From an uncultured Candidatus Saccharibacteria bacterium (lineage in GTDB: Bacteria > Patescibacteriota > Minisyncoccia > Phycocordibacterales > CAIZLB01): DNA of 58,270 nt. This document shows positions 1 to 58,270 of the stretch, in pieces (positions within the stretch are counted from its first letter, which is position 1; the number at the start of each line of letters is the position of its first letter). The notes under the pieces were generated by a model. The model was given only the letters and a program-made list of their open reading frames with translations, searched no databases and was not told where the DNA came from. Where the stretch lies: assembly GCA_964467385.1 (NCBI GenBank), contig CAYXQC010000005.1, forward strand, positions 1 to 58,270. The letters are read 5' to 3'. Both the position numbers and the translations under genes were made by a program.

Positions 1-762
1 ATCAAGTCACGAACAGTGTTTGATATCCCAGTTCTCGAAGCCAACAAGGGAGGTCTTCTTCTCTCATGGCAAGGTATTCACGGATTCCTTCCAGCTTCAC
101 AGCTTAAAGCTGATCATTACCCACGAGTAGCAGATGGCGACAAAGACAGAATTCTCGAGGAGCTTAAGAAATTCGTTGGACAGAAACTTTCAGTAACTAT
201 TATTGGTGCTTCACCAAAAGAAGGAAAACTTATTTTCTCTGAAAAGAATCCAGAATCAAAAGAAAAGGATCGAATTATCGGCAAATACGCGGTCAATGAT
301 GAAGCTGAAGGAACAGTTACTGGCGCAGTAGACTTCGGTGTATTCGTTAAACTCGAAGAAGGTCTTGAAGGTCTTGTGCACATTTCAGAAATTGATTGGG
401 CACTCGTTGAAGATCCTCGAGCTCTCTACAAAGTTGGCGATAAGGTAAAGGTTAAAGTTATCGAAATCAAAGACGGCAAAATCTCTCTTTCTATCAAAGC
501 TCTCAAACCAAATCCTTGGAAAGAAGCTGAGAAGAAATACAAAAAGGATGATGTTGTTAATGGTGTAGTTATCAAATTCAACAAACATGGCGCACTGGCT
601 TCAATCGAAGAAGGTGTTGCAGGACTTGTACATGTTTCAGAATTCGGCAGCGAAGCAAAACTTCGAGAAAAACTTGAACTCGGAAAAGTTTACTCTTTCA
701 AAATCAATCTCTTCGATGCTAAGGACCAGAAGATGGCACTTGGATTCGTTGATAAGAAGTAA
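1..762 (+). CDS. rpsA: 30S ribosomal protein S1, C-terminal part (5' end lies upstream of the window)
   Basis: Frame 1 is open from base 1. The translation shows tandem S1/OB repeats (GTVTGAVDFGVFVKLEEGLEGLVHISE; GVVIKFNKHGALASIEEGVAGLVHVSE). The stop at 760-762 is followed by a hairpin plus T-run. Confidence 0.85.
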   Translation: MKSRTVFDIPVLEANKGGLLLSWQGIHGFLPASQLKADHYPRVADGDKDRILEELKKFVGQKLSVTIIGASPKEGKLIFSEKNPESKEKDRIIGKYAVNDEAEGTVTGAVDFGVFVKLEEGLEGLVHISEIDWALVEDPRALYKVGDKVKVKVIEIKDGKISLSIKALKPNPWKEAEKKYKKDDVVNGVVIKFNKHGALASIEEGVAGLVHVSEFGSEAKLREKLELGKVYSFKINLFDAKDQKMALGFVDKK

Positions 763-821
763 AGAAGCTAGGCGCATTTTGGCGCTGATCTAACGCAAAA
801 TTGAGAGGAAATTCTCAATAC

Positions 822-861
822 AAAAAACATCGTTTCAGGTAAAACTGAACGGTGTTTTTTG
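822..861 (+). terminator. Rho-independent terminator after rpsA
   Basis: Stem ACATCGTTTCAG / CTGAACGGTGT (one bulge) followed by TTTTTT. Confidence 0.7.
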
Positions 862-922
862 TTTGTTTAATTATGAAAAAAGTATGCAGATTTTAGATAA
901 ATTTTATTGCTTTTTCAGGTGC

Positions 923-951
923 TTTACATATTAAATTTAGTGTTATATAAT
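923..951 (+). promoter_or_regulatory. Sigma70-type promoter of the MYG1-like cassette
   Basis: TTTACA (923-928), 17-nt spacer, TATAAT (946-951). It lies about 130 nt upstream of ATG 1083. Confidence 0.55.
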
Positions 952-1082
952 ATAAATTGACTCAGATGCTCACAGAAGCAACTTCCCTGTCCTACGCTAG
1001 GACTTTGAAGATCTGATGCTGGTACGTTGAAAACCATGACCCATACAAAGGCATAGGGTCGCAAAAAGAAAGGAGGTGGGCC

Positions 1083-2258
1083 ATGAGCTCACCAGATACA
1101 CAAGACCAAACACAAGCACCAGAACAGGCACAAAAACCACCGCACACATTGAAATCTCTGTTTGAAGCCGTTCATCAAGAACGCGACGAACTCCGAGTAA
1201 CAGTTCATAGTGGAGTTTTCCACATCGATGAGGCAATTTGCCTCGCAATGGTAAAATTCCTTCTTGATGACTACAACGATGGAGCTACCCGTTTCAAGTA
1301 CACGTTGACAATGTTGGTTCGTCGGAGTCGTGATCCAGAAGTAATTCAGAATTCAGACATCGTGATTGACGTTGGTGGGATCTACGATCCAGATTTGTAT
1401 CGGTACGATCACCATCAAGCAAATGGTGCTGGTCGACGTCCAAGTAAAGGAGACGTCGAGGGGACTCTTTATTCCGCAGCGGGTCTATTTTGGAAAGACT
1501 TCGGAGTGGAATTCTCCAAGTCGGTAGCAAGGCGGTGTACTAGGATCAAGTTGCAGGGTGGGAAACCTTTTCGCAAAGTCGCCCGCATCGTCGATAGTCA
1601 ACTGATCGAGGGTATTTGCGCACTGGATACCGGCGACGTTCGGCTATCATCAACAGGTGCAAAAATCCAGAGCATCTCCTCAGCATTCTCAATGTTAAAC
1701 CCGGTGGAAATCGGGAGTGACAAGATTGTTGATGATCAATACGATGCTCTCCAGGTCGGAACAAAGTTTGTTCAGCAGATCTTGATCGGTGCAGTAAAGC
1801 GCGCGATCGATTCGGTCTATCACAGGCCAATGCTGAATAAACTCCTCGAAAAGCAAAATTCCACCGAGGAGCCTCGCGTGCTGGTCCTAAATAACACAAG
1901 CCAGGCATGGAGGAGCGTCTTGACCAAAAACTCAGGAGTCCTTGTGGTAATCCAACCTGCAGCCGATGCCAATAATCCGCAACATCGAAATTGGAACGTC
2001 CTGGCCACAAGCCACAAGGGTGTCCAGCTCTTTGATTTCCCCGCCGAGTGGTATGGGGTCGAAAGTGGTCTCGACCGTATCACTGGGGTGCCTGGTGCTC
2101 TTTACTGTCACAACACTGGCTTCGCCGCTGGTGCTAAGACACGAGAAGGTGCCATTGCACTTGTCAGACTTGCCCTTATCGAATGGGACAAGACCGACCA
2201 TGGTGGCGGAACCTCCGATGGCGGAGGATTCGAAGAGGTGGACGATGAAGATGAATGA
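1083..2258 (+). CDS. MYG1/UPF0160-family metal-dependent hydrolase (DHH-like)
   Basis: Family signatures HSGVFHIDEAICLAM and VIDVGGIYDPDLYRYDHHQ. A textbook SD AGGAGG (1071-1076) sits 6 nt before the ATG. The region is visibly GC-rich. Confidence 0.8.
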   Translation: MSSPDTQDQTQAPEQAQKPPHTLKSLFEAVHQERDELRVTVHSGVFHIDEAICLAMVKFLLDDYNDGATRFKYTLTMLVRRSRDPEVIQNSDIVIDVGGIYDPDLYRYDHHQANGAGRRPSKGDVEGTLYSAAGLFWKDFGVEFSKSVARRCTRIKLQGGKPFRKVARIVDSQLIEGICALDTGDVRLSSTGAKIQSISSAFSMLNPVEIGSDKIVDDQYDALQVGTKFVQQILIGAVKRAIDSVYHRPMLNKLLEKQNSTEEPRVLVLNNTSQAWRSVLTKNSGVLVVIQPAADANNPQHRNWNVLATSHKGVQLFDFPAEWYGVESGLDRITGVPGALYCHNTGFAAGAKTREGAIALVRLALIEWDKTDHGGGTSDGGGFEEVDDEDE

Positions 2259-2313
2259 TGTCAGGTAAACCTTCAACCTGATCTACGGTGACAATGTAAC
2301 AGCTCGTCATCAA

Positions 2314-2345
2314 GGGACCCGCTCACACCGGGTCCCTAAATTTTT
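2314..2345 (+). terminator. Rho-independent terminator after the MYG1-like gene
   Basis: GGGACCCG ctcaca CGGGTCCC followed by TAAATTTTT. Confidence 0.8.
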
Positions 2346-2392
2346 GCCTGGATTTTGATGGGATTTTTATAAATTCTTTATTTTCGTAATAG

Positions 2393-2420
2393 TTGACATA
2401 TGTTTTTATAGTGGTATAAT
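2393..2420 (+). promoter_or_regulatory. Near-consensus promoter with extended -10
   Basis: TTGACA (2393-2398), 16-nt spacer, TGgTATAAT (-10 at 2415-2420). Confidence 0.7.
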
Positions 2421-2452
2421 TACACAAGCAAAGCTTAAAGCACTTTTACACA

Positions 2453-2713
2453 GTGGCTTGGATAAGATTTGAGGTAAGCATAAAGCGGTTCAACATCTGG
2501 ACCTCTCCATGCCTACCTCAAAGCAATTCCGCTGCGAGAGGGCTCATGGATATAATGACAACATCATCATTGAAACCACCAATAGAACTGGAGATCCTGA
2601 CGATGACCCTCTTCCTGGCCATCGCACTCAAGATGAAAGAAAAGAAACCTTTCATCCCCGATGAAGCACTACGCTGCAGCATCAACCACCGTGTACTTCA
2701 CGGCGTAAACTGA
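2453..2713 (+). CDS. Hypothetical small protein. Start uncertain: GTG 2453 or ATG 2548. The transcript could instead be non-coding.
   Basis: 86-codon ORF bracketed by the 2393 promoter and the 2719-2795 terminator. No recognisable domain. One hydrophobic stretch (LTMTLFLAIAL). Confidence 0.3.
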   Translation: MAWIRFEVSIKRFNIWTSPCLPQSNSAARGLMDIMTTSSLKPPIELEILTMTLFLAIALKMKEKKPFIPDEALRCSINHRVLHGVN

Positions 2714-2718
2714 AACAC

Positions 2719-2795
2719 AACCAGCCGTACCGCATAGATCATAAACCTTAACTGGTCCAGATCGAACGCAGTACAGGCTGGTGTTTTTTATTTTT
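2719..2795 (+). terminator. Long-loop terminator-like structure
   Basis: CCAGCCGTAC ... GTACaGGCTGG encloses about 40 nt and is followed by TGTTTTTTATTTTTT. Confidence 0.5.
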
Positions 2796-2822
2796 TGAGC
2801 AGAATTTACAACAAAATCACCA

Positions 2823-3461
2823 CTACCTAGTATTACAGACATTCATCGCCTTTTCTCTACCAGCTGTTATAGCAATATACAAAGCCTCTGCAACATCTTT
2901 CGATACGGATTTTATTTCCTCAAGTTCGTTCGGTCGAAATGCGCTTACTATAAAATCCGGCATTTTATCTGAACTTGGTTTTTTTGGCTTACCACTTGGA
3001 GTTGTTGGACAAATTCCTACTTTAAGTCGTCCATATGCTTCAGTTTTGATTGTTCGATTGATTGATTCAACACCTTTGTGACCTCCTGATCCTCTATTGA
3101 AAAACATTTTTATGTTTCCAATTGGCAAATCAAGATCATCATGAACAACTATAAGCTTCTCAGCTTTCTTTACACTTGTGATCGTATCCTTAAGTGAAAG
3201 TCCGGATTTATTCATAAAAGTTTCAGGTAAAAGTACAAGTACAGATTCACCGAAGACTGTCCCTTTTGACATCAAAGCATTGTATTTTTTGCTAAATTCG
3301 AAGTCAGAAAGTTCACTTTCCTTTGCACCTTTCTTGCCATCTATTTTTTCAGCTATTTTTGAGATATTTTTTACGAAATATTCAACAGCAATTCTACCAG
3401 CGTTGTGCCGGGTATTTTTATATTCTTCACCTGGATTTCCGAGTCCGACGATTACATGCAT
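2823..3461 (-). CDS. pth: Peptidyl-tRNA hydrolase
   Basis: N-terminus MHVIVGLGNPGEEYKNTRHNAG and overall Pth-like length (212 aa). Confidence 0.9.
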   Translation of the reverse strand: MHVIVGLGNPGEEYKNTRHNAGRIAVEYFVKNISKIAEKIDGKKGAKESELSDFEFSKKYNALMSKGTVFGESVLVLLPETFMNKSGLSLKDTITSVKKAEKLIVVHDDLDLPIGNIKMFFNRGSGGHKGVESINRTIKTEAYGRLKVGICPTTPSGKPKKPSSDKMPDFIVSAFRPNELEEIKSVSKDVAEALYIAITAGREKAMNVCNTR

Positions 3462-3563
3462 ATTTAGTTTGGTTAGTATGTTGATTGTCTACCAGCTCCA
3501 TAAAAACATATTACTGGATTTGTTGGAGTATATCACTTTTTATAGTATTATGCTTCTACTTAT

Positions 3564-4349
3564 ATGCACTTTCTCGGTATGAATAATTCTTCAAAAAGTC
3601 CTAAAAATGTTGGATCTGAGATATATAGATCACTTGTGCAAAATGCCCAAACTAAAACTGGCAGATACGACGACTCTTCCTCTCAAGCATATGCTTCTGA
3701 AGTGCCAGGACATATGGACCACACAGAGGGACATGAGGGACATATAAATAGCGTGAGTTCTGAACACGGTAATAACCAACAGTCGACGCATAAAAGAGAT
3801 GGTATTTCTTGGAAATTTATTTTTTTTGTAATTTTAGTACTTCTACCTATCCGACTTTTTGTTGCTGAACCATTTCTTGTATATGGCAGCTCAATGGAGC
3901 CAAACTTTGATACAGGAGATTATCTCATCGTTGATGAACTTTCATACAAAATTTCTGAGCCGAAGCGAGGTGATGTGATTGTACTTCGTCCCCCTTACGA
4001 CACCACAAAACATTTCATCAAAAGAGTTGTCGGTCTTCCAGGTGAAACAGTCGAGGTCAAAGGAAACATCGTGACAATTTTCAACGCTGAACACCCTGAA
4101 GGATTTGTACTCGACGAGCCATATATCACATTCAAAAGTGACAAAGAATCGAAAATTAAACTTACTATGGACCAATATTTTGTCATGGGTGACAATCGAA
4201 CGGTAAGTTTTGACTCCAGAAGCTGGGGGGCATTGCCAAGAGAGGATATTACTGGTAAAGCTTTCCTACGTTTGTATCCATTCAAATCTATTAGTATACT
4301 GCCCGGCGACGTTAGTAAGTTTAGCCAAAGCAAAGAGCAGAGCAAATAG
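3564..4349 (+). CDS. lepB: Signal peptidase I (S26 family)
   Basis: N-terminal TM segment, catalytic Ser box GSSMEPNF, Lys box FIKRVVGLPGE, and GDNRTVSFDSRSWG. Confidence 0.85.
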   Translation: MHFLGMNNSSKSPKNVGSEIYRSLVQNAQTKTGRYDDSSSQAYASEVPGHMDHTEGHEGHINSVSSEHGNNQQSTHKRDGISWKFIFFVILVLLPIRLFVAEPFLVYGSSMEPNFDTGDYLIVDELSYKISEPKRGDVIVLRPPYDTTKHFIKRVVGLPGETVEVKGNIVTIFNAEHPEGFVLDEPYITFKSDKESKIKLTMDQYFVMGDNRTVSFDSRSWGALPREDITGKAFLRLYPFKSISILPGDVSKFSQSKEQSK

Positions 4350-4379
4350 CATGGTATCCAATTAACTAAAGTTAAAATA

Positions 4380-5669
4380 ATGAAAGAAAAAACTCAGGAA
4401 AAACTTAAGCCGGTACAGATTCACAAGAGTCACATACACGCCGAGTCTACGGCTAAACATTACGGCTTCACTCATTTTACAAATGTAAAAGTTGAAAAAC
4501 AGGATCTTTCGAAGGTAAAAAACTTTAAAGATAGCAAGAAAAATTCTTACAATGACGAGGACTCTGTTTTGAGTTTTGATAATTTACTTGAAGAAAAAAT
4601 TGCTCTGATGCGTGCATACATTGTCGACAAAACAATGAACGATCTCAATCAACCTCCGATGGTCTACTACAGTGGTCCAATCGATGGAAATCCACACGCA
4701 AACACCCCTAAGCACCACGGTCATTCATTCAATCTCGACATCATTGGTAACGCCAAGAGTATTGCCGACGCTATTATCATTGAAACAGCTTTTGTAATTC
4801 TCAAAGAACACCTCGGCGAAAAATTTGAAAAAGATAAAACAAAAACGGTTGAATTAATGATAGAACTCAATTCAATTGGTGATAAAGATTCTTTTGCACG
4901 ATTCAGTAAAGAGTTCAGTACTTTTTGCAAAAAACGACTCGGTGAACTTCCAACAGAATGGCGACAATCTTTTAAAAAAGACCCTCTTTCTATTTTCAAG
5001 TGTACTGACGAGACATGCACCACTCTTCTCGATGAAGCCCCTAAGCCAATGAGTTATCTTTCTGAGCAGAGTAGAGATCATTTCCGAGAAGTGCTCGAAT
5101 ATGTAGAATCTCTCAATATTCCCTACACCATCAACCATTCACTTATCGGCAGCAAACACTATTCTTCAGGTACAATTTTTCAAATCGTAAAAATTACAAG
5201 TGAAGAAAACAAAAACGGTAAGCGGACTGAAAAGCGTGAGGTTCTCTGTATTGGTGAAAGATACAACACCGTTTCAAAGAAAGCTTGGGGTAAAAAAGAA
5301 ATCCCTGCTGTTGGTGCAACTCTTCTTGTCGACGAGAAAGCTGTAAAGCACATGAAGGCTCCAGTAAAACCAAAGAAAGAAGTTGCTCCGAAATTCTTCT
5401 TCATTCAGCTTGGATACGATGCGAAACTTAAAAGTCTTGCGATTATCGAGATGCTCCGTGTTGCAAACATTGCGGTTCACCAATCTCTTTCACGAGACAA
5501 AATCACTAGCCAACTCATGGCGGCAGAAAAAATGGCCGTGCCTTACATTTTGATTCTTGGACAAAAAGAAGCGCTTGAAGATAGTGTCACTGTCCGACAT
5601 ATGCACACTCGTGTTCAGGAAACTGTACTGATTAAAGAGTTGATCGCGTATCTTAAAAAACTAGTATAG
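4380..5669 (+). CDS. Histidyl-tRNA synthetase-like protein with degenerate catalytic motifs plus a class-II anticodon-binding domain
   Basis: HisRS-like layout (ELNSIGD; DPLSIFKC; IGERYN in place of GGGRYD; PAVGATLLVDE). The C-terminal anticodon-binding fold is clear (FFFIQLG...VPYILILGQKEALEDSVTVRHM). Confidence 0.6.
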   Translation: MKEKTQEKLKPVQIHKSHIHAESTAKHYGFTHFTNVKVEKQDLSKVKNFKDSKKNSYNDEDSVLSFDNLLEEKIALMRAYIVDKTMNDLNQPPMVYYSGPIDGNPHANTPKHHGHSFNLDIIGNAKSIADAIIIETAFVILKEHLGEKFEKDKTKTVELMIELNSIGDKDSFARFSKEFSTFCKKRLGELPTEWRQSFKKDPLSIFKCTDETCTTLLDEAPKPMSYLSEQSRDHFREVLEYVESLNIPYTINHSLIGSKHYSSGTIFQIVKITSEENKNGKRTEKREVLCIGERYNTVSKKAWGKKEIPAVGATLLVDEKAVKHMKAPVKPKKEVAPKFFFIQLGYDAKLKSLAIIEMLRVANIAVHQSLSRDKITSQLMAAEKMAVPYILILGQKEALEDSVTVRHMHTRVQETVLIKELIAYLKKLV

Positions 5670-5731
5670 AAAGTGTATCCAAATATGCGTAGCATATGTT
5701 TTGTGAATTAACTTTTATTCTTACGAAATTT

Positions 5732-5790
5732 AAAAACACCTCACAGATCCTTTGTACGAATGGGTACGAAGAAATCTGATGAGGTGTTTT
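5732..5790. terminator. Bidirectional terminator between convergent genes
   Basis: AAACACCTCACAGAT ... ATCTGATGAGGTGTTT, with an A-run upstream and a T-run downstream. Confidence 0.7.
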
Positions 5791-5822
5791 ACATTGAGCC
5801 TATCAATCAATGTGGATGCGGA

Positions 5823-6452
5823 TCAAGTCGCTGGATAGGGTTCACAAAGAACGATGTTGTGACCTCGAGGAATACCACCAGGGAGTGGTGAAGCATTGGC
5901 CACGGAGATCAGCGTCCATTTTTCGTTGCTCGACTTGGTGTGACCAATGACGGCGTAGCGGACCAAGCCATTGACCTGGATTGGAATGACGTTACAAGTC
6001 TTGCCGATAGGTGTCCGATGATCGGATTTTTTTGGACAACTCAAAAGCAGAAACAAGAGAACGTACCACGGAACGACTCCGTTGAATTCATTTTCCTGGA
6101 TTACTTTCGAGAGGATTTCGTGACAAATAGTCTTCTCTACGACTTTTTTGCGTAAAGTAACAGTTTGTCGAATCTCAGGTAGTTCCTTTTCCAGATCAAC
6201 ACCAAGAAAATCAAACGCTTCGCTGATGAGTTTCGGTGACGTAACCGTTTCAGCCAGCATCTGCAGAAGATCTTGATTCCTGAATCCATCGATCTGAGAC
6301 ATTCTCTCGAGAAGTGCAATGTACCAGCCATCCCACTCCATTTGATAAATCTCTTCCAGACCATGGGACTTCTGGGAGTGCATATCCAATGTAGCAAGGA
6401 CATTTTGAAAAGACGCTCGTCGAGCCGCCGGAGGAAGCATTACTGCATTCAT
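5823..6452 (-). CDS. Hypothetical protein (GC-rich cassette)
   Basis: 209-codon ORF with no recognisable motif. GC is visibly higher than in the flanking genes. The terminator at 5732-5790 lies downstream. Confidence 0.55.
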   Translation of the reverse strand: MNAVMLPPAARRASFQNVLATLDMHSQKSHGLEEIYQMEWDGWYIALLERMSQIDGFRNQDLLQMLAETVTSPKLISEAFDFLGVDLEKELPEIRQTVTLRKKVVEKTICHEILSKVIQENEFNGVVPWYVLLFLLLSCPKKSDHRTPIGKTCNVIPIQVNGLVRYAVIGHTKSSNEKWTLISVANASPLPGGIPRGHNIVLCEPYPAT

Positions 6453-6592
6453 GAAAAATAAGATGGTTGAATTTCAATGACCTAAATGCCAATATGGCTA
6501 TCATGTTTGTGGCTGGATTTTTGGTCCAAAACCTCTTTACACAACAAATAGCGCACTCGCGCCACGTAGGAGAAATCTATCATATTCGGCCG

Positions 6593-6621
6593 TTGCATTC
6601 AACGAGGGTGCATGATATAGT
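6593..6621 (+). promoter_or_regulatory. rpsU promoter (predicts a leaderless or near-leaderless mRNA)
   Basis: TTGCAT (6593-6598), 17-nt spacer, TATAGT (6616-6621). The ATG follows at 6630, only 8 nt later. Confidence 0.6.
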
Positions 6622-6629
6622 GTGACCCT

Positions 6630-6869
6630 ATGATAAATGTCAATATCGAAAAGAACGCAACAGAAAGCGCTGCATCAGTACTTCGACGATTCACAAAGAA
6701 AGTACAAGAGTCAGGCGTTTTAAACCGTGTTCGATCTATCAAATACACAGAACGAAACCTCTCTTACTACAAGAAAAAGAAAGCTGCTCTTGAAAAGAAG
6801 CGACGACAATCAGAACGAGAAAAGCTTTTGAAGCTTGGAAAGATTCAGCCAACAACAAAGCGACGATAG
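6630..6869 (+). CDS. rpsU: 30S ribosomal protein S21
   Basis: VLRRFTKKVQESGVLNRVRSIKYTERNLSYYKKKK. Small, very basic protein. Confidence 0.85.
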   Translation: MINVNIEKNATESAASVLRRFTKKVQESGVLNRVRSIKYTERNLSYYKKKKAALEKKRRQSEREKLLKLGKIQPTTKRR

Positions 6870-6907
6870 TATTCATCGGGATATTTTCCGAATTTGCTTG
6901 AAGCGAA

Positions 6908-7339
6908 ATGCGCATGAATTCAAAAAAAGAAGCAACAAATTCAACTTTCTACTATAGTACAACTTTGAAAAAAGCACCGCACATTGATGTGGTGTTTTTT
7001 TCTCGTATCAAAGATAAAGTGCTCGGCAAAAATTACGAGCTCGACTTGCGATTTATTGGTAAAAAAAGAGCGCAAACACTGAATCGAACTCATCGACAAA
7101 AAGATTACGCAACTGATATTTTAAGTTTCCCTATTTCCGACGCGAATGGCGAGCATGGCATGGGTGAAATTTACATTCATCCTGACAAAGCGCGAATAAA
7201 AGCGAAAGAATTCGGTAGAACTTTTGATAATTATCTGAAGTTCGTATTTATCCACGGTTTAATGCATTTGAAAGGATTCGATCATGGTAGTAGAATGGAG
7301 AGTGAAGAAGCAAAGATTCGGCGCTTCTTTCAGGTTTAG
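6908..7339 (+). CDS. ybeY: rRNA maturation endoribonuclease YbeY
   Basis: TDILSFP and the zinc motif HGLMHLKGFDH. Confidence 0.85.
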   Translation: MRMNSKKEATNSTFYYSTTLKKAPHIDVVFFSRIKDKVLGKNYELDLRFIGKKRAQTLNRTHRQKDYATDILSFPISDANGEHGMGEIYIHPDKARIKAKEFGRTFDNYLKFVFIHGLMHLKGFDHGSRMESEEAKIRRFFQV

Positions 7340-7433
7340 TTTAAAACTCGCACTAAAAAATTCTGAATTTTAAATGTCGTTTTTTAGCTAAATTTCAAGT
7401 TTTACTTAGTTTCATTTTTTAAAAAATATATAC

Positions 7434-8639
7434 ATGGCCATCGGTCGAAACATTACCGTCGGCATTGACCTTGGAAGTCATCAAGTAAAGGTCATTGTCG
7501 TTGAAAAAGATACAAAGCAAGACAGAGATGCACTCCCACGCATAGTTGCAACTGGAGTAGCAGAGTCTAAAGGTATTCGCCATGGTTTCGTTACAAATAT
7601 CGCCGATGCTTCTAAGAGCATTAAAAGCGCCGTTTCTCAAGCCGAAAGAACTCTCGGAACAACTATTCGAAAAGCCTATATTTCTATTGGTGGTATCGGA
7701 CTTGGTGCCATCATTTCAACAGGTTCAACCGCTGTTACAAAAGCCGACAATGACATCACGGGTCTCGATGTAAAACGAGCGATCGAGGAAAGCGAAAAAG
7801 AACTACCAAATCATTACATTCAGAATCGTAAAATTATCTATACTGTTCCTCTTGAATACAAGATTGATGGTAAAAAAGTACTCGGCCGTCCTCATGGACT
7901 TAAAGCGATGCGACTCGAAGCGCGTGTACTGTATATCACTTCACTCGCCCATCACTTGAGCGACTTGATGTCTGCCTTCGAGGAAGCAGATATTATTATC
8001 CAAGATGTTGCTGCAGCCCCTATCGCTGCAAGTGTGGTAAGTCTTTCAAAGACTCAGAAGATTGCCGGTTGTGTTCTCGCCAACATCGGCGCAGAAACAA
8101 CTTCTATTATTGTATTTGAAAATAATATTCCAGTTTCAATGGAAGTTTTTCAAATTGGTTCAAATGATATTACAAACGATCTTGCTCTCGGTCTCAAAGT
8201 TTCACTCGAAGACGCTGAACTTATCAAAATCGGCCAAGGTCGCATCGGCGAATTTTCAAAAAAGAAGATAGAGGAAATTGTAATCGCACGACTTTCAGAT
8301 ATCTTTGATTTACTCGAAGATCATTTGCGAAAAATTGATCGTAATGGTCTCTTGCCTGCCGGAATTATTTTAACTGGCGGAGGCTCATCTATTCCAAATA
8401 TAGAAGAACTTTCTCGATTAGCTCTCCGACTTCCTTCAAAGCAAGGCAAACTTCGACTCGACGGAAACGTAAAAGGTATTGTGCGTGATTCTGAATGGGC
8501 CGTTGCATACGGTCTCGCTATCATCGGCCTCACTGAAGATGAAGGAGAAACTGGTGCTGGCGATGGTATTCTCCCTGGACATATCTGGGATAAAACTGGA
8601 AAGAGTCTCTGGGCGTGGCTCAAGCGATTTTTGCCATAA
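7434..8639 (+). CDS. ftsA: Cell division protein FtsA
   Basis: Actin-fold N-terminus VGIDLGSHQVKVIVV, and ILTGGGSSIPNIEEL. It lies directly upstream of ftsZ. Confidence 0.85.
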   Translation: MAIGRNITVGIDLGSHQVKVIVVEKDTKQDRDALPRIVATGVAESKGIRHGFVTNIADASKSIKSAVSQAERTLGTTIRKAYISIGGIGLGAIISTGSTAVTKADNDITGLDVKRAIEESEKELPNHYIQNRKIIYTVPLEYKIDGKKVLGRPHGLKAMRLEARVLYITSLAHHLSDLMSAFEEADIIIQDVAAAPIAASVVSLSKTQKIAGCVLANIGAETTSIIVFENNIPVSMEVFQIGSNDITNDLALGLKVSLEDAELIKIGQGRIGEFSKKKIEEIVIARLSDIFDLLEDHLRKIDRNGLLPAGIILTGGGSSIPNIEELSRLALRLPSKQGKLRLDGNVKGIVRDSEWAVAYGLAIIGLTEDEGETGAGDGILPGHIWDKTGKSLWAWLKRFLP

Positions 8640-8873
8640 TATTTCTTGATATAGCACATTAGTTTACCTTGGTTTTTATTTAGTTTTTAGTATATCTCGT
8701 TGTTTTTAGGCCAAGGCCAAAATACTCTTTACTCAAGCCACATTTTTGACTATTTGTAAGTCTAATTTGCAATAGAGCCTTAATGTACGCCACAAAAGAG
8801 CTCAAATGTCGTCTTTTGCTATTTTTTAAATGGTGGTATTATTTGCACCATCAATATTTAACCATTACAAAAC

Positions 8874-10184
8874 ATGCCTCAAGTAAGACCAGAAATCGAA
8901 ACATTCGCACGGATTAAAGTAATAGGCGTAGGTGGCTCAGGAAAAAATGCTACCAACCACATGATCAATGCAAAAGTTAAAAGCGTTGACTTCCTCGCTA
9001 TCAACACTGATGCACAAGATCTTCACCACTCTTTGGCGAAGAAAAAAATTCATATTGGAAAAAATCTCACAAAAGGACTCGGTGCTGGTATGAATCCTGA
9101 AGTTGGAAAAAAAGCTGCAGAAGAAACTAAAGAAGAAATTCAAGAGGCATTGAAAAATTCTGATATGGTTTTCGTTGCAGGAGGTCTTGGTGGTGGAACA
9201 TGCACAGGTGCTGGACCAGTTGTTGCAAAGATCGCACGAGAAATGGGATCACTCACCATCGGTGTCGTTACAAAACCATTTTCATTTGAAGGTCAATCAC
9301 GTATGCGACTCGCTGAACAAGGTCTTGATGAACTTTCAGCCGCAGTAGACGCACTTGTAGTCATTCCAAACGACAAGCTTCTTCAGGCTGTAGGCAAAGA
9401 CACAACTGCAAAGCAAGCATTTGCTATGTGCGACGAAGTTCTCCGACAGGCAGTTGAGGGTATTTCTGATCTCATCACTATGCCAGGTACAGTAGGTAAC
9501 ATCGACTTCGCTGACATTCGTGCCGTTCTCGAAGATGCCGGTTCTGCTCTTATGGGTATCGGTACAGCTTCTGGTGAGCGACGAGCAGAGGAAGCAGCAA
9601 AGGCAGCTATTAGCTCTCCTCTTATCGATATTTCTATTCACGGCGCAAAAGGTGTTCTTTTCTCTATTGCCGCAGGCGATGATCTCACTATGTGGGAAAT
9701 CCAGGAAGCTGCAAAGATTATCACTGATTCAGTTGATCCAAATGCCAAAATTATTTTCGGTACAGTAAAAGACGAACGACTCAAGAAAAATGAAATCAAG
9801 ATCACAGTAATCGCAGCGAACTTCCCTGATTCACACAATGCTCGAAAAATGTTCTTCGGAACTGACCGACCAGAACCAAAAGCTGTTGGGTACGGCACAG
9901 CCATGAACCCGATTCAAAACGACGACACGGCTCCAGAACCAAGACGAGGTATTTTTAATAGTTTCATGAGCGGATCAAATAGTGGCGCACAGCAAACTCC
10001 TGCATCTGCACAAGTTCAACAGGCGTCTCAAGCTCCTCAGCCAGCAACTCCAGTTCCACAGCAGCCAGCTCCTATTGCTCCAGTTCAGGAAAAGAAAGAG
10101 GCTACTCCTATCCAAACCACAAACGAAGAAGATGATGACTGGGGTGCGGTGCCAGCGTTTTTGCGACGATCTAAACTTAAATAG
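8874..10184 (+). CDS. ftsZ: Cell division GTPase FtsZ
   Basis: GVGGSGKNA and the tubulin signature [19 protein letters not shown]-rich linker is followed by a C-terminal peptide [13 protein letters not shown]. Confidence 0.95.
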
Positions 10185-10210
10185 TAAAACCAATTCTTTC
10201 TTCGTTATAT

Positions 10211-10244
10211 AAAAAAGCCCGAAGTGTTTCCACGACGGGCTTTT
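10211..10244. terminator. Bidirectional terminator
   Basis: AAAAAAGCCCG aagtgtttccacga CGGGCTTTT. Confidence 0.8.
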
Positions 10245-10261
10245 ATGGTGAGTAGTCCGAT

Positions 10262-10564
10262 CTACTGACCAAGAAGTGCTTTGAGTTTCTTCTCTTCTTT
10301 CCACAGGATTGGCCAGATGATTTTCGATTGCAGGATGAGACACGCCACGATCGACGGTACCAGCAATTTCACCAGATCAGTGATGGTGTAGTTCAAAATC
10401 AAACTGGGCAAGTTGAAACAAGAAGTGCTGACCAACATCATCAGAAGAAAGAGACCTGCTTGGATTGCATAGCCAGCAAACTTCACGATCATGATGTTGA
10501 ATTTTGCATTTTCAATCTCTGCCTTCTGAAGGTTTTTCCTAAACGCATTTCTACTTGTATGCAT
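10262..10564 (-). CDS. Hypothetical small membrane protein
   Basis: 100 codons with two hydrophobic segments (AGYAIQAGLFLLMMLVS; LLVPSIVACLIL). GC-richer than its neighbours. Confidence 0.45.
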   Translation of the reverse strand: MHTSRNAFRKNLQKAEIENAKFNIMIVKFAGYAIQAGLFLLMMLVSTSCFNLPSLILNYTITDLVKLLVPSIVACLILQSKIIWPILWKEEKKLKALLGQ

Positions 10565-10699
10565 AATTTCTCCTCAGTAATATGAAGGTTGTTGTTTTTT
10601 GACTTAAGTTCAGTGCCACTTGGCATCGAAATATTGTCACAATATTATATAAAAGTCAATACATGTGAATTTCCCCTTCTGCCGTATAATTGTAAATCT

Positions 10700-11680
10700 A
10701 TGAACAGCAATTCTATGAACACATATGATCTTCTAATTATTGGTGGTGGGCCAGCAGGAGTTGCTGCAGGTGTGTATGCATCACGAAAGCAACTTAAAAC
10801 CCTTTTTGTAACTGAATCTTTCCTTGGTCAAAGCTCAGTTTCTGAGGGAATTGAAAACTGGATTGGTACAGTCAAAATAAGCGGTGCGGATCTATGTAAA
10901 AATCTTGAGGAACATCTCCGAGCGTATGCTGGCAATATTGTAGATATTCAAACTAGAAGTCGAGTAACTTCTATCGAAAAATCTCCAGAACATACAGATG
11001 CGTCCCCTATTTTCAAAATCACAGTCACAAAGACTGGCACAGGAGAATCAAACGAGCATATCGTTAAAAATATTCTCATCACGACAGGAAGTACTCGAAG
11101 AAAAATCGAAGCGAAGAATGCGGACATTTTTGAACACAAAGGTCTGACGTACTGCGCAACATGTGATGGACCAATCTTCGCTGGCCAAGATGTAGCTGTT
11201 GTTGGTGGTGGGAATGCTGCATTTGAAAGCGCTGCACAGCTCGCTGCATACTGTAAATCCGTAACGATCATCAACCGAAGTGAAATCTTTCGTGCTGATC
11301 CTGTTACTGTTGAAAAAGTTTGCGCAAAAGAAAATGTGCGAGTTCTAAAAAATGCAGTGATCAATGAAATTGTGGGTGAAAAATTTGTGAAAGGTTTAGT
11401 GTACGAAACCTCTGATGCGGCCGGAACACCACAGACTCTCCCTGTTACTGGTATTTTTATTGAAATCGGCCTTATCCCAAACACTTCTTTTGTAAAAAAT
11501 ATTGTTGAACTAGATAGTTATGGAAAAATCGTAGTGGACCCACGAAATCAACAAACTAAAACCCCTGGCGTTTGGGCAGCTGGTGATTGTACAGATGGCC
11601 TATACCATCAGAACAACATAGCAGCCGGTGATGCTGTAAAAGCGCTTGAAGATATTTATATTGCGGTGAGTCGAAGATAG
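10700..11680 (+). CDS. trxB: Thioredoxin-disulfide reductase
   Basis: FAD motif LLIIGGGPAGVAAG, redox centre CATCDG, NADPH motif VAVVGGGNAAFE. I prefer ATG 10700 over the upstream extension of the ORF-track call. Confidence 0.9.
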   Translation: MNSNSMNTYDLLIIGGGPAGVAAGVYASRKQLKTLFVTESFLGQSSVSEGIENWIGTVKISGADLCKNLEEHLRAYAGNIVDIQTRSRVTSIEKSPEHTDASPIFKITVTKTGTGESNEHIVKNILITTGSTRRKIEAKNADIFEHKGLTYCATCDGPIFAGQDVAVVGGGNAAFESAAQLAAYCKSVTIINRSEIFRADPVTVEKVCAKENVRVLKNAVINEIVGEKFVKGLVYETSDAAGTPQTLPVTGIFIEIGLIPNTSFVKNIVELDSYGKIVVDPRNQQTKTPGVWAAGDCTDGLYHQNNIAAGDAVKALEDIYIAVSRR

Positions 11681-11712
11681 TTTAATCCCGATCCTTGTTT
11701 TTAGACTATTTG

Positions 11713-11786
11713 TGGGCGATAGAGGGTTCGAACCTCTGAACCTTCCGCACGTCAAGCGGACGCTCTACCAACTGAGCTAATCGCCC
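11713..11786 (-). tRNA. tRNA-Val (anticodon GAC), no encoded CCA
   Basis: Reverse complement GGGCGATTAGCTCAGTTGGTAGAGCG TCCGC TTGACGT GCGGA ... AGAGG TTCGAAC CCTCT ATCGCCC A. A cloverleaf can be drawn by hand. Confidence 0.9.
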
Positions 11787-11873
11787 TAATTTAAACCTAA
11801 AATAAGCCACATACGGCCGATTTCTATACAAAATGAGAATATCACGGCCTGGTCCCATTTTCAATCAGTTTTT

Positions 11874-11902
11874 TTGCATTTTTGGTGAAAAAGTGTTATA
11901 TT
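11874..11902 (+). promoter_or_regulatory. Promoter of tRNA-Glu
   Basis: TTGCAT (11874-11879), 17-nt spacer, TGtTATATT (-10 at 11897-11902). The tRNA starts 12 nt later. Confidence 0.6.
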
Positions 11903-11914
11903 TCCCAAACAAAT

Positions 11915-11986
11915 GGCCCTATCGTCTATCGGTTAGGACGAAAGCTTTTCAAGCTTTAAAGCCGGGTTCGACTCCCGGTAGGGTCA
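11915..11986 (+). tRNA. tRNA-Glu (anticodon TTC), no full CCA encoded
   Basis: GGCCCTA..GTCT..GGAC G AAAGC TTTTCAA GCTTT AAAG CCGGG TTCGACT CCCGG TAGGGTC A. All four stems pair. Confidence 0.9.
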
Positions 11987-12022
11987 CCTTCAACAGCTAG
12001 TCTAAGTTAGTATAGTAATTCT

Positions 12023-12601
12023 ATGGAAAATTATTTAAAAGAGTCGCATATTGAAAAAAACGAATTGATCAGTCTCTTGAATCAATATGGCATCCCTATT
12101 CATGATTGGGGTAAGGGTGAGGCTAAAACAGTTGATCATTTAGTTAATGAAATCAACAATGGAGAGACAATGCTTGTTCAAGATGTAGAATCAGGAAAAT
12201 TAATTCGTGAGTTTTCGTTCCTTGCCCTCCTTGTTTTGTATAAAGATAGAAATGATACATACAAATTGGTTGAAGAAAAACAGGTATTTGCAGATGGTCG
12301 AGAGCGAGTTCGTTCTCTTGAAGTGAGTATCGGCGAAAAAATCAAGCGCAGCGAAAATAATATCGAAGATGTGGTTGCAAGAGCCTTGAGCGAAGAGCTT
12401 GGCATACAGGAAGGATTCGTTACTGAAAAGGGAGAGGTTGTAGTTGAAGACGCCGATTCAAAATCGTATCCGGGACTCACCAGTCATCGCAACAAACATA
12501 ATGCGGTAGTAGAGATTGATTCCACTCAATATAACCCAGGAGGATACAAAGAGGTTCAGGCTGACAAAACTACTTATTTTACCTGGAAAAAAATTGCATA
12601 G
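12023..12601 (+). CDS. Hypothetical protein with an imperfect Nudix-box-like motif
   Basis: GEKIKRSENNIEDVVARALSEELGI resembles GX5EX7REUXEEXGU but needs two one-residue offsets to align. Confidence 0.4.
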   Translation: MENYLKESHIEKNELISLLNQYGIPIHDWGKGEAKTVDHLVNEINNGETMLVQDVESGKLIREFSFLALLVLYKDRNDTYKLVEEKQVFADGRERVRSLEVSIGEKIKRSENNIEDVVARALSEELGIQEGFVTEKGEVVVEDADSKSYPGLTSHRNKHNAVVEIDSTQYNPGGYKEVQADKTTYFTWKKIA

Positions 12602-12653
12602 CACCATTTCGTCAGCAGACGGAATACGTGACCACATCATAAGCATAACCACC

Positions 12654-13928
12654 ATGAAAATCCTCTCTATCGAAACAAGCTGCGACGAAACTGCCGTTTC
12701 ACTAATTGAAGCAAGTGGTGGTATTGATGCACCTCAATACAAAATTCTTGGCAATGCACTATACTCACAAATTGATATTCATACCGAATATGGTGGAGTT
12801 TTCCCTATTCTCGCAAAGCGCGAACATGCAAAAAATCTTGTTCCACTTTTAGCAAAGACAATCTCACTCGCAGAAGAACATACTACACAAGATACAGCAA
12901 TCGAACCGATCCCTGAGCTCACTGATGCGCGGAAATTAGAAATCAAAGAAATTCTTTCACGAGAAGACGGCTTGTATGATGCGCTCATTCCATTTCTCGA
13001 ATCAAGCGAAATTCCAACTATTGATTGCATCGCAGTTACTGAAGGTCCTGGCCTCGAACCGGCACTCTGGGTAGGTGTAAGTTTAGCCAAAGCCCTTTCT
13101 ATAGCTTTACAAAAACCACTTGCACCAGTTAACCACATGGAAGGACACATTGTTTCTGTGCTCATGAATGAAAATATTTCATCCGAACAAATCGAACAAG
13201 GTAAAGATTCAACCAAAATTCAATTTCCCGCTATTGCACTCCTAATTTCTGGCGGTCACACCGAGCTTGTGTTTTCTGAAAATTGGCATCAATACAAAAT
13301 CATCGGCCAAACACTCGATGATGCGATCGGTGAAGCATTTGATAAAGTAGCGCGACTTATGGATTTACCATATCCAGGTGGACCAAAAATTTCAAAACTA
13401 GCAGCAGAAAGTCGTGCACAAAATCTCACTACGCAAATCGAAAAAGAAACTGGCGCAAAACCATGGCAACTTCCACGCCCAATGATTCATAGTAAGGATT
13501 TCAATTTTTCATTTTCTGGTTTGAAAACAGCGGCGCTATATGCAGTGAAAGAAAAGTTACAGAAAAAATCGGAAAGTCGCAATGAAGCAAAGTTAACAGA
13601 TATAGAAAAACTCACCTTAGCCGAAGAATTTGAAAATGCCGTTACTGAAGTTCTTGTATCAAAAACTCGAAGTGCAATTGAAGAAACTGGCGCAACAACA
13701 CTCATCATCGGCGGTGGAGTTGTGGCAAATGTATATATCCGTGACGCATTTAAAAAACTTGCTACACAAGATGGAATCAATCTTTATACTCCATCTATTT
13801 CTCTTTCAACTGATAACTCAGTAATGATCGGGATTGCTGGATATCTTAGATTTGTTGCAAGTGACGCAAAAATCTTGCAACCAGATGATGCAAAACTTTT
13901 GAGGGCTCAAGGAAATTTGTCGCTTTAA
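12654..13928 (+). CDS. tsaD: tRNA N6-adenosine threonylcarbamoyltransferase (Kae1/TsaD)
   Basis: MKILSIETSCDETAVSL, HMEGH and LLISGGHT. I chose ATG 12654 rather than the 12516 extension, which overlaps the upstream gene. Confidence 0.9.
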   Translation: MKILSIETSCDETAVSLIEASGGIDAPQYKILGNALYSQIDIHTEYGGVFPILAKREHAKNLVPLLAKTISLAEEHTTQDTAIEPIPELTDARKLEIKEILSREDGLYDALIPFLESSEIPTIDCIAVTEGPGLEPALWVGVSLAKALSIALQKPLAPVNHMEGHIVSVLMNENISSEQIEQGKDSTKIQFPAIALLISGGHTELVFSENWHQYKIIGQTLDDAIGEAFDKVARLMDLPYPGGPKISKLAAESRAQNLTTQIEKETGAKPWQLPRPMIHSKDFNFSFSGLKTAALYAVKEKLQKKSESRNEAKLTDIEKLTLAEEFENAVTEVLVSKTRSAIEETGATTLIIGGGVVANVYIRDAFKKLATQDGINLYTPSISLSTDNSVMIGIAGYLRFVASDAKILQPDDAKLLRAQGNLSL

Positions 13929-13973
13929 TAACCCTTATACAAAGCCTCATTTTCTGCTAAACTACCAAATACT

Positions 13974-16391
13974 ATGTCAGAAGAAACCATAAAAAAAGCC
14001 AGCACAGGGGACGCCTCAGTCACGCCTATAGACCCAGTCACCCAAGCTGCGCCAGCAAACTCAGCATACATTGCCCCAAACATCCCAGCCCCTCTCCTAA
14101 AGGCCTACGACCCTAAAGCAACCGAGGAAACTGTATACAAGCTCGAGGAAGCTAGCGGTCTTTTTCATCCCGAAACAGCCGTAGCTGAAGGTATCACAGC
14201 GAAGGACGCTAAGAGCTACACCATCATCATGCCTCCGCCAAATGCCAACGGTCGGCTTCACGTAGGACATTCACTCACCATTACACTTCAGGATATTTTT
14301 ACACGATATCATCGCATGAAAGGCGAAAAGGCTTTGTATGTTCCAGGTGCAGATCACGCTGGATTTGAAACGCAAATTGTATATGAGCGGAAGCTTGAAA
14401 AAGAAGGACGTTCACGATTTAATATGAATCCTGAGGAGTTGTACAAAGAAATTTACGCATTTACGATTGAAAATAAAAAGTTCATGGAAGATGATGTCCG
14501 ACGAATTGGTGCATCATGTGACTGGTCACGAGAAAAGTTTACACTTGATCCCGATGTTGTAACTTCTGCACAAGAAACATTTAGAAAAATGTTTAGAGAT
14601 GACCTTGTATACCGTGGCAAAAGAATCGTAAACTGGTGTGCGAAACATCAAACTTCCCTTTCAGATGTGGAAACAGAATTCATCGAGAAAAAAGATCCAT
14701 TTTATTATTTCAAATACGGCCCTTTTGAAATTGCCACAGCTCGACCAGAAACGAAGTTCGGCGACAAATATGTAGTAATGCACCCAGAAGATACACGATA
14801 TGCAGCATACGAACACGGCCAGAAGATAGAGCTTGAATGGATCAATGGACCAATCACTGCAACGATTATTAAAGATAGCGCAATTGATATGGAATTCGGT
14901 ACAGGTGTAATGACTATCACTCCATGGCACGATCCGGTGGATTTTGAAATTGCACAGCGCCACAACCTTGATTTTGAACAAATTATTGATTTTAAGGGAA
15001 AGCTTTTACCGATTGCGCAAGAGTTTGCAGGTATCCATATCAGCAAAGCACGACCTCAGATTGTAGAAAAACTAAAAGCTAAAGGTCTTCTCGTAAGGGT
15101 TGATGAAAATTATACGCACAATGTGAAATGCTGCTACAAATGCGAAACTCAAATCGAACCACAAATCAAAGATCAGTGGTTTGTAAAAATGAAACCACTC
15201 GCAGAAAAAGCGTTAGAAGCCGTGAAGTCGGGTTCAGTTCGTTTTTTACCTGAAAATTACGAGAAAATATTCACATACTGGATGGAAAACACCCTCGACT
15301 GGAACATTTCTCGCCAGATTGTTTGGGGTATCCCAATTCCTGCAAAAGTTTGTGTTGCATGTAATCAAGGTTTTCTCGACACTGACATAGCAGATACATG
15401 CCCAACTTGTAACCAACCGCTCACAAAAGATACTGACACATTTGACACTTGGTTTTCTTCTGGACAGTGGCCACTTTTGGCACTCGGATATTCACATGGT
15501 ACTCGAAAAAACACTTACAGAGACGGCAGTGAGAGTGCCGAAATCGACGGTGATGTTGCCACATATCACCCGACTCAGGTTATGGAAACCGGTCGCGATC
15601 TCATTTTCAAATGGATTCCGCGAATGGTTATTTTCTCACTCTATCTAAAACAGCAAATTCCGTTTGAACTTGTGTACCTAAACGGACTCGTAAACGACTC
15701 GAAAGGTCAAAAAATGTCAAAGTCAAAAGGTAATGTAACAAGCCCAATTGATTTGATTGAAAAATATGGTAGCGACGCACTCCGAATGTGGCTCGCAATC
15801 GGAAATACTCCAGGAAATGACCTTTCAATGGCTGAGGACAAGATCAAAGGGTATAAACATTTCGGAAATAAGCTTTGGAATATTACACGGTTTATTCTTT
15901 CAAGCACCGAACCACTTAGTATTTCTTATGACCAAAACTTTTCATCATGGAGTGAAGCAGATCAAAAACTTATCGCGGAGCGAAATGAACTTTGGACAGC
16001 GATTACACGTGAATTCAATGAGTACAAAATTCACTTGGCAGCAGAAAAATTGTACCACTATGCATGGAGTACTCTTGCCGACGTCATTCTTGAAGACTCA
16101 AAAGTTATCTTTAATGGCCGTGTTGCAAAAATAGACGAATCAAATCCTGAAAAAAATACTGAAGCTGCTGAACCTGGCACAGATGCCGACAAACAATCAC
16201 GTGCACAATTCCTTCTTCATACACTTCGGATGATTATCACTTCACTCCACCCGATAATGCCGCACATCACTGAAGAATTATGGTCAATTTTGAACACAGG
16301 TAAATCAATTCTTGAACGCGACCATGCTACAATTAAGCCAGCCGATCTTTTGATGGCTCGCGAATGGCCCCTTTTCTCTCACAATCAATAG
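13974..16391 (+). CDS. valS: Valine--tRNA ligase (short form, no long C-terminal coiled coil)
   Basis: PPPNANGRLHVGHSL (HIGH box), PGADHAGFETQ and KMSKSKGN. Confidence 0.9.
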   Translation: MSEETIKKASTGDASVTPIDPVTQAAPANSAYIAPNIPAPLLKAYDPKATEETVYKLEEASGLFHPETAVAEGITAKDAKSYTIIMPPPNANGRLHVGHSLTITLQDIFTRYHRMKGEKALYVPGADHAGFETQIVYERKLEKEGRSRFNMNPEELYKEIYAFTIENKKFMEDDVRRIGASCDWSREKFTLDPDVVTSAQETFRKMFRDDLVYRGKRIVNWCAKHQTSLSDVETEFIEKKDPFYYFKYGPFEIATARPETKFGDKYVVMHPEDTRYAAYEHGQKIELEWINGPITATIIKDSAIDMEFGTGVMTITPWHDPVDFEIAQRHNLDFEQIIDFKGKLLPIAQEFAGIHISKARPQIVEKLKAKGLLVRVDENYTHNVKCCYKCETQIEPQIKDQWFVKMKPLAEKALEAVKSGSVRFLPENYEKIFTYWMENTLDWNISRQIVWGIPIPAKVCVACNQGFLDTDIADTCPTCNQPLTKDTDTFDTWFSSGQWPLLALGYSHGTRKNTYRDGSESAEIDGDVATYHPTQVMETGRDLIFKWIPRMVIFSLYLKQQIPFELVYLNGLVNDSKGQKMSKSKGNVTSPIDLIEKYGSDALRMWLAIGNTPGNDLSMAEDKIKGYKHFGNKLWNITRFILSSTEPLSISYDQNFSSWSEADQKLIAERNELWTAITREFNEYKIHLAAEKLYHYAWSTLADVILEDSKVIFNGRVAKIDESNPEKNTEAAEPGTDADKQSRAQFLLHTLRMIITSLHPIMPHITEELWSILNTGKSILERDHATIKPADLLMAREWPLFSHNQ

Positions 16392-16438
16392 GATTTTTCG
16401 GAAAAATTGTGTCGTTTTTTGGCGACAATCTTTATACT

Positions 16439-17269
16439 ATGGCAACTGATGCGACGGCGGCTTCGTACTTTGTCGCTCAATCTATCTCAGAATCAAGCCT
16501 GGCAAATGTTGCAAATATAGCAAACATTTCTGAAGCCCTATCAAATTCCCCTTCTTTTATTCTCGAATCTTTTTTCTATGCACTCATAGGTGGGCTTTTT
16601 CCAGCGCTGATCTGGCTTTGGTTTTGGATGCATGAAAATCATGATCACCACGAATCAAAGCAAACCATCTGGCTGACATTTATATGCGGTATGTGCGCCG
16701 TACTTTTGGTGTACCCACTTCAACGCACCACTCAATGGTGGATCGGTGAATCAGCGAGCACTGCCAGTATTATTTTTACCTGGGCACTTCTCGAGGAGTT
16801 CTTGAAATTCGCCGCCGCGTATTTCATAGCACTTCGCGACAAAGATAATGTATTCGATGAACCAATTGACGCCTTTGTATACCTTATGACTGCATCACTC
16901 GGCTTTGCAGCACTCGAAAATACTCTTTTTCTTCTCGGGCCACTTCTTCAAGGCGAAGCGCTTACATCAGTTATGGTAGGCAACTTGCGATTCATGGGTG
17001 CCAATCTTCTCCATGTAGCTTCATCAGGTCTTTTGTCCCTCTTTATTGCCTATACATATTTCAAACCGGTCTGGAAGCAGAGGGTTTCGGCTTTCACTGG
17101 AATTGCCGTAGCTACACTTTTCCATGGTGGCTTCAACTTTCTCCTTATCGCTATCGATCACTACAACCTTGGTAAAGAAAAAATATTCTTAGCATTCTCT
17201 TTTGTATGGATGACGCTTATTATTCTGATTTTAGCACTTGAGAAGGTGAAGAAGATTAAGAATTTTTAG
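16439..17269 (+). CDS. PrsW-family intramembrane metalloprotease
   Basis: Polytopic membrane protein with LLEEFLKFAAA, GFAALENTLF and a conserved His region. ATG 16439 avoids overlap with valS. Confidence 0.7.
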   Translation: MATDATAASYFVAQSISESSLANVANIANISEALSNSPSFILESFFYALIGGLFPALIWLWFWMHENHDHHESKQTIWLTFICGMCAVLLVYPLQRTTQWWIGESASTASIIFTWALLEEFLKFAAAYFIALRDKDNVFDEPIDAFVYLMTASLGFAALENTLFLLGPLLQGEALTSVMVGNLRFMGANLLHVASSGLLSLFIAYTYFKPVWKQRVSAFTGIAVATLFHGGFNFLLIAIDHYNLGKEKIFLAFSFVWMTLIILILALEKVKKIKNF

Positions 17270-17377
17270 TTTTTATAAGTCTAGTAGCATTTTACTCAAT
17301 TACTTGCTTTTTGGGTACGCAAATATGCTATACTCTAAAGGTACAAGTTTGTTTAACTTTTCATAACTCATAACCGA

Positions 17378-18001
17378 TTGAACTCCATGAAAAAAAGATC
17401 TTTTTTTGAACGATTAACAGGAAGTGTAAATATTGATGATGACGAAATCCTCGATCTCGACGAGGAAGCTGAGCACAGCTCTTCAGGCGCTGGCCAAAAC
17501 GGCATTTCTCATGGCAGCATAGGCGCGCGTAGCAATGGTTCAAATTCAAACGCTTCAAAATTCGGTCCAAAATCGAAGACTATTACTTTTGGCGGACACG
17601 GAGGTTCTAGTCATGGTTCAAATCATGGTGACAATTCCCTTTCTTCAACATGGATGGAAGATCAGGCCGGTGAAGGCGAGCTTTCACTTGATGTATACCA
17701 GACTCCAGATGAGATTATCGTTCGAGCCATGATTCCGGGTGTACGAAAAGATGATATGGACATCGCTATTTCTCGAGACACCATTACCATTCGAGGATCA
17801 CGAAAAGAAGAGAAAAATATTTCTGAAGAAGACTATGTAGTTCGTGAATTATACTGGGGTACATTTAGTCGAGCAGTTCGACTGCCTCACGAAGTTGATA
17901 TTGAACACGCCGAAGCAACTGAAAACCAGGGACTCCTCACTATCAAATTGCCACGAGTTGATAAGGATAAACAGGCAAAGTTAAGGATTAAGTCTATATA
18001 A
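17378..18001 (+). CDS. Hsp20/alpha-crystallin small heat-shock protein with a Gly/Ser/His-rich N-terminal extension
   Basis: ACD core: LSLDVYQTPDEIIVRAMIPGVRKDDMDIAI...FSRAVRLPHEVD...GLLTIKLPR. Confidence 0.85.
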   Translation: MNSMKKRSFFERLTGSVNIDDDEILDLDEEAEHSSSGAGQNGISHGSIGARSNGSNSNASKFGPKSKTITFGGHGGSSHGSNHGDNSLSSTWMEDQAGEGELSLDVYQTPDEIIVRAMIPGVRKDDMDIAISRDTITIRGSRKEEKNISEEDYVVRELYWGTFSRAVRLPHEVDIEHAEATENQGLLTIKLPRVDKDKQAKLRIKSI

Positions 18002-18025
18002 TAGGTTTTGAAAATTTTAAATTTT

Positions 18026-18054
18026 AAAAAAATAGCCCTTTATGGGCTTTTTTC
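18026..18054 (+). terminator. Rho-independent terminator after hsp20
   Basis: AAAAAAATAGCCC tttat GGGCTTTTTT. Confidence 0.7.
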
Positions 18055-18083
18055 TTACTAAAATTTATGCCTATTTTGAATAT

Positions 18084-18112
18084 TTGACATACTACCACCA
18101 GAGACATATTGT
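18084..18112 (+). promoter_or_regulatory. Promoter of GC-rich cassette
   Basis: TTGACA (18084-18089), 17-nt spacer, TATTGT (18107-18112). Confidence 0.5.
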
Positions 18113-18139
18113 ATATTTTGAAGAGGTACATCCTGTACC

Positions 18140-18838
18140 TTGAAAACACGTATCTCCGCTTTTGTCTTCTCTACCCACATTGATGGGCGGATGAAAGATG
18201 CTGACGGAAATGCACAACATAGAAAGACAATAAAGATGACAACCAGTATAGCGTTAGGAACATCCACAGATCTTTCAGGCCAACTGACTCTAGCCACATT
18301 ATTGGTCATTGCAGTGTACGTGATCTATAGGATTCGCAAAGGGTCCAGAAAGCCGCGATGGTACACGAACGACGAGAAAAGATGGCTCGAGAACATATCG
18401 CAAAGAAGAACACGATTGAAAGAAATAGCCGATTTGCTCAAAGGAAAAGTCTTTGCTGTAGTGATTCGGGTCAAAGGTGGACAAGTGTCTGAATATGAAT
18501 CAATACTCATACAGACCCTTGTTGAATTAGGTTGCAGTGTCATCAACCTACCATTATCAGTGGCACAAAAACTTCACCAAGGTGAATTTCAACCTGTAGA
18601 AAAAGTTAACTTCATCATCGTCGGCACAAAGTGGATGAGAACCCTTGAAGAAGAACGCATGAGTGACACAAAGAGACAAGGTATTGATTTCAAAATCTTT
18701 CCAGGTAATGAAAATCTAATCCTTGGAGCACACAATCATGAGGAAGGAGAAGTAGAATGGTTAACCACGCAAGTCCTCGAATCAATCTATGCTGCAGTCA
18801 AGAGAGCACACACTCTCAGTTTAGGTTCGGTAACCTAA
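18140..18838 (+). CDS. Hypothetical membrane-anchored protein (start uncertain: TTG 18140, ATG 18191 or ATG 18236)
   Basis: One TM segment (LTLATLLVIAVYVIY) followed by a soluble domain of about 170 aa with no recognisable motif. It is bracketed by a promoter and a strong terminator, and is GC-rich. Confidence 0.55.
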   Translation: MKTRISAFVFSTHIDGRMKDADGNAQHRKTIKMTTSIALGTSTDLSGQLTLATLLVIAVYVIYRIRKGSRKPRWYTNDEKRWLENISQRRTRLKEIADLLKGKVFAVVIRVKGGQVSEYESILIQTLVELGCSVINLPLSVAQKLHQGEFQPVEKVNFIIVGTKWMRTLEEERMSDTKRQGIDFKIFPGNENLILGAHNHEEGEVEWLTTQVLESIYAAVKRAHTLSLGSVT

Positions 18839-18862
18839 CCTTGTGAACAGCTTGATTTCTTT

Positions 18863-18897
18863 CCCTGCAATCACTCAACCAAGTGATTGCAGGGTTT
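18863..18897 (+). terminator. Rho-independent terminator
   Basis: Perfect 13-bp stem CCCTGCAATCACT / AGTGATTGCAGGG followed by TTTT. Confidence 0.85.
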
Positions 18898-18994
18898 TAT
18901 ATTATTCCAACAATTTTCAAACAAAATTTAACAGAAAAAACCTCTCGATTTTATTCGAGAGGTTTCTCTTTAAACTTAGAGCACCAGTCTGACC

Positions 18995-19294
18995 TTAGGC
19001 TGCAACTTCTTCTTTCTTTGGTACAGTCTTCTTTGGGAGGACGTTGATCTTCTTTCCTGTGATCACTTTTTCTGCGAGGAGAAGGTTGTGAGCTGAATCA
19101 GAAAGCTGAGCACCCATCTTGATCCAGTGCTTTACTCGATCCGCTTCAATCTTTGTATTCTCCTTTCGGAAATCATGGTTACCTAGGATTTCTAAGAATC
19201 GGCCGCTTTTTGTTGAATTTTTTGAATCAGTTAAAACGAGTCGGAATGTAGGTACCTTTTTTCGTCCAACTCGCTGAAGTCGTATAGTTAACAT
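18995..19294 (-). CDS. rpsP: 30S ribosomal protein S16
   Basis: MLTIRLQRVGRKKVPTFRLVLTDSKNSTKSGRFLEILG. I chose ATG 19294, because the ORF-track extension to 19495 runs through the gene's own promoter. Confidence 0.9.
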   Translation of the reverse strand: MLTIRLQRVGRKKVPTFRLVLTDSKNSTKSGRFLEILGNHDFRKENTKIEADRVKHWIKMGAQLSDSAHNLLLAEKVITGKKINVLPKKTVPKKEEVAA

Positions 19295-19304
19295 ATGTGG
19301 AGAC

Positions 19305-19333
19305 ATGTTATCAAATAAGGCTCCAGGCGTCAA
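19305..19333 (-). promoter_or_regulatory. rpsP promoter (near-leaderless)
   Basis: On the minus strand: TTGACG (19333-19328), 17-nt spacer, TAACAT (19310-19305). The ATG lies 10 nt downstream. Confidence 0.55.
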
Positions 19334-27630: not shown

Positions 27631-28971
27631 TTAGATAATCCCTTTGTTCTTCATGTTGTTAAGCTTGAACGCATTAACTTTTGACATGAATTCTGCTGGC
27701 ATATCTGCGGCTTTGATTCCCTTCTTTCGAGCAATCATGTATGCAGCGAAAATGCTCCAGAGAACGAGACCAAGTGTAAAGAGTGTCATCTTGAGACCGA
27801 AACTAATACCAGTTTCTGGGACCTGTGAAAGGAATACTCCTGACACTGGTGTACCAAGATTCTGATCTCGGATCACTGTGACGTTAGACTGAACACCTAC
27901 AATGTTTGTAGAACATGATGTCGTGAATGACTGACCATTTACAAATCCAGTTACAGTTGCAGTCTTGTATCCAGGAGTGTTGTATGATCGGACAATTGTC
28001 TGACCGTTACCGTAAAGGTTATCAGTTCCAGTCCATGAGTATGAGGTGTTACCGTAGTATGAACCGTTATTGTAGTTGTAATTATTGTTGTATGTAGGAT
28101 ATACAGTCCATGTTACATTTTGACCAACAACAGCATTTGTAGGATTAGCTACACAGTACGCACCAATGTTTCCATTGTAGGTATCTCGAACTTCAACATT
28201 ACATGATCGAGTAATAGTCTGTGAACCAGATCGGATAGTTACTGTCGCTGTCTTCATACCAGGGTATGAATATCGTCCAGTAAAGCTCTGTGATGATGAG
28301 TTAACACCATTATCACCTGTCCATGAGTATGTGTATCCAGATGTACCACCTGTTGCAGAAGCAGAGAATGATACGTCCTGATTTACATATACAACTGAAG
28401 GGCTAATAGTACAGTTACCATCAAGGTTTGACTGAGTATTTGTAGTACCTGTTCCACCACCATACACCACAAGGTTGATTCGAGCGTCGTTGTTGTTTGT
28501 AGGATTGAACGTGTTCGTAATCGTATTTGTGTTCGTGTTGTTGTTTGTATTTACATTCGCGTTTGTATTGTAGATGTAATCGTATCCAGCTGATGGAGTG
28601 TATGTGTATCCACCACCGTATCCGCCGTAGCTACCGTATGAGTATGGCTGGTATGAGTAACCGCTGTAGTCTGAGCTGCCCCAATTGTAACCGTAGTCAG
28701 ATGAAGGATAATACTGGTCATATACTGGTGCAAATGAATATGAGTCATACGATGGATAGTACTGATCATATACAGGAGCGAAAGAGTATGAATCATATGA
28801 CGGAGTATACTGATCATAAACAGGAGCGAAAGAGTATGAATCTCCTGAAAACCAGTCATCTGCACCAAAACCATAATCACTTGCAAATGCAGCTGAAGGT
28901 GTCACAGCGAAAACCAAGGCAATAATAATTCCCAAAACTGAGTTTTTTGTTGTTTTATGTGTGTTTAACAT
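27631..28971 (-). CDS. Secreted surface protein: signal peptide, Tyr-rich tandem repeats, two PKD-like Ig repeats, and a C-terminal VPETG motif followed by a TM segment and basic residues (candidate sortase substrate)
   Basis: Signal peptide VLGIIIALVFAVTPSAAFA. Three copies of SYSFAPVYDQY(T/Y)PSYD. Repeats of the type C..SP..V.VNQDVSFSA...YSWTGD...YKTATVT. VPETG is encoded at 27808-27822 and followed by LFTLGLVLWSIFAAYMIARKK. Confidence 0.7.
   Translation of the reverse strand: MLNTHKTTKNSVLGIIIALVFAVTPSAAFASDYGFGADDWFSGDSYSFAPVYDQYTPSYDSYSFAPVYDQYYPSYDSYSFAPVYDQYYPSSDYGYNWGSSDYSGYSYQPYSYGSYGGYGGGYTYTPSAGYDYIYNTNANVNTNNNTNTNTITNTFNPTNNNDARINLVVYGGGTGTTNTQSNLDGNCTISPSVVYVNQDVSFSASATGGTSGYTYSWTGDNGVNSSSQSFTGRYSYPGMKTATVTIRSGSQTITRSCNVEVRDTYNGNIGAYCVANPTNAVVGQNVTWTVYPTYNNNYNYNNGSYYGNTSYSWTGTDNLYGNGQTIVRSYNTPGYKTATVTGFVNGQSFTTSCSTNIVGVQSNVTVIRDQNLGTPVSGVFLSQVPETGISFGLKMTLFTLGLVLWSIFAAYMIARKKGIKAADMPAEFMSKVNAFKLNNMKNKGII
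28696..28839 (-). repeat. In-frame 48-nt tandem repeat (3 copies) inside the surface-protein gene
   Basis: Codons 45-92 encode SYSFAPVYDQYTPSYD / SYSFAPVYDQYYPSYD / SYSFAPVYDQYYPSSD. The DNA copies are near-identical. Confidence 0.85.
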
Positions 28972-29166
28972 AGTGTCTACATTATATATTATCTAGTATA
29001 TTATGTCAAGTATACCCTTGCATGAACTGATAAAGTGTTTTATTGCAATACTATGGATAGGTAGATACCTGCGCTATTACTACTAGCTTTTCTTGATAGT
29101 ACTCTTAGCTTCCGATATGTAAACAGCTGTTGAAAGCTCTGTGTTTAGGGCTTATTTCTATATATA

Positions 29167-29195
29167 TTGACAAAATATACTTAAGGTGATACAAT
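29167..29195 (+). promoter_or_regulatory. Near-consensus promoter of the Pro-rich protein cassette
   Basis: TTGACA (29167-29172), 17-nt spacer, TACAAT (29190-29195). Confidence 0.7.
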
Positions 29196-29324
29196 ATGAC
29201 CATAAAGATGAAGGGTCTAAACAGCCCCAATTCTCCAACTCCAAACCAAATCCGCGATGTGCATGTGCACTCCGGAAGGAGTTGCGTATAGCACATTGCA
29301 AACACCATACGAACCCGCACCAAC

Positions 29325-30071
29325 ATGAGCGCAACAGCCACCATTGGCACAACATTGCCACCACCCGCCAAGAAATCACCAACCGTTGGAACCCCTCCAG
29401 GGTCGCCACCAAAGGTGACACCGCCAGGGCAACAACCCATGGCCACAACCCAGCAACCGGTCGAACCTCGGCCGCAACGCTTGGCCAAAGAAGATCTCGA
29501 TGAGATCGTCAGACGCACCGGCGGTCAAAAACCACCCACCACTCCTCCTACCGACAACGGAAAAGGAGGGGGCGACAAGCCACCAGTCAAGCCATGCGCT
29601 GATGAGAAAAAAGGAGGGAAAGGAACAGACTATCTGCGACTCGCCACAACGGCAGTCCTGCTTGTCCTCCTCTTTCTGCTTCTCGTCCCATTGTTCGGTC
29701 AGCTGCAAACAGCTTTCCGCAACACCTTCGGGTCAACGGAGACAGTGACGACCAGCAACAGTGAAGCTCCTCAGGCACCCCCTGCGGCTACCCCACCTGA
29801 ATCTGGCGACCCTGACGCAGTGGTGGTCCGCACTCCCGCTGAGATGAAAAATGCGGACGGGAGCTACAAGAAAAAGGTTCGTATCGGAGACCAGTTCTTC
29901 GAGGCGAACCCAAATCTTGTAGAGGTTACAAATAACCGCACCGGAGAAAAACGGATCATTACTGTGGATCAGGCGGCAGAAATCGCGGCAAAATCCAAGA
30001 TCACTGACCCAAACCCACCCGTGTTTCGCAACACGAAAAAGGAGAAGGTTAATCCGTTCACATTCCGATAA
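29325..30071 (+). CDS. Hypothetical Pro-rich membrane protein (GC-rich cassette)
   Basis: Pro/Thr/Gly-rich N-terminal 100 aa, one TM segment (LATTAVLLVLLFLLLVPLF), and a C-terminal domain of about 100 aa. It is bracketed by a promoter and a terminator. The overlapping ORF at 29186-29503 is disfavoured. Confidence 0.55.
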   Translation: MSATATIGTTLPPPAKKSPTVGTPPGSPPKVTPPGQQPMATTQQPVEPRPQRLAKEDLDEIVRRTGGQKPPTTPPTDNGKGGGDKPPVKPCADEKKGGKGTDYLRLATTAVLLVLLFLLLVPLFGQLQTAFRNTFGSTETVTTSNSEAPQAPPAATPPESGDPDAVVVRTPAEMKNADGSYKKKVRIGDQFFEANPNLVEVTNNRTGEKRIITVDQAAEIAAKSKITDPNPPVFRNTKKEKVNPFTFR

Positions 30072-30096
30072 CGAATCGAGTCACATCTCGACACGA

Positions 30097-30128
30097 AGCC
30101 GCCAGGGCAACACTCTGGCGGCTTTTTT
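30097..30128 (+). terminator. Rho-independent terminator
   Basis: AGCCGCCAG ggcaacact CTGGCGGCT followed by TTTTT. Confidence 0.85.
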
Positions 30129-30146
30129 ATTACTAGGATGTGTCAT

Positions 30147-30176
30147 TTGACATATATGCAATTTATATCGTATAAT
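30147..30176 (+). promoter_or_regulatory. Consensus promoter of the L,D-transpeptidase cassette
   Basis: TTGACA (30147-30152), 18-nt spacer, TATAAT (30171-30176). Confidence 0.75.
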
Positions 30177-30205
30177 ACTAACAGTTCTTTCACACAATTT
30201 TCATG

Positions 30206-30244
30206 GGCAGCTACTAGTGTTTCAACCGAACTTTAGTAGCTACC
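30206..30244 (+). promoter_or_regulatory. 5'-UTR hairpin ending 1 nt before the start codon
   Basis: GGCAGCTACTA (30206-30216) pairs with TAGTAGCTACC (30234-30244), 10 of 11 bp. The ATG is at 30246 and no SD is visible. Confidence 0.4.
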
Positions 30245-30245
30245 T

Positions 30246-31049
30246 ATGAAAACATACATCCTACTGACGATGACCCTTCTCATCACCCTCAGCCTTCGCG
30301 CCGAGACCCCTTATCTGATCCTCCGGGTTAACCTCGATACGCAGACTGCGATCTTGGTGGATTCAAAAGGTGCAGTGAAGTATCCAACCTACGAGATCAG
30401 CTCAGGGAAACCTGAGAATGAAACGCTGGTTGGTAACTATTTGATTACAAAAATGGTGGTCGATGGCTGGTCAGAAGAATTCAAAGTCAAAATGCCGTAC
30501 TTGATGGGACTTATAAACCTCGAGACCGGTGAAATAAAGGGCTATGGTGTACACGAAGGAAAAGTTCACAAGACTAACCTTCCATCGAGCCACGGCTGCA
30601 TCCGTCAGCATCCCAAAGATGCCACTGCAGTTTTCCACTTGATCGAGCCAGTTTGGAAGAAAAATAACCATGGCGTGGTCGTATCTATCACAGGTACTGC
30701 CACAAAAACTTTCTCAAAAAAACTCGGCAACCTCTTCGTGTATGACACGAATGGCAAGCCAGTAAAAATCCTGAGAAACACCCAAGGTAATCTTCCTGAC
30801 TCTTTTTTCGAAAATCGGCGGTTACTGACACTCTTTTATCACCATGACAAAAAACCCACTACTGACAGAAGTTTCTGGAAGTTGGGAGTCGAAGGTGTCG
30901 AAGACAAAGTCAGCGTCGAAGAATACGAAAAACGGTTCGGCCAACACGTAGATGACCCTGAAGAAATCAAGCAATTGAAAAAACTTCAAGGTGAACCCAA
31001 AGACAAAGGTACAAAAAAAACAGCAAACTTTCCTTTCGTCTTCAAGTAA
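30246..31049 (+). CDS. Secreted L,D-transpeptidase (YkuD domain) protein
   Basis: Signal peptide MKTYILLTMTLLITLSLRA. Catalytic motif VHEGKVHKTNLPSSHGCIRQ (the HGCIR is typical of YkuD). Confidence 0.75.
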   Translation: MKTYILLTMTLLITLSLRAETPYLILRVNLDTQTAILVDSKGAVKYPTYEISSGKPENETLVGNYLITKMVVDGWSEEFKVKMPYLMGLINLETGEIKGYGVHEGKVHKTNLPSSHGCIRQHPKDATAVFHLIEPVWKKNNHGVVVSITGTATKTFSKKLGNLFVYDTNGKPVKILRNTQGNLPDSFFENRRLLTLFYHHDKKPTTDRSFWKLGVEGVEDKVSVEEYEKRFGQHVDDPEEIKQLKKLQGEPKDKGTKKTANFPFVFK

Positions 31050-31068
31050 GATCAACTCAAACCCATTA

Positions 31069-31106
31069 AACCCTGTTCGATTGCTGCGAACAGGGTTTTA
31101 TTTTTT
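31069..31106 (+). terminator. Rho-independent terminator
   Basis: AACCCTGTTCG attgctg CGAACAGGGTT followed by TTATTTTTT. Confidence 0.85.
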
Positions 31107-31164
31107 GCATCATAGATGATCGACAAATCAAAACCTCTTCTTGTTTTATTTGAGTTTAAAACCA

Positions 31165-31425
31165 TCAATGCTTCGTCGCCACCTTCAAAATCTGATCATT
31201 CAACTCATCATCAAGATCCTCGAGAAGTTTTCCAATAAAGGTATCAGCATCCTCTGGATTTTCATCGTCCCCATTATCAGGAATTTTTTCCATAACTTTA
31301 CTTGTTCGAGCAAGAAGATTCTTGAGCTTCTTATCCAGCTCAACATTTATCTGTTTTGCATTATCAATATCTTTTGCAAGTTTTGTTTTAATTTGTTGTG
31401 CACGCCGTGTGATAGATGTTGTCAT
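31165..31425 (-). CDS. Hypothetical small acidic protein
   Basis: 86 codons. It starts 29 nt after the stop of the 560-aa gene on the same strand, so the two are probably co-transcribed. Confidence 0.5.
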   Translation of the reverse strand: MTTSITRRAQQIKTKLAKDIDNAKQINVELDKKLKNLLARTSKVMEKIPDNGDDENPEDADTFIGKLLEDLDDELNDQILKVATKH

Positions 31426-31453
31426 ATTTTTATATTAAAATTTATATTACAAA

Positions 31454-33136
31454 TTAAAGCTCAATCTCTTCTGGTAATTGCCTAATCACTTCATTTATAA
31501 CCGTACGCTTGAGTTGAAAAGTATCGGCTTCTGTTGCTCTTAAAATCCCCTCCTTATTATGAATCTTGATTATTCCGCGAAGATTCTTTAAAAGTTTATC
31601 TACAGACCCTCCTTTGAACTTATCCTTATTTATATCAAATACATTTTGCATTCCCATCAAAGATCTGATTATCTCAACTGCCTTCACATTCTTTTTGGTG
31701 ATAGTTTTAAGAAGCTCTTTTGCAGCCTCGGTTGTTTTTTCGATTGCTTCAGCATTTGACTCAACGTTTGGTTCGTTTTCAGAATCATTTTCTACATCTC
31801 CAAGATCAACACCAAGTGCCTCTACATTTGCATCATCGACACTTTCATCATTATCTTCATTAGTAGTTTCAGTACCCTCATCATTATTTGTATTTGCATC
31901 ATCACCAGCAATCTCACTCGGATTATTTCCCTCTTTATCCAAACCCATCTTAGTTTTTATTTTTCTATATCGCTCCGTTTTTTTATCAATCTTTGCAATG
32001 TTCTTCTGTAAATCTTCTTGAACTTTTTGAAACTGCGCGATTCGAGCTTCGGCAGCGTCTTTCTCTGCAACAAGTGTTCGAATGCCATTTTCAATATCAA
32101 TCTGATCATTCTCATTAATTCCCAATTCTTTTGCCAGTTTCAGATGATGAATATGATCAAGTAGATTGGTATTAATATTTTCAATAGCATCCTGATTTTC
32201 TGCAATCAAATTCTCAGTCTCAAATAGACAGCTCTTTTTTTCATCATAACCGTATTTCTCATGAATTTTATTGATCTTATTATCTAACTTCTCAGCAAAT
32301 CGATTGCCTGAATTTTTCATACCCTCATGAAAATCATAGATCTCTTGCGCATATTGTCTTCTGGTTTCATCAAATGAATTAACAAGATCTCGAGATCCTT
32401 GTTTTTTGGCCTCCCATTCATTAAACCGGTCAGTTTTATTTCTTTCGAAAACTTCTCGAAATCCAGGATTGGTCATATTGAGAAGTGCAGCTTGAAATTT
32501 CTCTTCGTCCGCCGTTTGTCCGCTTTCAAATCCTGCAATGTTTTGATTTTCAGTTTCAATTCGACCACCAAGATTCCTAATATCCTGCGCTTTTAATCTC
32601 ATTAGTCTATTGTATTCATCTCTCTCATTGAGAGTTCGCCATTTATCAACCGTATTCAATTTAATAGTTTCAACAACATCACCCGCCCACTCCTTTGAAA
32701 CAGTTTTTATTTGTTCCCAATTTCTTTTAGCCCAATCTGTACAACGACCAAAGATTTCCACACCTTTGTTCCATGAATTTTCAGCAGCTCTTTTAGCCAC
32801 ATTTTCCAATCGTTCGAAAGCAACCTGCGTATTACTTTTATCCTCAGCTGCGGAACGCACAAGATCTTGTTCATTAATCCCGAGTGACGCACCAAACCCA
32901 GACTCTTCCACAGGTTCTTCCAAAGAATCAGCTGTCGCTTTCGATTGTCGAGCATTTTGAGTTTCAGTCCAAACAGCATCTGGTGTATATCCAGAATTTT
33001 CAACAACTTCTTGGTCTACAAACTCTGCTTGTGGTAATTTAGACATATCAACACTATCTTGTAATTCAGCTCTTCTTATCTGAGCATTCAACGGAGCGTC
33101 TGGTCTAGGTAAATGCGAAAAATTCTCTGATGACAT
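31454..33136 (-). CDS. Hypothetical large acidic coiled-coil protein
   Basis: 560 codons. Rich in E/D/N/K, heptad-like, with no TM segment and no recognisable catalytic motif. Confidence 0.6.
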   Translation of the reverse strand: MSSENFSHLPRPDAPLNAQIRRAELQDSVDMSKLPQAEFVDQEVVENSGYTPDAVWTETQNARQSKATADSLEEPVEESGFGASLGINEQDLVRSAAEDKSNTQVAFERLENVAKRAAENSWNKGVEIFGRCTDWAKRNWEQIKTVSKEWAGDVVETIKLNTVDKWRTLNERDEYNRLMRLKAQDIRNLGGRIETENQNIAGFESGQTADEEKFQAALLNMTNPGFREVFERNKTDRFNEWEAKKQGSRDLVNSFDETRRQYAQEIYDFHEGMKNSGNRFAEKLDNKINKIHEKYGYDEKKSCLFETENLIAENQDAIENINTNLLDHIHHLKLAKELGINENDQIDIENGIRTLVAEKDAAEARIAQFQKVQEDLQKNIAKIDKKTERYRKIKTKMGLDKEGNNPSEIAGDDANTNNDEGTETTNEDNDESVDDANVEALGVDLGDVENDSENEPNVESNAEAIEKTTEAAKELLKTITKKNVKAVEIIRSLMGMQNVFDINKDKFKGGSVDKLLKNLRGIIKIHNKEGILRATEADTFQLKRTVINEVIRQLPEEIEL

Positions 33137-33198
33137 ATGTTTCTGCTAGTATATCACCAAAAATAAATATGAATTTAATTTTTTATAAAATTCGCAAA

Positions 33199-33272
33199 CA
33201 AAAAAACACCTCAAGCGTCTCAGATCTTGCATCGCATTCCTGCTTTGCAAAAATCTTTGAACACTTGAGGCA
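33199..33272 (-). terminator. Long-loop terminator-like structure after the Cys/Pro-rich gene
   Basis: On the minus strand: CCTCAAG (33270-33264) ... CTTGAGG (33215-33209) followed by TGTTTTTTT. The 48-nt interior has its own partial stem. Confidence 0.5.
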
Positions 33273-33299
33273 TTGAGTTTCGATGGATGCTGAGGTGAA

Positions 33300-33722
33300 T
33301 CAGTACCATCGTCCGCCACCGCGCGGACTGTAACACGCCGGTCGCGGCGTGAATACCGGATTCCATTGAGCTTGCCAAGGCGCACCCAATGTCCGGCAGT
33401 TGTATCCACCCGGCCGATAGAACGGGCCGAAGCCCGATGAGTAAACCGAAGGTCCATATGGAGAGCGGACGTATCCGCCGTTCCACGGACTGGAGCACAT
33501 GGGTGGCGGACCACAGCGCATCGGCTGTGACATCACCATCCGAGGCGGGCACATAGCTGGCCCACCAATCGGAGGAGCACAGAACATCCCTGGAAGAGGA
33601 CGAACTGACACCATGCCGTTAGGCAGCAAGGTCGTTTGACAGCTGGTTCCAAAAAGGGCCAGCAATGTCGCGGCGATGAAAATTTTAAGCCCTTTCATCG
33701 TAAGGCTATTCTTTGTTTTCAT
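33300..33722 (-). CDS. Hypothetical secreted or lipoprotein-like Pro/Gly/Cys-rich small protein (about 60% GC in one spot-counted 60-nt line)
   Basis: Signal peptide LKIFIAATLLALFGTSC, then a 110-aa region rich in P, G, C, R and aromatic residues (ends PRGGGRWY). Confidence 0.55.
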   Translation of the reverse strand: MKTKNSLTMKGLKIFIAATLLALFGTSCQTTLLPNGMVSVRPLPGMFCAPPIGGPAMCPPRMVMSQPMRCGPPPMCSSPWNGGYVRSPYGPSVYSSGFGPFYRPGGYNCRTLGAPWQAQWNPVFTPRPACYSPRGGGRWY

Positions 33723-33900
33723 GAGCTTGAGTTTCTGGATAGGGTTTTCTAGGCCCGTTGAGATTGACTGAATACGAACATACTAACATAATAATATATA
33801 AAAGTCAATGGTAGCGAAAATTACTCCTGTCAGATAATTTCTGGCCACTCGTCAGCATAATAGCTGTATAATCCCCTATTTCCTGATATAAATAGTACAA

Positions 33901-34683
33901 ATGGACACCATGGCAACTCATACACACATCATTAAAAAACTGGCCACTCTTGCCAACAAAAATAAAGCGAAAACACTGCGGAGCTTTTTCAAGACATGTA
34001 AAGGTGAATATGCCGAGGGTGATATGTTTCTCGGCATCACAGTTCCAATACAACGAAAAGTTGCCAAAGAATTTTTCAAAAATATTCCACTCACTGAGCT
34101 TTCAAAACTTTTGCAAAGCAAAATTCACGAACATCGATTTACAGCTCTCGAAATGCTGGTGATGAAATTCGACTCAAGTTTCAGTGTAAAAAATTATCAA
34201 AAAAGCAAAACTCAAAAATATCAGCAACAAAAAGATGCCCGCAAAATCGCACAGTTTTATCTTAAACACACTAAACACATCAACAACTGGGACCTAGTAG
34301 ATACTTCAGCTCGGTATATTCTCGGTGCATATATACGGATTCACGGTAAAAATGATACGACCATAAACACAACACTACTTATTAAACTGGCTCGCTCGAA
34401 AAATATGTGGGAGCGTCGCATTGCAATTGTTTCAACTCATGATCATATTGCCAACAAAGATGCTAAACTTGCGCTTCAAATTTCTGAAATGCTTATAAAT
34501 GATCCACACGACTTGATCCATAAAGCAACAGGTTGGATGCTTCGTGAGATCGGTAAACACATTTCTAAAGAAACGCTCAAAAAATTCTTAAAATCTCACG
34601 CTCAGAAAATGCCATCTATTATGCGATCATACGCACTTGAACACTTCACAAAAGAAGAACGAATAGAATTCGCGCGAAAATAA
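33901..34683 (+). CDS. DNA alkylation repair protein (AlkD-like HEAT-repeat family)
   Basis: RSFFKTCKGEYAEGDMFLGITVPIQRKVAKEF, NNWDLVDTSA and GWMLREIGK are typical of the DNA_alkylation family. Confidence 0.75.
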   Translation: MDTMATHTHIIKKLATLANKNKAKTLRSFFKTCKGEYAEGDMFLGITVPIQRKVAKEFFKNIPLTELSKLLQSKIHEHRFTALEMLVMKFDSSFSVKNYQKSKTQKYQQQKDARKIAQFYLKHTKHINNWDLVDTSARYILGAYIRIHGKNDTTINTTLLIKLARSKNMWERRIAIVSTHDHIANKDAKLALQISEMLINDPHDLIHKATGWMLREIGKHISKETLKKFLKSHAQKMPSIMRSYALEHFTKEERIEFARK

Positions 34684-34685
34684 TA

Positions 34686-35402
34686 CTAGTTCACAAAGTC
34701 TGCAGTCACCACATACCGATCCGTCTTTGCACCGAAGCTATTACATGTAGAGAGTGTGAGTAAGTGATTTTTTGTGTCAAATTCTACAAGAGTCTCATCT
34801 TTATTCACTTTATCAACCGCTCTCACTCGATAGGTATAAGTCTTTCCATCGGCCACAATATAAATCACATCACCAGGGATAAGCGTATGAAGTTCATTAA
34901 ATACTTTATACGCTTGGTTAATCACCACTTTGTAACCTGTGCTGTGTCCAAAGATAAACATGTTACCACCCGCCGTTGTTCCTGATCCGGGATAATACAC
35001 CGGACCTTTCACGAGGGACTGATCAAGTACTTCGACTTCAGTATTTTTAGGAGTGTATACAGTTGTATCGAGCTTGATTCGAGGTATAACAAGTCGTGAC
35101 GGCGTAGAGCCTGATGTAATATCCGTCTTTGAGTCACCGTTATTTGATGAACTGTTATTTCCATTATTTACAGTAACTCCATCACCATTTTTTTCTCCAG
35201 TAATTTTCTCTGCGATTCCTCCACTGATTTGTTCTGATAAAGTCTTCCCGTCAGATTTAACCATGAGCTCACTTGGTAAAAGTCCCAGTGCTGCGAGGAG
35301 TCCGGCAGTTGCTATAAAAATTATAAAAAACCACATTATAAAATACGACTCCTGAGGAGAAAATAAAGATTTTATAAACTTCTTTGGGTGCCAATTTTTC
35401 AT
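34686..35402 (-). CDS. Sortase-family transpeptidase
   Basis: N-terminal TM segment. Catalytic His (MFIFGHSTG), Cys motif LLTLSTCNS (TLxTC) and Arg (DRYVVTA). Confidence 0.85.
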   Translation of the reverse strand: MKNWHPKKFIKSLFSPQESYFIMWFFIIFIATAGLLAALGLLPSELMVKSDGKTLSEQISGGIAEKITGEKNGDGVTVNNGNNSSSNNGDSKTDITSGSTPSRLVIPRIKLDTTVYTPKNTEVEVLDQSLVKGPVYYPGSGTTAGGNMFIFGHSTGYKVVINQAYKVFNELHTLIPGDVIYIVADGKTYTYRVRAVDKVNKDETLVEFDTKNHLLTLSTCNSFGAKTDRYVVTADFVN

Positions 35403-35529
35403 GTTTTCACAGCTTGTCTGTAGCCATTTCGACCACTAGCCATCCTGCCATATGGCCCCTATTATAAGGCATATTATGCCTTTATGTTAGGCCCTAGTCC
35501 AGCACCTAGCACGTGTCTAGGCTCTGTAT

Positions 35530-35559
35530 TTGACAAATACACTTTATATATGGTATAAT
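35530..35559 (+). promoter_or_regulatory. Consensus promoter of the CARDB-repeat gene (near-leaderless)
   Basis: TTGACA (35530-35535), 18-nt spacer, TGgTATAAT (-10 at 35554-35559). The ATG at 35569 is only 9 nt downstream. Confidence 0.75.
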
Positions 35560-35568
35560 AGTCTTATT

Positions 35569-36783
35569 ATGAAAACATTACTTCGAATACTCGTAATCGG
35601 CGCGATTTTGCTTATTTTGGTGTTTCTAAGCATCGGAATGGTAAAAATTGTTCCAAAAGCCCTTTCATCACTCGCCTCTGCAACCGTTTCTATTGGTTCG
35701 ATTTTTGGTAATGATGAAAATGCGACAACGACCCCTTCAACTGAAGGTGGTCTTACCCAGAGCAATGGTGGTTTCGTTATTGTCAGTAGCTCGACTTCAT
35801 CTGGACAGAATTCAGGTGCAGTAAACAGTAACGACAATGCAAATAAAAACGCTACAACTTCTATTCTTGATTTGATCAAGCCAAAGTTTGGTTCATATCC
35901 TTACAACAACTACGTTCCAACTGTAGCGACTACAACAAGTTCAGTAGCCTCTTCACCAACTTCATCACCTTCTATTTGTGCGACTGCAAATCTTTCTGAT
36001 CTTGCCATTAGCATAATTTCACGAGGCGTGATAAGCAAAACTACAGGTCAATTTGTTGAAACAAATAATTTCGCAACAAATGATACAGTTGTGATTAAGT
36101 TTAAAGTTGAAAACCGTGGCACATGTTCTACTGGAACATGGTCATTCAAAGCTGAAATGCCATCACAAAATACCGCCGATCAGGTGCGAACTATTGCAAG
36201 TGTAAACCCAATTCCTGCAGGTTCTGCTATCACTGGTCAAGCTAACTTCGATTCACCTCGAGCTGGTACATCAAACGTTGTACTTACAGTTACTGATACA
36301 AGTGGTCGAGATGCGAATACATCTAACAATGTTGCAACTTCTCCTCTTACTGTGATCAACAACGGCACAGGAAACACTAATAACGTGATTGTATCAGGTG
36401 ATGGACGAGCCGATCTTATCGTGCGAGTTCTCCAGACTGGTGTGCTTACATATAACAATCAGTTTATTCCGACAGGGACTTCATACGGAAATTTCCGAAT
36501 TGGAGATCGTGTCGCTGTAAAATTTGAAGTCGTAAACCAAGGTCAGACTGCATCTGGTATCTGGAACTTCAGAGCTGAAATGAGTCCTGTAAATCAACAG
36601 TACCAGAACAATCAGTATGAAGCTTCTATTCCATCGGGCGGACGAATTACATACACACTGGCGTTCGATAACCCACAGATCGGATCAAACTCAATCACTA
36701 TTTTTGCGGATAGCATGAATCAGGTAAATGAGTTCAATGAAGGAAACAACATTGCAACTGCAAGCTTTAATGTGAGTTATTAA
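35569..36783 (+). CDS. Membrane-anchored surface protein with CARDB-like repeats
   Basis: N-terminal TM segment LLRILVIGAILLILVFL and a Ser/Thr-rich linker. Repeats of the type DLAISIISRG...VVIKFKVENRGTCSTGTWSFKAEMP and ADLIVRVL...VAVKFEVVNQGQTASGIWNFRAEM...NEGNNIA. Confidence 0.7.
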   Translation: MKTLLRILVIGAILLILVFLSIGMVKIVPKALSSLASATVSIGSIFGNDENATTTPSTEGGLTQSNGGFVIVSSSTSSGQNSGAVNSNDNANKNATTSILDLIKPKFGSYPYNNYVPTVATTTSSVASSPTSSPSICATANLSDLAISIISRGVISKTTGQFVETNNFATNDTVVIKFKVENRGTCSTGTWSFKAEMPSQNTADQVRTIASVNPIPAGSAITGQANFDSPRAGTSNVVLTVTDTSGRDANTSNNVATSPLTVINNGTGNTNNVIVSGDGRADLIVRVLQTGVLTYNNQFIPTGTSYGNFRIGDRVAVKFEVVNQGQTASGIWNFRAEMSPVNQQYQNNQYEASIPSGGRITYTLAFDNPQIGSNSITIFADSMNQVNEFNEGNNIATASFNVSY

Positions 36784-37177
36784 GAAGTTTGGTGCAGAAT
36801 TTGGATCAGTAAAAAGTGCTAAAGAAAAGACTCATCGAAAGGTGGGCTTTTTCTTTTTTTCATTTATACAATGTGGATGTATGCATCATCGATAAATATA
36901 CTAAATATGATGTAATAGTATACGGAATATTCTTACAGCTAGGATATCCATGTATGGTACCAAGATCTCTTGGGACCATCTGGGTTCCTGGAGGCTGGTC
37001 GTTTCGGACCTACCAAGCACATTGAAAGGTGAAGCTACAAACAGACCGAAAATGAAAATCGAATACACGGAAAAAAAGCACTCCTGCTACTTTTAGGCTC
37101 AGCCTTCAAGCGTGACGACGTGAAGAAAAATGGGCAGAACGAACGACCTTAACGCTGTAACAGTGAGATAAAATGTA

Positions 37178-37843
37178 CTACCACGAATCCCCTTCTCTCA
37201 TACTCGTGTCGCCGAGATGGGCTACATCTCCCCAAATCTTAAGTTTCCACCTAAACCGGTCATCATATTTGTATTGTTCGAACAAAGTAATTCCCGTATT
37301 TGCAAGAGTAACACCTCTATATATGTCCCAATATTCATACGAAGTTAGATCATCACCATGAATAACACACGCAAGTATCATTTTCATAAAAATACCATGC
37401 GAGACACAGAGTATTTTTTCTTCGGGCAGATTTTCGACATGCCTTAAAACATCGAGTGCTCGTCTTTTCATTTCACTAAATGTTTCCCCATCCTCAAATT
37501 TAAACAAAGGGTCATGGAAATTATCTTCACTTAATTTATCAATCCGTATAGTTTCGGGATCAGATTTACTTTTACCCACTACACTGCTTGGCTTTATTCG
37601 TTCTACAAGTAAATCACTATACTCAATATCCTTTCCGAGCGAGACGTTAATATAATCAGCAGTTTGTTTTGCTCGTACATAGGTACTCACTATTATTTTG
37701 TCGATGGGAATAGTCTTAAATCTTTCGGCCACTATTTGTGCCTGTTTTTCTCCTTCTGGTGAAAGTGGAGTAGACGGACCCTGTCTTATGTCACCAATAT
37801 TTCCAGTACTTTCGGCATGTCTTACGAAATACAATTTCTTCAT
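37178..37843 (-). CDS. Histidine phosphatase family protein (phosphoglycerate mutase-like)
   Basis: LYFVRHAESTGN (RHG-type motif) and a second His motif CVSHGIFM. I prefer ATG 37843 over TTG 37852. Confidence 0.8.
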   Translation of the reverse strand: MKKLYFVRHAESTGNIGDIRQGPSTPLSPEGEKQAQIVAERFKTIPIDKIIVSTYVRAKQTADYINVSLGKDIEYSDLLVERIKPSSVVGKSKSDPETIRIDKLSEDNFHDPLFKFEDGETFSEMKRRALDVLRHVENLPEEKILCVSHGIFMKMILACVIHGDDLTSYEYWDIYRGVTLANTGITLFEQYKYDDRFRWKLKIWGDVAHLGDTSMREGDSW

Positions 37844-37940
37844 ACTATTCAAAGTAGCATAAAGTAAATAGAAGATACAACACTAAATAGCAAGCTTCCA
37901 AACAAATTTCCCTATTCTAGTAACAAAAAACTGACGAGAA

Positions 37941-37984
37941 AAGGTGTACACCTTGCGGAGGCTTATATTCAGCTGAATATAAGC
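37941..37984 (-). terminator. Two adjacent perfect palindromes downstream of gyrB (probable tandem terminator hairpins)
   Basis: AAGGTGTACACCTT (37941-37954) and GCTTATATTCAGCTGAATATAAGC (37961-37984). A T-run follows on the minus strand (ttctcgtcagTTTTTT). Confidence 0.55.
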
Positions 37985-38052
37985 TGAGCAGAGCAAAAAT
38001 TCTGGAGAATTTTATGCATAGCATACATATTTTTGAGAAGGTTTTTTATTAT

Positions 38053-40281
38053 TTAAACGTCTAGTCGCGCAGTCTTCGCATTTGTCTGAATGAATGTCTT
38101 TCGAGATGGCACGTCATTACCCATAAGGACCTCGATGATCTTCCCAGCTTCTTCAGCATCTTCAATTGCTACACGCTTCAGTACTCGCTTTGTAATATCC
38201 ATAGTTGTTTCACCAAGTTCTTCTGCATTCATTTCTCCAAGACCCTTGTATCGTTGAACATGTGGAGGTTTTGCCGACTTTACTTCACCCTTTTCACCTT
38301 TCTTGCCTTTTCCTTTGCCAGCTGCCACTTCTTCAGCTTCTTCATTTTCGTTTTCCTCGTCTTCCATTTCTTCAGACTCTTCATCATCTGCATCACCAAC
38401 CTTGATAGCATCAGCATCAAATCCAAGACTCTTTAGATATGCGTTCTTCTCTTCATCGTTGTAGAAATAGCGGAGATCTTTTCCTTTACCAACTTTGTAA
38501 AGTGGCGGCTGAGCAATGTATACGAATCCCCCATCGATCAGTGGTCGGAAATATCGGTACATCAAAGTGAGAATAAGCGTTCGAATGTGAGCACCGTCCA
38601 CATCGGCATCGGTTGCGATGATGATTTTGTGATATCGAAGTTTTGTGAGATCAAACGTATCGCCAATTGCGGTACCGAGTGCAACTACAAGATTTCGAAT
38701 CTGTTCTGAAGCAAGCATCTTGTCGAGTCGCGCTCGTTCAATGTTTAAAATCTTACCTCGAAGTGGCAATACTGCTTGAGTTCGTCGATCACGACCCATC
38801 TTTGCAGTACCTCCCGCAGAGTCTCCCTCCACAATGAAAAGTTCTGATTCCTCCGCTTTTCGGCTTTGACAATCTGCGAGTTTTCCAGGAAGTGTCATAC
38901 CTTCGAGTGCACCTTTTCGAAGCACTGAATCCTTGGCAGCCTTAGCAGCCTTTCGTGCTCGAAGCGCAAGAAGGCCTTTGTTGATGATAGCTTTAGCATC
39001 ATCTGGATTCTCCTCCATGAATGCACTAAATGCTTCTGAAAATACAGATGACGTTGCACCTTGAGCTTCAGTTGAACCAAGCTTGGCTTTTGTCTGACCT
39101 TCGAATTGAATTTCTGGGAGTTTTACTGAAACTACAGCAACGAGACCTTCAAGTACATCTTCACCAGTGAGACTATCAGCTGTATCTTTGATGATGCCGT
39201 TCTTTTTAGCATATTGGTTAATTGTACGAGTTAAAGCTGTTTTGAAACCAGCAACATGTGTACCACCTTCACTGTTATATGTGTTGTTTGCGAATGCAAC
39301 GATCTTTGTGTTGATATCATCTACATACTGAAGTGCAAGCTCAACGTACACGCTCTTATTTCGAGCTTCGCTCGCTTTTACCGTATCCTCATCGTTTTCT
39401 TCACCGTCAGCGCTTTTACTTTTTTCTGCACCCACGATGTACTCTTTATCGATATGGAAAATGCTTTTGTGAACCGGCTTTTGAGTTCGGTTATAAAAAG
39501 CTACAAGTGATCGGAGACCTCCTTCAAAATAGAAAGTCATTGAAGGGACATCGAGACCTACTTCTTTAAGGAAAAATACGTCTTCGTTCTTTGGATCGAT
39601 AATTTCCTGGATCGCTTTTGCATCATATGCTCGAGCATCTACCACATTGATCTCAACACCTCGTACAAGATACGCCTGTTGTCGCAAGTGATTTACAATC
39701 TTGTTCCAATCAAAGTTGATTCCCTCCTTAAAAATTTCAACATCTGGCTTGAACATTACGATAGAACCATGCTTTTTTGATGAACCAATCTTTTTTGTCG
39801 GAGCTTTCGGTTTACCGATCGCATACTCCTGCATATGAAGCCCACCATCCTGATGAACGGTTACTTTTGTATGAACGGAAAGAGCGTTCACCACAGATGC
39901 GCCTACACCGTGAAGACCTCCAGAAACTTTGTAGGCATTGTTATCGAACTTTCCTCCGGCATGAAGAACGGTCATGATCGTCTCAAGAGCTGAAACTTTC
40001 GTCTTCGGGTGAATACCAACCGGAATACCATTACCATTATCAGCCACTCGAATATATCCATCAGGAAGGAGTGCAACTTCAATATGCGAACATCGTCCGG
40101 CCATAGCCTCGTCTCGCGCGTTATCGAAAATTTCCCAAATAAGGTGATGAAGACCTTCAGGACCAGTTGTACCGATGTACATACCAGGTCGCTTTCGCAC
40201 TGGCTCTAGACCTTCGAGAACTGTGATCGACGATGCGTCGTAGCTTGATGACTTAGCCTTTTTTACTTCTTCTTTTGCCAT
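38053..40281 (-). CDS. gyrB: DNA gyrase subunit B
   Basis: YDASSITVLEGLEPVRKRPGMYIG, GGLHGVGASVVNALS, EGDSAGG, and PLRGKILNIE...RYKGLGEMN. Confidence 0.95.
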   Translation of the reverse strand: MAKEEVKKAKSSSYDASSITVLEGLEPVRKRPGMYIGTTGPEGLHHLIWEIFDNARDEAMAGRCSHIEVALLPDGYIRVADNGNGIPVGIHPKTKVSALETIMTVLHAGGKFDNNAYKVSGGLHGVGASVVNALSVHTKVTVHQDGGLHMQEYAIGKPKAPTKKIGSSKKHGSIVMFKPDVEIFKEGINFDWNKIVNHLRQQAYLVRGVEINVVDARAYDAKAIQEIIDPKNEDVFFLKEVGLDVPSMTFYFEGGLRSLVAFYNRTQKPVHKSIFHIDKEYIVGAEKSKSADGEENDEDTVKASEARNKSVYVELALQYVDDINTKIVAFANNTYNSEGGTHVAGFKTALTRTINQYAKKNGIIKDTADSLTGEDVLEGLVAVVSVKLPEIQFEGQTKAKLGSTEAQGATSSVFSEAFSAFMEENPDDAKAIINKGLLALRARKAAKAAKDSVLRKGALEGMTLPGKLADCQSRKAEESELFIVEGDSAGGTAKMGRDRRTQAVLPLRGKILNIERARLDKMLASEQIRNLVVALGTAIGDTFDLTKLRYHKIIIATDADVDGAHIRTLILTLMYRYFRPLIDGGFVYIAQPPLYKVGKGKDLRYFYNDEEKNAYLKSLGFDADAIKVGDADDEESEEMEDEENENEEAEEVAAGKGKGKKGEKGEVKSAKPPHVQRYKGLGEMNAEELGETTMDITKRVLKRVAIEDAEEAGKIIEVLMGNDVPSRKTFIQTNAKTARLDV

Positions 40282-40451
40282 ATTATTCTTATTATTCTGC
40301 GATTTCTGTGCGTCCAGCCGGACCGGTTATAGGCTCGATTATTGGAGCTTTTGATTGATAAATTATACATGAATTATATCAAATTTTCACGATCCTGTTC
40401 GTATTGACCATGATAGTGTTTCGTTGTATCTTTTTGTAACTTTAGATAGGA

Positions 40452-41843
40452 CTACTTCGTAAGGCCTTCAACTACTTCCCACATTTTTGCACTATGACTT
40501 CCTTTGCAGAGAACTACACTTTTTTGCCGTCCAGCTTGTGCATTTTTTATTAAAATTGATTTTAAATAATCAACACACTCTGTATTATCAGAAACTTTTG
40601 TTAATTTTAACTCGCCAATTTCTCCAACAAATTCGCCAGAAATGTCCGAAAAATCTTCTTCAATTCCAACAAACACTACTTCCGAAAAGTTTAATTCTTT
40701 TGCTGCATGCAAAATTCTAATATAGCCAGTATGAGCATAACCACCAAGCTCTCTCAATGCGCCAAGTGCTAGAATTTTTGACTCAGTCGAATTTGAGTAC
40801 AATTTTGATGTTGCGTTCATAGCTGCAATTACAGAATCTGGATTACCATTATATGTGTCATCAATTGCAGTAAATCTTACAGGCTCACCTTCGGTATTTT
40901 TGACGCCAAATAGCTCAACTTCTTTTGGTGAAAATCTACCGGTATCATTTGAAGCAGATTGAAGACCTGAGAAAATAGTTTCGTCACTTATTCCAAGCTT
41001 TTTAGCGAGTGTAATGACCATACAAGCGTCAAGTACAATATGAGGTGCTACTATACCAATATTTGATAATTTCTTGAGCGTTTCTTCATTATCTGCACGG
41101 ATGAATTCAATTGTTACACCTGGCCTCTTAGTCGAACCTTCGGCCGGACTTTTGCTTCGCACCTTTGTCGCAATATACTCACTATACTGATCCTCTTTTG
41201 GCAATATATATACGCCACCATCTGGAATATAGCTTGCCAGTGCACCCTCCTCATCAGCAATCGCCTCAAGAGTGCCAAAAAATTCTATATGTGCCGCACC
41301 GATATTCGTAGTAATTCCATGTGTAGGTTTTGCAATCTTGCAAAGTGCATCAATCTCACCAGGATGATTTGACCCGAGCTCAATAACTGCAACCTTGTGA
41401 CCTGCACTGAGTGATAAAAGTGTTAGTGGTACACCGATGTGATTATTATTATTTCCTTTTGTATACAAAACCGCATCGTCACCAAAATGTTTTTTCAAAA
41501 CTGCAGCAAGGAGATTTTTGGTTGTAGTCTTACCGTTACAACCGCTAATACAAATAACAGGTACATTGAACTGTGCGCGATGTTCTATCGCAATCTGCTG
41601 TAAAGCTTCGACTACATCATCCACTACAACGTATCTGTCATTTTGATCACTTAAATTGTCTGATTGTTCAAACCATTCCCGAGAGACAACCACTACACTT
41701 GCACCTTTCGCCAATGCTTCCGTAATAAAATCATGGCCATCAACATGTTCACCCTTAATGGCAAAAAATATATTTCCAGGTTCAAGGGTTCGTGTATCTA
41801 TTGATCCACCGGACCATTTTTTTAGTTTACTGAGTAATGACAT
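40452..41843 (-). CDS. murF: UDP-N-acetylmuramoyl-tripeptide--D-alanyl-D-alanine ligase
   Basis: DTRTLEPGNIFFAIKGEHVDGHDF and the P-loop ISGCNGKTTTKNLL, in a Mur ligase architecture. I prefer ATG 41843 over the hydrophobic extension. Confidence 0.85.
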   Translation of the reverse strand: MSLLSKLKKWSGGSIDTRTLEPGNIFFAIKGEHVDGHDFITEALAKGASVVVVSREWFEQSDNLSDQNDRYVVVDDVVEALQQIAIEHRAQFNVPVICISGCNGKTTTKNLLAAVLKKHFGDDAVLYTKGNNNNHIGVPLTLLSLSAGHKVAVIELGSNHPGEIDALCKIAKPTHGITTNIGAAHIEFFGTLEAIADEEGALASYIPDGGVYILPKEDQYSEYIATKVRSKSPAEGSTKRPGVTIEFIRADNEETLKKLSNIGIVAPHIVLDACMVITLAKKLGISDETIFSGLQSASNDTGRFSPKEVELFGVKNTEGEPVRFTAIDDTYNGNPDSVIAAMNATSKLYSNSTESKILALGALRELGGYAHTGYIRILHAAKELNFSEVVFVGIEEDFSDISGEFVGEIGELKLTKVSDNTECVDYLKSILIKNAQAGRQKSVVLCKGSHSAKMWEVVEGLTK

Positions 41844-41966
41844 ATGTAAGAATTTGAAAATCAGGAGCTCATGCGTGACAGACAAAAGAACGAGCAACAG
41901 AAACAGTGTAGCAGAAATATCTAACATTATCTTTATTTAGAATTGCAAATAATCTTTTTCATATCA

Positions 41967-41995
41967 TTGCGTTGTTTAAAAAAGAGTGGTATATC
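41967..41995 (+). promoter_or_regulatory. Promoter of the 42056-42802 cassette
   Basis: TTGCGT (41967-41972), 17-nt spacer, TGgTATATC (-10 at 41990-41995). Confidence 0.5.
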
Positions 41996-42055
41996 TACGG
42001 CAGAATAAATCGTACAGAGACAACTATCCAACCCAAAACTGCACATTCACAACCT

Positions 42056-42802
42056 ATGGATCGTCACTATTCATTTCGAGCAAACTCCTCGAACAATCTT
42101 ATGTTGGCCACAGGACTACTAACAGCCTTAAGCGCCAACATCAAACTTCATCTGCTTGATGAAGTTTCGGAATCGCCCCTGGTGAGACCCGGTTCTATTT
42201 TTTGCTATTCACACAGTTCAGGCATTCTCATGCACGAAATATACGCGCAAGCACTTTGGAAAACCTTGACTGACCTTGCAGAAAACGGGTCTTTCACGCT
42301 TCTGAATCTAACAAGCAACATAGCGTTTGTGGTTGATTCGAAGCTTGAACATAAATCAAAAGCCTCATTCCCGGTCAAAGTCCGGAAACTCAAAGAGCGG
42401 GACAAGGACACTATTCGATATTTCAGCGAAAGGGCCAGATCTGTAAAAAATATTTTTTCGCATGGAGTGGAGGGGTTTCAAACCTTAATCCATGTCGTGG
42501 AAACCTGGAACTTTCGCGGCCATAAAACGCTACGTGATGTGTACACTGAACATAGGCAGATATATGAGATAGCACTATCTAAAGATCTGTCGATCGGTAC
42601 GCTGATTCAATGTGTGGCTTACGAAACGATTGAAGATTTGTGCCCTGAAATTCTTCAAGATACAATCTTTTTGCACAGAAGGACACCACACGAGATCGAA
42701 TTCAGACGTGCACAAAAATTGCTCGAGGAAATAGCAGCTCATACCCTCCAAGATCAGATTGTGCACTGGCTCGAAAATCTCGGCTACGAATTCGGCAAAT
42801 AA
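42056..42802 (+). CDS. Hypothetical protein (GC-richer cassette)
   Basis: 248 codons from the first ATG after the predicted transcription start. No recognisable motif. A terminator follows. Confidence 0.55.
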   Translation: MDRHYSFRANSSNNLMLATGLLTALSANIKLHLLDEVSESPLVRPGSIFCYSHSSGILMHEIYAQALWKTLTDLAENGSFTLLNLTSNIAFVVDSKLEHKSKASFPVKVRKLKERDKDTIRYFSERARSVKNIFSHGVEGFQTLIHVVETWNFRGHKTLRDVYTEHRQIYEIALSKDLSIGTLIQCVAYETIEDLCPEILQDTIFLHRRTPHEIEFRRAQKLLEEIAAHTLQDQIVHWLENLGYEFGK

Positions 42803-42838
42803 CAGCCTAACCGTTTCTCTTGAGCTTAGATACTCGAA

Positions 42839-42878
42839 ACACCCGCATCACAGCAATACAAGCTTGGTGCGGGTTTTA
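42839..42878. terminator. Terminator between convergent genes
   Basis: ACCCGCA ... TGCGGGT followed by TTTT. Confidence 0.65.
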
Positions 42879-42881
42879 AAT

Positions 42882-43784
42882 TTATCTAATCAAACTTGCT
42901 TCAATTGCCATAAAAAGTGGGATTTCTTTTCGTGCTTCATTTTCAGCATTTGCTCGCGGACCTTCCTGACTTTTCTTATGAGATGACCATTCTTCAATTC
43001 GAGTTACAGCGAAACCATGCTTTGCCATTAATTTTATAAAAACTTGAAGTGGTCGATGATATGAAACGGTGAATTTTTTGAGTCGTGCATTTTCTTTTGA
43101 ATTCGGAATACCAGGATTCATGTCGATCTTAATAGTATCTTCGCTCAGATATCGATACACTACACGACCCTGTTTATTTTTATGCGGGCTCGTTGATTTC
43201 TCCTCAAAATGCCAATCTGATTCTTGAGGAACACGAAAAGATGGATGATTGATAACCATAATCAGACGGCTGTATTTGTGCGTCTTATTTTCACTTGGAT
43301 CATTATGTTTTAAGATAGCCTGCTTTACCGTATCAAGTTTTCTTGGTTTTTTAAGAATACGTGCAATTTCAGAAAACATCGTATCGATTTCTTTAATATT
43401 TTGCGCAGCTAGAATACAAATCGCATCATCAACTGTCGAACCCTGGATCATATCGAGTTTGTCAGCACCTGAAACATGGAAAGTTGCGTTCTTTGATGCA
43501 TATGCACCATTTTTTCCATTGACCTTCTTTTGCTCAAATCTATACTGCGCTTTTTGAATGAGTTCCCGAGAGATATCTACACCAACTACTCGTGCTTCTT
43601 TTTCAATAATCGCTTCAGAAAAATATCCTTGCCCACATGCAATATCAGCAATGAGTTGACCAGGTCGCGGACTAAGCATACGCATTAAGTTCGGCAAAAC
43701 AACATTCTTTTGATATGAATCTTCGTCGTGCAAATATTCGTCGTACCAATCAGCAACTTTTCCCCAAGATGTATCGTGTTTCAT
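42882..43784 (-). CDS. Class I SAM-dependent methyltransferase
   Basis: Motif I LIADIACGQGYFS and post-I VVGVDIS. I prefer ATG 43784. Confidence 0.8.
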   Translation of the reverse strand: MKHDTSWGKVADWYDEYLHDEDSYQKNVVLPNLMRMLSPRPGQLIADIACGQGYFSEAIIEKEARVVGVDISRELIQKAQYRFEQKKVNGKNGAYASKNATFHVSGADKLDMIQGSTVDDAICILAAQNIKEIDTMFSEIARILKKPRKLDTVKQAILKHNDPSENKTHKYSRLIMVINHPSFRVPQESDWHFEEKSTSPHKNKQGRVVYRYLSEDTIKIDMNPGIPNSKENARLKKFTVSYHRPLQVFIKLMAKHGFAVTRIEEWSSHKKSQEGPRANAENEARKEIPLFMAIEASLIR

Positions 43785-43879
43785 AGTTATGTATAGATAA
43801 GGTCGCACCAACCGCGCAGGCATAAGTAGATGCGTGTGAATGCGAATTTACGTCTATTTATAGCATTTTTTTCAACATA

Positions 43880-43908
43880 TTGCAATTTATTAATTTTATG
43901 TCATAATT
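43880..43908 (+). promoter_or_regulatory. Promoter of the 44056-44358 cassette
   Basis: TTGCAA (43880-43885), 16-17-nt spacer, CATAAT/ATAATT (43902-43908). Confidence 0.5.
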
Positions 43909-44055
43909 GCCCCAGAGCTTGAAGATGAGAATGGATCCGGCTTCGGCTACTACCTATTCAAATCTTTAAACACCCTGATCTTTGAGTTCTGTCTCGGTGC
44001 TGATGCATTGAACAAACTTGGAGTGCTGAAAACTTCACCTCAACACCTTGAAAAC

Positions 44056-44358
44056 ATGCAACGCTCTAATCAAACCGAGACGGCACCACCCGTACCCATA
44101 ATCACATGGTTCATCTGGCTTAGCCTCCTTTTTATCTCAATCTGCCTCGCAAGTTGGTACGCGGTCGGAGGCTGGCACAAAGTCGAAGACATTGTCAACT
44201 TTTTTGTATACGCAGGTGACGCCTATACAAAATCCGCCTCATCCGCAGAATGGGCAGTGATGCTTGGATGGGCAGTTCTCCTTGGATCCCCTATGTGGAT
44301 AACGGTCAAGATAGCAACCTTAGCCCGTGGAGAGCAACCAAGCCTCCATGGCCGCTAA
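44056..44358 (+). CDS. Hypothetical small membrane protein (GC-rich cassette; start ATG 44056 or TTG 44008)
   Basis: Two or three hydrophobic segments (IITWFIWLSLLFISICLASWY; WAVMLGWAVLLGSPMWI). A strong terminator follows. Confidence 0.5.
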   Translation: MQRSNQTETAPPVPIITWFIWLSLLFISICLASWYAVGGWHKVEDIVNFFVYAGDAYTKSASSAEWAVMLGWAVLLGSPMWITVKIATLARGEQPSLHGR

Positions 44359-44391
44359 CAGCTGCTGTTTAGCATTCACCTGTCGGATACC

Positions 44392-44431
44392 AAAAAGCCC
44401 GCGCAACTCATCGTCGCACGGGCTTTTTTTA
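44392..44431 (+). terminator. Rho-independent terminator
   Basis: AAAAAGCCCG ... CGGGCTTTTTTT. Confidence 0.8.
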
Positions 44432-44497
44432 TTTTCCAAAACTTTCGCAAAAAAGTAGCAGAAATTTTTCAGCAAATTTTGCAAAATTTAGAATACA

Positions 44498-44962
44498 TTA
44501 ATTCGCAACCGCATCACTTGTCTTCTTTGCAACTTTAGTGACAACCTTCTTTGCTTTTGCGCCAGTTTTTGCAACCGCTGAAGCTGTTTTCTTAACTACG
44601 TTTTTACCAGTATTGAGTTCTCTCTTAATATTTTTCCAATGACTCTTTAGTTCTTTTGCGACTGCCATAATTTCAGAAACATCAACATTTTTTACATTAG
44701 TATATTTCTTCATCACCGCGTCGATTACCTGATGATAGAGTGCTTCATCAACTGACTTAAGTTTTTCCATTTTCTCAAGCACTTCACCTTTCGCTTTGAG
44801 TGCCCATGATTTCACCTTTTTAATTTTTTGCTGTGCGGCTTTGTTTCCGTGAATAAAATAAGCGCCCGCTGCTGCAGCCGCTACGATACCACCAATGATA
44901 GCCAGACCTGTGCCAGCACCATTTGATGATTTTGATCCTGTTTTACCTGATTTATTAGTCAT
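44498..44962 (-). CDS. YtxH-like membrane-anchored Lys-rich protein
   Basis: GLAIIGGIVAAAAAGAYF followed by a long Lys/Ala-rich amphipathic region. I chose ATG 44962. Confidence 0.45.
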   Translation of the reverse strand: MTNKSGKTGSKSSNGAGTGLAIIGGIVAAAAAGAYFIHGNKAAQQKIKKVKSWALKAKGEVLEKMEKLKSVDEALYHQVIDAVMKKYTNVKNVDVSEIMAVAKELKSHWKNIKRELNTGKNVVKKTASAVAKTGAKAKKVVTKVAKKTSDAVAN

Positions 44963-44990
44963 GTATACAGTATAGCATCTCGAGTACTCG

Positions 44991-45392
44991 CTACTGAATA
45001 TCTGAAATGTCCTCAAGAGATTCGTCTATTTCATCTTCATCCGGCATCCGTTTCTTATAGTTCCGGACTAAAATACTCTTCTTTTTCTTTTTTACTTGAG
45101 ACGCCGAATCTTTGCCATTTCCAGCACTCGCAAATGGATTTAGGACAAAACCAGTCAGAAATTTCCAAAGACCATTCACTTTCGAAGCCTCCTCCCGAAT
45201 AGCGTGTCGAACATGTGCAATATCAGCAGCAAGATGTTGACTTTCTCGATGCATATGTTTTGCAATTTTCGCGAAGCGACGAACAATCGAAACTACGTAA
45301 AACAAAATCACAGCACAAAGAAACCCGAGGATGATCACAATAATAGTTGTGATGTAGAAAAATATATCTGCGTGAATGATTGTTGTATCCAT
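44991..45392 (-). CDS. Hypothetical membrane protein
   Basis: N-terminal TM segment FFYITTIIVIILGFLCAVILFYVV, followed by a charged tail. Confidence 0.5.
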   Translation of the reverse strand: MDTTIIHADIFFYITTIIVIILGFLCAVILFYVVSIVRRFAKIAKHMHRESQHLAADIAHVRHAIREEASKVNGLWKFLTGFVLNPFASAGNGKDSASQVKKKKKSILVRNYKKRMPDEDEIDESLEDISDIQ

Positions 45393-45399
45393 GGGTCAA

Positions 45400-46170
45400 T
45401 TATACATTAAAAATCTTTTTAAAAAATGAACCGTTGCTTTGTGGGAATGGACCATACATGTTTGGAGCAGGATTCCCTTTGACAGTTACCAGCACAATGA
45501 AAAGAATAGCAAGTGCAATCTGAAGACCGAGCTCCCCGATCGGATTAATTATTTTAAATGCAGGGACAAACCATGTCAGGAACATAAACGCAATTCCTCC
45601 AGGTAGACCGAGATTGTGGAGTCTTCTGGCAATAAGTGAAAGCATCATGATTGTTATCGGAAAAAGTACAACCGGAATAATCATAAGGAGCATGTTATCT
45701 CTGTCCAATTCAATCGTATTCAAGATTTCTGTCCAAATGTTTGGTGTAAGTTGCGAAAGCATCAAACCAGCAAGTGCAAGTGCAATATAACCAAGACCAA
45801 AGAAGAAGAGGAAGCCGAGAACAAAATCCTTCCTTCGAAGACGACCTGCAAAAAGCCCTTGATATTGGCCAGCACTCGAGTGACTAGAATACACAGCGTC
45901 TTTTTTCATATTATGTATACGTTCCAAATCAGCTAGAGTTCCGCCCTTTCCCAAATTTTTTCGTGGACCTTTATCAAGTGGAGGCAAAAAATTGTTTTGT
46001 GCAACTATATCTTGATGTGTATCATTAAAATTTTTCTTCACCTCATCAAACGCATGAACAACGTGAGACTCGTGAAAACCTGCGCGAATAAGCATGTCAT
46101 GCACCTCATCGGGTGTTGAACCGTGCTCAAGCTTCATTTTGATAAATGACAAGATTCCTTTGTCTGCCAT
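45400..46170 (-). CDS. DUF805-like inner membrane protein with a soluble N-terminal domain
   Basis: GRLRRKDFVLGFLFF ... ARRLHNLGLPGG pattern with four TM segments. Confidence 0.55.
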   Translation of the reverse strand: MADKGILSFIKMKLEHGSTPDEVHDMLIRAGFHESHVVHAFDEVKKNFNDTHQDIVAQNNFLPPLDKGPRKNLGKGGTLADLERIHNMKKDAVYSSHSSAGQYQGLFAGRLRRKDFVLGFLFFFGLGYIALALAGLMLSQLTPNIWTEILNTIELDRDNMLLMIIPVVLFPITIMMLSLIARRLHNLGLPGGIAFMFLTWFVPAFKIINPIGELGLQIALAILFIVLVTVKGNPAPNMYGPFPQSNGSFFKKIFNV

Positions 46171-46187
46171 ACACTACAATAATACTC

Positions 46188-46676
46188 CTACTCACATTTT
46201 GTGACAATGTATTTGAAGTGTTTTTCGGAAACAGGTTGAATAGAAAGTCGACTACCTCTTTCGCGAACAAGCATCCCATCAAGCTTCGGATCTATTTTTA
46301 TCTCGGCAAGCGACATTGGTTTTTTAAATTTTTTCACAAATGCAACATCCACTAAAAACCATGTCGGTTTATATGTTGGTGATTTCGATTTAGGGTCAAA
46401 ATGCTCATCCTTTGGATCACGCGCTGTTTTGTCTTCATATGATTTACTCGAAATTTTGGCAAGCCCATATATGCCAGTTGGATTTTCACCTCCTGCACCA
46501 GTAGGACCATTCGAATGGTAATACAAGACCATATCACCAATGCACATTCGATCACGCATAAAATTTCGTGCTTGAAAATTTCGTACACCAGACCATGGAG
46601 TCTTCTTATCACGCTTAAGATGATCAATCGAATAACATTCACCTTCCGATTTCATCAACCAATACTGTGTCGACAC
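46188..46676 (-). CDS. EVE (PUA-like) domain protein
   Basis: YWLMKSEGECYSIDHLKRDKKTPWSGVRNFQARNFMRD...GDMVLYYHSN is typical of the EVE/Thy28 family. Confidence 0.8.
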   Translation of the reverse strand: MSTQYWLMKSEGECYSIDHLKRDKKTPWSGVRNFQARNFMRDRMCIGDMVLYYHSNGPTGAGGENPTGIYGLAKISSKSYEDKTARDPKDEHFDPKSKSPTYKPTWFLVDVAFVKKFKKPMSLAEIKIDPKLDGMLVRERGSRLSIQPVSEKHFKYIVTKCE

Positions 46677-46700
46677 GATTTTGTATGAATTATTTATCGA

Positions 46701-47660
46701 TTATTTATCGAGTGGATTAAAGCTCGTCACTCGTACATTTCCAGAAGTATCAATACCAACCGTTGCAACTGCCGTGTAATACCCATCAGCATCCTGATAT
46801 GAAACGAGTGCTCGGTTTGGACCATCAAAAGTTACATCTGTTACTTCATACGAAGTTCGAGATCGAACTGGTGCAAGATTATTGATATTTGCAGCAATAA
46901 ATGAATTCACCTTTGCACGATCAGCTTGTGAAGTTACCGTTGTCGAAGGTCGAGTTGTAGGAGCCGTAGTCACTGGAGCTGCTGCACCCGGTCGTACCGT
47001 TGCAGGGAATGATGAAGCTGAAGTAGCTGGATTTTTTGTTTCAGTATCGTCAGTCATTTCGGTACCGTCAGTTGAAGTGGGCATATTTGTATACCAGTAG
47101 TAGGCACCACCTCCGAGTGCAAGGAGAACCATGAGACCAATGATTGCAAAAAACATAGTCTTCTTGCCTTCATGTGGAGGTACCCCATTTGTGCCACTTG
47201 AGTTTAAAATTTTATTGACTTCATTTGAAAGTGGTGAAGAAGTTGGCTTTGGTGCAAAATCTGAGCTTTGATTAAAAGCAGGTCTAGGGGCCTGGTTTGG
47301 TGTTGTGTTTGAGTTCATCATATTAGATACAGACGCTGCAGGTGCAGATGATGACTGAGGCTTTGGCGCAGCTGGAGCTGTCTGGGCAGTCATTGAAGAC
47401 GCTGGTGTAAATGGACTGAACTTTGGTGTTTGCAACTGAGTTGGTTGTACTGGAGCTTGTTGCGGTGAAGCAGAAGGAACGGGTTGTGTGTGCACAGGAG
47501 TAAACGAAGGTTGTACAGGCATTTGAGGTTTAGGCACAAAAGATTGTTGAGACTGAGAAGAAGACTGTGAGGGCATACCTTGAAAATTCGGAGTAGTATT
47601 AGAAGTATTACCACCCATACCAGTGTTTTGATTGTTATTTGTATTTTCCATAGTATTCAT
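46701..47660 (-). CDS. Hypothetical low-complexity (Q/P/S/T-rich) single-pass membrane protein
   Basis: Long P/Q/S region, a TM segment MFFAIIGLMVLLALGGGAYYWY, and an extracytoplasmic domain of about 100 aa. I prefer ATG 47660. Confidence 0.55.
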   Translation of the reverse strand: MNTMENTNNNQNTGMGGNTSNTTPNFQGMPSQSSSQSQQSFVPKPQMPVQPSFTPVHTQPVPSASPQQAPVQPTQLQTPKFSPFTPASSMTAQTAPAAPKPQSSSAPAASVSNMMNSNTTPNQAPRPAFNQSSDFAPKPTSSPLSNEVNKILNSSGTNGVPPHEGKKTMFFAIIGLMVLLALGGGAYYWYTNMPTSTDGTEMTDDTETKNPATSASSFPATVRPGAAAPVTTAPTTRPSTTVTSQADRAKVNSFIAANINNLAPVRSRTSYEVTDVTFDGPNRALVSYQDADGYYTAVATVGIDTSGNVRVTSFNPLDK

Positions 47661-47739
47661 ATTGTACCACACCTGATGAGTGTAAATAGGTCAAAATGAG
47701 TCAATCTTGCAAAAGATGTTGTTCAGATATGGTGCCTAT

Positions 47740-48312
47740 TTAGTACTTTCGAATAACAGCTTTCACAATAGCGGCAATCTTCAAATCATATTCAGGATAG
47801 ATCGGCTTGAAATGTTTGTTCGCAGGCTGAAGATATGGTCGACCACGTTTATCTAAACGGTAATACTTCATAGTCCAACCACTATCAACTTCTGCGATGA
47901 CAATATCACCTACTTTTGCTCGATCAGCACGTTCAACTAAAACCATATCACCTTCTGCGATATGTGCCTCGATCATTGACTCACCTTTTACCTCCAACAT
48001 ATACGTATTGTCTTTTGAATCGCCTAACAGAAACTCTTCAATACTCGCAGTGTCGAGCATAGACTCTTCGGCAACGGTTGGAATACCAGCTTCAACAAGA
48101 CCAAGGATCGGTACTTCACCAACAAGACTTCTTGGGGAAAGTTTTCCACGAGAATCTTTTTCGAAAATTCCATCTTCAACTAATTTGTTCAAAAGTTTAT
48201 AAACTGCATTTTTAGACTTGAACCCTAAAAGCGACATGATCTCGTTGTAACCTGGAACACGTCTATTATCTTTGTAAAAAGAAAGTATTTTTTTCTTGTA
48301 GGATTCGTACAT
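47740..48312 (-). CDS. lexA: LexA-type SOS repressor (S24 peptidase)
   Basis: N-terminal wHTH (GYNEIMSLLGFKSKNAVYKLLNKL), cleavage region LVEAGIPT, catalytic Ser in VKGESM and Lys in WTMKYY. Confidence 0.9.
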   Translation of the reverse strand: MYESYKKKILSFYKDNRRVPGYNEIMSLLGFKSKNAVYKLLNKLVEDGIFEKDSRGKLSPRSLVGEVPILGLVEAGIPTVAEESMLDTASIEEFLLGDSKDNTYMLEVKGESMIEAHIAEGDMVLVERADRAKVGDIVIAEVDSGWTMKYYRLDKRGRPYLQPANKHFKPIYPEYDLKIAAIVKAVIRKY

Positions 48313-48388
48313 GGTCTATATATATGTGTATGTAGTGTGAGCTTGTCTATACTTTTTTTCTATGCGCACGGACCGAGATGTCTATAGT

Positions 48389-48586
48389 TTAGAAAAGAAA
48401 TGAAGCAAGAGCAAATGTTCGTGCAAATGCAGCTTCGCTTTCAAGTCGTTTAAGTTGTGATACGAGCTGGCCGTGTCGTTTTGATTCTCGATCATAGGCC
48501 TGACCTTTTACGATTCGGTAATCAATCTTTTCATTGAGTGATTTAAGTTCTCTTCTAATCGCAAACATAAGTGACATTCTTTTCAT
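48389..48586 (-). CDS. Hypothetical 65-aa protein, first gene of the LexA-box-controlled transcript
   Basis: This ORF lies between the LexA-box promoter (48728-48757) and lexA, on the same strand. It is basic and helical, with a hydrophobic C-terminus FARTFALASFLF. Confidence 0.45.
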   Translation of the reverse strand: MKRMSLMFAIRRELKSLNEKIDYRIVKGQAYDRESKRHGQLVSQLKRLESEAAFARTFALASFLF

Positions 48587-48727
48587 AGTTTTGTATTAAA
48601 TTTATTTTGATTAATTATTTATATTGCCGTTGAAGGTCCACTCTCCTTTCAAAAATCTGTCGAGGATTATTTGAAATTCTTTCAGCTGCTCTCGGTGCGC
48701 GTCTGTGTCATGCGCGGTATGTTTGTA

Positions 48728-48757
48728 TTATAGGTGAACTGTAGTTCACCTGTCAAA
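48728..48757 (-). promoter_or_regulatory. Consensus promoter with a LexA (Cheo-type) box in the spacer
   Basis: On the minus strand: TTGACA (48757-48752), 18-nt spacer, TATAAT (48733-48728). The spacer is the perfect palindrome AGGTGAAC-TGTA-GTTCACCT (48733-48752), which contains GAAC-N4-GTTC. Confidence 0.8.
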
Positions 48758-48855
48758 TAAACAGAGTAGGGGAGCTGGGGATAAGTTATAGCAGCGCAAA
48801 AAAGCTTTCATTCTAGGTACGCTTTATGGTCTGAATTTTCTATATTTTTTTGCAT

Positions 48856-48886
48856 AAAAAATAGACCCCTTGCAAGGCCTATTTTT
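48856..48886 (-). terminator. Weak hairpin plus T-run after the helicase gene
   Basis: AATAG(A)CC ... GG(C)CTATT with flanking A and T runs. The stem is imperfect. Confidence 0.4.
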
Positions 48887-48901
48887 CAGTAAATTTTTAT
48901 A

Positions 48902-50524
48902 TTATCTTCCCGGCACAAACGTAAGTGCTTTCCCTACCGCTCCACCTCGCCCTGTTCGGCCGATTCGGTGCACATAGTCATCGTATGTCATTGGAAGTTC
49001 GTAGTTGATTACATGAGTTACCCCTCGAATATCGAGACCTCGCGCCGCAACATCTGTTGCAACAAGTATATTGATTGCTTCTGTTTTGAAAAGATTAAGA
49101 GCTTTTTGTCGCTGATAGTGATCTTTGTCACCGTGAATTGACGAAGCCTTGAATCCAGCTGTTGAAAGCTCATTTGTAAGTCGTTCAACACCAGCTTTAG
49201 TCTGTCCGAAAATTAATACTTTTTTGAACTCTTTTTCATCTTTCAAAAGTCCTGCAAGTTTTTCAAACTTATTTTCACCTCGTGCGATTCGTACAACGTC
49301 CTGATCGACACTCTTTGAGGTATCACCAGATTTTACTGAAATCGTAATTGGGTTTGTCAAAAATTCTCCCACGAGGTTTTGAACTTCTTTTGACATCGTA
49401 GCTGTGAAGAAAAGAGTCTGTCGTGTCTTTGGAGTTTTACCAATGAGATATCGCATTTCGTTGATGAATCCCATATCGAGCATTCGATCTGCTTCATCGA
49501 GCACAACATTTGTAAATTTTGAGAAGTCGATATAACCCTTTTCGCCAAGATCCTTGAGTCGTCCAGGTGTACCGATTACGAAGTTGTTGAAATATCGAAG
49601 TTCAGAAATCTGCTTTCGAATATGAGCACCTCCGACGCAACATACTGAGTACATTTTTGTCTGTTTAATAAACATCAAAAGTTCTTCCTGAATCTGGATC
49701 GCCAATTCTCGAGTCGGCGCCATGATCAGTACTTCTTCTTTTGGATTATTGATGATTTTATTTACAAGAGGAATAAGGAAAGCGATAGTTTTTCCAGTAC
49801 CAGTGTCTGCAATACCGATTACATCTTTTCCTTCAAGTGCATGAGGAATGGCACCATCTTGAATTGGGCTCGGGTTTATAAAACCTTTAGCTGCAATTCG
49901 TGTTTTGATTTCTTCAGCAATATTAAAATCGTTGAATGTATGTTTCGGTTTAAACTCAACCACTTTTGCTGCGAGTGCAGCATCAGTATGTGCAGCTTTG
50001 TTAATATATTTACTGTAATTATCTCCGTGACTTGTATTGACGGCTTTGCCACCAAATCGTCGGCCATTTCCCCCGAATCGTCCACCACGTGAATAACCAC
50101 CTTGGCCGTATCCACCACCAAAACCGCCACGTCCACCATATGATGAGCCACCTCGTGAATAACCACCCTGTGAGTAGCCTGCATTTGAGTAACCACCTCG
50201 ACCGTAGCCACCACGTGATTGACCTCCTTGTGAGTAACCACCTCGATCACCATATGATGAAGCACTATTAGATCCACCACGTGGCCCATACGAAGAACCT
50301 CCTCGTGAAAATGAAGATGTCCGTGGAGCAAAAGATGAATGGGTATGAGCAGAAGCTCGTGGAGCATGTGCAGATGTTGATGATATAGTTCTTGGACCTG
50401 ATGATGTAGAAGCTGTTCGAGCTCCTCTTGGTACAAATTGTGCAGCAAAAGTCCGCGCATCCATTGGAGGCGTCGGCCGTTTACCCGGAGTCGGTCGTCG
50501 TGAAAAATTTGATTGTTTGTTCAT
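48902..50524 (-). CDS. DEAD-box ATP-dependent RNA helicase with a long N-terminal Arg/Gly/Ser/Tyr-rich region
   Basis: Q-motif GFINPSPIQ, motif I ADTGTGKT, motif II VLDEADRM, SAT-equivalent TAT (FFTATMS), and HRIGRTGR. Roughly the first 170 residues are low-complexity (GGYSQGG, RGGYGRGGY). Confidence 0.9.
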   Translation of the reverse strand: MNKQSNFSRRPTPGKRPTPPMDARTFAAQFVPRGARTASTSSGPRTISSTSAHAPRASAHTHSSFAPRTSSFSRGGSSYGPRGGSNSASSYGDRGGYSQGGQSRGGYGRGGYSNAGYSQGGYSRGGSSYGGRGGFGGGYGQGGYSRGGRFGGNGRRFGGKAVNTSHGDNYSKYINKAAHTDAALAAKVVEFKPKHTFNDFNIAEEIKTRIAAKGFINPSPIQDGAIPHALEGKDVIGIADTGTGKTIAFLIPLVNKIINNPKEEVLIMAPTRELAIQIQEELLMFIKQTKMYSVCCVGGAHIRKQISELRYFNNFVIGTPGRLKDLGEKGYIDFSKFTNVVLDEADRMLDMGFINEMRYLIGKTPKTRQTLFFTATMSKEVQNLVGEFLTNPITISVKSGDTSKSVDQDVVRIARGENKFEKLAGLLKDEKEFKKVLIFGQTKAGVERLTNELSTAGFKASSIHGDKDHYQRQKALNLFKTEAINILVATDVAARGLDIRGVTHVINYELPMTYDDYVHRIGRTGRGGAVGKALTFVPGR

Positions 50525-50780
50525 TTTTATTTTATATTTTTATGTTTTTTTGAGTGAAATTTTATGCTGAATATGCTTCTAAAATTGACGCCCTAAACGT
50601 GCGAATATGAAAGTATCAAAACCAGCAAATCGGACCGTAAAACAGTCCTTTCATCATTAACTTATTATGCGTAAGCAAGGCGTTGTTCTCGCCCTACTTA
50701 AAAAATAGTTGCGCTTATTGGTCTTTTAGGAAACAAAGACTCGAGCGCTTGGCAAAAACTAGATGTAACTTACGAGGTAT

Positions 50781-50809
50781 ATAATAGCCTAAATATTGGA
50801 TTTGGTCAA
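50781..50809 (-). promoter_or_regulatory. Candidate helicase promoter (implies a leader of about 250 nt)
   Basis: On the minus strand: TTGACC (50809-50804), 17-nt spacer, TATTAT (50786-50781). The ATG is at 50524. Confidence 0.5.
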
Positions 50810-50825
50810 TAGCATACATATTATT

Positions 50826-51416
50826 CTACTTAACCCATCGCATTGACGCTCTAAGATCTAGGTATTCTGGAATTACTAACTTAACCAATTTCCAAAAGTT
50901 TGGACTGTGATTAAATTCTTTGAGATGGCACAGTTCATGAACAATTACATAATCACATTCACGCTCAGTAAGACCAGCGAGTCTCGTGCTGAAATTCAAA
51001 TTTCCTCTTTTCGAGCAACTTCCCCATCGAGTCTTTGTATTTTTTATGAAAATATTTTTGAAAGTAAAACCGTGCAGACCATACTGTTCACTATATATAG
51101 TACGGAAATGTTTTATACGACTTTCAATATATATTTTAAGTTCGCCACGAGTGTGGATATTTTTTGTGAACTGAATCGCCGAACTTGCCTCTCTATTTTC
51201 ACTTGCATCTTTTCTTTGTTTGACTCGTGCTTCAATTCTAGTTTTTTGTGCAAGAATCCAACTTTCTTTTTTCTTCAAAAATACTTCTGCTTTTCTGATC
51301 AATAAATTCTGAAGAACACTTGTCTTTCGATATGGAACGACTAGGAGAATTTCACCATCTCTTTTTACAGTGATACTGATGCGTTTTGCTTTTTTAGAAA
51401 TACGAGTTTGGAGCAT
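50826..51416 (-). CDS. YgjP/DUF45-family (SprT-like) zinc metallohydrolase
   Basis: WGSCSKRGNLNF...YVIVHELCHLKEFNHSPNFW (HExxH). I chose ATG 51416, because the longer ORF runs through an upstream terminator hairpin. Confidence 0.8.
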   Translation of the reverse strand: MLQTRISKKAKRISITVKRDGEILLVVPYRKTSVLQNLLIRKAEVFLKKKESWILAQKTRIEARVKQRKDASENREASSAIQFTKNIHTRGELKIYIESRIKHFRTIYSEQYGLHGFTFKNIFIKNTKTRWGSCSKRGNLNFSTRLAGLTERECDYVIVHELCHLKEFNHSPNFWKLVKLVIPEYLDLRASMRWVK

Positions 51417-51454
51417 GAAGAATATTGCAATTATAAAATGTCGAGACTTTTTTG

Positions 51455-51498
51455 CAAAAATAAAACCCGCAGAGGACGTTTTTGACGTCATGCGGGTT
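51455..51498 (-). terminator. Rho-independent terminator of the 51537-51833 unit
   Basis: On the minus strand: AACCCGCA ... TGCGGGTT followed by TTATTTTT. Confidence 0.75.
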
Positions 51499-51536
51499 TG
51501 TGTTTACAATTTCCGTCGAGAGAACTTCGGACCAGA

Positions 51537-51833
51537 TCAGTTCTGGCACATTTGTGCAACTTTCTTTGGATGATATCCCCCACTTCCAGTAGGCATATGC
51601 CTGAAACGACATGGTGGCGGACTGAAACGAGTTTCAGCAGTGGGTGGACGTGACCATTTGTGTGCGTCTCCATGCTGGTATCGATGTGGGATCTCTCCAG
51701 ATTTCAGAAAAATCTCCTTCTGCTCGACCTGATGTTTTCTTGGGACAACAAAGCGCGAGAGAAAGCTCGAAAAGAAACAGAGTGCTGGACTCGAGGTCCG
51801 TGACAAACGACTAGTTAAGGATACCATGGGCAA
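51537..51833 (-). CDS. Hypothetical small basic His/Pro/Arg-rich protein. Coding status uncertain and it could be a structured RNA.
   Basis: 98-codon ORF starting at TTG. An internal GAAGGAG (51720-51714) hints at a product of about 57 aa. All three minus-strand frames are open over part of the region. GC-rich, with many short hairpins. Confidence 0.3.
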   Translation of the reverse strand: MPMVSLTSRLSRTSSPALCFFSSFLSRFVVPRKHQVEQKEIFLKSGEIPHRYQHGDAHKWSRPPTAETRFSPPPCRFRHMPTGSGGYHPKKVAQMCQN

Positions 51834-51984
51834 GGTATATGGGTTGGATTTGAATCGGCCACTAGCATATTTGCCAATTGGGCCAGATTTGTCCTATTTT
51901 TTCGCAAAAAAGAACGAGGCAACACTGTATCATCAATATGAAAAATCGGCAATAACGTTTTTTAAACTTCAATAAATAGTAGGC

Positions 51985-52338
51985 TTACTCTATTTTATAC
52001 TGATCAGGATTCCAAGGTGGTGTACAAGAAATACTAACCTGCATATCCCCATCCCAATAGTACCGTTCAGATGGTCCGATACATACAACATCACCCTCAG
52101 AGAGATTTATTTTTTGATTATTAATGTATACAAGACCTGACCCGCGTTGGATACAGGCTACCATTGTTGATACTAGATTTTGAGCCATGCCATGTTCAGG
52201 ATATCTTCCTGATATTTCAGCAATCGCCATGTCGATATACTGATTACTAATACAGTATTCAGACACAGTACACGTGCTGGAATTCTTAAGAATCAATGCA
52301 TCATTTTTTGATACAAATTTCATATCCATAGTATACAT
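51985..52338 (-). CDS. Small cupin-fold-like protein
   Basis: 117 aa. The pattern GRYPEHGMAQN...GSGLVYINNQKINLSEGDVVCI resembles single-domain cupins. This is a weak call. Confidence 0.4.
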   Translation of the reverse strand: MYTMDMKFVSKNDALILKNSSTCTVSEYCISNQYIDMAIAEISGRYPEHGMAQNLVSTMVACIQRGSGLVYINNQKINLSEGDVVCIGPSERYYWDGDMQVSISCTPPWNPDQYKIE

Positions 52339-52399
52339 CTATTTATATGCAAATTATGAATCAGGTATTTTACCTGATTTTAAAAAATATTGGAAAAAA

Positions 52400-52448
52400 A
52401 TAAAAACCACCCTTTCCTTTGTTTTGTTAAACTCAGGAAAAGGCGGTG
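52400..52448 (-). terminator. Terminator after the 52482-52934 gene
   Basis: On the minus strand: CACCGCCTTTTCC ... GGAAAGGGTGG (imperfect) followed by TTTTTATTTTTTT. Confidence 0.6.
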
Positions 52449-52481
52449 TAGAAGACCAAACATCCAATAGTTTGTCTGAAT

Positions 52482-52934
52482 TTACTTCGGATAAATGAGC
52501 TTCGCAGGAATTGACACACCAACCGGTTGGTGAATTTTCTGATTTGCACCAAGAAGGTTGTATGGCGTACCAAGCTCCTTATTGCTGTCGTTATAGAAAT
52601 GAGCAAGGACGCTTCCGTCTTTCTCCTTCTTTAGAACGACACTCTCAACTTGTCGGACAAGGGACTCTTCGATCTTGACCAAAAACCCTTCTCCGACCGC
52701 CGAGTTGGCAATGATATAGGCAAGGCCTCGATCATCATTTCCGGTGCTACCACTTGGTATGATCATGTCGACCTTGAAAGGCCGACCAATCAATGCATCG
52801 TAACGCGTGATGTTTTTGACCGGTTCAGCAGCACTGGTCTTGTTGCAATGCGCACCCACAAAAAGTAATGCACAGAGCCCGACGAGGCTGATGACGATGG
52901 CAATTCTGGAGGTAATCTTATCGTTAGTTTTCAA
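52482..52934 (-). CDS. Hypothetical secreted or anchored protein (GC-rich cassette)
   Basis: AAGGAG (52947-52942) lies 7 nt before TTG 52934. Signal or anchor sequence ITSRIAIVISLVGLCALLFVGAHC. The ORF track extends the frame to GTG 53021. Confidence 0.55.
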   Translation of the reverse strand: MKTNDKITSRIAIVISLVGLCALLFVGAHCNKTSAAEPVKNITRYDALIGRPFKVDMIIPSGSTGNDDRGLAYIIANSAVGEGFLVKIEESLVRQVESVVLKKEKDGSVLAHFYNDSNKELGTPYNLLGANQKIHQPVGVSIPAKLIYPK

Positions 52935-53213
52935 GTTTTTTCTCCTTTTTTCGGTGTTGAATTTTCTGAGTGGTGTTTTCGCACTTCCTTTTTTTGAGGC
53001 TGCGAGCTTGAAATATACCACGAATATTGTATTTTACTAGGTATTTACATTTTATATATTATGTGTTAATAAATACAAACTCTCCAAGTAACCTGCAGTG
53101 AAGCTCTTTAACAGGGCCTTTCTGAGGAATTTGAAAAACAAGTCACCGCATACAAAAATGCGGAAAACTTTAAAGCAACATAAAACCAACTCATACAACC
53201 AGAGGATAGAACC

Positions 53214-53630
53214 ATGGCAAAAAAAGCAACGAAGAGACCGACCGAAAAAACCAAGACCACATCTTGCATCCACGTTCACATTGACTGCGAAGACGACAAG
53301 ACCACGGAATCAGTTGAGCAAATTTTCAAAGGGTTGAACAAAGTGTTCATCGGGAAAAAAGGTGAGACCAAATTCAAGATCGTCAAAGCAAAGAACATGG
53401 CTGCAATAGTCGTGACTGACTACAAAGATGGAGCGAAACGCATCATCGACAGTAAACTAGAGGACATGGTCCTGATCCGTATCGTCGATGATCGACGAAA
53501 AGCAGAGTTTGAATCTTACGAAGACAGAGCTTTGCAGTATTACAAGGTTCCTGAATTCGTACTGGCTATGACAATTCTCAGGCTCAATATCTGTGAACTG
53601 ATCAACCAACGCTGTCCCGACGGAGACTGA
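53214..53630 (+). CDS. Hypothetical protein (GC-rich cassette)
   Basis: 138 codons with a basic N-terminus and no recognisable motif. A leader of about 135 nt starts from a TTTACA-17-TAATAA promoter at 53044-53072. Confidence 0.5.
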   Translation: MAKKATKRPTEKTKTTSCIHVHIDCEDDKTTESVEQIFKGLNKVFIGKKGETKFKIVKAKNMAAIVVTDYKDGAKRIIDSKLEDMVLIRIVDDRRKAEFESYEDRALQYYKVPEFVLAMTILRLNICELINQRCPDGD

Positions 53631-53937
53631 TGATTGCATAAATCAATCAGACCTAGACACCACTTTTCATGACCTAACACGTCAAGTTGAGTGGTTTTTT
53701 ATTTGTCTTGCACACCATGGTTACATTTTAAATCAACAAGATGCCAAGCTATTGGACCATTACTTGCTATTTACAACATTAAATATATGTATTATGATGC
53801 TGTCTCACGTCCATTGACATATACATACCAATATTTGCAAATATGGTTCGTAAAGCCATGTTTTGTTTGATTTTGCGCATGTTACGGACAGTCTTCTACC
53901 TGAAACCCAGCACATACACCAGCAACCACCAACAACC

Positions 53938-54573
53938 ATGACTATCAGCAACCATAAAGCACGCCCTCAGACAGTCGAGGAAGCAGTCTTCTTCGCCTTT
54001 CAACGCTTTCACGGGCATTTCCGCAACCCATCAACAGGAGCTCAGGGTGAAAACCCTTTCCGACCTGATTGGAATATCGTCAACTTGGGCATCACAATCG
54101 ACACCATCTCTCGCTGGATCTCGATTGGAAAACCAGATCCGATGATTCAGATCAGGTCAGAATGTGCGTTCATTGAAGGTTTGATGAAAGATGCAACACC
54201 GACACAGAAGCACACGGTAGAGATGATCTTCCGCTCAGAAAAGTACGCAATGCATTTGATGAAAATCGAACCACACTCAGAAGAAGTGGAGAATCACCAA
54301 GAGAAACCTGTAAACCCATTGAAGATGGATCACCCAATCGACAACAGGACGCGACACCAGAAAGAACGTCAACATGCCAGCTTGGCAAGAATCACATCTC
54401 GCCAGATCCTGATTGGACTCTCGACACTTCTTCTTCAGGAAATCTCCCGCTCGGCAGGCTTTCCTGTCGCAGAGTCGAGTATCATTCCTATTTTCGAAGT
54501 CTCATCCGAAGTGACATCGACAACCGTAGCAAAACACCCAGAGTACACACAAGTCGTCCCAACCACTTGTTGA
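53938..54573 (+). CDS. Hypothetical protein (GC-rich cassette; start ATG 53938 or TTG 53863)
   Basis: 211-236 codons with no recognisable motif. TTGACA at 53814-53819 lies upstream and a terminator lies downstream. Confidence 0.5.
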   Translation: MTISNHKARPQTVEEAVFFAFQRFHGHFRNPSTGAQGENPFRPDWNIVNLGITIDTISRWISIGKPDPMIQIRSECAFIEGLMKDATPTQKHTVEMIFRSEKYAMHLMKIEPHSEEVENHQEKPVNPLKMDHPIDNRTRHQKERQHASLARITSRQILIGLSTLLLQEISRSAGFPVAESSIIPIFEVSSEVTSTTVAKHPEYTQVVPTTC

Positions 54574-54625
54574 TCGAAGAAGTTCTAAGGCACCCAGACA
54601 TAAAATCTGGTACCCTAAAAACAAA

Positions 54626-54690
54626 CCACCCCTCTCTTCACTTCCCTATCCAAGGGTCAAAGTCGAGAGAACGGGTGGTTTTTTATTTTT
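54626..54690 (+). terminator. Rho-independent terminator (bulged stem)
   Basis: ACCACCCCTCTC ... GAGAGAACGGGTGGT followed by TTTTTTATTTTT. Confidence 0.65.
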
Positions 54691-54820
54691 ATTACCTTAG
54701 TTCAGATAAATAGATGATAAAAAAATATCCTGCGCATTTTTAAAACATCTTGATACCCTCTTCATCTATTTATAGTATAATTAGTTTCATACCAATATTT
54801 ATAGTGTATTAATTTAAATC

Positions 54821-55630
54821 ATGATTACAAAGAAAACAAAACAAAAGACGGTCCTTCTCGCCTGCAGCATAATCACAGGAATTTTCTTTCTCAATGTTTC
54901 TTCTGTGAGCGCAGAAACAGCCACAACATCAAGACCAGCTCTTCGAAAAGAATTTAAAGAAGTTCGGAAAGATATTAGACAAATCGCAAGCTCAACAAGA
55001 AACACTATTCTTCAAAACGCAAAGGATGCAGCGGGTGCGATCCGAGCAAATGTAGCAAGCTCTACTCGAGCGAGTACAACCGAAGCTCTTAAAGAAAATC
55101 GATCCATGACCAAAGAGGCACTCGAGGCAAATCGAGCAAGTACGACAGCTGCCATTAAGGCAAAAAGAGATGATCTAAAAAAAGCTCTCATGACACGAAA
55201 GGCAGAAAAGGGTGAAAAGAGGATGAAACTTTCAGCAGAAGCTCGGGAGCGAGTTCAGATCCTTTTGAACAATATCTACAATAGACTCATGAATCAGGTA
55301 CAGAGACTCACCAAAGTTGACAGTCATTTAAACAATCAAATCAACTCTCTTGCTACCTCAGGAAAAGATGTTTCTGCAAGCAAAGAACTTCTTACTACAG
55401 CACAAAATTCACTTACAAGTGCACGTCTTGCAATTGAGGCTACGAGAAGTCTCTCTATCGAACTCTCTGCAACTACTACATCTAAGGAAATTCTAAAAGA
55501 AATCGCAAAGAAAGCCGAAACCCAGATCAAAAACACTGCTGATTCATACAAAAAAGTTGCGGACAGCTTGAAGCCGTTTCTAAATGCTGATGCACCGATT
55601 ACAATTTCAGCTTCTTCTACAAATCGATAA
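54821..55630 (+). CDS. Hypothetical secreted helical (Ala/Thr/Lys-rich) protein
   Basis: Signal peptide LLACSIITGIFFLNVSSVSAE, followed by about 240 aa of helical repeat-like sequence. Confidence 0.6.
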   Translation: MITKKTKQKTVLLACSIITGIFFLNVSSVSAETATTSRPALRKEFKEVRKDIRQIASSTRNTILQNAKDAAGAIRANVASSTRASTTEALKENRSMTKEALEANRASTTAAIKAKRDDLKKALMTRKAEKGEKRMKLSAEARERVQILLNNIYNRLMNQVQRLTKVDSHLNNQINSLATSGKDVSASKELLTTAQNSLTSARLAIEATRSLSIELSATTTSKEILKEIAKKAETQIKNTADSYKKVADSLKPFLNADAPITISASSTNR

Positions 55631-55651
55631 ATCATAATTAAATCAAACACT

Positions 55652-55948
55652 ATGGATACAAATCAAATGAATTCTATCTACCGACCAATGACACCAAGAC
55701 CAAAAGGCCATCGAACTTCACTAATTGCGATTATAGTTTTCTTAATCATTGCGATCATAGTTGCGGTACTCGGATTTGGACGCATTAAAGATATCAAGCA
55801 CGATGATGCACAAAGAGGGGCGCAGCAAAACAGTCAAGCACCAAGAAGTGCACCACTTAGTGACTCACAGGTATACTCTGAAATTGAAGCCGTATCAACA
55901 ACTGACATAAGTGGGGATACAGAAGGCCTTGATTCTGAATTTAAGTAA
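55652..55948 (+). CDS. Hypothetical small single-pass membrane protein
   Basis: TM segment LIAIIVFLIIAIIVAVLGF. It starts 22 nt after the previous gene. Confidence 0.5.
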   Translation: MDTNQMNSIYRPMTPRPKGHRTSLIAIIVFLIIAIIVAVLGFGRIKDIKHDDAQRGAQQNSQAPRSAPLSDSQVYSEIEAVSTTDISGDTEGLDSEFK

Positions 55949-55971
55949 GATGTAAATTAATCAACCTCTTC

Positions 55972-56041
55972 ATTGCATGAAAACAGAAAATTTCTACTGA
56001 AATTTTCCTCTGCTCGTTGCAACTCGCAAGTTTCAAGCAAT
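55972..56041 (+). repeat. Structured repeat element, copy B
   Basis: The 40-nt core at 55992-56031 is identical to copy A. Closing stem ATTGCATGAAA (55972-55982) / TTTCAAGCAAT (56031-56041), 10 of 11 bp. Inner hairpin GAAAATTTC-TACT-GAAATTTTC (55986-56007). Confidence 0.85.
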
Positions 56042-56110
56042 TCATCGGGTAATTAATTTATATGATTAACATAATGCCAACTTTGTAAGACTTAATCGGA
56101 CTGACTATAC

Positions 56111-56140
56111 AAAAATACCGCCTATCTCTGGCGGTATTTT
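56111..56140. terminator. Bidirectional terminator
   Basis: AAAAATACCGCC tatctct GGCGGTATTTT. Confidence 0.8.
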
Positions 56141-56187
56141 GCTTTATCTATATTTTATCTGAACCTTTAATTCTGCTCAACTATCTA

Positions 56188-56646
56188 CTACTTACCACAT
56201 GTACAATCACCTGCTGGGCAAGTACCCTTCTTTACAGGGCAACCACAATTTGAGCCAAGACTATATCGTCCAGGACCTGTATAAAGAAGCGCCACTGCAG
56301 CAGCGAAAAGTGTAAGTACAAATTCGTATCCACCTCGACCTACTGCAAAGCCGTTTTGACCATGCACCTTTATAATCGCAGTCATCATAACAATAGCCAA
56401 CAGAACTGACGCGATCTTTGATCCAAAACCAATAATAAGTGATATACCTCCAAGGAATTCTACCCATGCTACGACATACGCCCAGAACGGAGCAATACCG
56501 AGTCCAGCAAAGAAACCTACTACTCCGGCAATACCTGAGAGTTTTTCATACCCATGAATTGCAAAGATTGCACCGACAATTACTCGAAGAATTAAAATTC
56601 CAAAATCTTTATTATGACAAACACTTTTCCATTCAATTTTTTTCAT
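56188..56646 (-). CDS. DoxX-family membrane protein with a Cys-rich C-terminal tail
   Basis: FGILILRVIVGAIFAIHGYEKL and four TM segments typical of DoxX. Tail: SNCGCPVKKGTCPAGDCTCGK. I prefer ATG 56646. Confidence 0.75.
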   Translation of the reverse strand: MKKIEWKSVCHNKDFGILILRVIVGAIFAIHGYEKLSGIAGVVGFFAGLGIAPFWAYVVAWVEFLGGISLIIGFGSKIASVLLAIVMMTAIIKVHGQNGFAVGRGGYEFVLTLFAAAVALLYTGPGRYSLGSNCGCPVKKGTCPAGDCTCGK

Positions 56647-56785
56647 ACCTGTATACTTTTGTATAAATAATTTAAATAACTTTGTAAATATAGGCACACA
56701 AGTGCCATTCCAACCAACTTTTGACTGATATATTATAACACATAAAAATATGGTATTGTCTTAGGAATACGCCGGTCAATCAAAT

Positions 56786-58108
56786 ATGAATGTATCATCA
56801 AAAAACTCTCAAAAAACCTGGGATGTGATCGTAGTAGGAGGAGGACCAGCTGGAATGATAGCAGCCGGACGATCTGCTGAGCGTGGCTTAAAAGTACTCC
56901 TTCTTGAAAAGAATATGGGGCTTGGTAAAAAACTCCTCATGAGTGGTGGCGGACGATGTAATGTGACCAATTCAGAATTCGATAATCGTGTACTCTTGGC
57001 AAAATATAAAGATGCAGCAAAATTCCTGCATTCCCCTTTTTCACAATACGATGTGCAAAAAACCTTAGACTTTTTCCATTCACATAACATGCCGACAAAA
57101 GTTGAAAATGAGAAACGGACATTTCCACAAAGTGACAAGGCCGCATCAGTACTTAAAGTTTTAGAAGACTACATGAAGACACATGACGTGACAATTCAGA
57201 CTGATGCTGAGGTTAAGGAATTTATACATAAAGATAGAGCCATTACGGATATTATTCTAAAAGACGGCGTCACTTTTTCTGCAAAATCATACATCCTAGC
57301 CACTGGCGGAAAATCGAGACCGGAAACAGGCTCAACTGGCGACGGATTCACATGGGCGAAAAAACTTGGCCACACCATTATCGAGCCATCAGTATCACTC
57401 GTACCGATCGCTTCGAGTGATACATGGATCTCAGAGCTTGCCGGAGTAAGTTTACCTGAAGCAAATATTAGCATTCTCGTCGATGGAGAGAAGCAGAAAA
57501 TTACACAGAATGGCAATTCGATCGGTACAAAAAGTGGTCCAAAAAGCAGCAAGCCGATCAAAGGCAAAGTTCTCTTTACCCATATAGGTCTTAGTGGTCC
57601 TGGTATTTTAAACCTCAGTAAAACAATCGGCGAACTTCTCGAATGTGGTGATGTAGATGTTTCGCTCGATCTCACACCAACTTTTGATCTCGGCACACTC
57701 GATAAAAAACTCAATGAACTTTTTCGAACTGAACTCAATAAAAAATTGAAGAATTGTTTAGGATTAATTGATCAAAATCTGCCCACAGCACTCATTAAAA
57801 TAATCATTTATCGATCGGGTGTAAACGGTGATACACCGGCACATAACATCACGCGAGAAAACCGAAAACTTCTTGTTCAGACGATGAAAGATTTTCGAAT
57901 CCGAGTAAAAGGACTCCTTGGAACTGACAAAGCAATTGTGACTTCTGGTGGTGTCACACTCACAGAAATAGACACCACAACTATGAGATCGAAGATTTGT
58001 ACCAATCTCTTTTTAGTTGGAGACATGCTTCATGTAGACCGACCATCAGGCGGTTACAGTTTGCAATTGTGTTGGACTACTGGATATGTGGCAGGCAGTA
58101 ATACGTAA
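56786..58108 (+). CDS. HI0933/BaiN-family NAD(FAD)-utilising flavoprotein
   Basis: WDVIVVGGGPAGMIAAG...LLLEKNMGLGKKLLMSGGGRCNVTN, and a C-terminal GGYSLQLCWTTGYVAG. Confidence 0.8.
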   Translation: MNVSSKNSQKTWDVIVVGGGPAGMIAAGRSAERGLKVLLLEKNMGLGKKLLMSGGGRCNVTNSEFDNRVLLAKYKDAAKFLHSPFSQYDVQKTLDFFHSHNMPTKVENEKRTFPQSDKAASVLKVLEDYMKTHDVTIQTDAEVKEFIHKDRAITDIILKDGVTFSAKSYILATGGKSRPETGSTGDGFTWAKKLGHTIIEPSVSLVPIASSDTWISELAGVSLPEANISILVDGEKQKITQNGNSIGTKSGPKSSKPIKGKVLFTHIGLSGPGILNLSKTIGELLECGDVDVSLDLTPTFDLGTLDKKLNELFRTELNKKLKNCLGLIDQNLPTALIKIIIYRSGVNGDTPAHNITRENRKLLVQTMKDFRIRVKGLLGTDKAIVTSGGVTLTEIDTTTMRSKICTNLFLVGDMLHVDRPSGGYSLQLCWTTGYVAGSNT

Positions 58109-58135
58109 ATATGCTGGTGCAATTCAATTAAAATA

Positions 58136-58270
58136 TTAGAGCCCTTTATTCTTCAAGTTCTGCATCTTAAATGCATTGATTTTATCAGCAATAGTCGATG
58201 TACCGTTACCTGCTTTACTCTTTAGAGCACCAGCTGCTACGACATCAAACGTCTTTCGTCGGGCAATCAT
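58136..58270 (-). CDS. 3' end of an unidentified gene running into the window edge
   Basis: The minus frame is open from base 58270 to the stop at 58138-58136 (…RRKTFDVVAAGALKSKAGNGTSTIADKINAFKMQNLKNKGL*). It is too short to identify. Confidence 0.3.
   Translation of the reverse strand: MIARRKTFDVVAAGALKSKAGNGTSTIADKINAFKMQNLKNKGL

Follow-up and report, generated by a model that had tools for sequence, protein, structure and literature searches.

GC3-rich single-gene units with excess predicted mRNA folding at conserved gene junctions of an AT-rich Paceibacterota genome

In the 58,270-nt stretch of DNA analysed here (the window), GC-richer, mostly single-gene blocks are interspersed among AT-rich backbone genes, which raises the question of whether these blocks were imported one by one as foreign expression units or constitute a gene class resident in the host lineage. 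The host belongs to the Paceibacterota (Parcubacteria, Taylorbacteria-like; candidate phyla radiation), and two kinds of transcription unit can be distinguished in it.

Composition and architecture of the units

With respect to raw base composition, the 15 GC-richer blocks listed in the original prediction have a pooled GC content of 46.1%, as compared to 39.6% outside the blocks and 40.8% for the entire window. Clearly GC-rich are 33199-33722 (54.4%) and 29167-30128 (53.5%), followed by 51455-51833 (47.8%), 43880-44431 (47.5%), 923-2795 (47.0%), 24302-24958 (46.6%), 53814-54690 (46.2%), 5732-6452 (45.6%) and 52400-52934 (45.4%). However, 53044-53700 (40.9%), 18084-18897 (41.9%), 10250-10570 (42.1%), 30147-31106 (43.0%), 36900-37170 (43.2%) and 41967-42878 (43.4%) scarcely exceed the background, and three or four of the 15 blocks are weak. 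The spot counts behind the prediction were correct on recount for 29401-29460 (about 65%) and 33421-33480 (about 60%), but the value of about 37% for ftsZ is unrepresentative, the whole gene having 45% GC. Equally GC-rich stretches occur in the backbone (the FtsZ C-terminus, the DEAD-box N-terminus and 46701-47672) and are an amino-acid effect, since GC3 is only 0.19-0.34 there. Raw GC is thus a poor discriminator of cassette and backbone.

In contrast, the GC3 values of 13 cassette ORFs (0.42-0.57, mean 0.505) and of 40 backbone ORFs (0.25-0.41, mean 0.317, sd 0.037) do not overlap at all (Mann-Whitney p = 4e-8). Four-fold degenerate sites are nearly uniform in the cassettes (A.28, C.26, G.21, T.25), as compared to A.37, C.13, G.12 and T.38 in the backbone. 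By GC3, 10250-10570, 30147-31106, 41967-42878 and 53044-53700 qualify as cassettes, and 18084-18897 is borderline. The compositional mosaic is therefore real and visible at third codon positions, not in raw GC; in the GC profile the elevation runs from leader through terminator, with sharp, AT-rich borders.

Table 1. Units of the window, with sequence signals and folding z-scores (cs, synonymous-codon shuffle; ds, dinucleotide shuffle)
Unit	Extent	Strand	CDS or ORF	Product and context	GC3 (GC)	Signals	Folding z
C1	923-2337	+	1083-2258	MYG1/UPF0160 (PF03690, E=6e-46)	0.48	promoter-like site 923-951; leader ~130 nt, GC-rich, with AGGAGG; terminator hairpin 2313-2337	-6.5 (cs)
C1b	2393-2795	+	2453-2713 (86 aa; 55 aa from ATG 2546)	short ORF as sole content		perfect promoter TTGACA-16-TGgTATAAT 2393-2420 (12/12); GC-rich transcript ~370 nt	-5.2 (ds)
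C2	5732-6620	-	5823-6452 (209 aa)	orphan; between HisRS-like gene and rpsU	0.47	leader ~125 nt	-3.6 (cs)
C3	10250-10660	-	10262-10564 (100 aa)	two transmembrane-like segments; between ftsZ and thioredoxin-reductase-like gene	0.56 (0.42)	AGGAG before ATG	+0.3 (cs)
C4	18084-18897	+	18236-18838 (200 aa)	orphan transmembrane protein	0.39	promoter-like site 18084-18112; 13-bp terminator stem 18863-18894	-2.3 (global shuffle), -3.4 (local-block shuffle)
C5	24302-25100	-	24380-24958 (192 aa)	N-terminal transmembrane anchor (residues 10-38), then globular part; between smc and rnc	0.52		-3.6 (cs), -2.5 (ds)
C6	29167-30125	+	29325-30071 (248 aa)	Pro-rich N-terminus, transmembrane segment, conserved C-terminal domain	0.55 (0.55)	promoter 29167-29195; leader ~130 nt; terminator 30095-30125	-7.2, -8.5 (200-nt windows)
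C7	30147-31098	+	30246 (or 30270)-31049	YkuD L,D-transpeptidase (PF03734, E=1e-9); signal peptide, SHGCIR motif	0.51	perfect promoter 30147-30176; terminator 31068-31098	-2.4 (cs), -5.4 (second test)
C8	33199-33810	-	33300-33722 (140 aa)	small, Pro/Gly/Cys-rich, lipoprotein-like; no gene call in source record	0.57 (0.57)	3' long hairpin, then U-run	-4.5 (cs), -6.6 (whole unit)
C9 block	36900-37170	+	36950-37096 (48 aa)	spacer of two convergent genes	(0.43)		-4.3 (single 200-nt window)
C10	41967-42878	+	41972-42802 (276 aa, TTG start)	orphan; neighbours on opposite strand	0.44		-3.6 (cs)
C11	43880-44431	+	44056 (or 44008)-44358	small transmembrane protein; no gene call in source record	0.50-0.52	leader ~150 nt	-1.2 (cs)
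C12	51455-51900	-	51537-51833 (~96 aa), doubtful	GC-rich transcript-like unit; no gene call in source record	(0.48)	hairpin and T-run 51455-51500	-1.4 (whole unit), -1.95 (cs)
C13	52400-53060	-	52482-53021 (179 aa)	anchored or secreted orphan; transmembrane segment at residues 35-61	0.50		-2.4 (cs)
C14	53044-53700	+	53214-53630 (138 aa)	orphan; divergent from C13	0.54 (0.41)	leader ~150 nt; GAGG before ATG	-1.6 (cs)
C15	53770-54690	+	53938 (or 53863)-54573 (211-236 aa)	orphan	0.51-0.52		central part -0.4 (cs); 3' window at 54601, -5 to -7

Near-consensus promoters had been claimed for many of the units, and sites matching 11-12 of 12 consensus positions do lie upstream of C1, of the small unit at 2393, and of C6 and C7. 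However, equally good matches precede backbone genes (29009-, 35530+, 48756-), and the total number of promoter-like sites in the window does not exceed that expected from shuffling. Of the five strongest terminator hairpins, four (at 2313, 18863, 30095 and 31068) close cassettes; on the minus strand, C8 and C12 are each closed by a long hairpin with a subsequent T-run that the terminator scan overlooked. As to the predicted long leaders, most cassette starts have a -10-like box 65-150 nt upstream. The contrast with a leaderless, Shine-Dalgarno-poor backbone is borne out, a -10 box lying 4-13 nt before the ATG in 15 of 43 backbone genes as compared to 2 of 13 cassettes, and Shine-Dalgarno motifs being essentially absent from the backbone; in the cassettes such motifs precede only MYG1, C3 and C14. 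The anti-Shine-Dalgarno motif is often missing in a Parcubacteria subgroup (PMC9297842).

The expected wealth of orphan, membrane-directed products is found in part: a transmembrane segment or signal-like N-terminus is present in 8 of 14 cassette proteins, as judged by prediction and by reading the C7 sequence, and only MYG1 and YkuD have Pfam matches. C1b, which might encode a small protein or act as a non-coding RNA, has no match in Rfam or Pfam, and C10 none in Pfam, PHROG or PADLOC, its single-sequence AlphaFold2 model reaching a pLDDT of 35. The composition of the putative C12 product looks random. The C9 block is unsupported as a cassette, its sole ORF comprising 48 codons' worth of protein; relatives do hold cassettes at this GyrB/CARDB junction.

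Excess predicted folding

All folds are thermodynamic predictions, with z-scores from 20-100 shuffles. In 200-nt windows compared with dinucleotide shuffles, the mean sense-strand z is -2.08 for cassettes and -0.16 for backbone (p = 4e-9). Synonymous-codon shuffles give -2.52 for cassettes (13 of 14 negative) and -0.10 for 37 backbone genes (p = 5e-6), and shuffling within local 30-codon blocks -1.87 and -0.16, respectively (p = 4e-5). Little or no excess is seen in C3, C11, C14 and C15, and the membership of C3 in the class is weak because of its codon-shuffle value. Two backbone genes (13974-16391 and 35530-36783) reach z <= -2.

The same excess is found for 25 cassette ORFs of seven low-GC relatives (-2.32 vs -0.23, p = 2e-7) and for ten genes of the high-GC relatives L008 and L009 (-2.49 vs +0.07, p = 4e-4), which were picked by junction orthology irrespective of GC. 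These two genomes lack the GC contrast between cassettes and backbone, yet keep the folding excess; and since their high GC is derived within a low-GC subclade, cassette GC is not an ancestral relic. Codon arrangement, rather than composition, accounts for roughly half of the stability gained per nucleotide. The predicted excess is explained neither by composition nor by codon usage or protein sequence. With the fold_strand tool, z amounts to -2.5, -1.1 and -5.4 in three cassettes as compared to +0.3, +0.1 and -1.0 in three controls.

In C2, 11 predicted pairs are kept and 12 broken in a 94%-identical orthologue, whose folding energy is no better than with random placement of the same substitutions, so that the specific predicted fold is not conserved and only overall stability is maintained. 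This fits diffuse selection for pairing, but also hairpins of mutational origin. Part of the signal could also reside at the DNA level, as the antisense strand likewise shows excess folding (-1.75); however, the sense strand shows more (-2.46; Wilcoxon p = 0.0025, n = 49).

Occupancy of backbone junctions in relatives

The comparison set the window against roughly 20-kb segments of relatives (L numbers). The cassette idea has in its favour that junction occupants can vary enormously, and are sometimes replaced, between very close genomes: one cassette is 23.5% identical between genomes whose GyrB proteins are 96% identical, YkuD identity is down to 27% where the adjacent gene retains 68%, and the identity matrix of C7 is incongruent with that of its neighbour. 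Alleles at the junctions are hyperdivergent. C3 is missing in L003, where the spacer measures 84 bp, and C10 is missing from its junction in L005 and L007.

However, GC3-rich ORFs are also found, oriented as in the window, at corresponding backbone junctions of low-GC Paceibacterota relatives, and syntenic homologues exist for C2, C6 and C7. The C2 orthologue in L004 differs by 7, 6 and 22 substitutions at the three codon positions, without any indel, and is about as divergent as the flanking S21 and YbeY genes; C2 is thus under purifying selection and diverges in step with its flanks. In L003 this site is occupied, on the same strand, by a GC-rich ORF of 173 aa. Homologues of C6 (52% identity across the C-terminal domain, E = 9e-23, GC3 0.58) and C7 (56% identity, GC3-rich) in L079 adjoin the same neighbour as in the window, and further syntenic C7 homologues are found in L007-L011, L054 and L059. 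At the C8 site relatives encode, in the same orientation, small Gly/Pro/Tyr-rich proteins with a lipobox, that of L006 also ending in GRWY, with no significant sequence similarity to C8, and different small ORFs occupy the C11 junction in the same orientation in L005, L012 and L009. The sister lineages L011 and L008/L009 have cassette families in common.

Also against import, searches with three cassettes (C2, MYG1 and C7) revealed no outside donor: among 1.84 billion representative proteins, C2 has only its L004 orthologue and one marginal match (P0035, E = 2.4e-4), the best database matches of MYG1 are about 30% identical, and a large-database search yielded no close donor for the YkuD gene. 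The dinucleotide signature of the cassettes matches the host, its difference from the backbone (0.057) lying inside the backbone's own spread (0.039 +/- 0.015). In agreement with the original prediction, no flanking repeats common to the cassettes were found in the window; mobility genes, inverted terminal repeats and att sites are likewise absent. Repeated foreign acquisition is thus not supported; what stands of the cassette idea is the great divergence and occasional replacement of junction occupants, not recent import. Chimeric assembly is ruled out by the same proteins on three contigs and the same junctions in independent assemblies of relatives.

A proposed resident class of variable genes

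The other reading of the original prediction, in which secreted or envelope genes form a class of their own under a different regime, is supported and sharpened by the long leaders and the excess mRNA folding. Beside backbone units that are AT-rich (GC3 about 0.32), devoid of Shine-Dalgarno sequences and often leaderless, there is a second class of about 13-15 monocistronic units covering 19-20% of the window and including one L,D-transpeptidase and one MYG1-family hydrolase. The compositional split, the conserved positions and the excess predicted folding, with its sense bias and its persistence in relatives lacking a GC contrast, are established, and C2, C7 and MYG1 are genuine coding genes.

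A typical unit of the second class has a putative promoter of its own, a predicted leader of 65-150 nt, usually its own terminator, and a GC3 of about 0.5. The products of the class are rapidly evolving and lineage-restricted, with more than half being membrane-anchored, secreted or lipoprotein-like. The units occupy fixed junctions of conserved genes throughout a subclade, being inherited together with their flanks on short timescales, while on long timescales the occupant diverges past recognition, is lost, or is swapped for a very distant allele or paralogue. That these hypervariable genes form a resident, clade-wide class with an RNA-level regime of its own, whose role we infer, is the favoured proposal, to which we give an even chance.

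Selection for folding leaves the fast protein evolution and the fixed junctions unexplained. It may, though, account for composition: selection for strongly base-paired transcripts would keep cassette GC elevated, because strong pairing needs G and C in an AT-rich genome. In E. coli, whole-ORF structure tracks translation efficiency (PMC5318159). In the Paceibacterota host, folding would place these transcripts under a post-transcriptional regime of their own. In one version of it, the leadered mRNAs would be stable and translated poorly or only under certain conditions, in a cell whose other genes are initiated on leaderless transcripts.

Base composition and expression signals of the cassettes

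The window lies within a 185-kb contig (JACCDT011579363.1, assembly GCA_013565695.1). The backbone genes of the window, i.e., the AT-rich housekeeping genes between the cassettes, are typical of a reduced candidate-phyla-radiation (CPR) genome and code for Pth, a signal peptidase, S21, YbeY, FtsA/FtsZ, TsaD, a class I tRNA synthetase, RNase R, SMC, RNase III, NusB-NUDIX, a sortase, GyrB, a Mur ligase and a DEAD-box helicase. With respect to raw G + C content, the mosaic of GC-rich blocks put forward by the original prediction is only weakly delimited, as the window has a GC content of 40.8%, the 15 listed blocks together 46.1% and the remainder 39.6%, with six of the 15 blocks reaching only 41-43% and several backbone stretches equalling the weaker blocks. 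However, since the GC content at codon third positions (GC3) stays at 0.19-0.34 in those stretches, their high raw GC is an amino-acid effect, and it is in GC3 that the mosaic stands out: values of 0.42-0.57 in 13 cassette ORFs and of 0.25-0.41 in 40 backbone ORFs form disjoint ranges (p = 4e-8). One of the listed blocks is unsupported as a cassette and another is borderline (see table), and the value of about 37% GC initially taken for ftsZ is unrepresentative, the whole gene having 45%.

At four-fold degenerate sites the backbone has frequencies of A.37, C.13, G.12 and T.38, compared to the near uniform A.28, C.26, G.21 and T.25 of the cassettes, across which four-fold-site GC covers a narrow range of 0.34-0.53. 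The elevated GC starts directly past the promoter, takes in the non-coding leader and stops at the terminator, with sharp, AT-rich borders. The dinucleotide relative-abundance signature of the cassettes differs from that of the host by 0.057, and with equal-sized backbone subsets giving 0.039 +/- 0.015 (maximum 0.106) it is host-like. ORFs lying more than 0.12 above the median GC3 make up 11 of 53 in the window and 2-5 of about 20 around GyrB in low-GC relatives, where not a single ORF lies that far below. A rule of strand or replication orientation was considered and rejected, as the cassettes run against their neighbours in only about half of the cases. Fast protein evolution alone was likewise rejected as a cause, because AT-rich, fast-evolving backbone orphans (see table) have low GC3 and folding z-scores near 0.

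Near-perfect promoters and the strongest terminators are present at cassettes C1, C4, C6 and C7, in line with the near-consensus signals originally described; these signals are, however, not exclusive to cassettes, since some backbone genes have equally good promoters upstream and the total promoter-like count is at chance level. The difference in leaders described originally, in turn, agrees with the positions of the -10-like boxes. Of 43 backbone genes, 15 have a TATAAT-like box that ends only 4-13 nt ahead of the start codon (examples in the table), which implies widespread leaderless mRNAs and leaderless translation in this organism, whereas in most cassettes such boxes are located 65-150 nt upstream of the starts. 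A C/A-rich tract often precedes the ATG of cassette genes, and no shared motif beyond these tracts was found in the cassette leaders. Shine-Dalgarno (SD) motifs are essentially absent from the backbone, which agrees with the frequent lack of the anti-Shine-Dalgarno motif reported for a Parcubacteria subgroup (PMC9297842). Among the cassettes they occur only before MYG1 (C1), C3 and C14, the original prediction having noted textbook SDs only for some of the units.

The two cassette products singled out as recognisable, a MYG1-like hydrolase and a YkuD L,D-transpeptidase, are indeed the only ones with Pfam matches. C1 matches MYG1/UPF0160 (PF03690) with 157.9 bits (cut-off 22.1) over profile positions 2-318 of 318, and C7 matches YkuD (PF03734) with 39.4 bits (cut-off 23.4), its catalytic-motif sequence being GVHEGKVHKTNLPSSHGCIRQ, where we take the motif to be the His ... 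Ser-His-Gly-Cys-x-Arg of B. subtilis YkuD. Scans of the orphan cassette proteins with Pfam, PHROGs and PADLOC gave no matches, and Rfam 15 yields only two tRNAs in the window at the gathering score, the cassettes being empty even at E<=1. Eight of 14 cassette products contain a transmembrane or signal-like segment, and the products are rich in Cys, Pro, Trp, Gln, His and Arg and poor in Lys, Asp, Glu, Ala and Asn. C8 is one of a series of small, Gly/Pro-rich proteins with a lipobox whose position is conserved among relatives. Whether C1b, C8, C11 and C12 are coding is uncertain, the last three not being called as genes in the source annotation. Single-sequence AlphaFold2 models of C2, an orphan beside rpsU, and of C10 reached a pLDDT of 39 and 35, respectively, too low for a fold search.

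In addition to the cassettes, the window contains a perfect 24-nt palindrome in the spacer between a histidine-phosphatase-like gene and gyrB, and a single ORF in which NusB is fused to a NUDIX hydrolase domain, a fusion kept in the relative L007 at 86% identity. An intergenic element of about 80 nt with the core TTCTACTGAAATTTTCCTCTGCTCGTTGCAACTCGCAAGT occurs twice, in inverted orientation and with 86% identity between the copies; it was not found in any of the relatives compared and has no Rfam match except for an adjoining sub-threshold rnk-leader match.

Positions of features discussed in the text (window coordinates unless a locus of a relative is named)
Feature	Position	Remark
C1	1083-2258	MYG1/UPF0160 gene
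C1b	2393-2795	small unit
C2	5823-6452	orphan
Region downstream of C2	5601-5731	end of similarity to L004 (1565-1726)
C3 promoter	10562-10680 (-)	
tRNA-Val and tRNA-Glu	11786-11913	side by side
Listed block	18084-18897	borderline
NusB-NUDIX fusion	26029-26949 (-)	one ORF
C7	30246-31049	YkuD gene
C8 promoter	33720-33830 (-)	
Listed block	36900-37170	unsupported
Palindrome	37961-37984	24 nt
Element of about 80 nt, first copy	55966-56045 (+)	downstream of 55652-55948
Element of about 80 nt, second copy	21632-21712 (-)	between convergent RNase R and SMC genes
Backbone starts with a near -10 box	10700; 21729-24206; 27631-28971; 35569; 44991-45392; 46701-47651; 50826-51416	examples
AT-rich, fast-evolving backbone orphans	31454-33136; 46701-47672; 54821-55630	
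GC-rich segment upstream of pth in L003	L003 399-887	peak 601-800 at 57-64% GC
tRNA-Val and tRNA-Glu in L003	L003 8396-9175	UPF0259-family gene between them

Predicted folding of the cassette transcripts

Because the folding-energy z-scores of C1b (z = -5.2) and C8 (z = -6.6) were very negative, i.e., both were predicted to fold far more stably than shuffled sequence, the whole window was scanned. In 200-nt windows of the sense strand compared to dinucleotide shuffles, the cassettes have a mean z of -2.08 with 44% of the windows below -2, vs -0.16 and 9% for the backbone (p = 4e-9). Synonymous-codon shuffles of the central 420 nt of the coding sequences, which keep protein, codon usage and composition, resulted in a mean z of -2.52 for the cassettes, 13 of 14 being negative, and of -0.10 for 37 backbone genes (p = 5e-6); MYG1 (-6.5), C8 (-4.5), C10 (-3.65), C5 (-3.6) and C2 (-3.55) may serve as examples. 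The difference is also found when the shuffles are confined to 30-codon blocks and local GC3 is kept (-1.87 vs -0.16, p = 4e-5). Cassette mRNAs are predicted to be more stable than backbone mRNAs by about 0.066 kcal/mol per nucleotide, roughly half of which comes from codon arrangement. Little excess folding is predicted for C3, C15, C11 and C14, and two backbone genes have a predicted z <= -2.

If the class is defined by a GC3 that exceeds the backbone median by 0.10 or more, an own promoter with a leader of more than 60 nt and a clearly negative codon-shuffle z, all three properties are combined in C1, C2, C5, C6, C7, C8 and C13, the leader of C13 being ambiguous, and only part of them in C4, C10, C11, C12 and C14; C3 and C15 lack the folding property.

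The predicted excess is not restricted to the window. In seven low-GC relatives the codon-shuffle z is -2.32 for cassettes (n = 25) and -0.23 for backbone genes (n = 52; p = 2e-7), and in the two high-GC relatives, L008 and L009, the genes at the orthologous junctions between conserved backbone genes, which were picked without regard to composition, have -2.49 vs +0.07 for the backbone (p = 4e-4). The excess is larger on the sense than on the antisense strand (-2.46 vs -1.75, p = 0.0025, n = 49), which points to a property of the RNA rather than of the DNA. Separate runs of fold_strand on three cassettes and three controls are in agreement with the over-folding of the cassettes. Comparison of the predicted fold of C2 with that of its 94%-identical orthologue indicates that overall stability only, and not the specific fold, is conserved; RNAalifold found two compensatory pairs in this pair of sequences, by a method biased towards finding them. 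The dedicated class of envelope or secreted genes under a separate regime that the original prediction had considered is thereby supported, with long leaders and excess predicted mRNA folding as additional properties.

The best-supported account of these data is that the cassettes would form a class of hypervariable single-gene units which is resident and extends across the clade, and that their GC-balanced composition might go together with long leaders and with selection for transcripts that are strongly paired. As strong pairing in an AT-rich genome needs G and C, such selection would explain an elevation across the entire transcript that stops at promoter and terminator, a level of about 50% whatever the genomic GC, and its persistence through vertical descent. 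The folding might serve message stability, a translation of leadered messages that is throttled or conditional in a cell initiating on leaderless ones, or the protection of poorly translated RNA; we infer such purposes by analogy with E. coli, where ORF-wide structure is linked to translation efficiency (PMC5318159).

Conservation, turnover and origin

A GyrB-based scan with one genome per species yielded 61 loci, of which 60 are labelled as Patescibacteria-group, candidate-phylum or unclassified MAGs and one, L058, as a Thermococci archaeon. The nearest relatives share 80-86% GyrB identity and carry the labels Paceibacterota or Taylorbacteria; the sister accessions JACCDR and JACCDW hold moderately related Paceibacterota with a DEAD-box helicase 75-76% identical, and independent assemblies, too, include close relatives. 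L008 and L009 have 51-52% GC and a backbone GC3 of 0.55-0.72, their GyrB still being 82-88% identical in amino acids to that of relatives with 40% GC, and are nested within a low-GC subclade of the GyrB tree, which is a case of rapid genome-wide compositional shift. The cassette GC as an ancestral relic was rejected, since the high-GC relatives are derived within the low-GC clade.

Around GyrB, the C6-C11 junctions of the low-GC loci L005-L007 and L010-L012 are occupied by GC3-rich ORFs (0.44-0.56), oriented as in the window. Over the relatives' loci, which exclude C12-C15, homologues of C2, C6 and C7 are in place, C3, C10 and C11 are missing in some, and most junctions hold other GC3-rich ORFs. 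In L079, for example, a PKD-like gene (61% identity, GC3 0.29), a C6 homologue (52% over the C-terminal domain, GC3 0.58) and a YkuD gene (about 55-56%, GC3 0.55) follow each other. L003, with about 70% backbone nucleotide identity, is without C3 and has at its C2 site a 648-bp segment of 52% GC with a 173-aa ORF on the same strand. BLASTP comparisons of same-junction occupants (C2 with the L003 ORF, C6 with L007, C8 with L006) were marginal or non-significant, the homology of these pairs being undemonstrated. The C2 orthologue of L004, a 92%-identical relative, shows 35 differences, distributed as 7/6/22 over the codon positions, with zero indels and a divergence like that of the adjacent S21 and YbeY. 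Therefore, C2 is a real gene inherited with its flanks.

Some further differences between these loci may be added. The similarity between the window and L004 breaks off sharply some 90 nt past the stop codon of C2, where either the neighbour differs or the short contig is rearranged. Upstream of pth, at the place of MYG1 and C1b in the window, L003 has a very GC-rich segment with only an 80-aa ORF, which adjoins an AT-rich 132-aa gene without a recorded family match. The gene that separates tRNA-Val from tRNA-Glu in L003 is AT-rich, and the variable insertions of the clade are therefore not all GC-rich.

The occupants of the junctions can differ between genomes far more than their surroundings. 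Between L005 and L006, GyrB identity is 95.7%, that of the adjoining cassette only 23.5%. YkuD and the neighbouring PKD-like gene show identities of 27% vs 68% between L008 and L009 and of 22% vs 72% between L079 and L007, with YkuD identities of 52% between L011 and L008 and about 55-56% between the window and L079. As the YkuD values do not track those of the PKD-like gene, the fixed site has undergone exchange or differential retention of distant alleles or paralogues; some genomes, moreover, have nothing at several of the junctions. Allele replacement within the clade is clearly at work as well and may add to the composition. In its full form, this reading takes the junctions as recombination hot spots and the conserved flanks as homology arms, by which divergent alleles or non-homologous genes are swapped among Paceibacterota of differing GC, with about 50% GC as the average of the pool and the folding signal as incidental. 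Besides the divergence that ignores the genome tree and the varying presence of junction occupants, it could draw on the co-occurrence of 40% and 52% GC genomes in the clade and on the nearest relatives of the window's YkuD (best matches 55-61% identical), which reside on Paceibacterota-like contigs, the one contig examined, P0039 (locus L079), having the same neighbouring genes. However, a widely shared pool is not visible, C2 having, among 1.84 billion representatives, no credible relative outside the 93% cluster to which it belongs; the cassettes remain near 0.5 even where every sampled close relative is low-GC; and the folding excess due to codon arrangement, the sense-strand bias and the GC-rich non-coding leaders are left unaccounted for. 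As a whole we consider it unlikely, if still worth serious thought, and it is partly compatible with a resident class under selection for folding rather than exclusive of it.

The GC elevation of non-coding leaders as well as of the coding sequences, the over-folding also of the antisense strand, the lack of conservation of the specific C2 fold and the very fast divergence of these loci might instead reflect a local mutational regime, such as GC-biased gene conversion at loci that recombine often, a transcription-linked mutation bias sparing rarely transcribed units, or template-switch (quasi-palindrome) mutagenesis, each of which could jointly raise GC, hairpins and divergence. Conversion tracts would, however, grade into the neighbouring genes, whereas the borders at promoter and terminator are sharp, and the class, which biased conversion predicts to be GC-richer than the backbone, is not so in the high-GC relatives and is still over-folded there. 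Given also the significantly stronger folding of the sense strand and the ordinary purifying selection on C2, such a regime appears rather improbable to us.

Recent acquisition of foreign DNA, the other origin initially proposed, is largely refuted. It would imply the repeated import of single-gene expression units whose GC still mirrors the not yet ameliorated composition of their donors, as might be suggested by their self-contained organisation and atypical composition, by their patchy presence (C3 missing in L003, C10 and C11 in L007), by MYG1 with its textbook SD in a genome otherwise without them, and by the HGT and genomic islands reported across the Patescibacteria (PMC12455944). However, the same junctions have GC3-rich occupants in the same orientation in relatives from unrelated samples, and C2, C6 and C7 have syntenic homologues with just as high a GC3. 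Very large databases contain no donor for C2, YkuD or MYG1, the best matches of the latter being about 30% identical and coming from CPR-like and Gram-negative contexts alike. Mixed donors would have spread the four-fold-site GC wider than observed, the dinucleotides are host-like, amelioration should be complete at a divergence where synteny still holds, and excess mRNA folding is not predicted, least of all in the high-GC relatives. There are no PHROG or PADLOC matches to mobility genes in the window, no conserved structured flank motif of the attC type and no integrase among the called genes. The original statement that the cassettes have no shared flanking repeats also proved correct, as neither repeats between cassettes nor shared flanks were found beyond promoter-like AT-rich words. 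Taken together, a foreign import is improbable. The only above-chance similarity between cassette flanks is a 20-nt stretch, ATTGACTTTTATATA[A/T]TATT, shared by the C3 and C8 promoters with 95% identity.

Very improbable, too, is that some of the GC-rich units code for structured ncRNAs, or are young proto-genes having long ORFs only because GC-rich DNA is poor in stop codons. C8, C11 and C12 are uncalled in the source record, C1b is a short ORF behind a perfect promoter with the strongly negative z mentioned above, the amino-acid bias of the cassettes resembles that of random ORFs, and the AlphaFold2 confidence is low for C2 and C10. On the other hand, at 50% GC, chance is very unlikely to produce ORFs of 140-390 codons, MYG1 and YkuD have Pfam domains, the changes in C2 are third-position-biased and indel-free, the C-terminal domain of C6 is conserved as protein, N-terminal signal or transmembrane segments are frequent, and Rfam families are missing even at the relaxed threshold. 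Finally, a chimeric joining of an AT-rich genome to GC-richer DNA of another organism in the sample can practically be dismissed despite a very fragmented source assembly of more than 1.5 million contigs, as three contigs of up to 313 kb carry identical cassette proteins, the C2 homologue is linked to rpsU and ybeY in an independent Logan assembly as well, the pattern recurs in dozens of independent MAGs, and the borders fall at promoters and terminators and not at arbitrary points.

Comparison with known systems and implications

Like genomic islets and HGT hot spots, the cassettes occupy a few fixed junctions between conserved genes with variable content, consisting of lineage-restricted orphans of atypical composition that are present or absent among relatives. 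Unlike these, they comprise a single gene each, are GC-richer than their host, lack integrases, tRNA targets and repeats, have host-like dinucleotides, are inherited with their flanks over the short term and have a predicted RNA-level property in common. Acquired genes and ORFans are reportedly usually AT-richer than the host. With integron gene cassettes they share the organisation in single-gene units, many of them orphans, between other genes; they are, however, scattered and not tandem, with neither attC, integrase nor array, and have promoters of their own, integron cassettes being mostly promoterless. Hypervariable surface-antigen loci such as those for O-antigen and capsule, which are swapped by recombination in conserved flanking sequence, resemble the cassettes in their fixed position, in extremely divergent alleles off the genome tree, in their relation to the envelope and in a composition apart from the genome, but they are multi-gene biosynthetic clusters and usually AT-rich, in contrast to many scattered, GC-balanced single genes with excess predicted mRNA folding.

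At the RNA level, type I toxin mRNAs and other long-lived masked messages have their own promoter, a long structured 5' leader and a compact stable fold, features that are predicted for the cassettes as well. Judged from sequence, C1b, C3 and C11, with small membrane proteins as putative products, would fit the type I scheme of a small hydrophobic peptide behind a long folded 5' leader. However, no partner antisense RNA was identified, the products are not known to be toxic, and most cassette products are 140-390 aa in length and include enzymes. Weak selection for local structure is said to be widespread in bacterial coding regions. In E. coli, mRNA structure runs through entire ORFs and transcription units, with synonymous sites encoding it (Burkhardt et al. 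2017, PMC5318159), as is predicted here; however, it forms a continuum derived from structure probing, while the cassettes form a discrete class by predicted folding (z about -2.5 vs about 0), in which the shift is coupled to the compositional split and to the split between leadered and leaderless genes and an effect on translation is putative.

Published work on HGT in Patescibacteria describes multi-kilobase islands and individual transfers (PMC12455944), and no description of the cassette pattern was found in the searchable literature. Its components, i.e., compositional islets, hypervariable surface loci and ORF-wide mRNA structure, are known; their combination as a discrete, sequence-predictable gene class is new.

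As a tentative proposal, which we regard as possible though far from assured, gene expression in this Paceibacterota subclade might be organised in two tiers: AT-rich, SD-less and largely leaderless housekeeping genes would stand against GC-balanced, long-leadered and heavily paired mRNAs of hypervariable envelope, secreted and orphan genes. The latter might make up a pool under separate control, with stored, masked or RNase-/Rho-resistant messages that are translated only in situations such as host contact. What base composition reflects would then be a regulatory code at the RNA level and not ancestry, and this code would persist unseen in the GC-rich relatives.

GC-rich islets in an AT-rich genome are normally taken as evidence of HGT, a reading that fails here. 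As the predicted folding signal outlasts the GC contrast in relatives, compositional HGT detectors would mislabel a native, functionally coherent class of CPR genes. The class is predictable from sequence alone by GC3 and codon-shuffle z, which flags candidate host-interaction genes. If the RNA-level reading is true, it would provide a handle on which orphan genes of the CPR belong together, and on the expression control of surface and interaction proteins in ultra-small symbionts with few ribosomes and no SD mechanism.

Follow-up and report, generated by a model that had tools for sequence, protein, structure and literature searches.

The element at positions 55972-56041 of the window, by which is meant the whole 58,270-nt stretch of Candidatus Saccharibacteria DNA analysed here, is one copy (copy B) of a non-coding repeat of about 80 bases that is found only in a group of uncultivated Patescibacteria, at least 55 copies of which were collected in related contigs. 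With about even confidence, copy B is read as a single insertion of a MITE-like, structured dispersed repeat that would home to, or survive only in, the loops of hairpins. To our knowledge, the genomes of Patescibacteria (CPR) are tiny and contain very little non-coding DNA, and hardly any ncRNAs or repeats have been described in them.

Direct reading of the sequence shows that all the stems and coordinates given for copy B by the first-pass annotation are exact. The complete repeat unit extends slightly beyond them and is laid out on the minus (sense) strand in the order ATGA-P1-P3-P2-P1'-GAAGAG. Copy B, its surroundings and the two other copies of this genome are composed as follows.

55966-56045, minus strand: whole 80-nt repeat unit of copy B, with edges taken from the three-way alignment with copies A and C.
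56031-56041, minus strand: 5' arm (sense) of the closing helix P1, AUUGCUUGAAA, forming 10 of 11 possible pairs with 55972-55982.
55972-55982, minus strand: 3' arm (sense) of P1, UUUCAUGCAAU, pairing with 56031-56041.
56010-56029, minus strand: the nearly invariant hairpin P3, UUGC-GA-GU-UGCA-AC-GA-GCAG, in the minus-strand fold.
55985-56008, minus strand: P2, a 10-bp hairpin with the loop AGUA, which is the 9-bp hairpin described earlier plus one G.U pair.
55953-55961, arm read on the plus strand: left arm of the outer inverted repeat, TAAATTAAT, locus-specific.
56052-56060, arm read on the plus strand: right arm of the outer inverted repeat, ATTAATTTA, locus-specific.
56112-56140, no strand assigned: plain bidirectional terminator AAAATACCGCC-TATCTCT-GGCGGTATTTT found by the terminator scan, outside the repeat, used as the 'empty' comparison hairpin.
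21632-21712, plus strand (sense): copy A, an 81-nt unit flanked by the convergent genes for RNase R and SMC, scoring 74 bits.
510-584 of locus L077, on the same contig, some 5 kb to the left of where the window starts: copy C, scoring 56 bits and partly decayed.

The sole mismatch in the closing stem of copy B is A.A, and its perfect 9-bp hairpin GAAAATTTC-TACT-GAAATTTTC (55986-56007) is brought to 10 pairs by the wobble 55985/56008. The core segment CTCTGCTCGTTGCAACTCGCAAG, a 23-mer spanning 56008-56030, occurs exactly twice in the window (plus strand at 56008-56030, minus strand at 21647-21669), against 0.00 occurrences expected from 100 shuffles. A covariance model built from copies of other genomes matches copy B at 55970-56043 on the minus strand with 80.4 bits (E = 5e-18), and copy A is the only other scoring match that it returns in the window.

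The stop codon of the 98-aa ORF lies at 55946-55948, and a terminator-like hairpin is found 70 nt 3' of copy B, 56112-56140 being the only call of the terminator scan in this region. P1 is followed by TCATCGGG on the plus strand and by GAAGAGGTT on the minus strand, neither of which provides a U-tract. The earlier statement that copy B is not itself a terminator holds: the plus-strand transcript of the 98-aa gene crosses it before reaching 56112-56140. This mRNA necessarily carries copy B in antisense in its 3' UTR and ends at 56112-56140, and the sense version, as read from the DoxX gene, lies beyond that same terminator. No indication of a role of copy B tied to the 98-aa gene emerged from this computational analysis.

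Across the family, the closing helix P1, the nearly invariant hairpin P3 and the 10-bp hairpin P2 (loop AGCA or AGUA) meet in a three-way junction, the sense-strand consensus being P1 - A/C - C-UUGC-GA-NN-UGCA-N'N'-GA-GCAG - A - P2 - GUG - P1'. P3 combines a U.G pair, present in 45 of 45 distinct copies, with tandem G.A/A.G pairs and a UGCA loop; an extra hairpin turns the junction into a four-way one in eight copies, and the median P1 reaches about 28 bp. In the alignment of 47 copies (45 distinct), 99.2% of cells hold standard pairs, and double-sided changes are seen in 22 of 28 pairs among the distinct copies; no shuffle reached the observed pairing or covariation score, and sliding the partners brought pairing down to 37-53%. 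Such changes affect 12 of the 12 modelled pairs of P1, 8 of the 10 pairs of P2, in which 99.8% of cells are paired and pairing is kept through 29 different sequences, and 2 of the 6 pairs of P3, whose two apical pairs covary (GU/AC, AC/GU, GC/GC) with the loop and the tandem G.A pairs remaining fixed. The conserved structured element proposed in the first-pass annotation is thereby borne out, its closing stem and first hairpin being real and abundantly covarying, and its invariant part is indeed the segment containing GTTGCAAC. Since the outer inverted repeats differ from locus to locus, much of the 'covariation' of P1 reflects different host hairpins; that of P2 and P3 is internal to the unit.

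The states of the P3 hairpin are also exchanged as a block. The copy at L020 2875-2948 is identical over the 74 model positions to those at L024 1091-1164 and L039 4644-4717, except for four apical P3 bases. This switch (GU/AC versus AC/GU) corresponds to four concerted transitions, and the genome of L010 contains both states; this suggests short-patch conversion between copies.

Regarding the strand, the conserved fold fits the one opposite to that chosen in the first-pass annotation, that is the minus strand of the window for copy B. The three non-complementary positions of the invariant near-palindrome read, without exception, G.A, A.G and U.G on the sense strand, and U.C, C.U and C.A on the strand chosen earlier. 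In the same line, P1 contains 32 G.U against 14 A.C under a symmetric extension rule, and P2 13 G.U against at most 1 A.C. The sense strand gives the better fold in 16 of the 17 copies tested, with energies of -29.3 (sense) versus -19.5 kcal/mol for copy A and -22.9 (sense) versus -19.7 kcal/mol for copy B. From these pairing patterns and modelled energies, the conserved fold very probably resides on the minus strand for copy B and on the plus strand for copy A, an assignment kept short of certainty because the energy gap is partly one invariant feature counted many times.

Three copies in total (A, B and C) are present in this genome. Copies A and B form a 64-nt inverted pair with 91% identity and, among all copies, each is the nearest relative of the other (P2 92%, inner P1 64% identical); their P1 helices differ by three fully compensated pairs, and the first hairpin of copy A is weakened, as stated earlier. 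Copy C is flanked by a gyrA gene and a methyltransferase gene. Alignment of the three delimits a common unit of 80-81 nt, running from ATGA to (G/A)AAGAG with 79-86% identity, and the flanks show 32-47% identity, which equals background, the drop being sharp at both edges. The TCAT reported after copies A and B, in the orientation used at that time, is confirmed and also follows the third copy, outside the window; it is the edge of the shared unit. Each of the three units ends in a 10-13-bp inverted repeat that is similar among them and different in other subfamilies (e.g. CTATTGAATGC/GCATTCAATAG). A target-site duplication was looked for in the flanks of the three copies and no direct repeat was found (left and right flanks TTAA and AAGA for A, CCCG and GTTG for B, TTCG and AAAA for C). 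All three copies lie 17-40 nt beyond a gene end.

Besides its terminal repeat, each unit is enclosed in an inverted repeat of its own locus, ATTCTT/AAGAAT for copy A, TAAATTAAT/ATTAATTTA for copy B and AATAAATT/AATTTATT for copy C, with lengths of 6, 9 and 8 bp (P = 0.055, 0.002 and 0.015 versus shuffled flanks, respectively). The one around copy B is perfect over its 9 bp, a length reached by 0.2% of shuffled flanks, and forms a host hairpin (55953-55961 with 56052-56060) whose loop contains copy B. Removal of the unit leaves, at sites A, B and C alike, a sequence that folds into a simple hairpin whose loop contains the junction. Near tRNA genes, the inner unit CTATTGAATGC...GCATTCAATAG is found within three different canonical terminators, AAAACTCCGCTT/AAGCGGAGTTTT, AAACCCCGTC/GACGGGGTTT and AAAATTCTACCT/AGGTAGAATTTT.

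Filled and empty sites are observed as well. In a relative whose RNase R is 80% identical, the rnr-smc spacer measures 6 nt and has no element, versus 131 nt with copy A here; the 872-nt spacer upstream of rpsA is devoid of a copy in this genome, and four relatives have one there. In the close relative represented by L074 (93% identity in the adjacent flavoprotein), a family member occupies the tip of the hairpin that comes first after the DoxX stop, and the outer stem of this hairpin, AAAATACC/GGTATTT, is that of the plain 56112-56140 terminator of the window; the inner GCC/GGC pairs of the filled and empty DoxX hairpins differ, and the two do not form a clean insertion pair. L074 has a second, different variant around the site of copy B. 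The absence of copies from 45 kb of three close relatives is not significant by itself. The sharp edges, the locus-specific nesting and the filled and empty sites argue for a dispersed repeat of insertion type over a 3'-UTR regulator specific to one gene.

Some copies are decaying, among them copy C (56 bits) and those at L009b, L015b and L049b (20-42 bits). As for individual loci, the two family members downstream of DoxX in L074 occupy 1-63 and 147-228, and P3 of one of them bears a 9-11-nt apical insert whose GCGACUGGC loop also occurs in L013 3891-3971. The copies at L029 2407-2480 and 3444-3517 have an identical P1 and a similar tRNA-trailer flank each, which indicates a local duplication. 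A degenerate core fragment, cattgcgagttgcaacc, is located at about 1300 in L038, just upstream of a full copy.

The extent of the family was evaluated by several searches. A scan of species-representative genomes with a 19-nt core gave 16 loci, 15 of them true, with several uncultured-bacterium MAGs contributing multiple loci apiece, and a degenerate core pattern gave 42 loci in metagenomes, of which about 36 were true. The covariance model R1 added divergent copies lacking the exact core; since the collection scans needed this exact core, the true diversity of the family is under-sampled. Pairs of copies within 0.1-2.5 kb are found in 9 loci. With Rfam 15 at the gathering threshold, the window and 15 loci returned only tRNA and RNase P; at E <= 10, copy B and the intact copy of L020 returned only sub-threshold chance or generic hairpin matches, the spurious ones being of the long-hairpin type, such as miRNA precursors. 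A literature search for the core sequence and the assembly accessions gave no match. A phage origin was also considered and rejected, all 6 core-pattern matches in IMG/VR being due to chance and no copies being found in viral contigs. The closest named homologues of the RNase R and flavoprotein of the window belong to Candidatus Taylorbacteria, Paceibacterota, Parcubacteria and Patescibacteria, which places the family in Patescibacteria of the Paceibacteria/Parcubacteria type, and motif-bearing contigs come from relatives of the window organism, encoding proteins that are 81-84% (ribosomal protein S1), 72% (RNase III) and 58% (SMC) identical to those of the window.

ORF calls in the collected loci are crude and some counts are inflated by orthologous loci, which applies to the gene contexts given here. 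The orientation of the element relative to its neighbouring genes is random: 26 upstream genes share its strand and 24 lie on the other one, the corresponding figures for downstream genes being 25 and 20. The fixed position after a stop codon that had been suggested does not exist family-wide, as distances range from 6 to more than 400 nt. About 12 copies lie between divergent genes and many are upstream of genes; in about 12 loci (e.g. L013), the sense strand runs antisense to an operon too tightly packed to accommodate a promoter. Housekeeping genes surround the element, with typA, infB, rpsA and rpsL recurring downstream, fmt recurring 14 nt upstream of the element, and tRNA genes recurring on the other strand, where they end 9-20 nt away. 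Several species retain a copy at the same locus, which is upstream of typA, rpsA or rpsL, or downstream of fmt. No transposase, integrase or reverse transcriptase appears among the matches listed for the neighbours (25 of 87 families; 80 nearest neighbour genes), nor do such families appear among the Pfam calls for the window; because no mobility gene is found among the neighbour families listed, the element looks non-autonomous.

In terms of transcription signals, a dedicated promoter for the sense RNA was sought and rejected, a -35/-10 scan into the element being equal on both sides (7.50 vs 7.45). A -10-only scan over 5-19 nt gave 29 vs 18, which is not significant. U-tracts after the element are equal on both sides, with no asymmetry, and do not correlate with transcription entering the element (odds ratio 1.2, P = 0.68); A-tract/U-tract flanks are present on about 40% of copies. 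No replication-strand bias was detected with gene strand as a proxy. Outward promoters are more frequent on the sense 3' side (17 vs 7, of 52), a difference partly inflated by orthologous loci. These good sigma-70-like sites start 0-13 nt after P1 (e.g. L014, L030, L045 and L048) and stand before rpsA, typA, infB and rpsL. Finally, the hypothesis of P1 arms acting as guides for nearby targets was discarded, the longest local matches (8.0 nt) being no better than those of shuffled sequences (7.2 nt) and the sole guide-type match being L029's own duplicate.

In the favoured reading, a unit of about 75-85 nt would end in a short terminal inverted repeat (inner P1) closing a three-way junction with P3 and P2, and would occupy, in one orientation or the other, the loop of a locus-specific hairpin that existed beforehand and would often be an A-tract/T-tract intrinsic terminator beside a gene or tRNA end. 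The composite looks like a long hairpin with a branched tip because the unit is in the loop of the host hairpin. The repeat would spread by transposition-like or conversion-like copying into single-stranded hairpin loops and would be tolerated there thanks to a fold compact enough for the host hairpin to close nonetheless; its invariant P3/junction core may be the structure, as ssDNA or RNA, that is recognised by a putative copying or maintaining factor. Copy B would thereby be carried passively, in antisense, on the mRNA of the 98-aa gene, with termination left to 56112-56140. As neither a duplication, nor a terminal sequence common across subfamilies, nor a candidate transposase was found, no mechanism of movement is put forward. 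Several data speak against mobility: core invariance and same-locus retention look more like purifying selection on a host function, the 17 vs 7 asymmetry of outward promoters is not predicted by a purely selfish element, and the three P1 differences between copies A and B are fully compensated.

The main rival, less likely but serious, is a host-functional structured RNA, with the minus strand as the functional one for copy B, in which a protein-binding three-way junction would be held on a long double-stranded stem, and which could act either as a Y-shaped small RNA released by RNase III cleavage of P1 or in cis, in processing, stability or insulation at transcript boundaries. The P3/junction core stays the same between genomes that share 55-84% protein identity, P2 and the apical P3 covary, the tandem G.A and U.G features are typical of RNA, and G.U pairs are in excess on one strand. 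Several genomes keep copies upstream of typA, rpsA, rpsL and infB and immediately after fmt, the sense 3' side tends to be followed by promoters, the median P1 has a length sufficient for RNase III, and the gene for this enzyme occurs in the window. Such an RNA sits less well with the lack of orientation bias and the dozen or so loci antisense to tight operons (L013), with the lack of promoter or terminator asymmetry, with the existence of decayed copies and of filled and empty sites, and with a P1 'covariation' largely due to different host hairpins; for copy B, moreover, a good terminator stands between it and the only upstream gene on the same strand. The original proposal, a plus-strand cis-acting element of the 3' UTR set at a given distance after the stop codon and binding a protein through single-stranded CTCTGCTCGTTGCAACTCGCAAG, is very unlikely. 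Copy B is certainly within the transcript of the 98-aa gene ahead of the terminator, P1 and P2 fold equally on the plus strand, conserved unpaired junction nucleotides are common in functional RNAs, and copies A, B and C all follow a gene end by 17-40 nt; however, no orientation or stop distance is favoured family-wide, many copies are upstream of genes or between divergent genes, wobbles favour the other strand (32 vs 14 in P1, 13 vs at most 1 in P2), and the invariant mismatches become G.A/A.G and U.G on that strand.

A purely DNA-level function, as a cruciform or ssDNA hairpin used by a recombinase, a nucleoid protein or a replication factor with no RNA role, is very unlikely. It would agree with an orientation independent of transcription, with the long, nearly perfect inverted repeats, with copies paired within 0.1-2.5 kb at 9 loci, with P3 states swapping as a block, which suggests recombination between copies, and with copy A lying exactly at a switch in gene strand. 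Yet the P2/P3 pairing with wobble and G.A features needs single strands, no bias in replication direction is seen (gene strand proxy), no recombinase occurs nearby among the neighbour families listed, and the hairpin base is variable here, whereas it is conserved in ssDNA recombination sites such as attC. That the element would be nothing but an elaborate intrinsic terminator is very unlikely as well. In favour, about 40% of copies have A-tract/U-tract flanks, several are the only hairpin directly after tRNA genes or stop codons, and in L074 a hairpin of the composite kind stands where DoxX has its terminator. Against it, neither strand of copy B offers a U-tract and a distinct terminator comes after it, U-tracts are uncorrelated with incoming transcription (odds ratio 1.2, P = 0.68), some 12 copies are placed between divergent genes, and a terminator has no need of an invariant 23-nt tip. 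Finally, it is doubtful, though conceivable, that the core is an active nucleic-acid machine or a protein-recruiting structure, belonging to a new kind of loop-homing mobile element or to a new CPR ncRNA class. In its mobile version, homing may take place with neither target duplication nor conserved ends; in its RNA version, the core may be displayed on RNase III-length stems beside translation genes and tRNAs.

Other features of the window were recorded alongside. Near 21600, at copy A exactly, genes pass from a plus-strand block to a minus-strand block, and GC and AT skew change sign at the same point, between the convergent RNase R and SMC genes; this switch could be a replication terminus or just an operon boundary. 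The RNase III gene (Ribonuclease_3 and dsrm domains; 25286-25972, minus strand) lies 3.6 kb from copy A and adjoins a nusB-NUDIX fusion gene, this gene order being conserved in relatives. Two sets of in-frame low-complexity repeats were seen, one with a 48-nt unit present three times at 28695-28838 (ORF 27631-28971, minus strand) and one of 30-nt period at 50082-50251 in a DEAD-box helicase ORF (48902-50524, minus strand). An AT-rich 30-nt repeat, ATATTGTCACAATATTATATAAAAGTCAAT, occurs at 10631-10660, 31416-31445 and 33780-33809 with 73-83% identity between copies and looks like a shared promoter. Two divergent tRNA genes occupy 11713-11786 (minus strand) and 11915-11986 (plus strand).

The significance of the family lies in a sharply defined, strongly covarying element, absent from Rfam 15, with dozens of copies across related uncultivated lineages and the unusual habit of lying at the tip of other hairpins, among them terminators that belong to tRNA and housekeeping genes. 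If mobile, it would be selfish DNA persisting in streamlined genomes by hiding where insertions are least harmful, and would offer a handy marker of strain-level genome dynamics; if a host RNA, it would constitute a new class of RNA tied to the loci of translation genes. In both cases, annotators can use the covariance model to avoid mis-reading such sites as long terminators or microRNA-like hairpins.

Comparison with known systems set several candidates aside. REP/REPIN sequences, whose stem is conserved among copies and which go with a GTAG or CGTC tag at one end and a linked RAYT gene, were rejected, P1 being the variable part here and no GTAG/CGTC tag standing at the hairpin foot. Integron attC sites have conserved R''/R' boxes at the hairpin base and a variable tip, and were rejected as the arrangement is reversed here, with a variable base and an invariant tip. 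The hammerhead ribozyme (CUGANGA...GAAA, with essential G5/A6 positions) and the K-turn (with its 3-nt bulge) were rejected likewise: CUUGCGA...GA resembles the former in length only and the G5/A6 positions are absent, and the tandem G.A pairs come without the 3-nt bulge. TIGR-Tas arrays consist of tandem units with two 8-12-nt spacers flanked by box C/D motifs and an adjacent Nop-domain gene (PMC12045711). Such box C/D-like guides were dismissed too, the copies being solitary and devoid of array or spacer architecture. IS200/IS605-derived elements (PATE) show no duplication, have subterminal hairpins and insert 3' of a fixed tetra- or pentanucleotide. The repeat shows no duplication and has two internal hairpins; it has no common target tetranucleotide (TTAA, CCCG, TTCG), and its termini pair together, which is not typical. 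With Rfam-type structured RNA motifs, it shares a compact fold of several stems, conserved nucleotides in the junction and loops, and strong covariation, but it differs from them by its lack of a consistent genetic context and of an Rfam 15 match.

Palindromic or hairpin targets in intergenic DNA are a likeness with IS1397/ISKpn1, IS621 and class C group II introns, which are nevertheless autonomous and protein-coding, no such gene being linked to the repeat among the families listed. Class C group II introns are located next to terminators and insert after the hairpin, not in its loop. REP palindromes serve as IS targets, with IS621 referenced in that connection (PMC3184786); they are the palindromes into which IS1397/ISKpn1 and IS621 insert. 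MITEs have terminal inverted repeats conserved among copies, together with target-site duplications (PMC3184786). The repeat resembles them in being short, non-coding, multi-copy and present or absent between relatives, whereas its termini differ between subfamilies, its interior is conserved and no duplication is seen; it is not filed as a MITE member because it lacks a target-site duplication and its termini, similar among copies A, B and C, differ in other subfamilies. Among MITEs, the Correia/NEMIS, ERIC and RUP elements are non-coding, multi-copy sequences of less than 200 bp whose terminal inverted repeats fold into an RNA stem-loop, and Correia elements are RNase III substrates.

The nearest described systems are bcr1 and SPRITE. 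The bcr1 element of the Bacillus cereus group, of about 155 bp, is a non-coding mobile interspersed repeat whose distribution is not conserved between relatives, and its RNA adopts a cruciform-like fold with two stem-loops and compensatory changes, some copies losing stability (PMC3184786). Both repeats keep a branched fold through compensatory changes, but bcr1 is flanked by 5-bp direct repeats, whereas no duplication is seen around the Patescibacteria repeat; bcr1 is also about twice as long, belongs to a different phylum, has no sequence similarity and is not reported in host hairpin loops. SPRITE is a small dispersed terminator-like repeat at the 3' ends of genes that converge (PMC3184786), the likeness residing in the association with terminator-like hairpins and in copies A and B of the window both lying between convergent genes. 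In contrast to SPRITE, which mimics a terminator by itself, the Patescibacteria unit forms a branched tip inside a locus-specific hairpin; no family-wide bias towards convergent ends is seen, and a U-tract is lacking from copy B.
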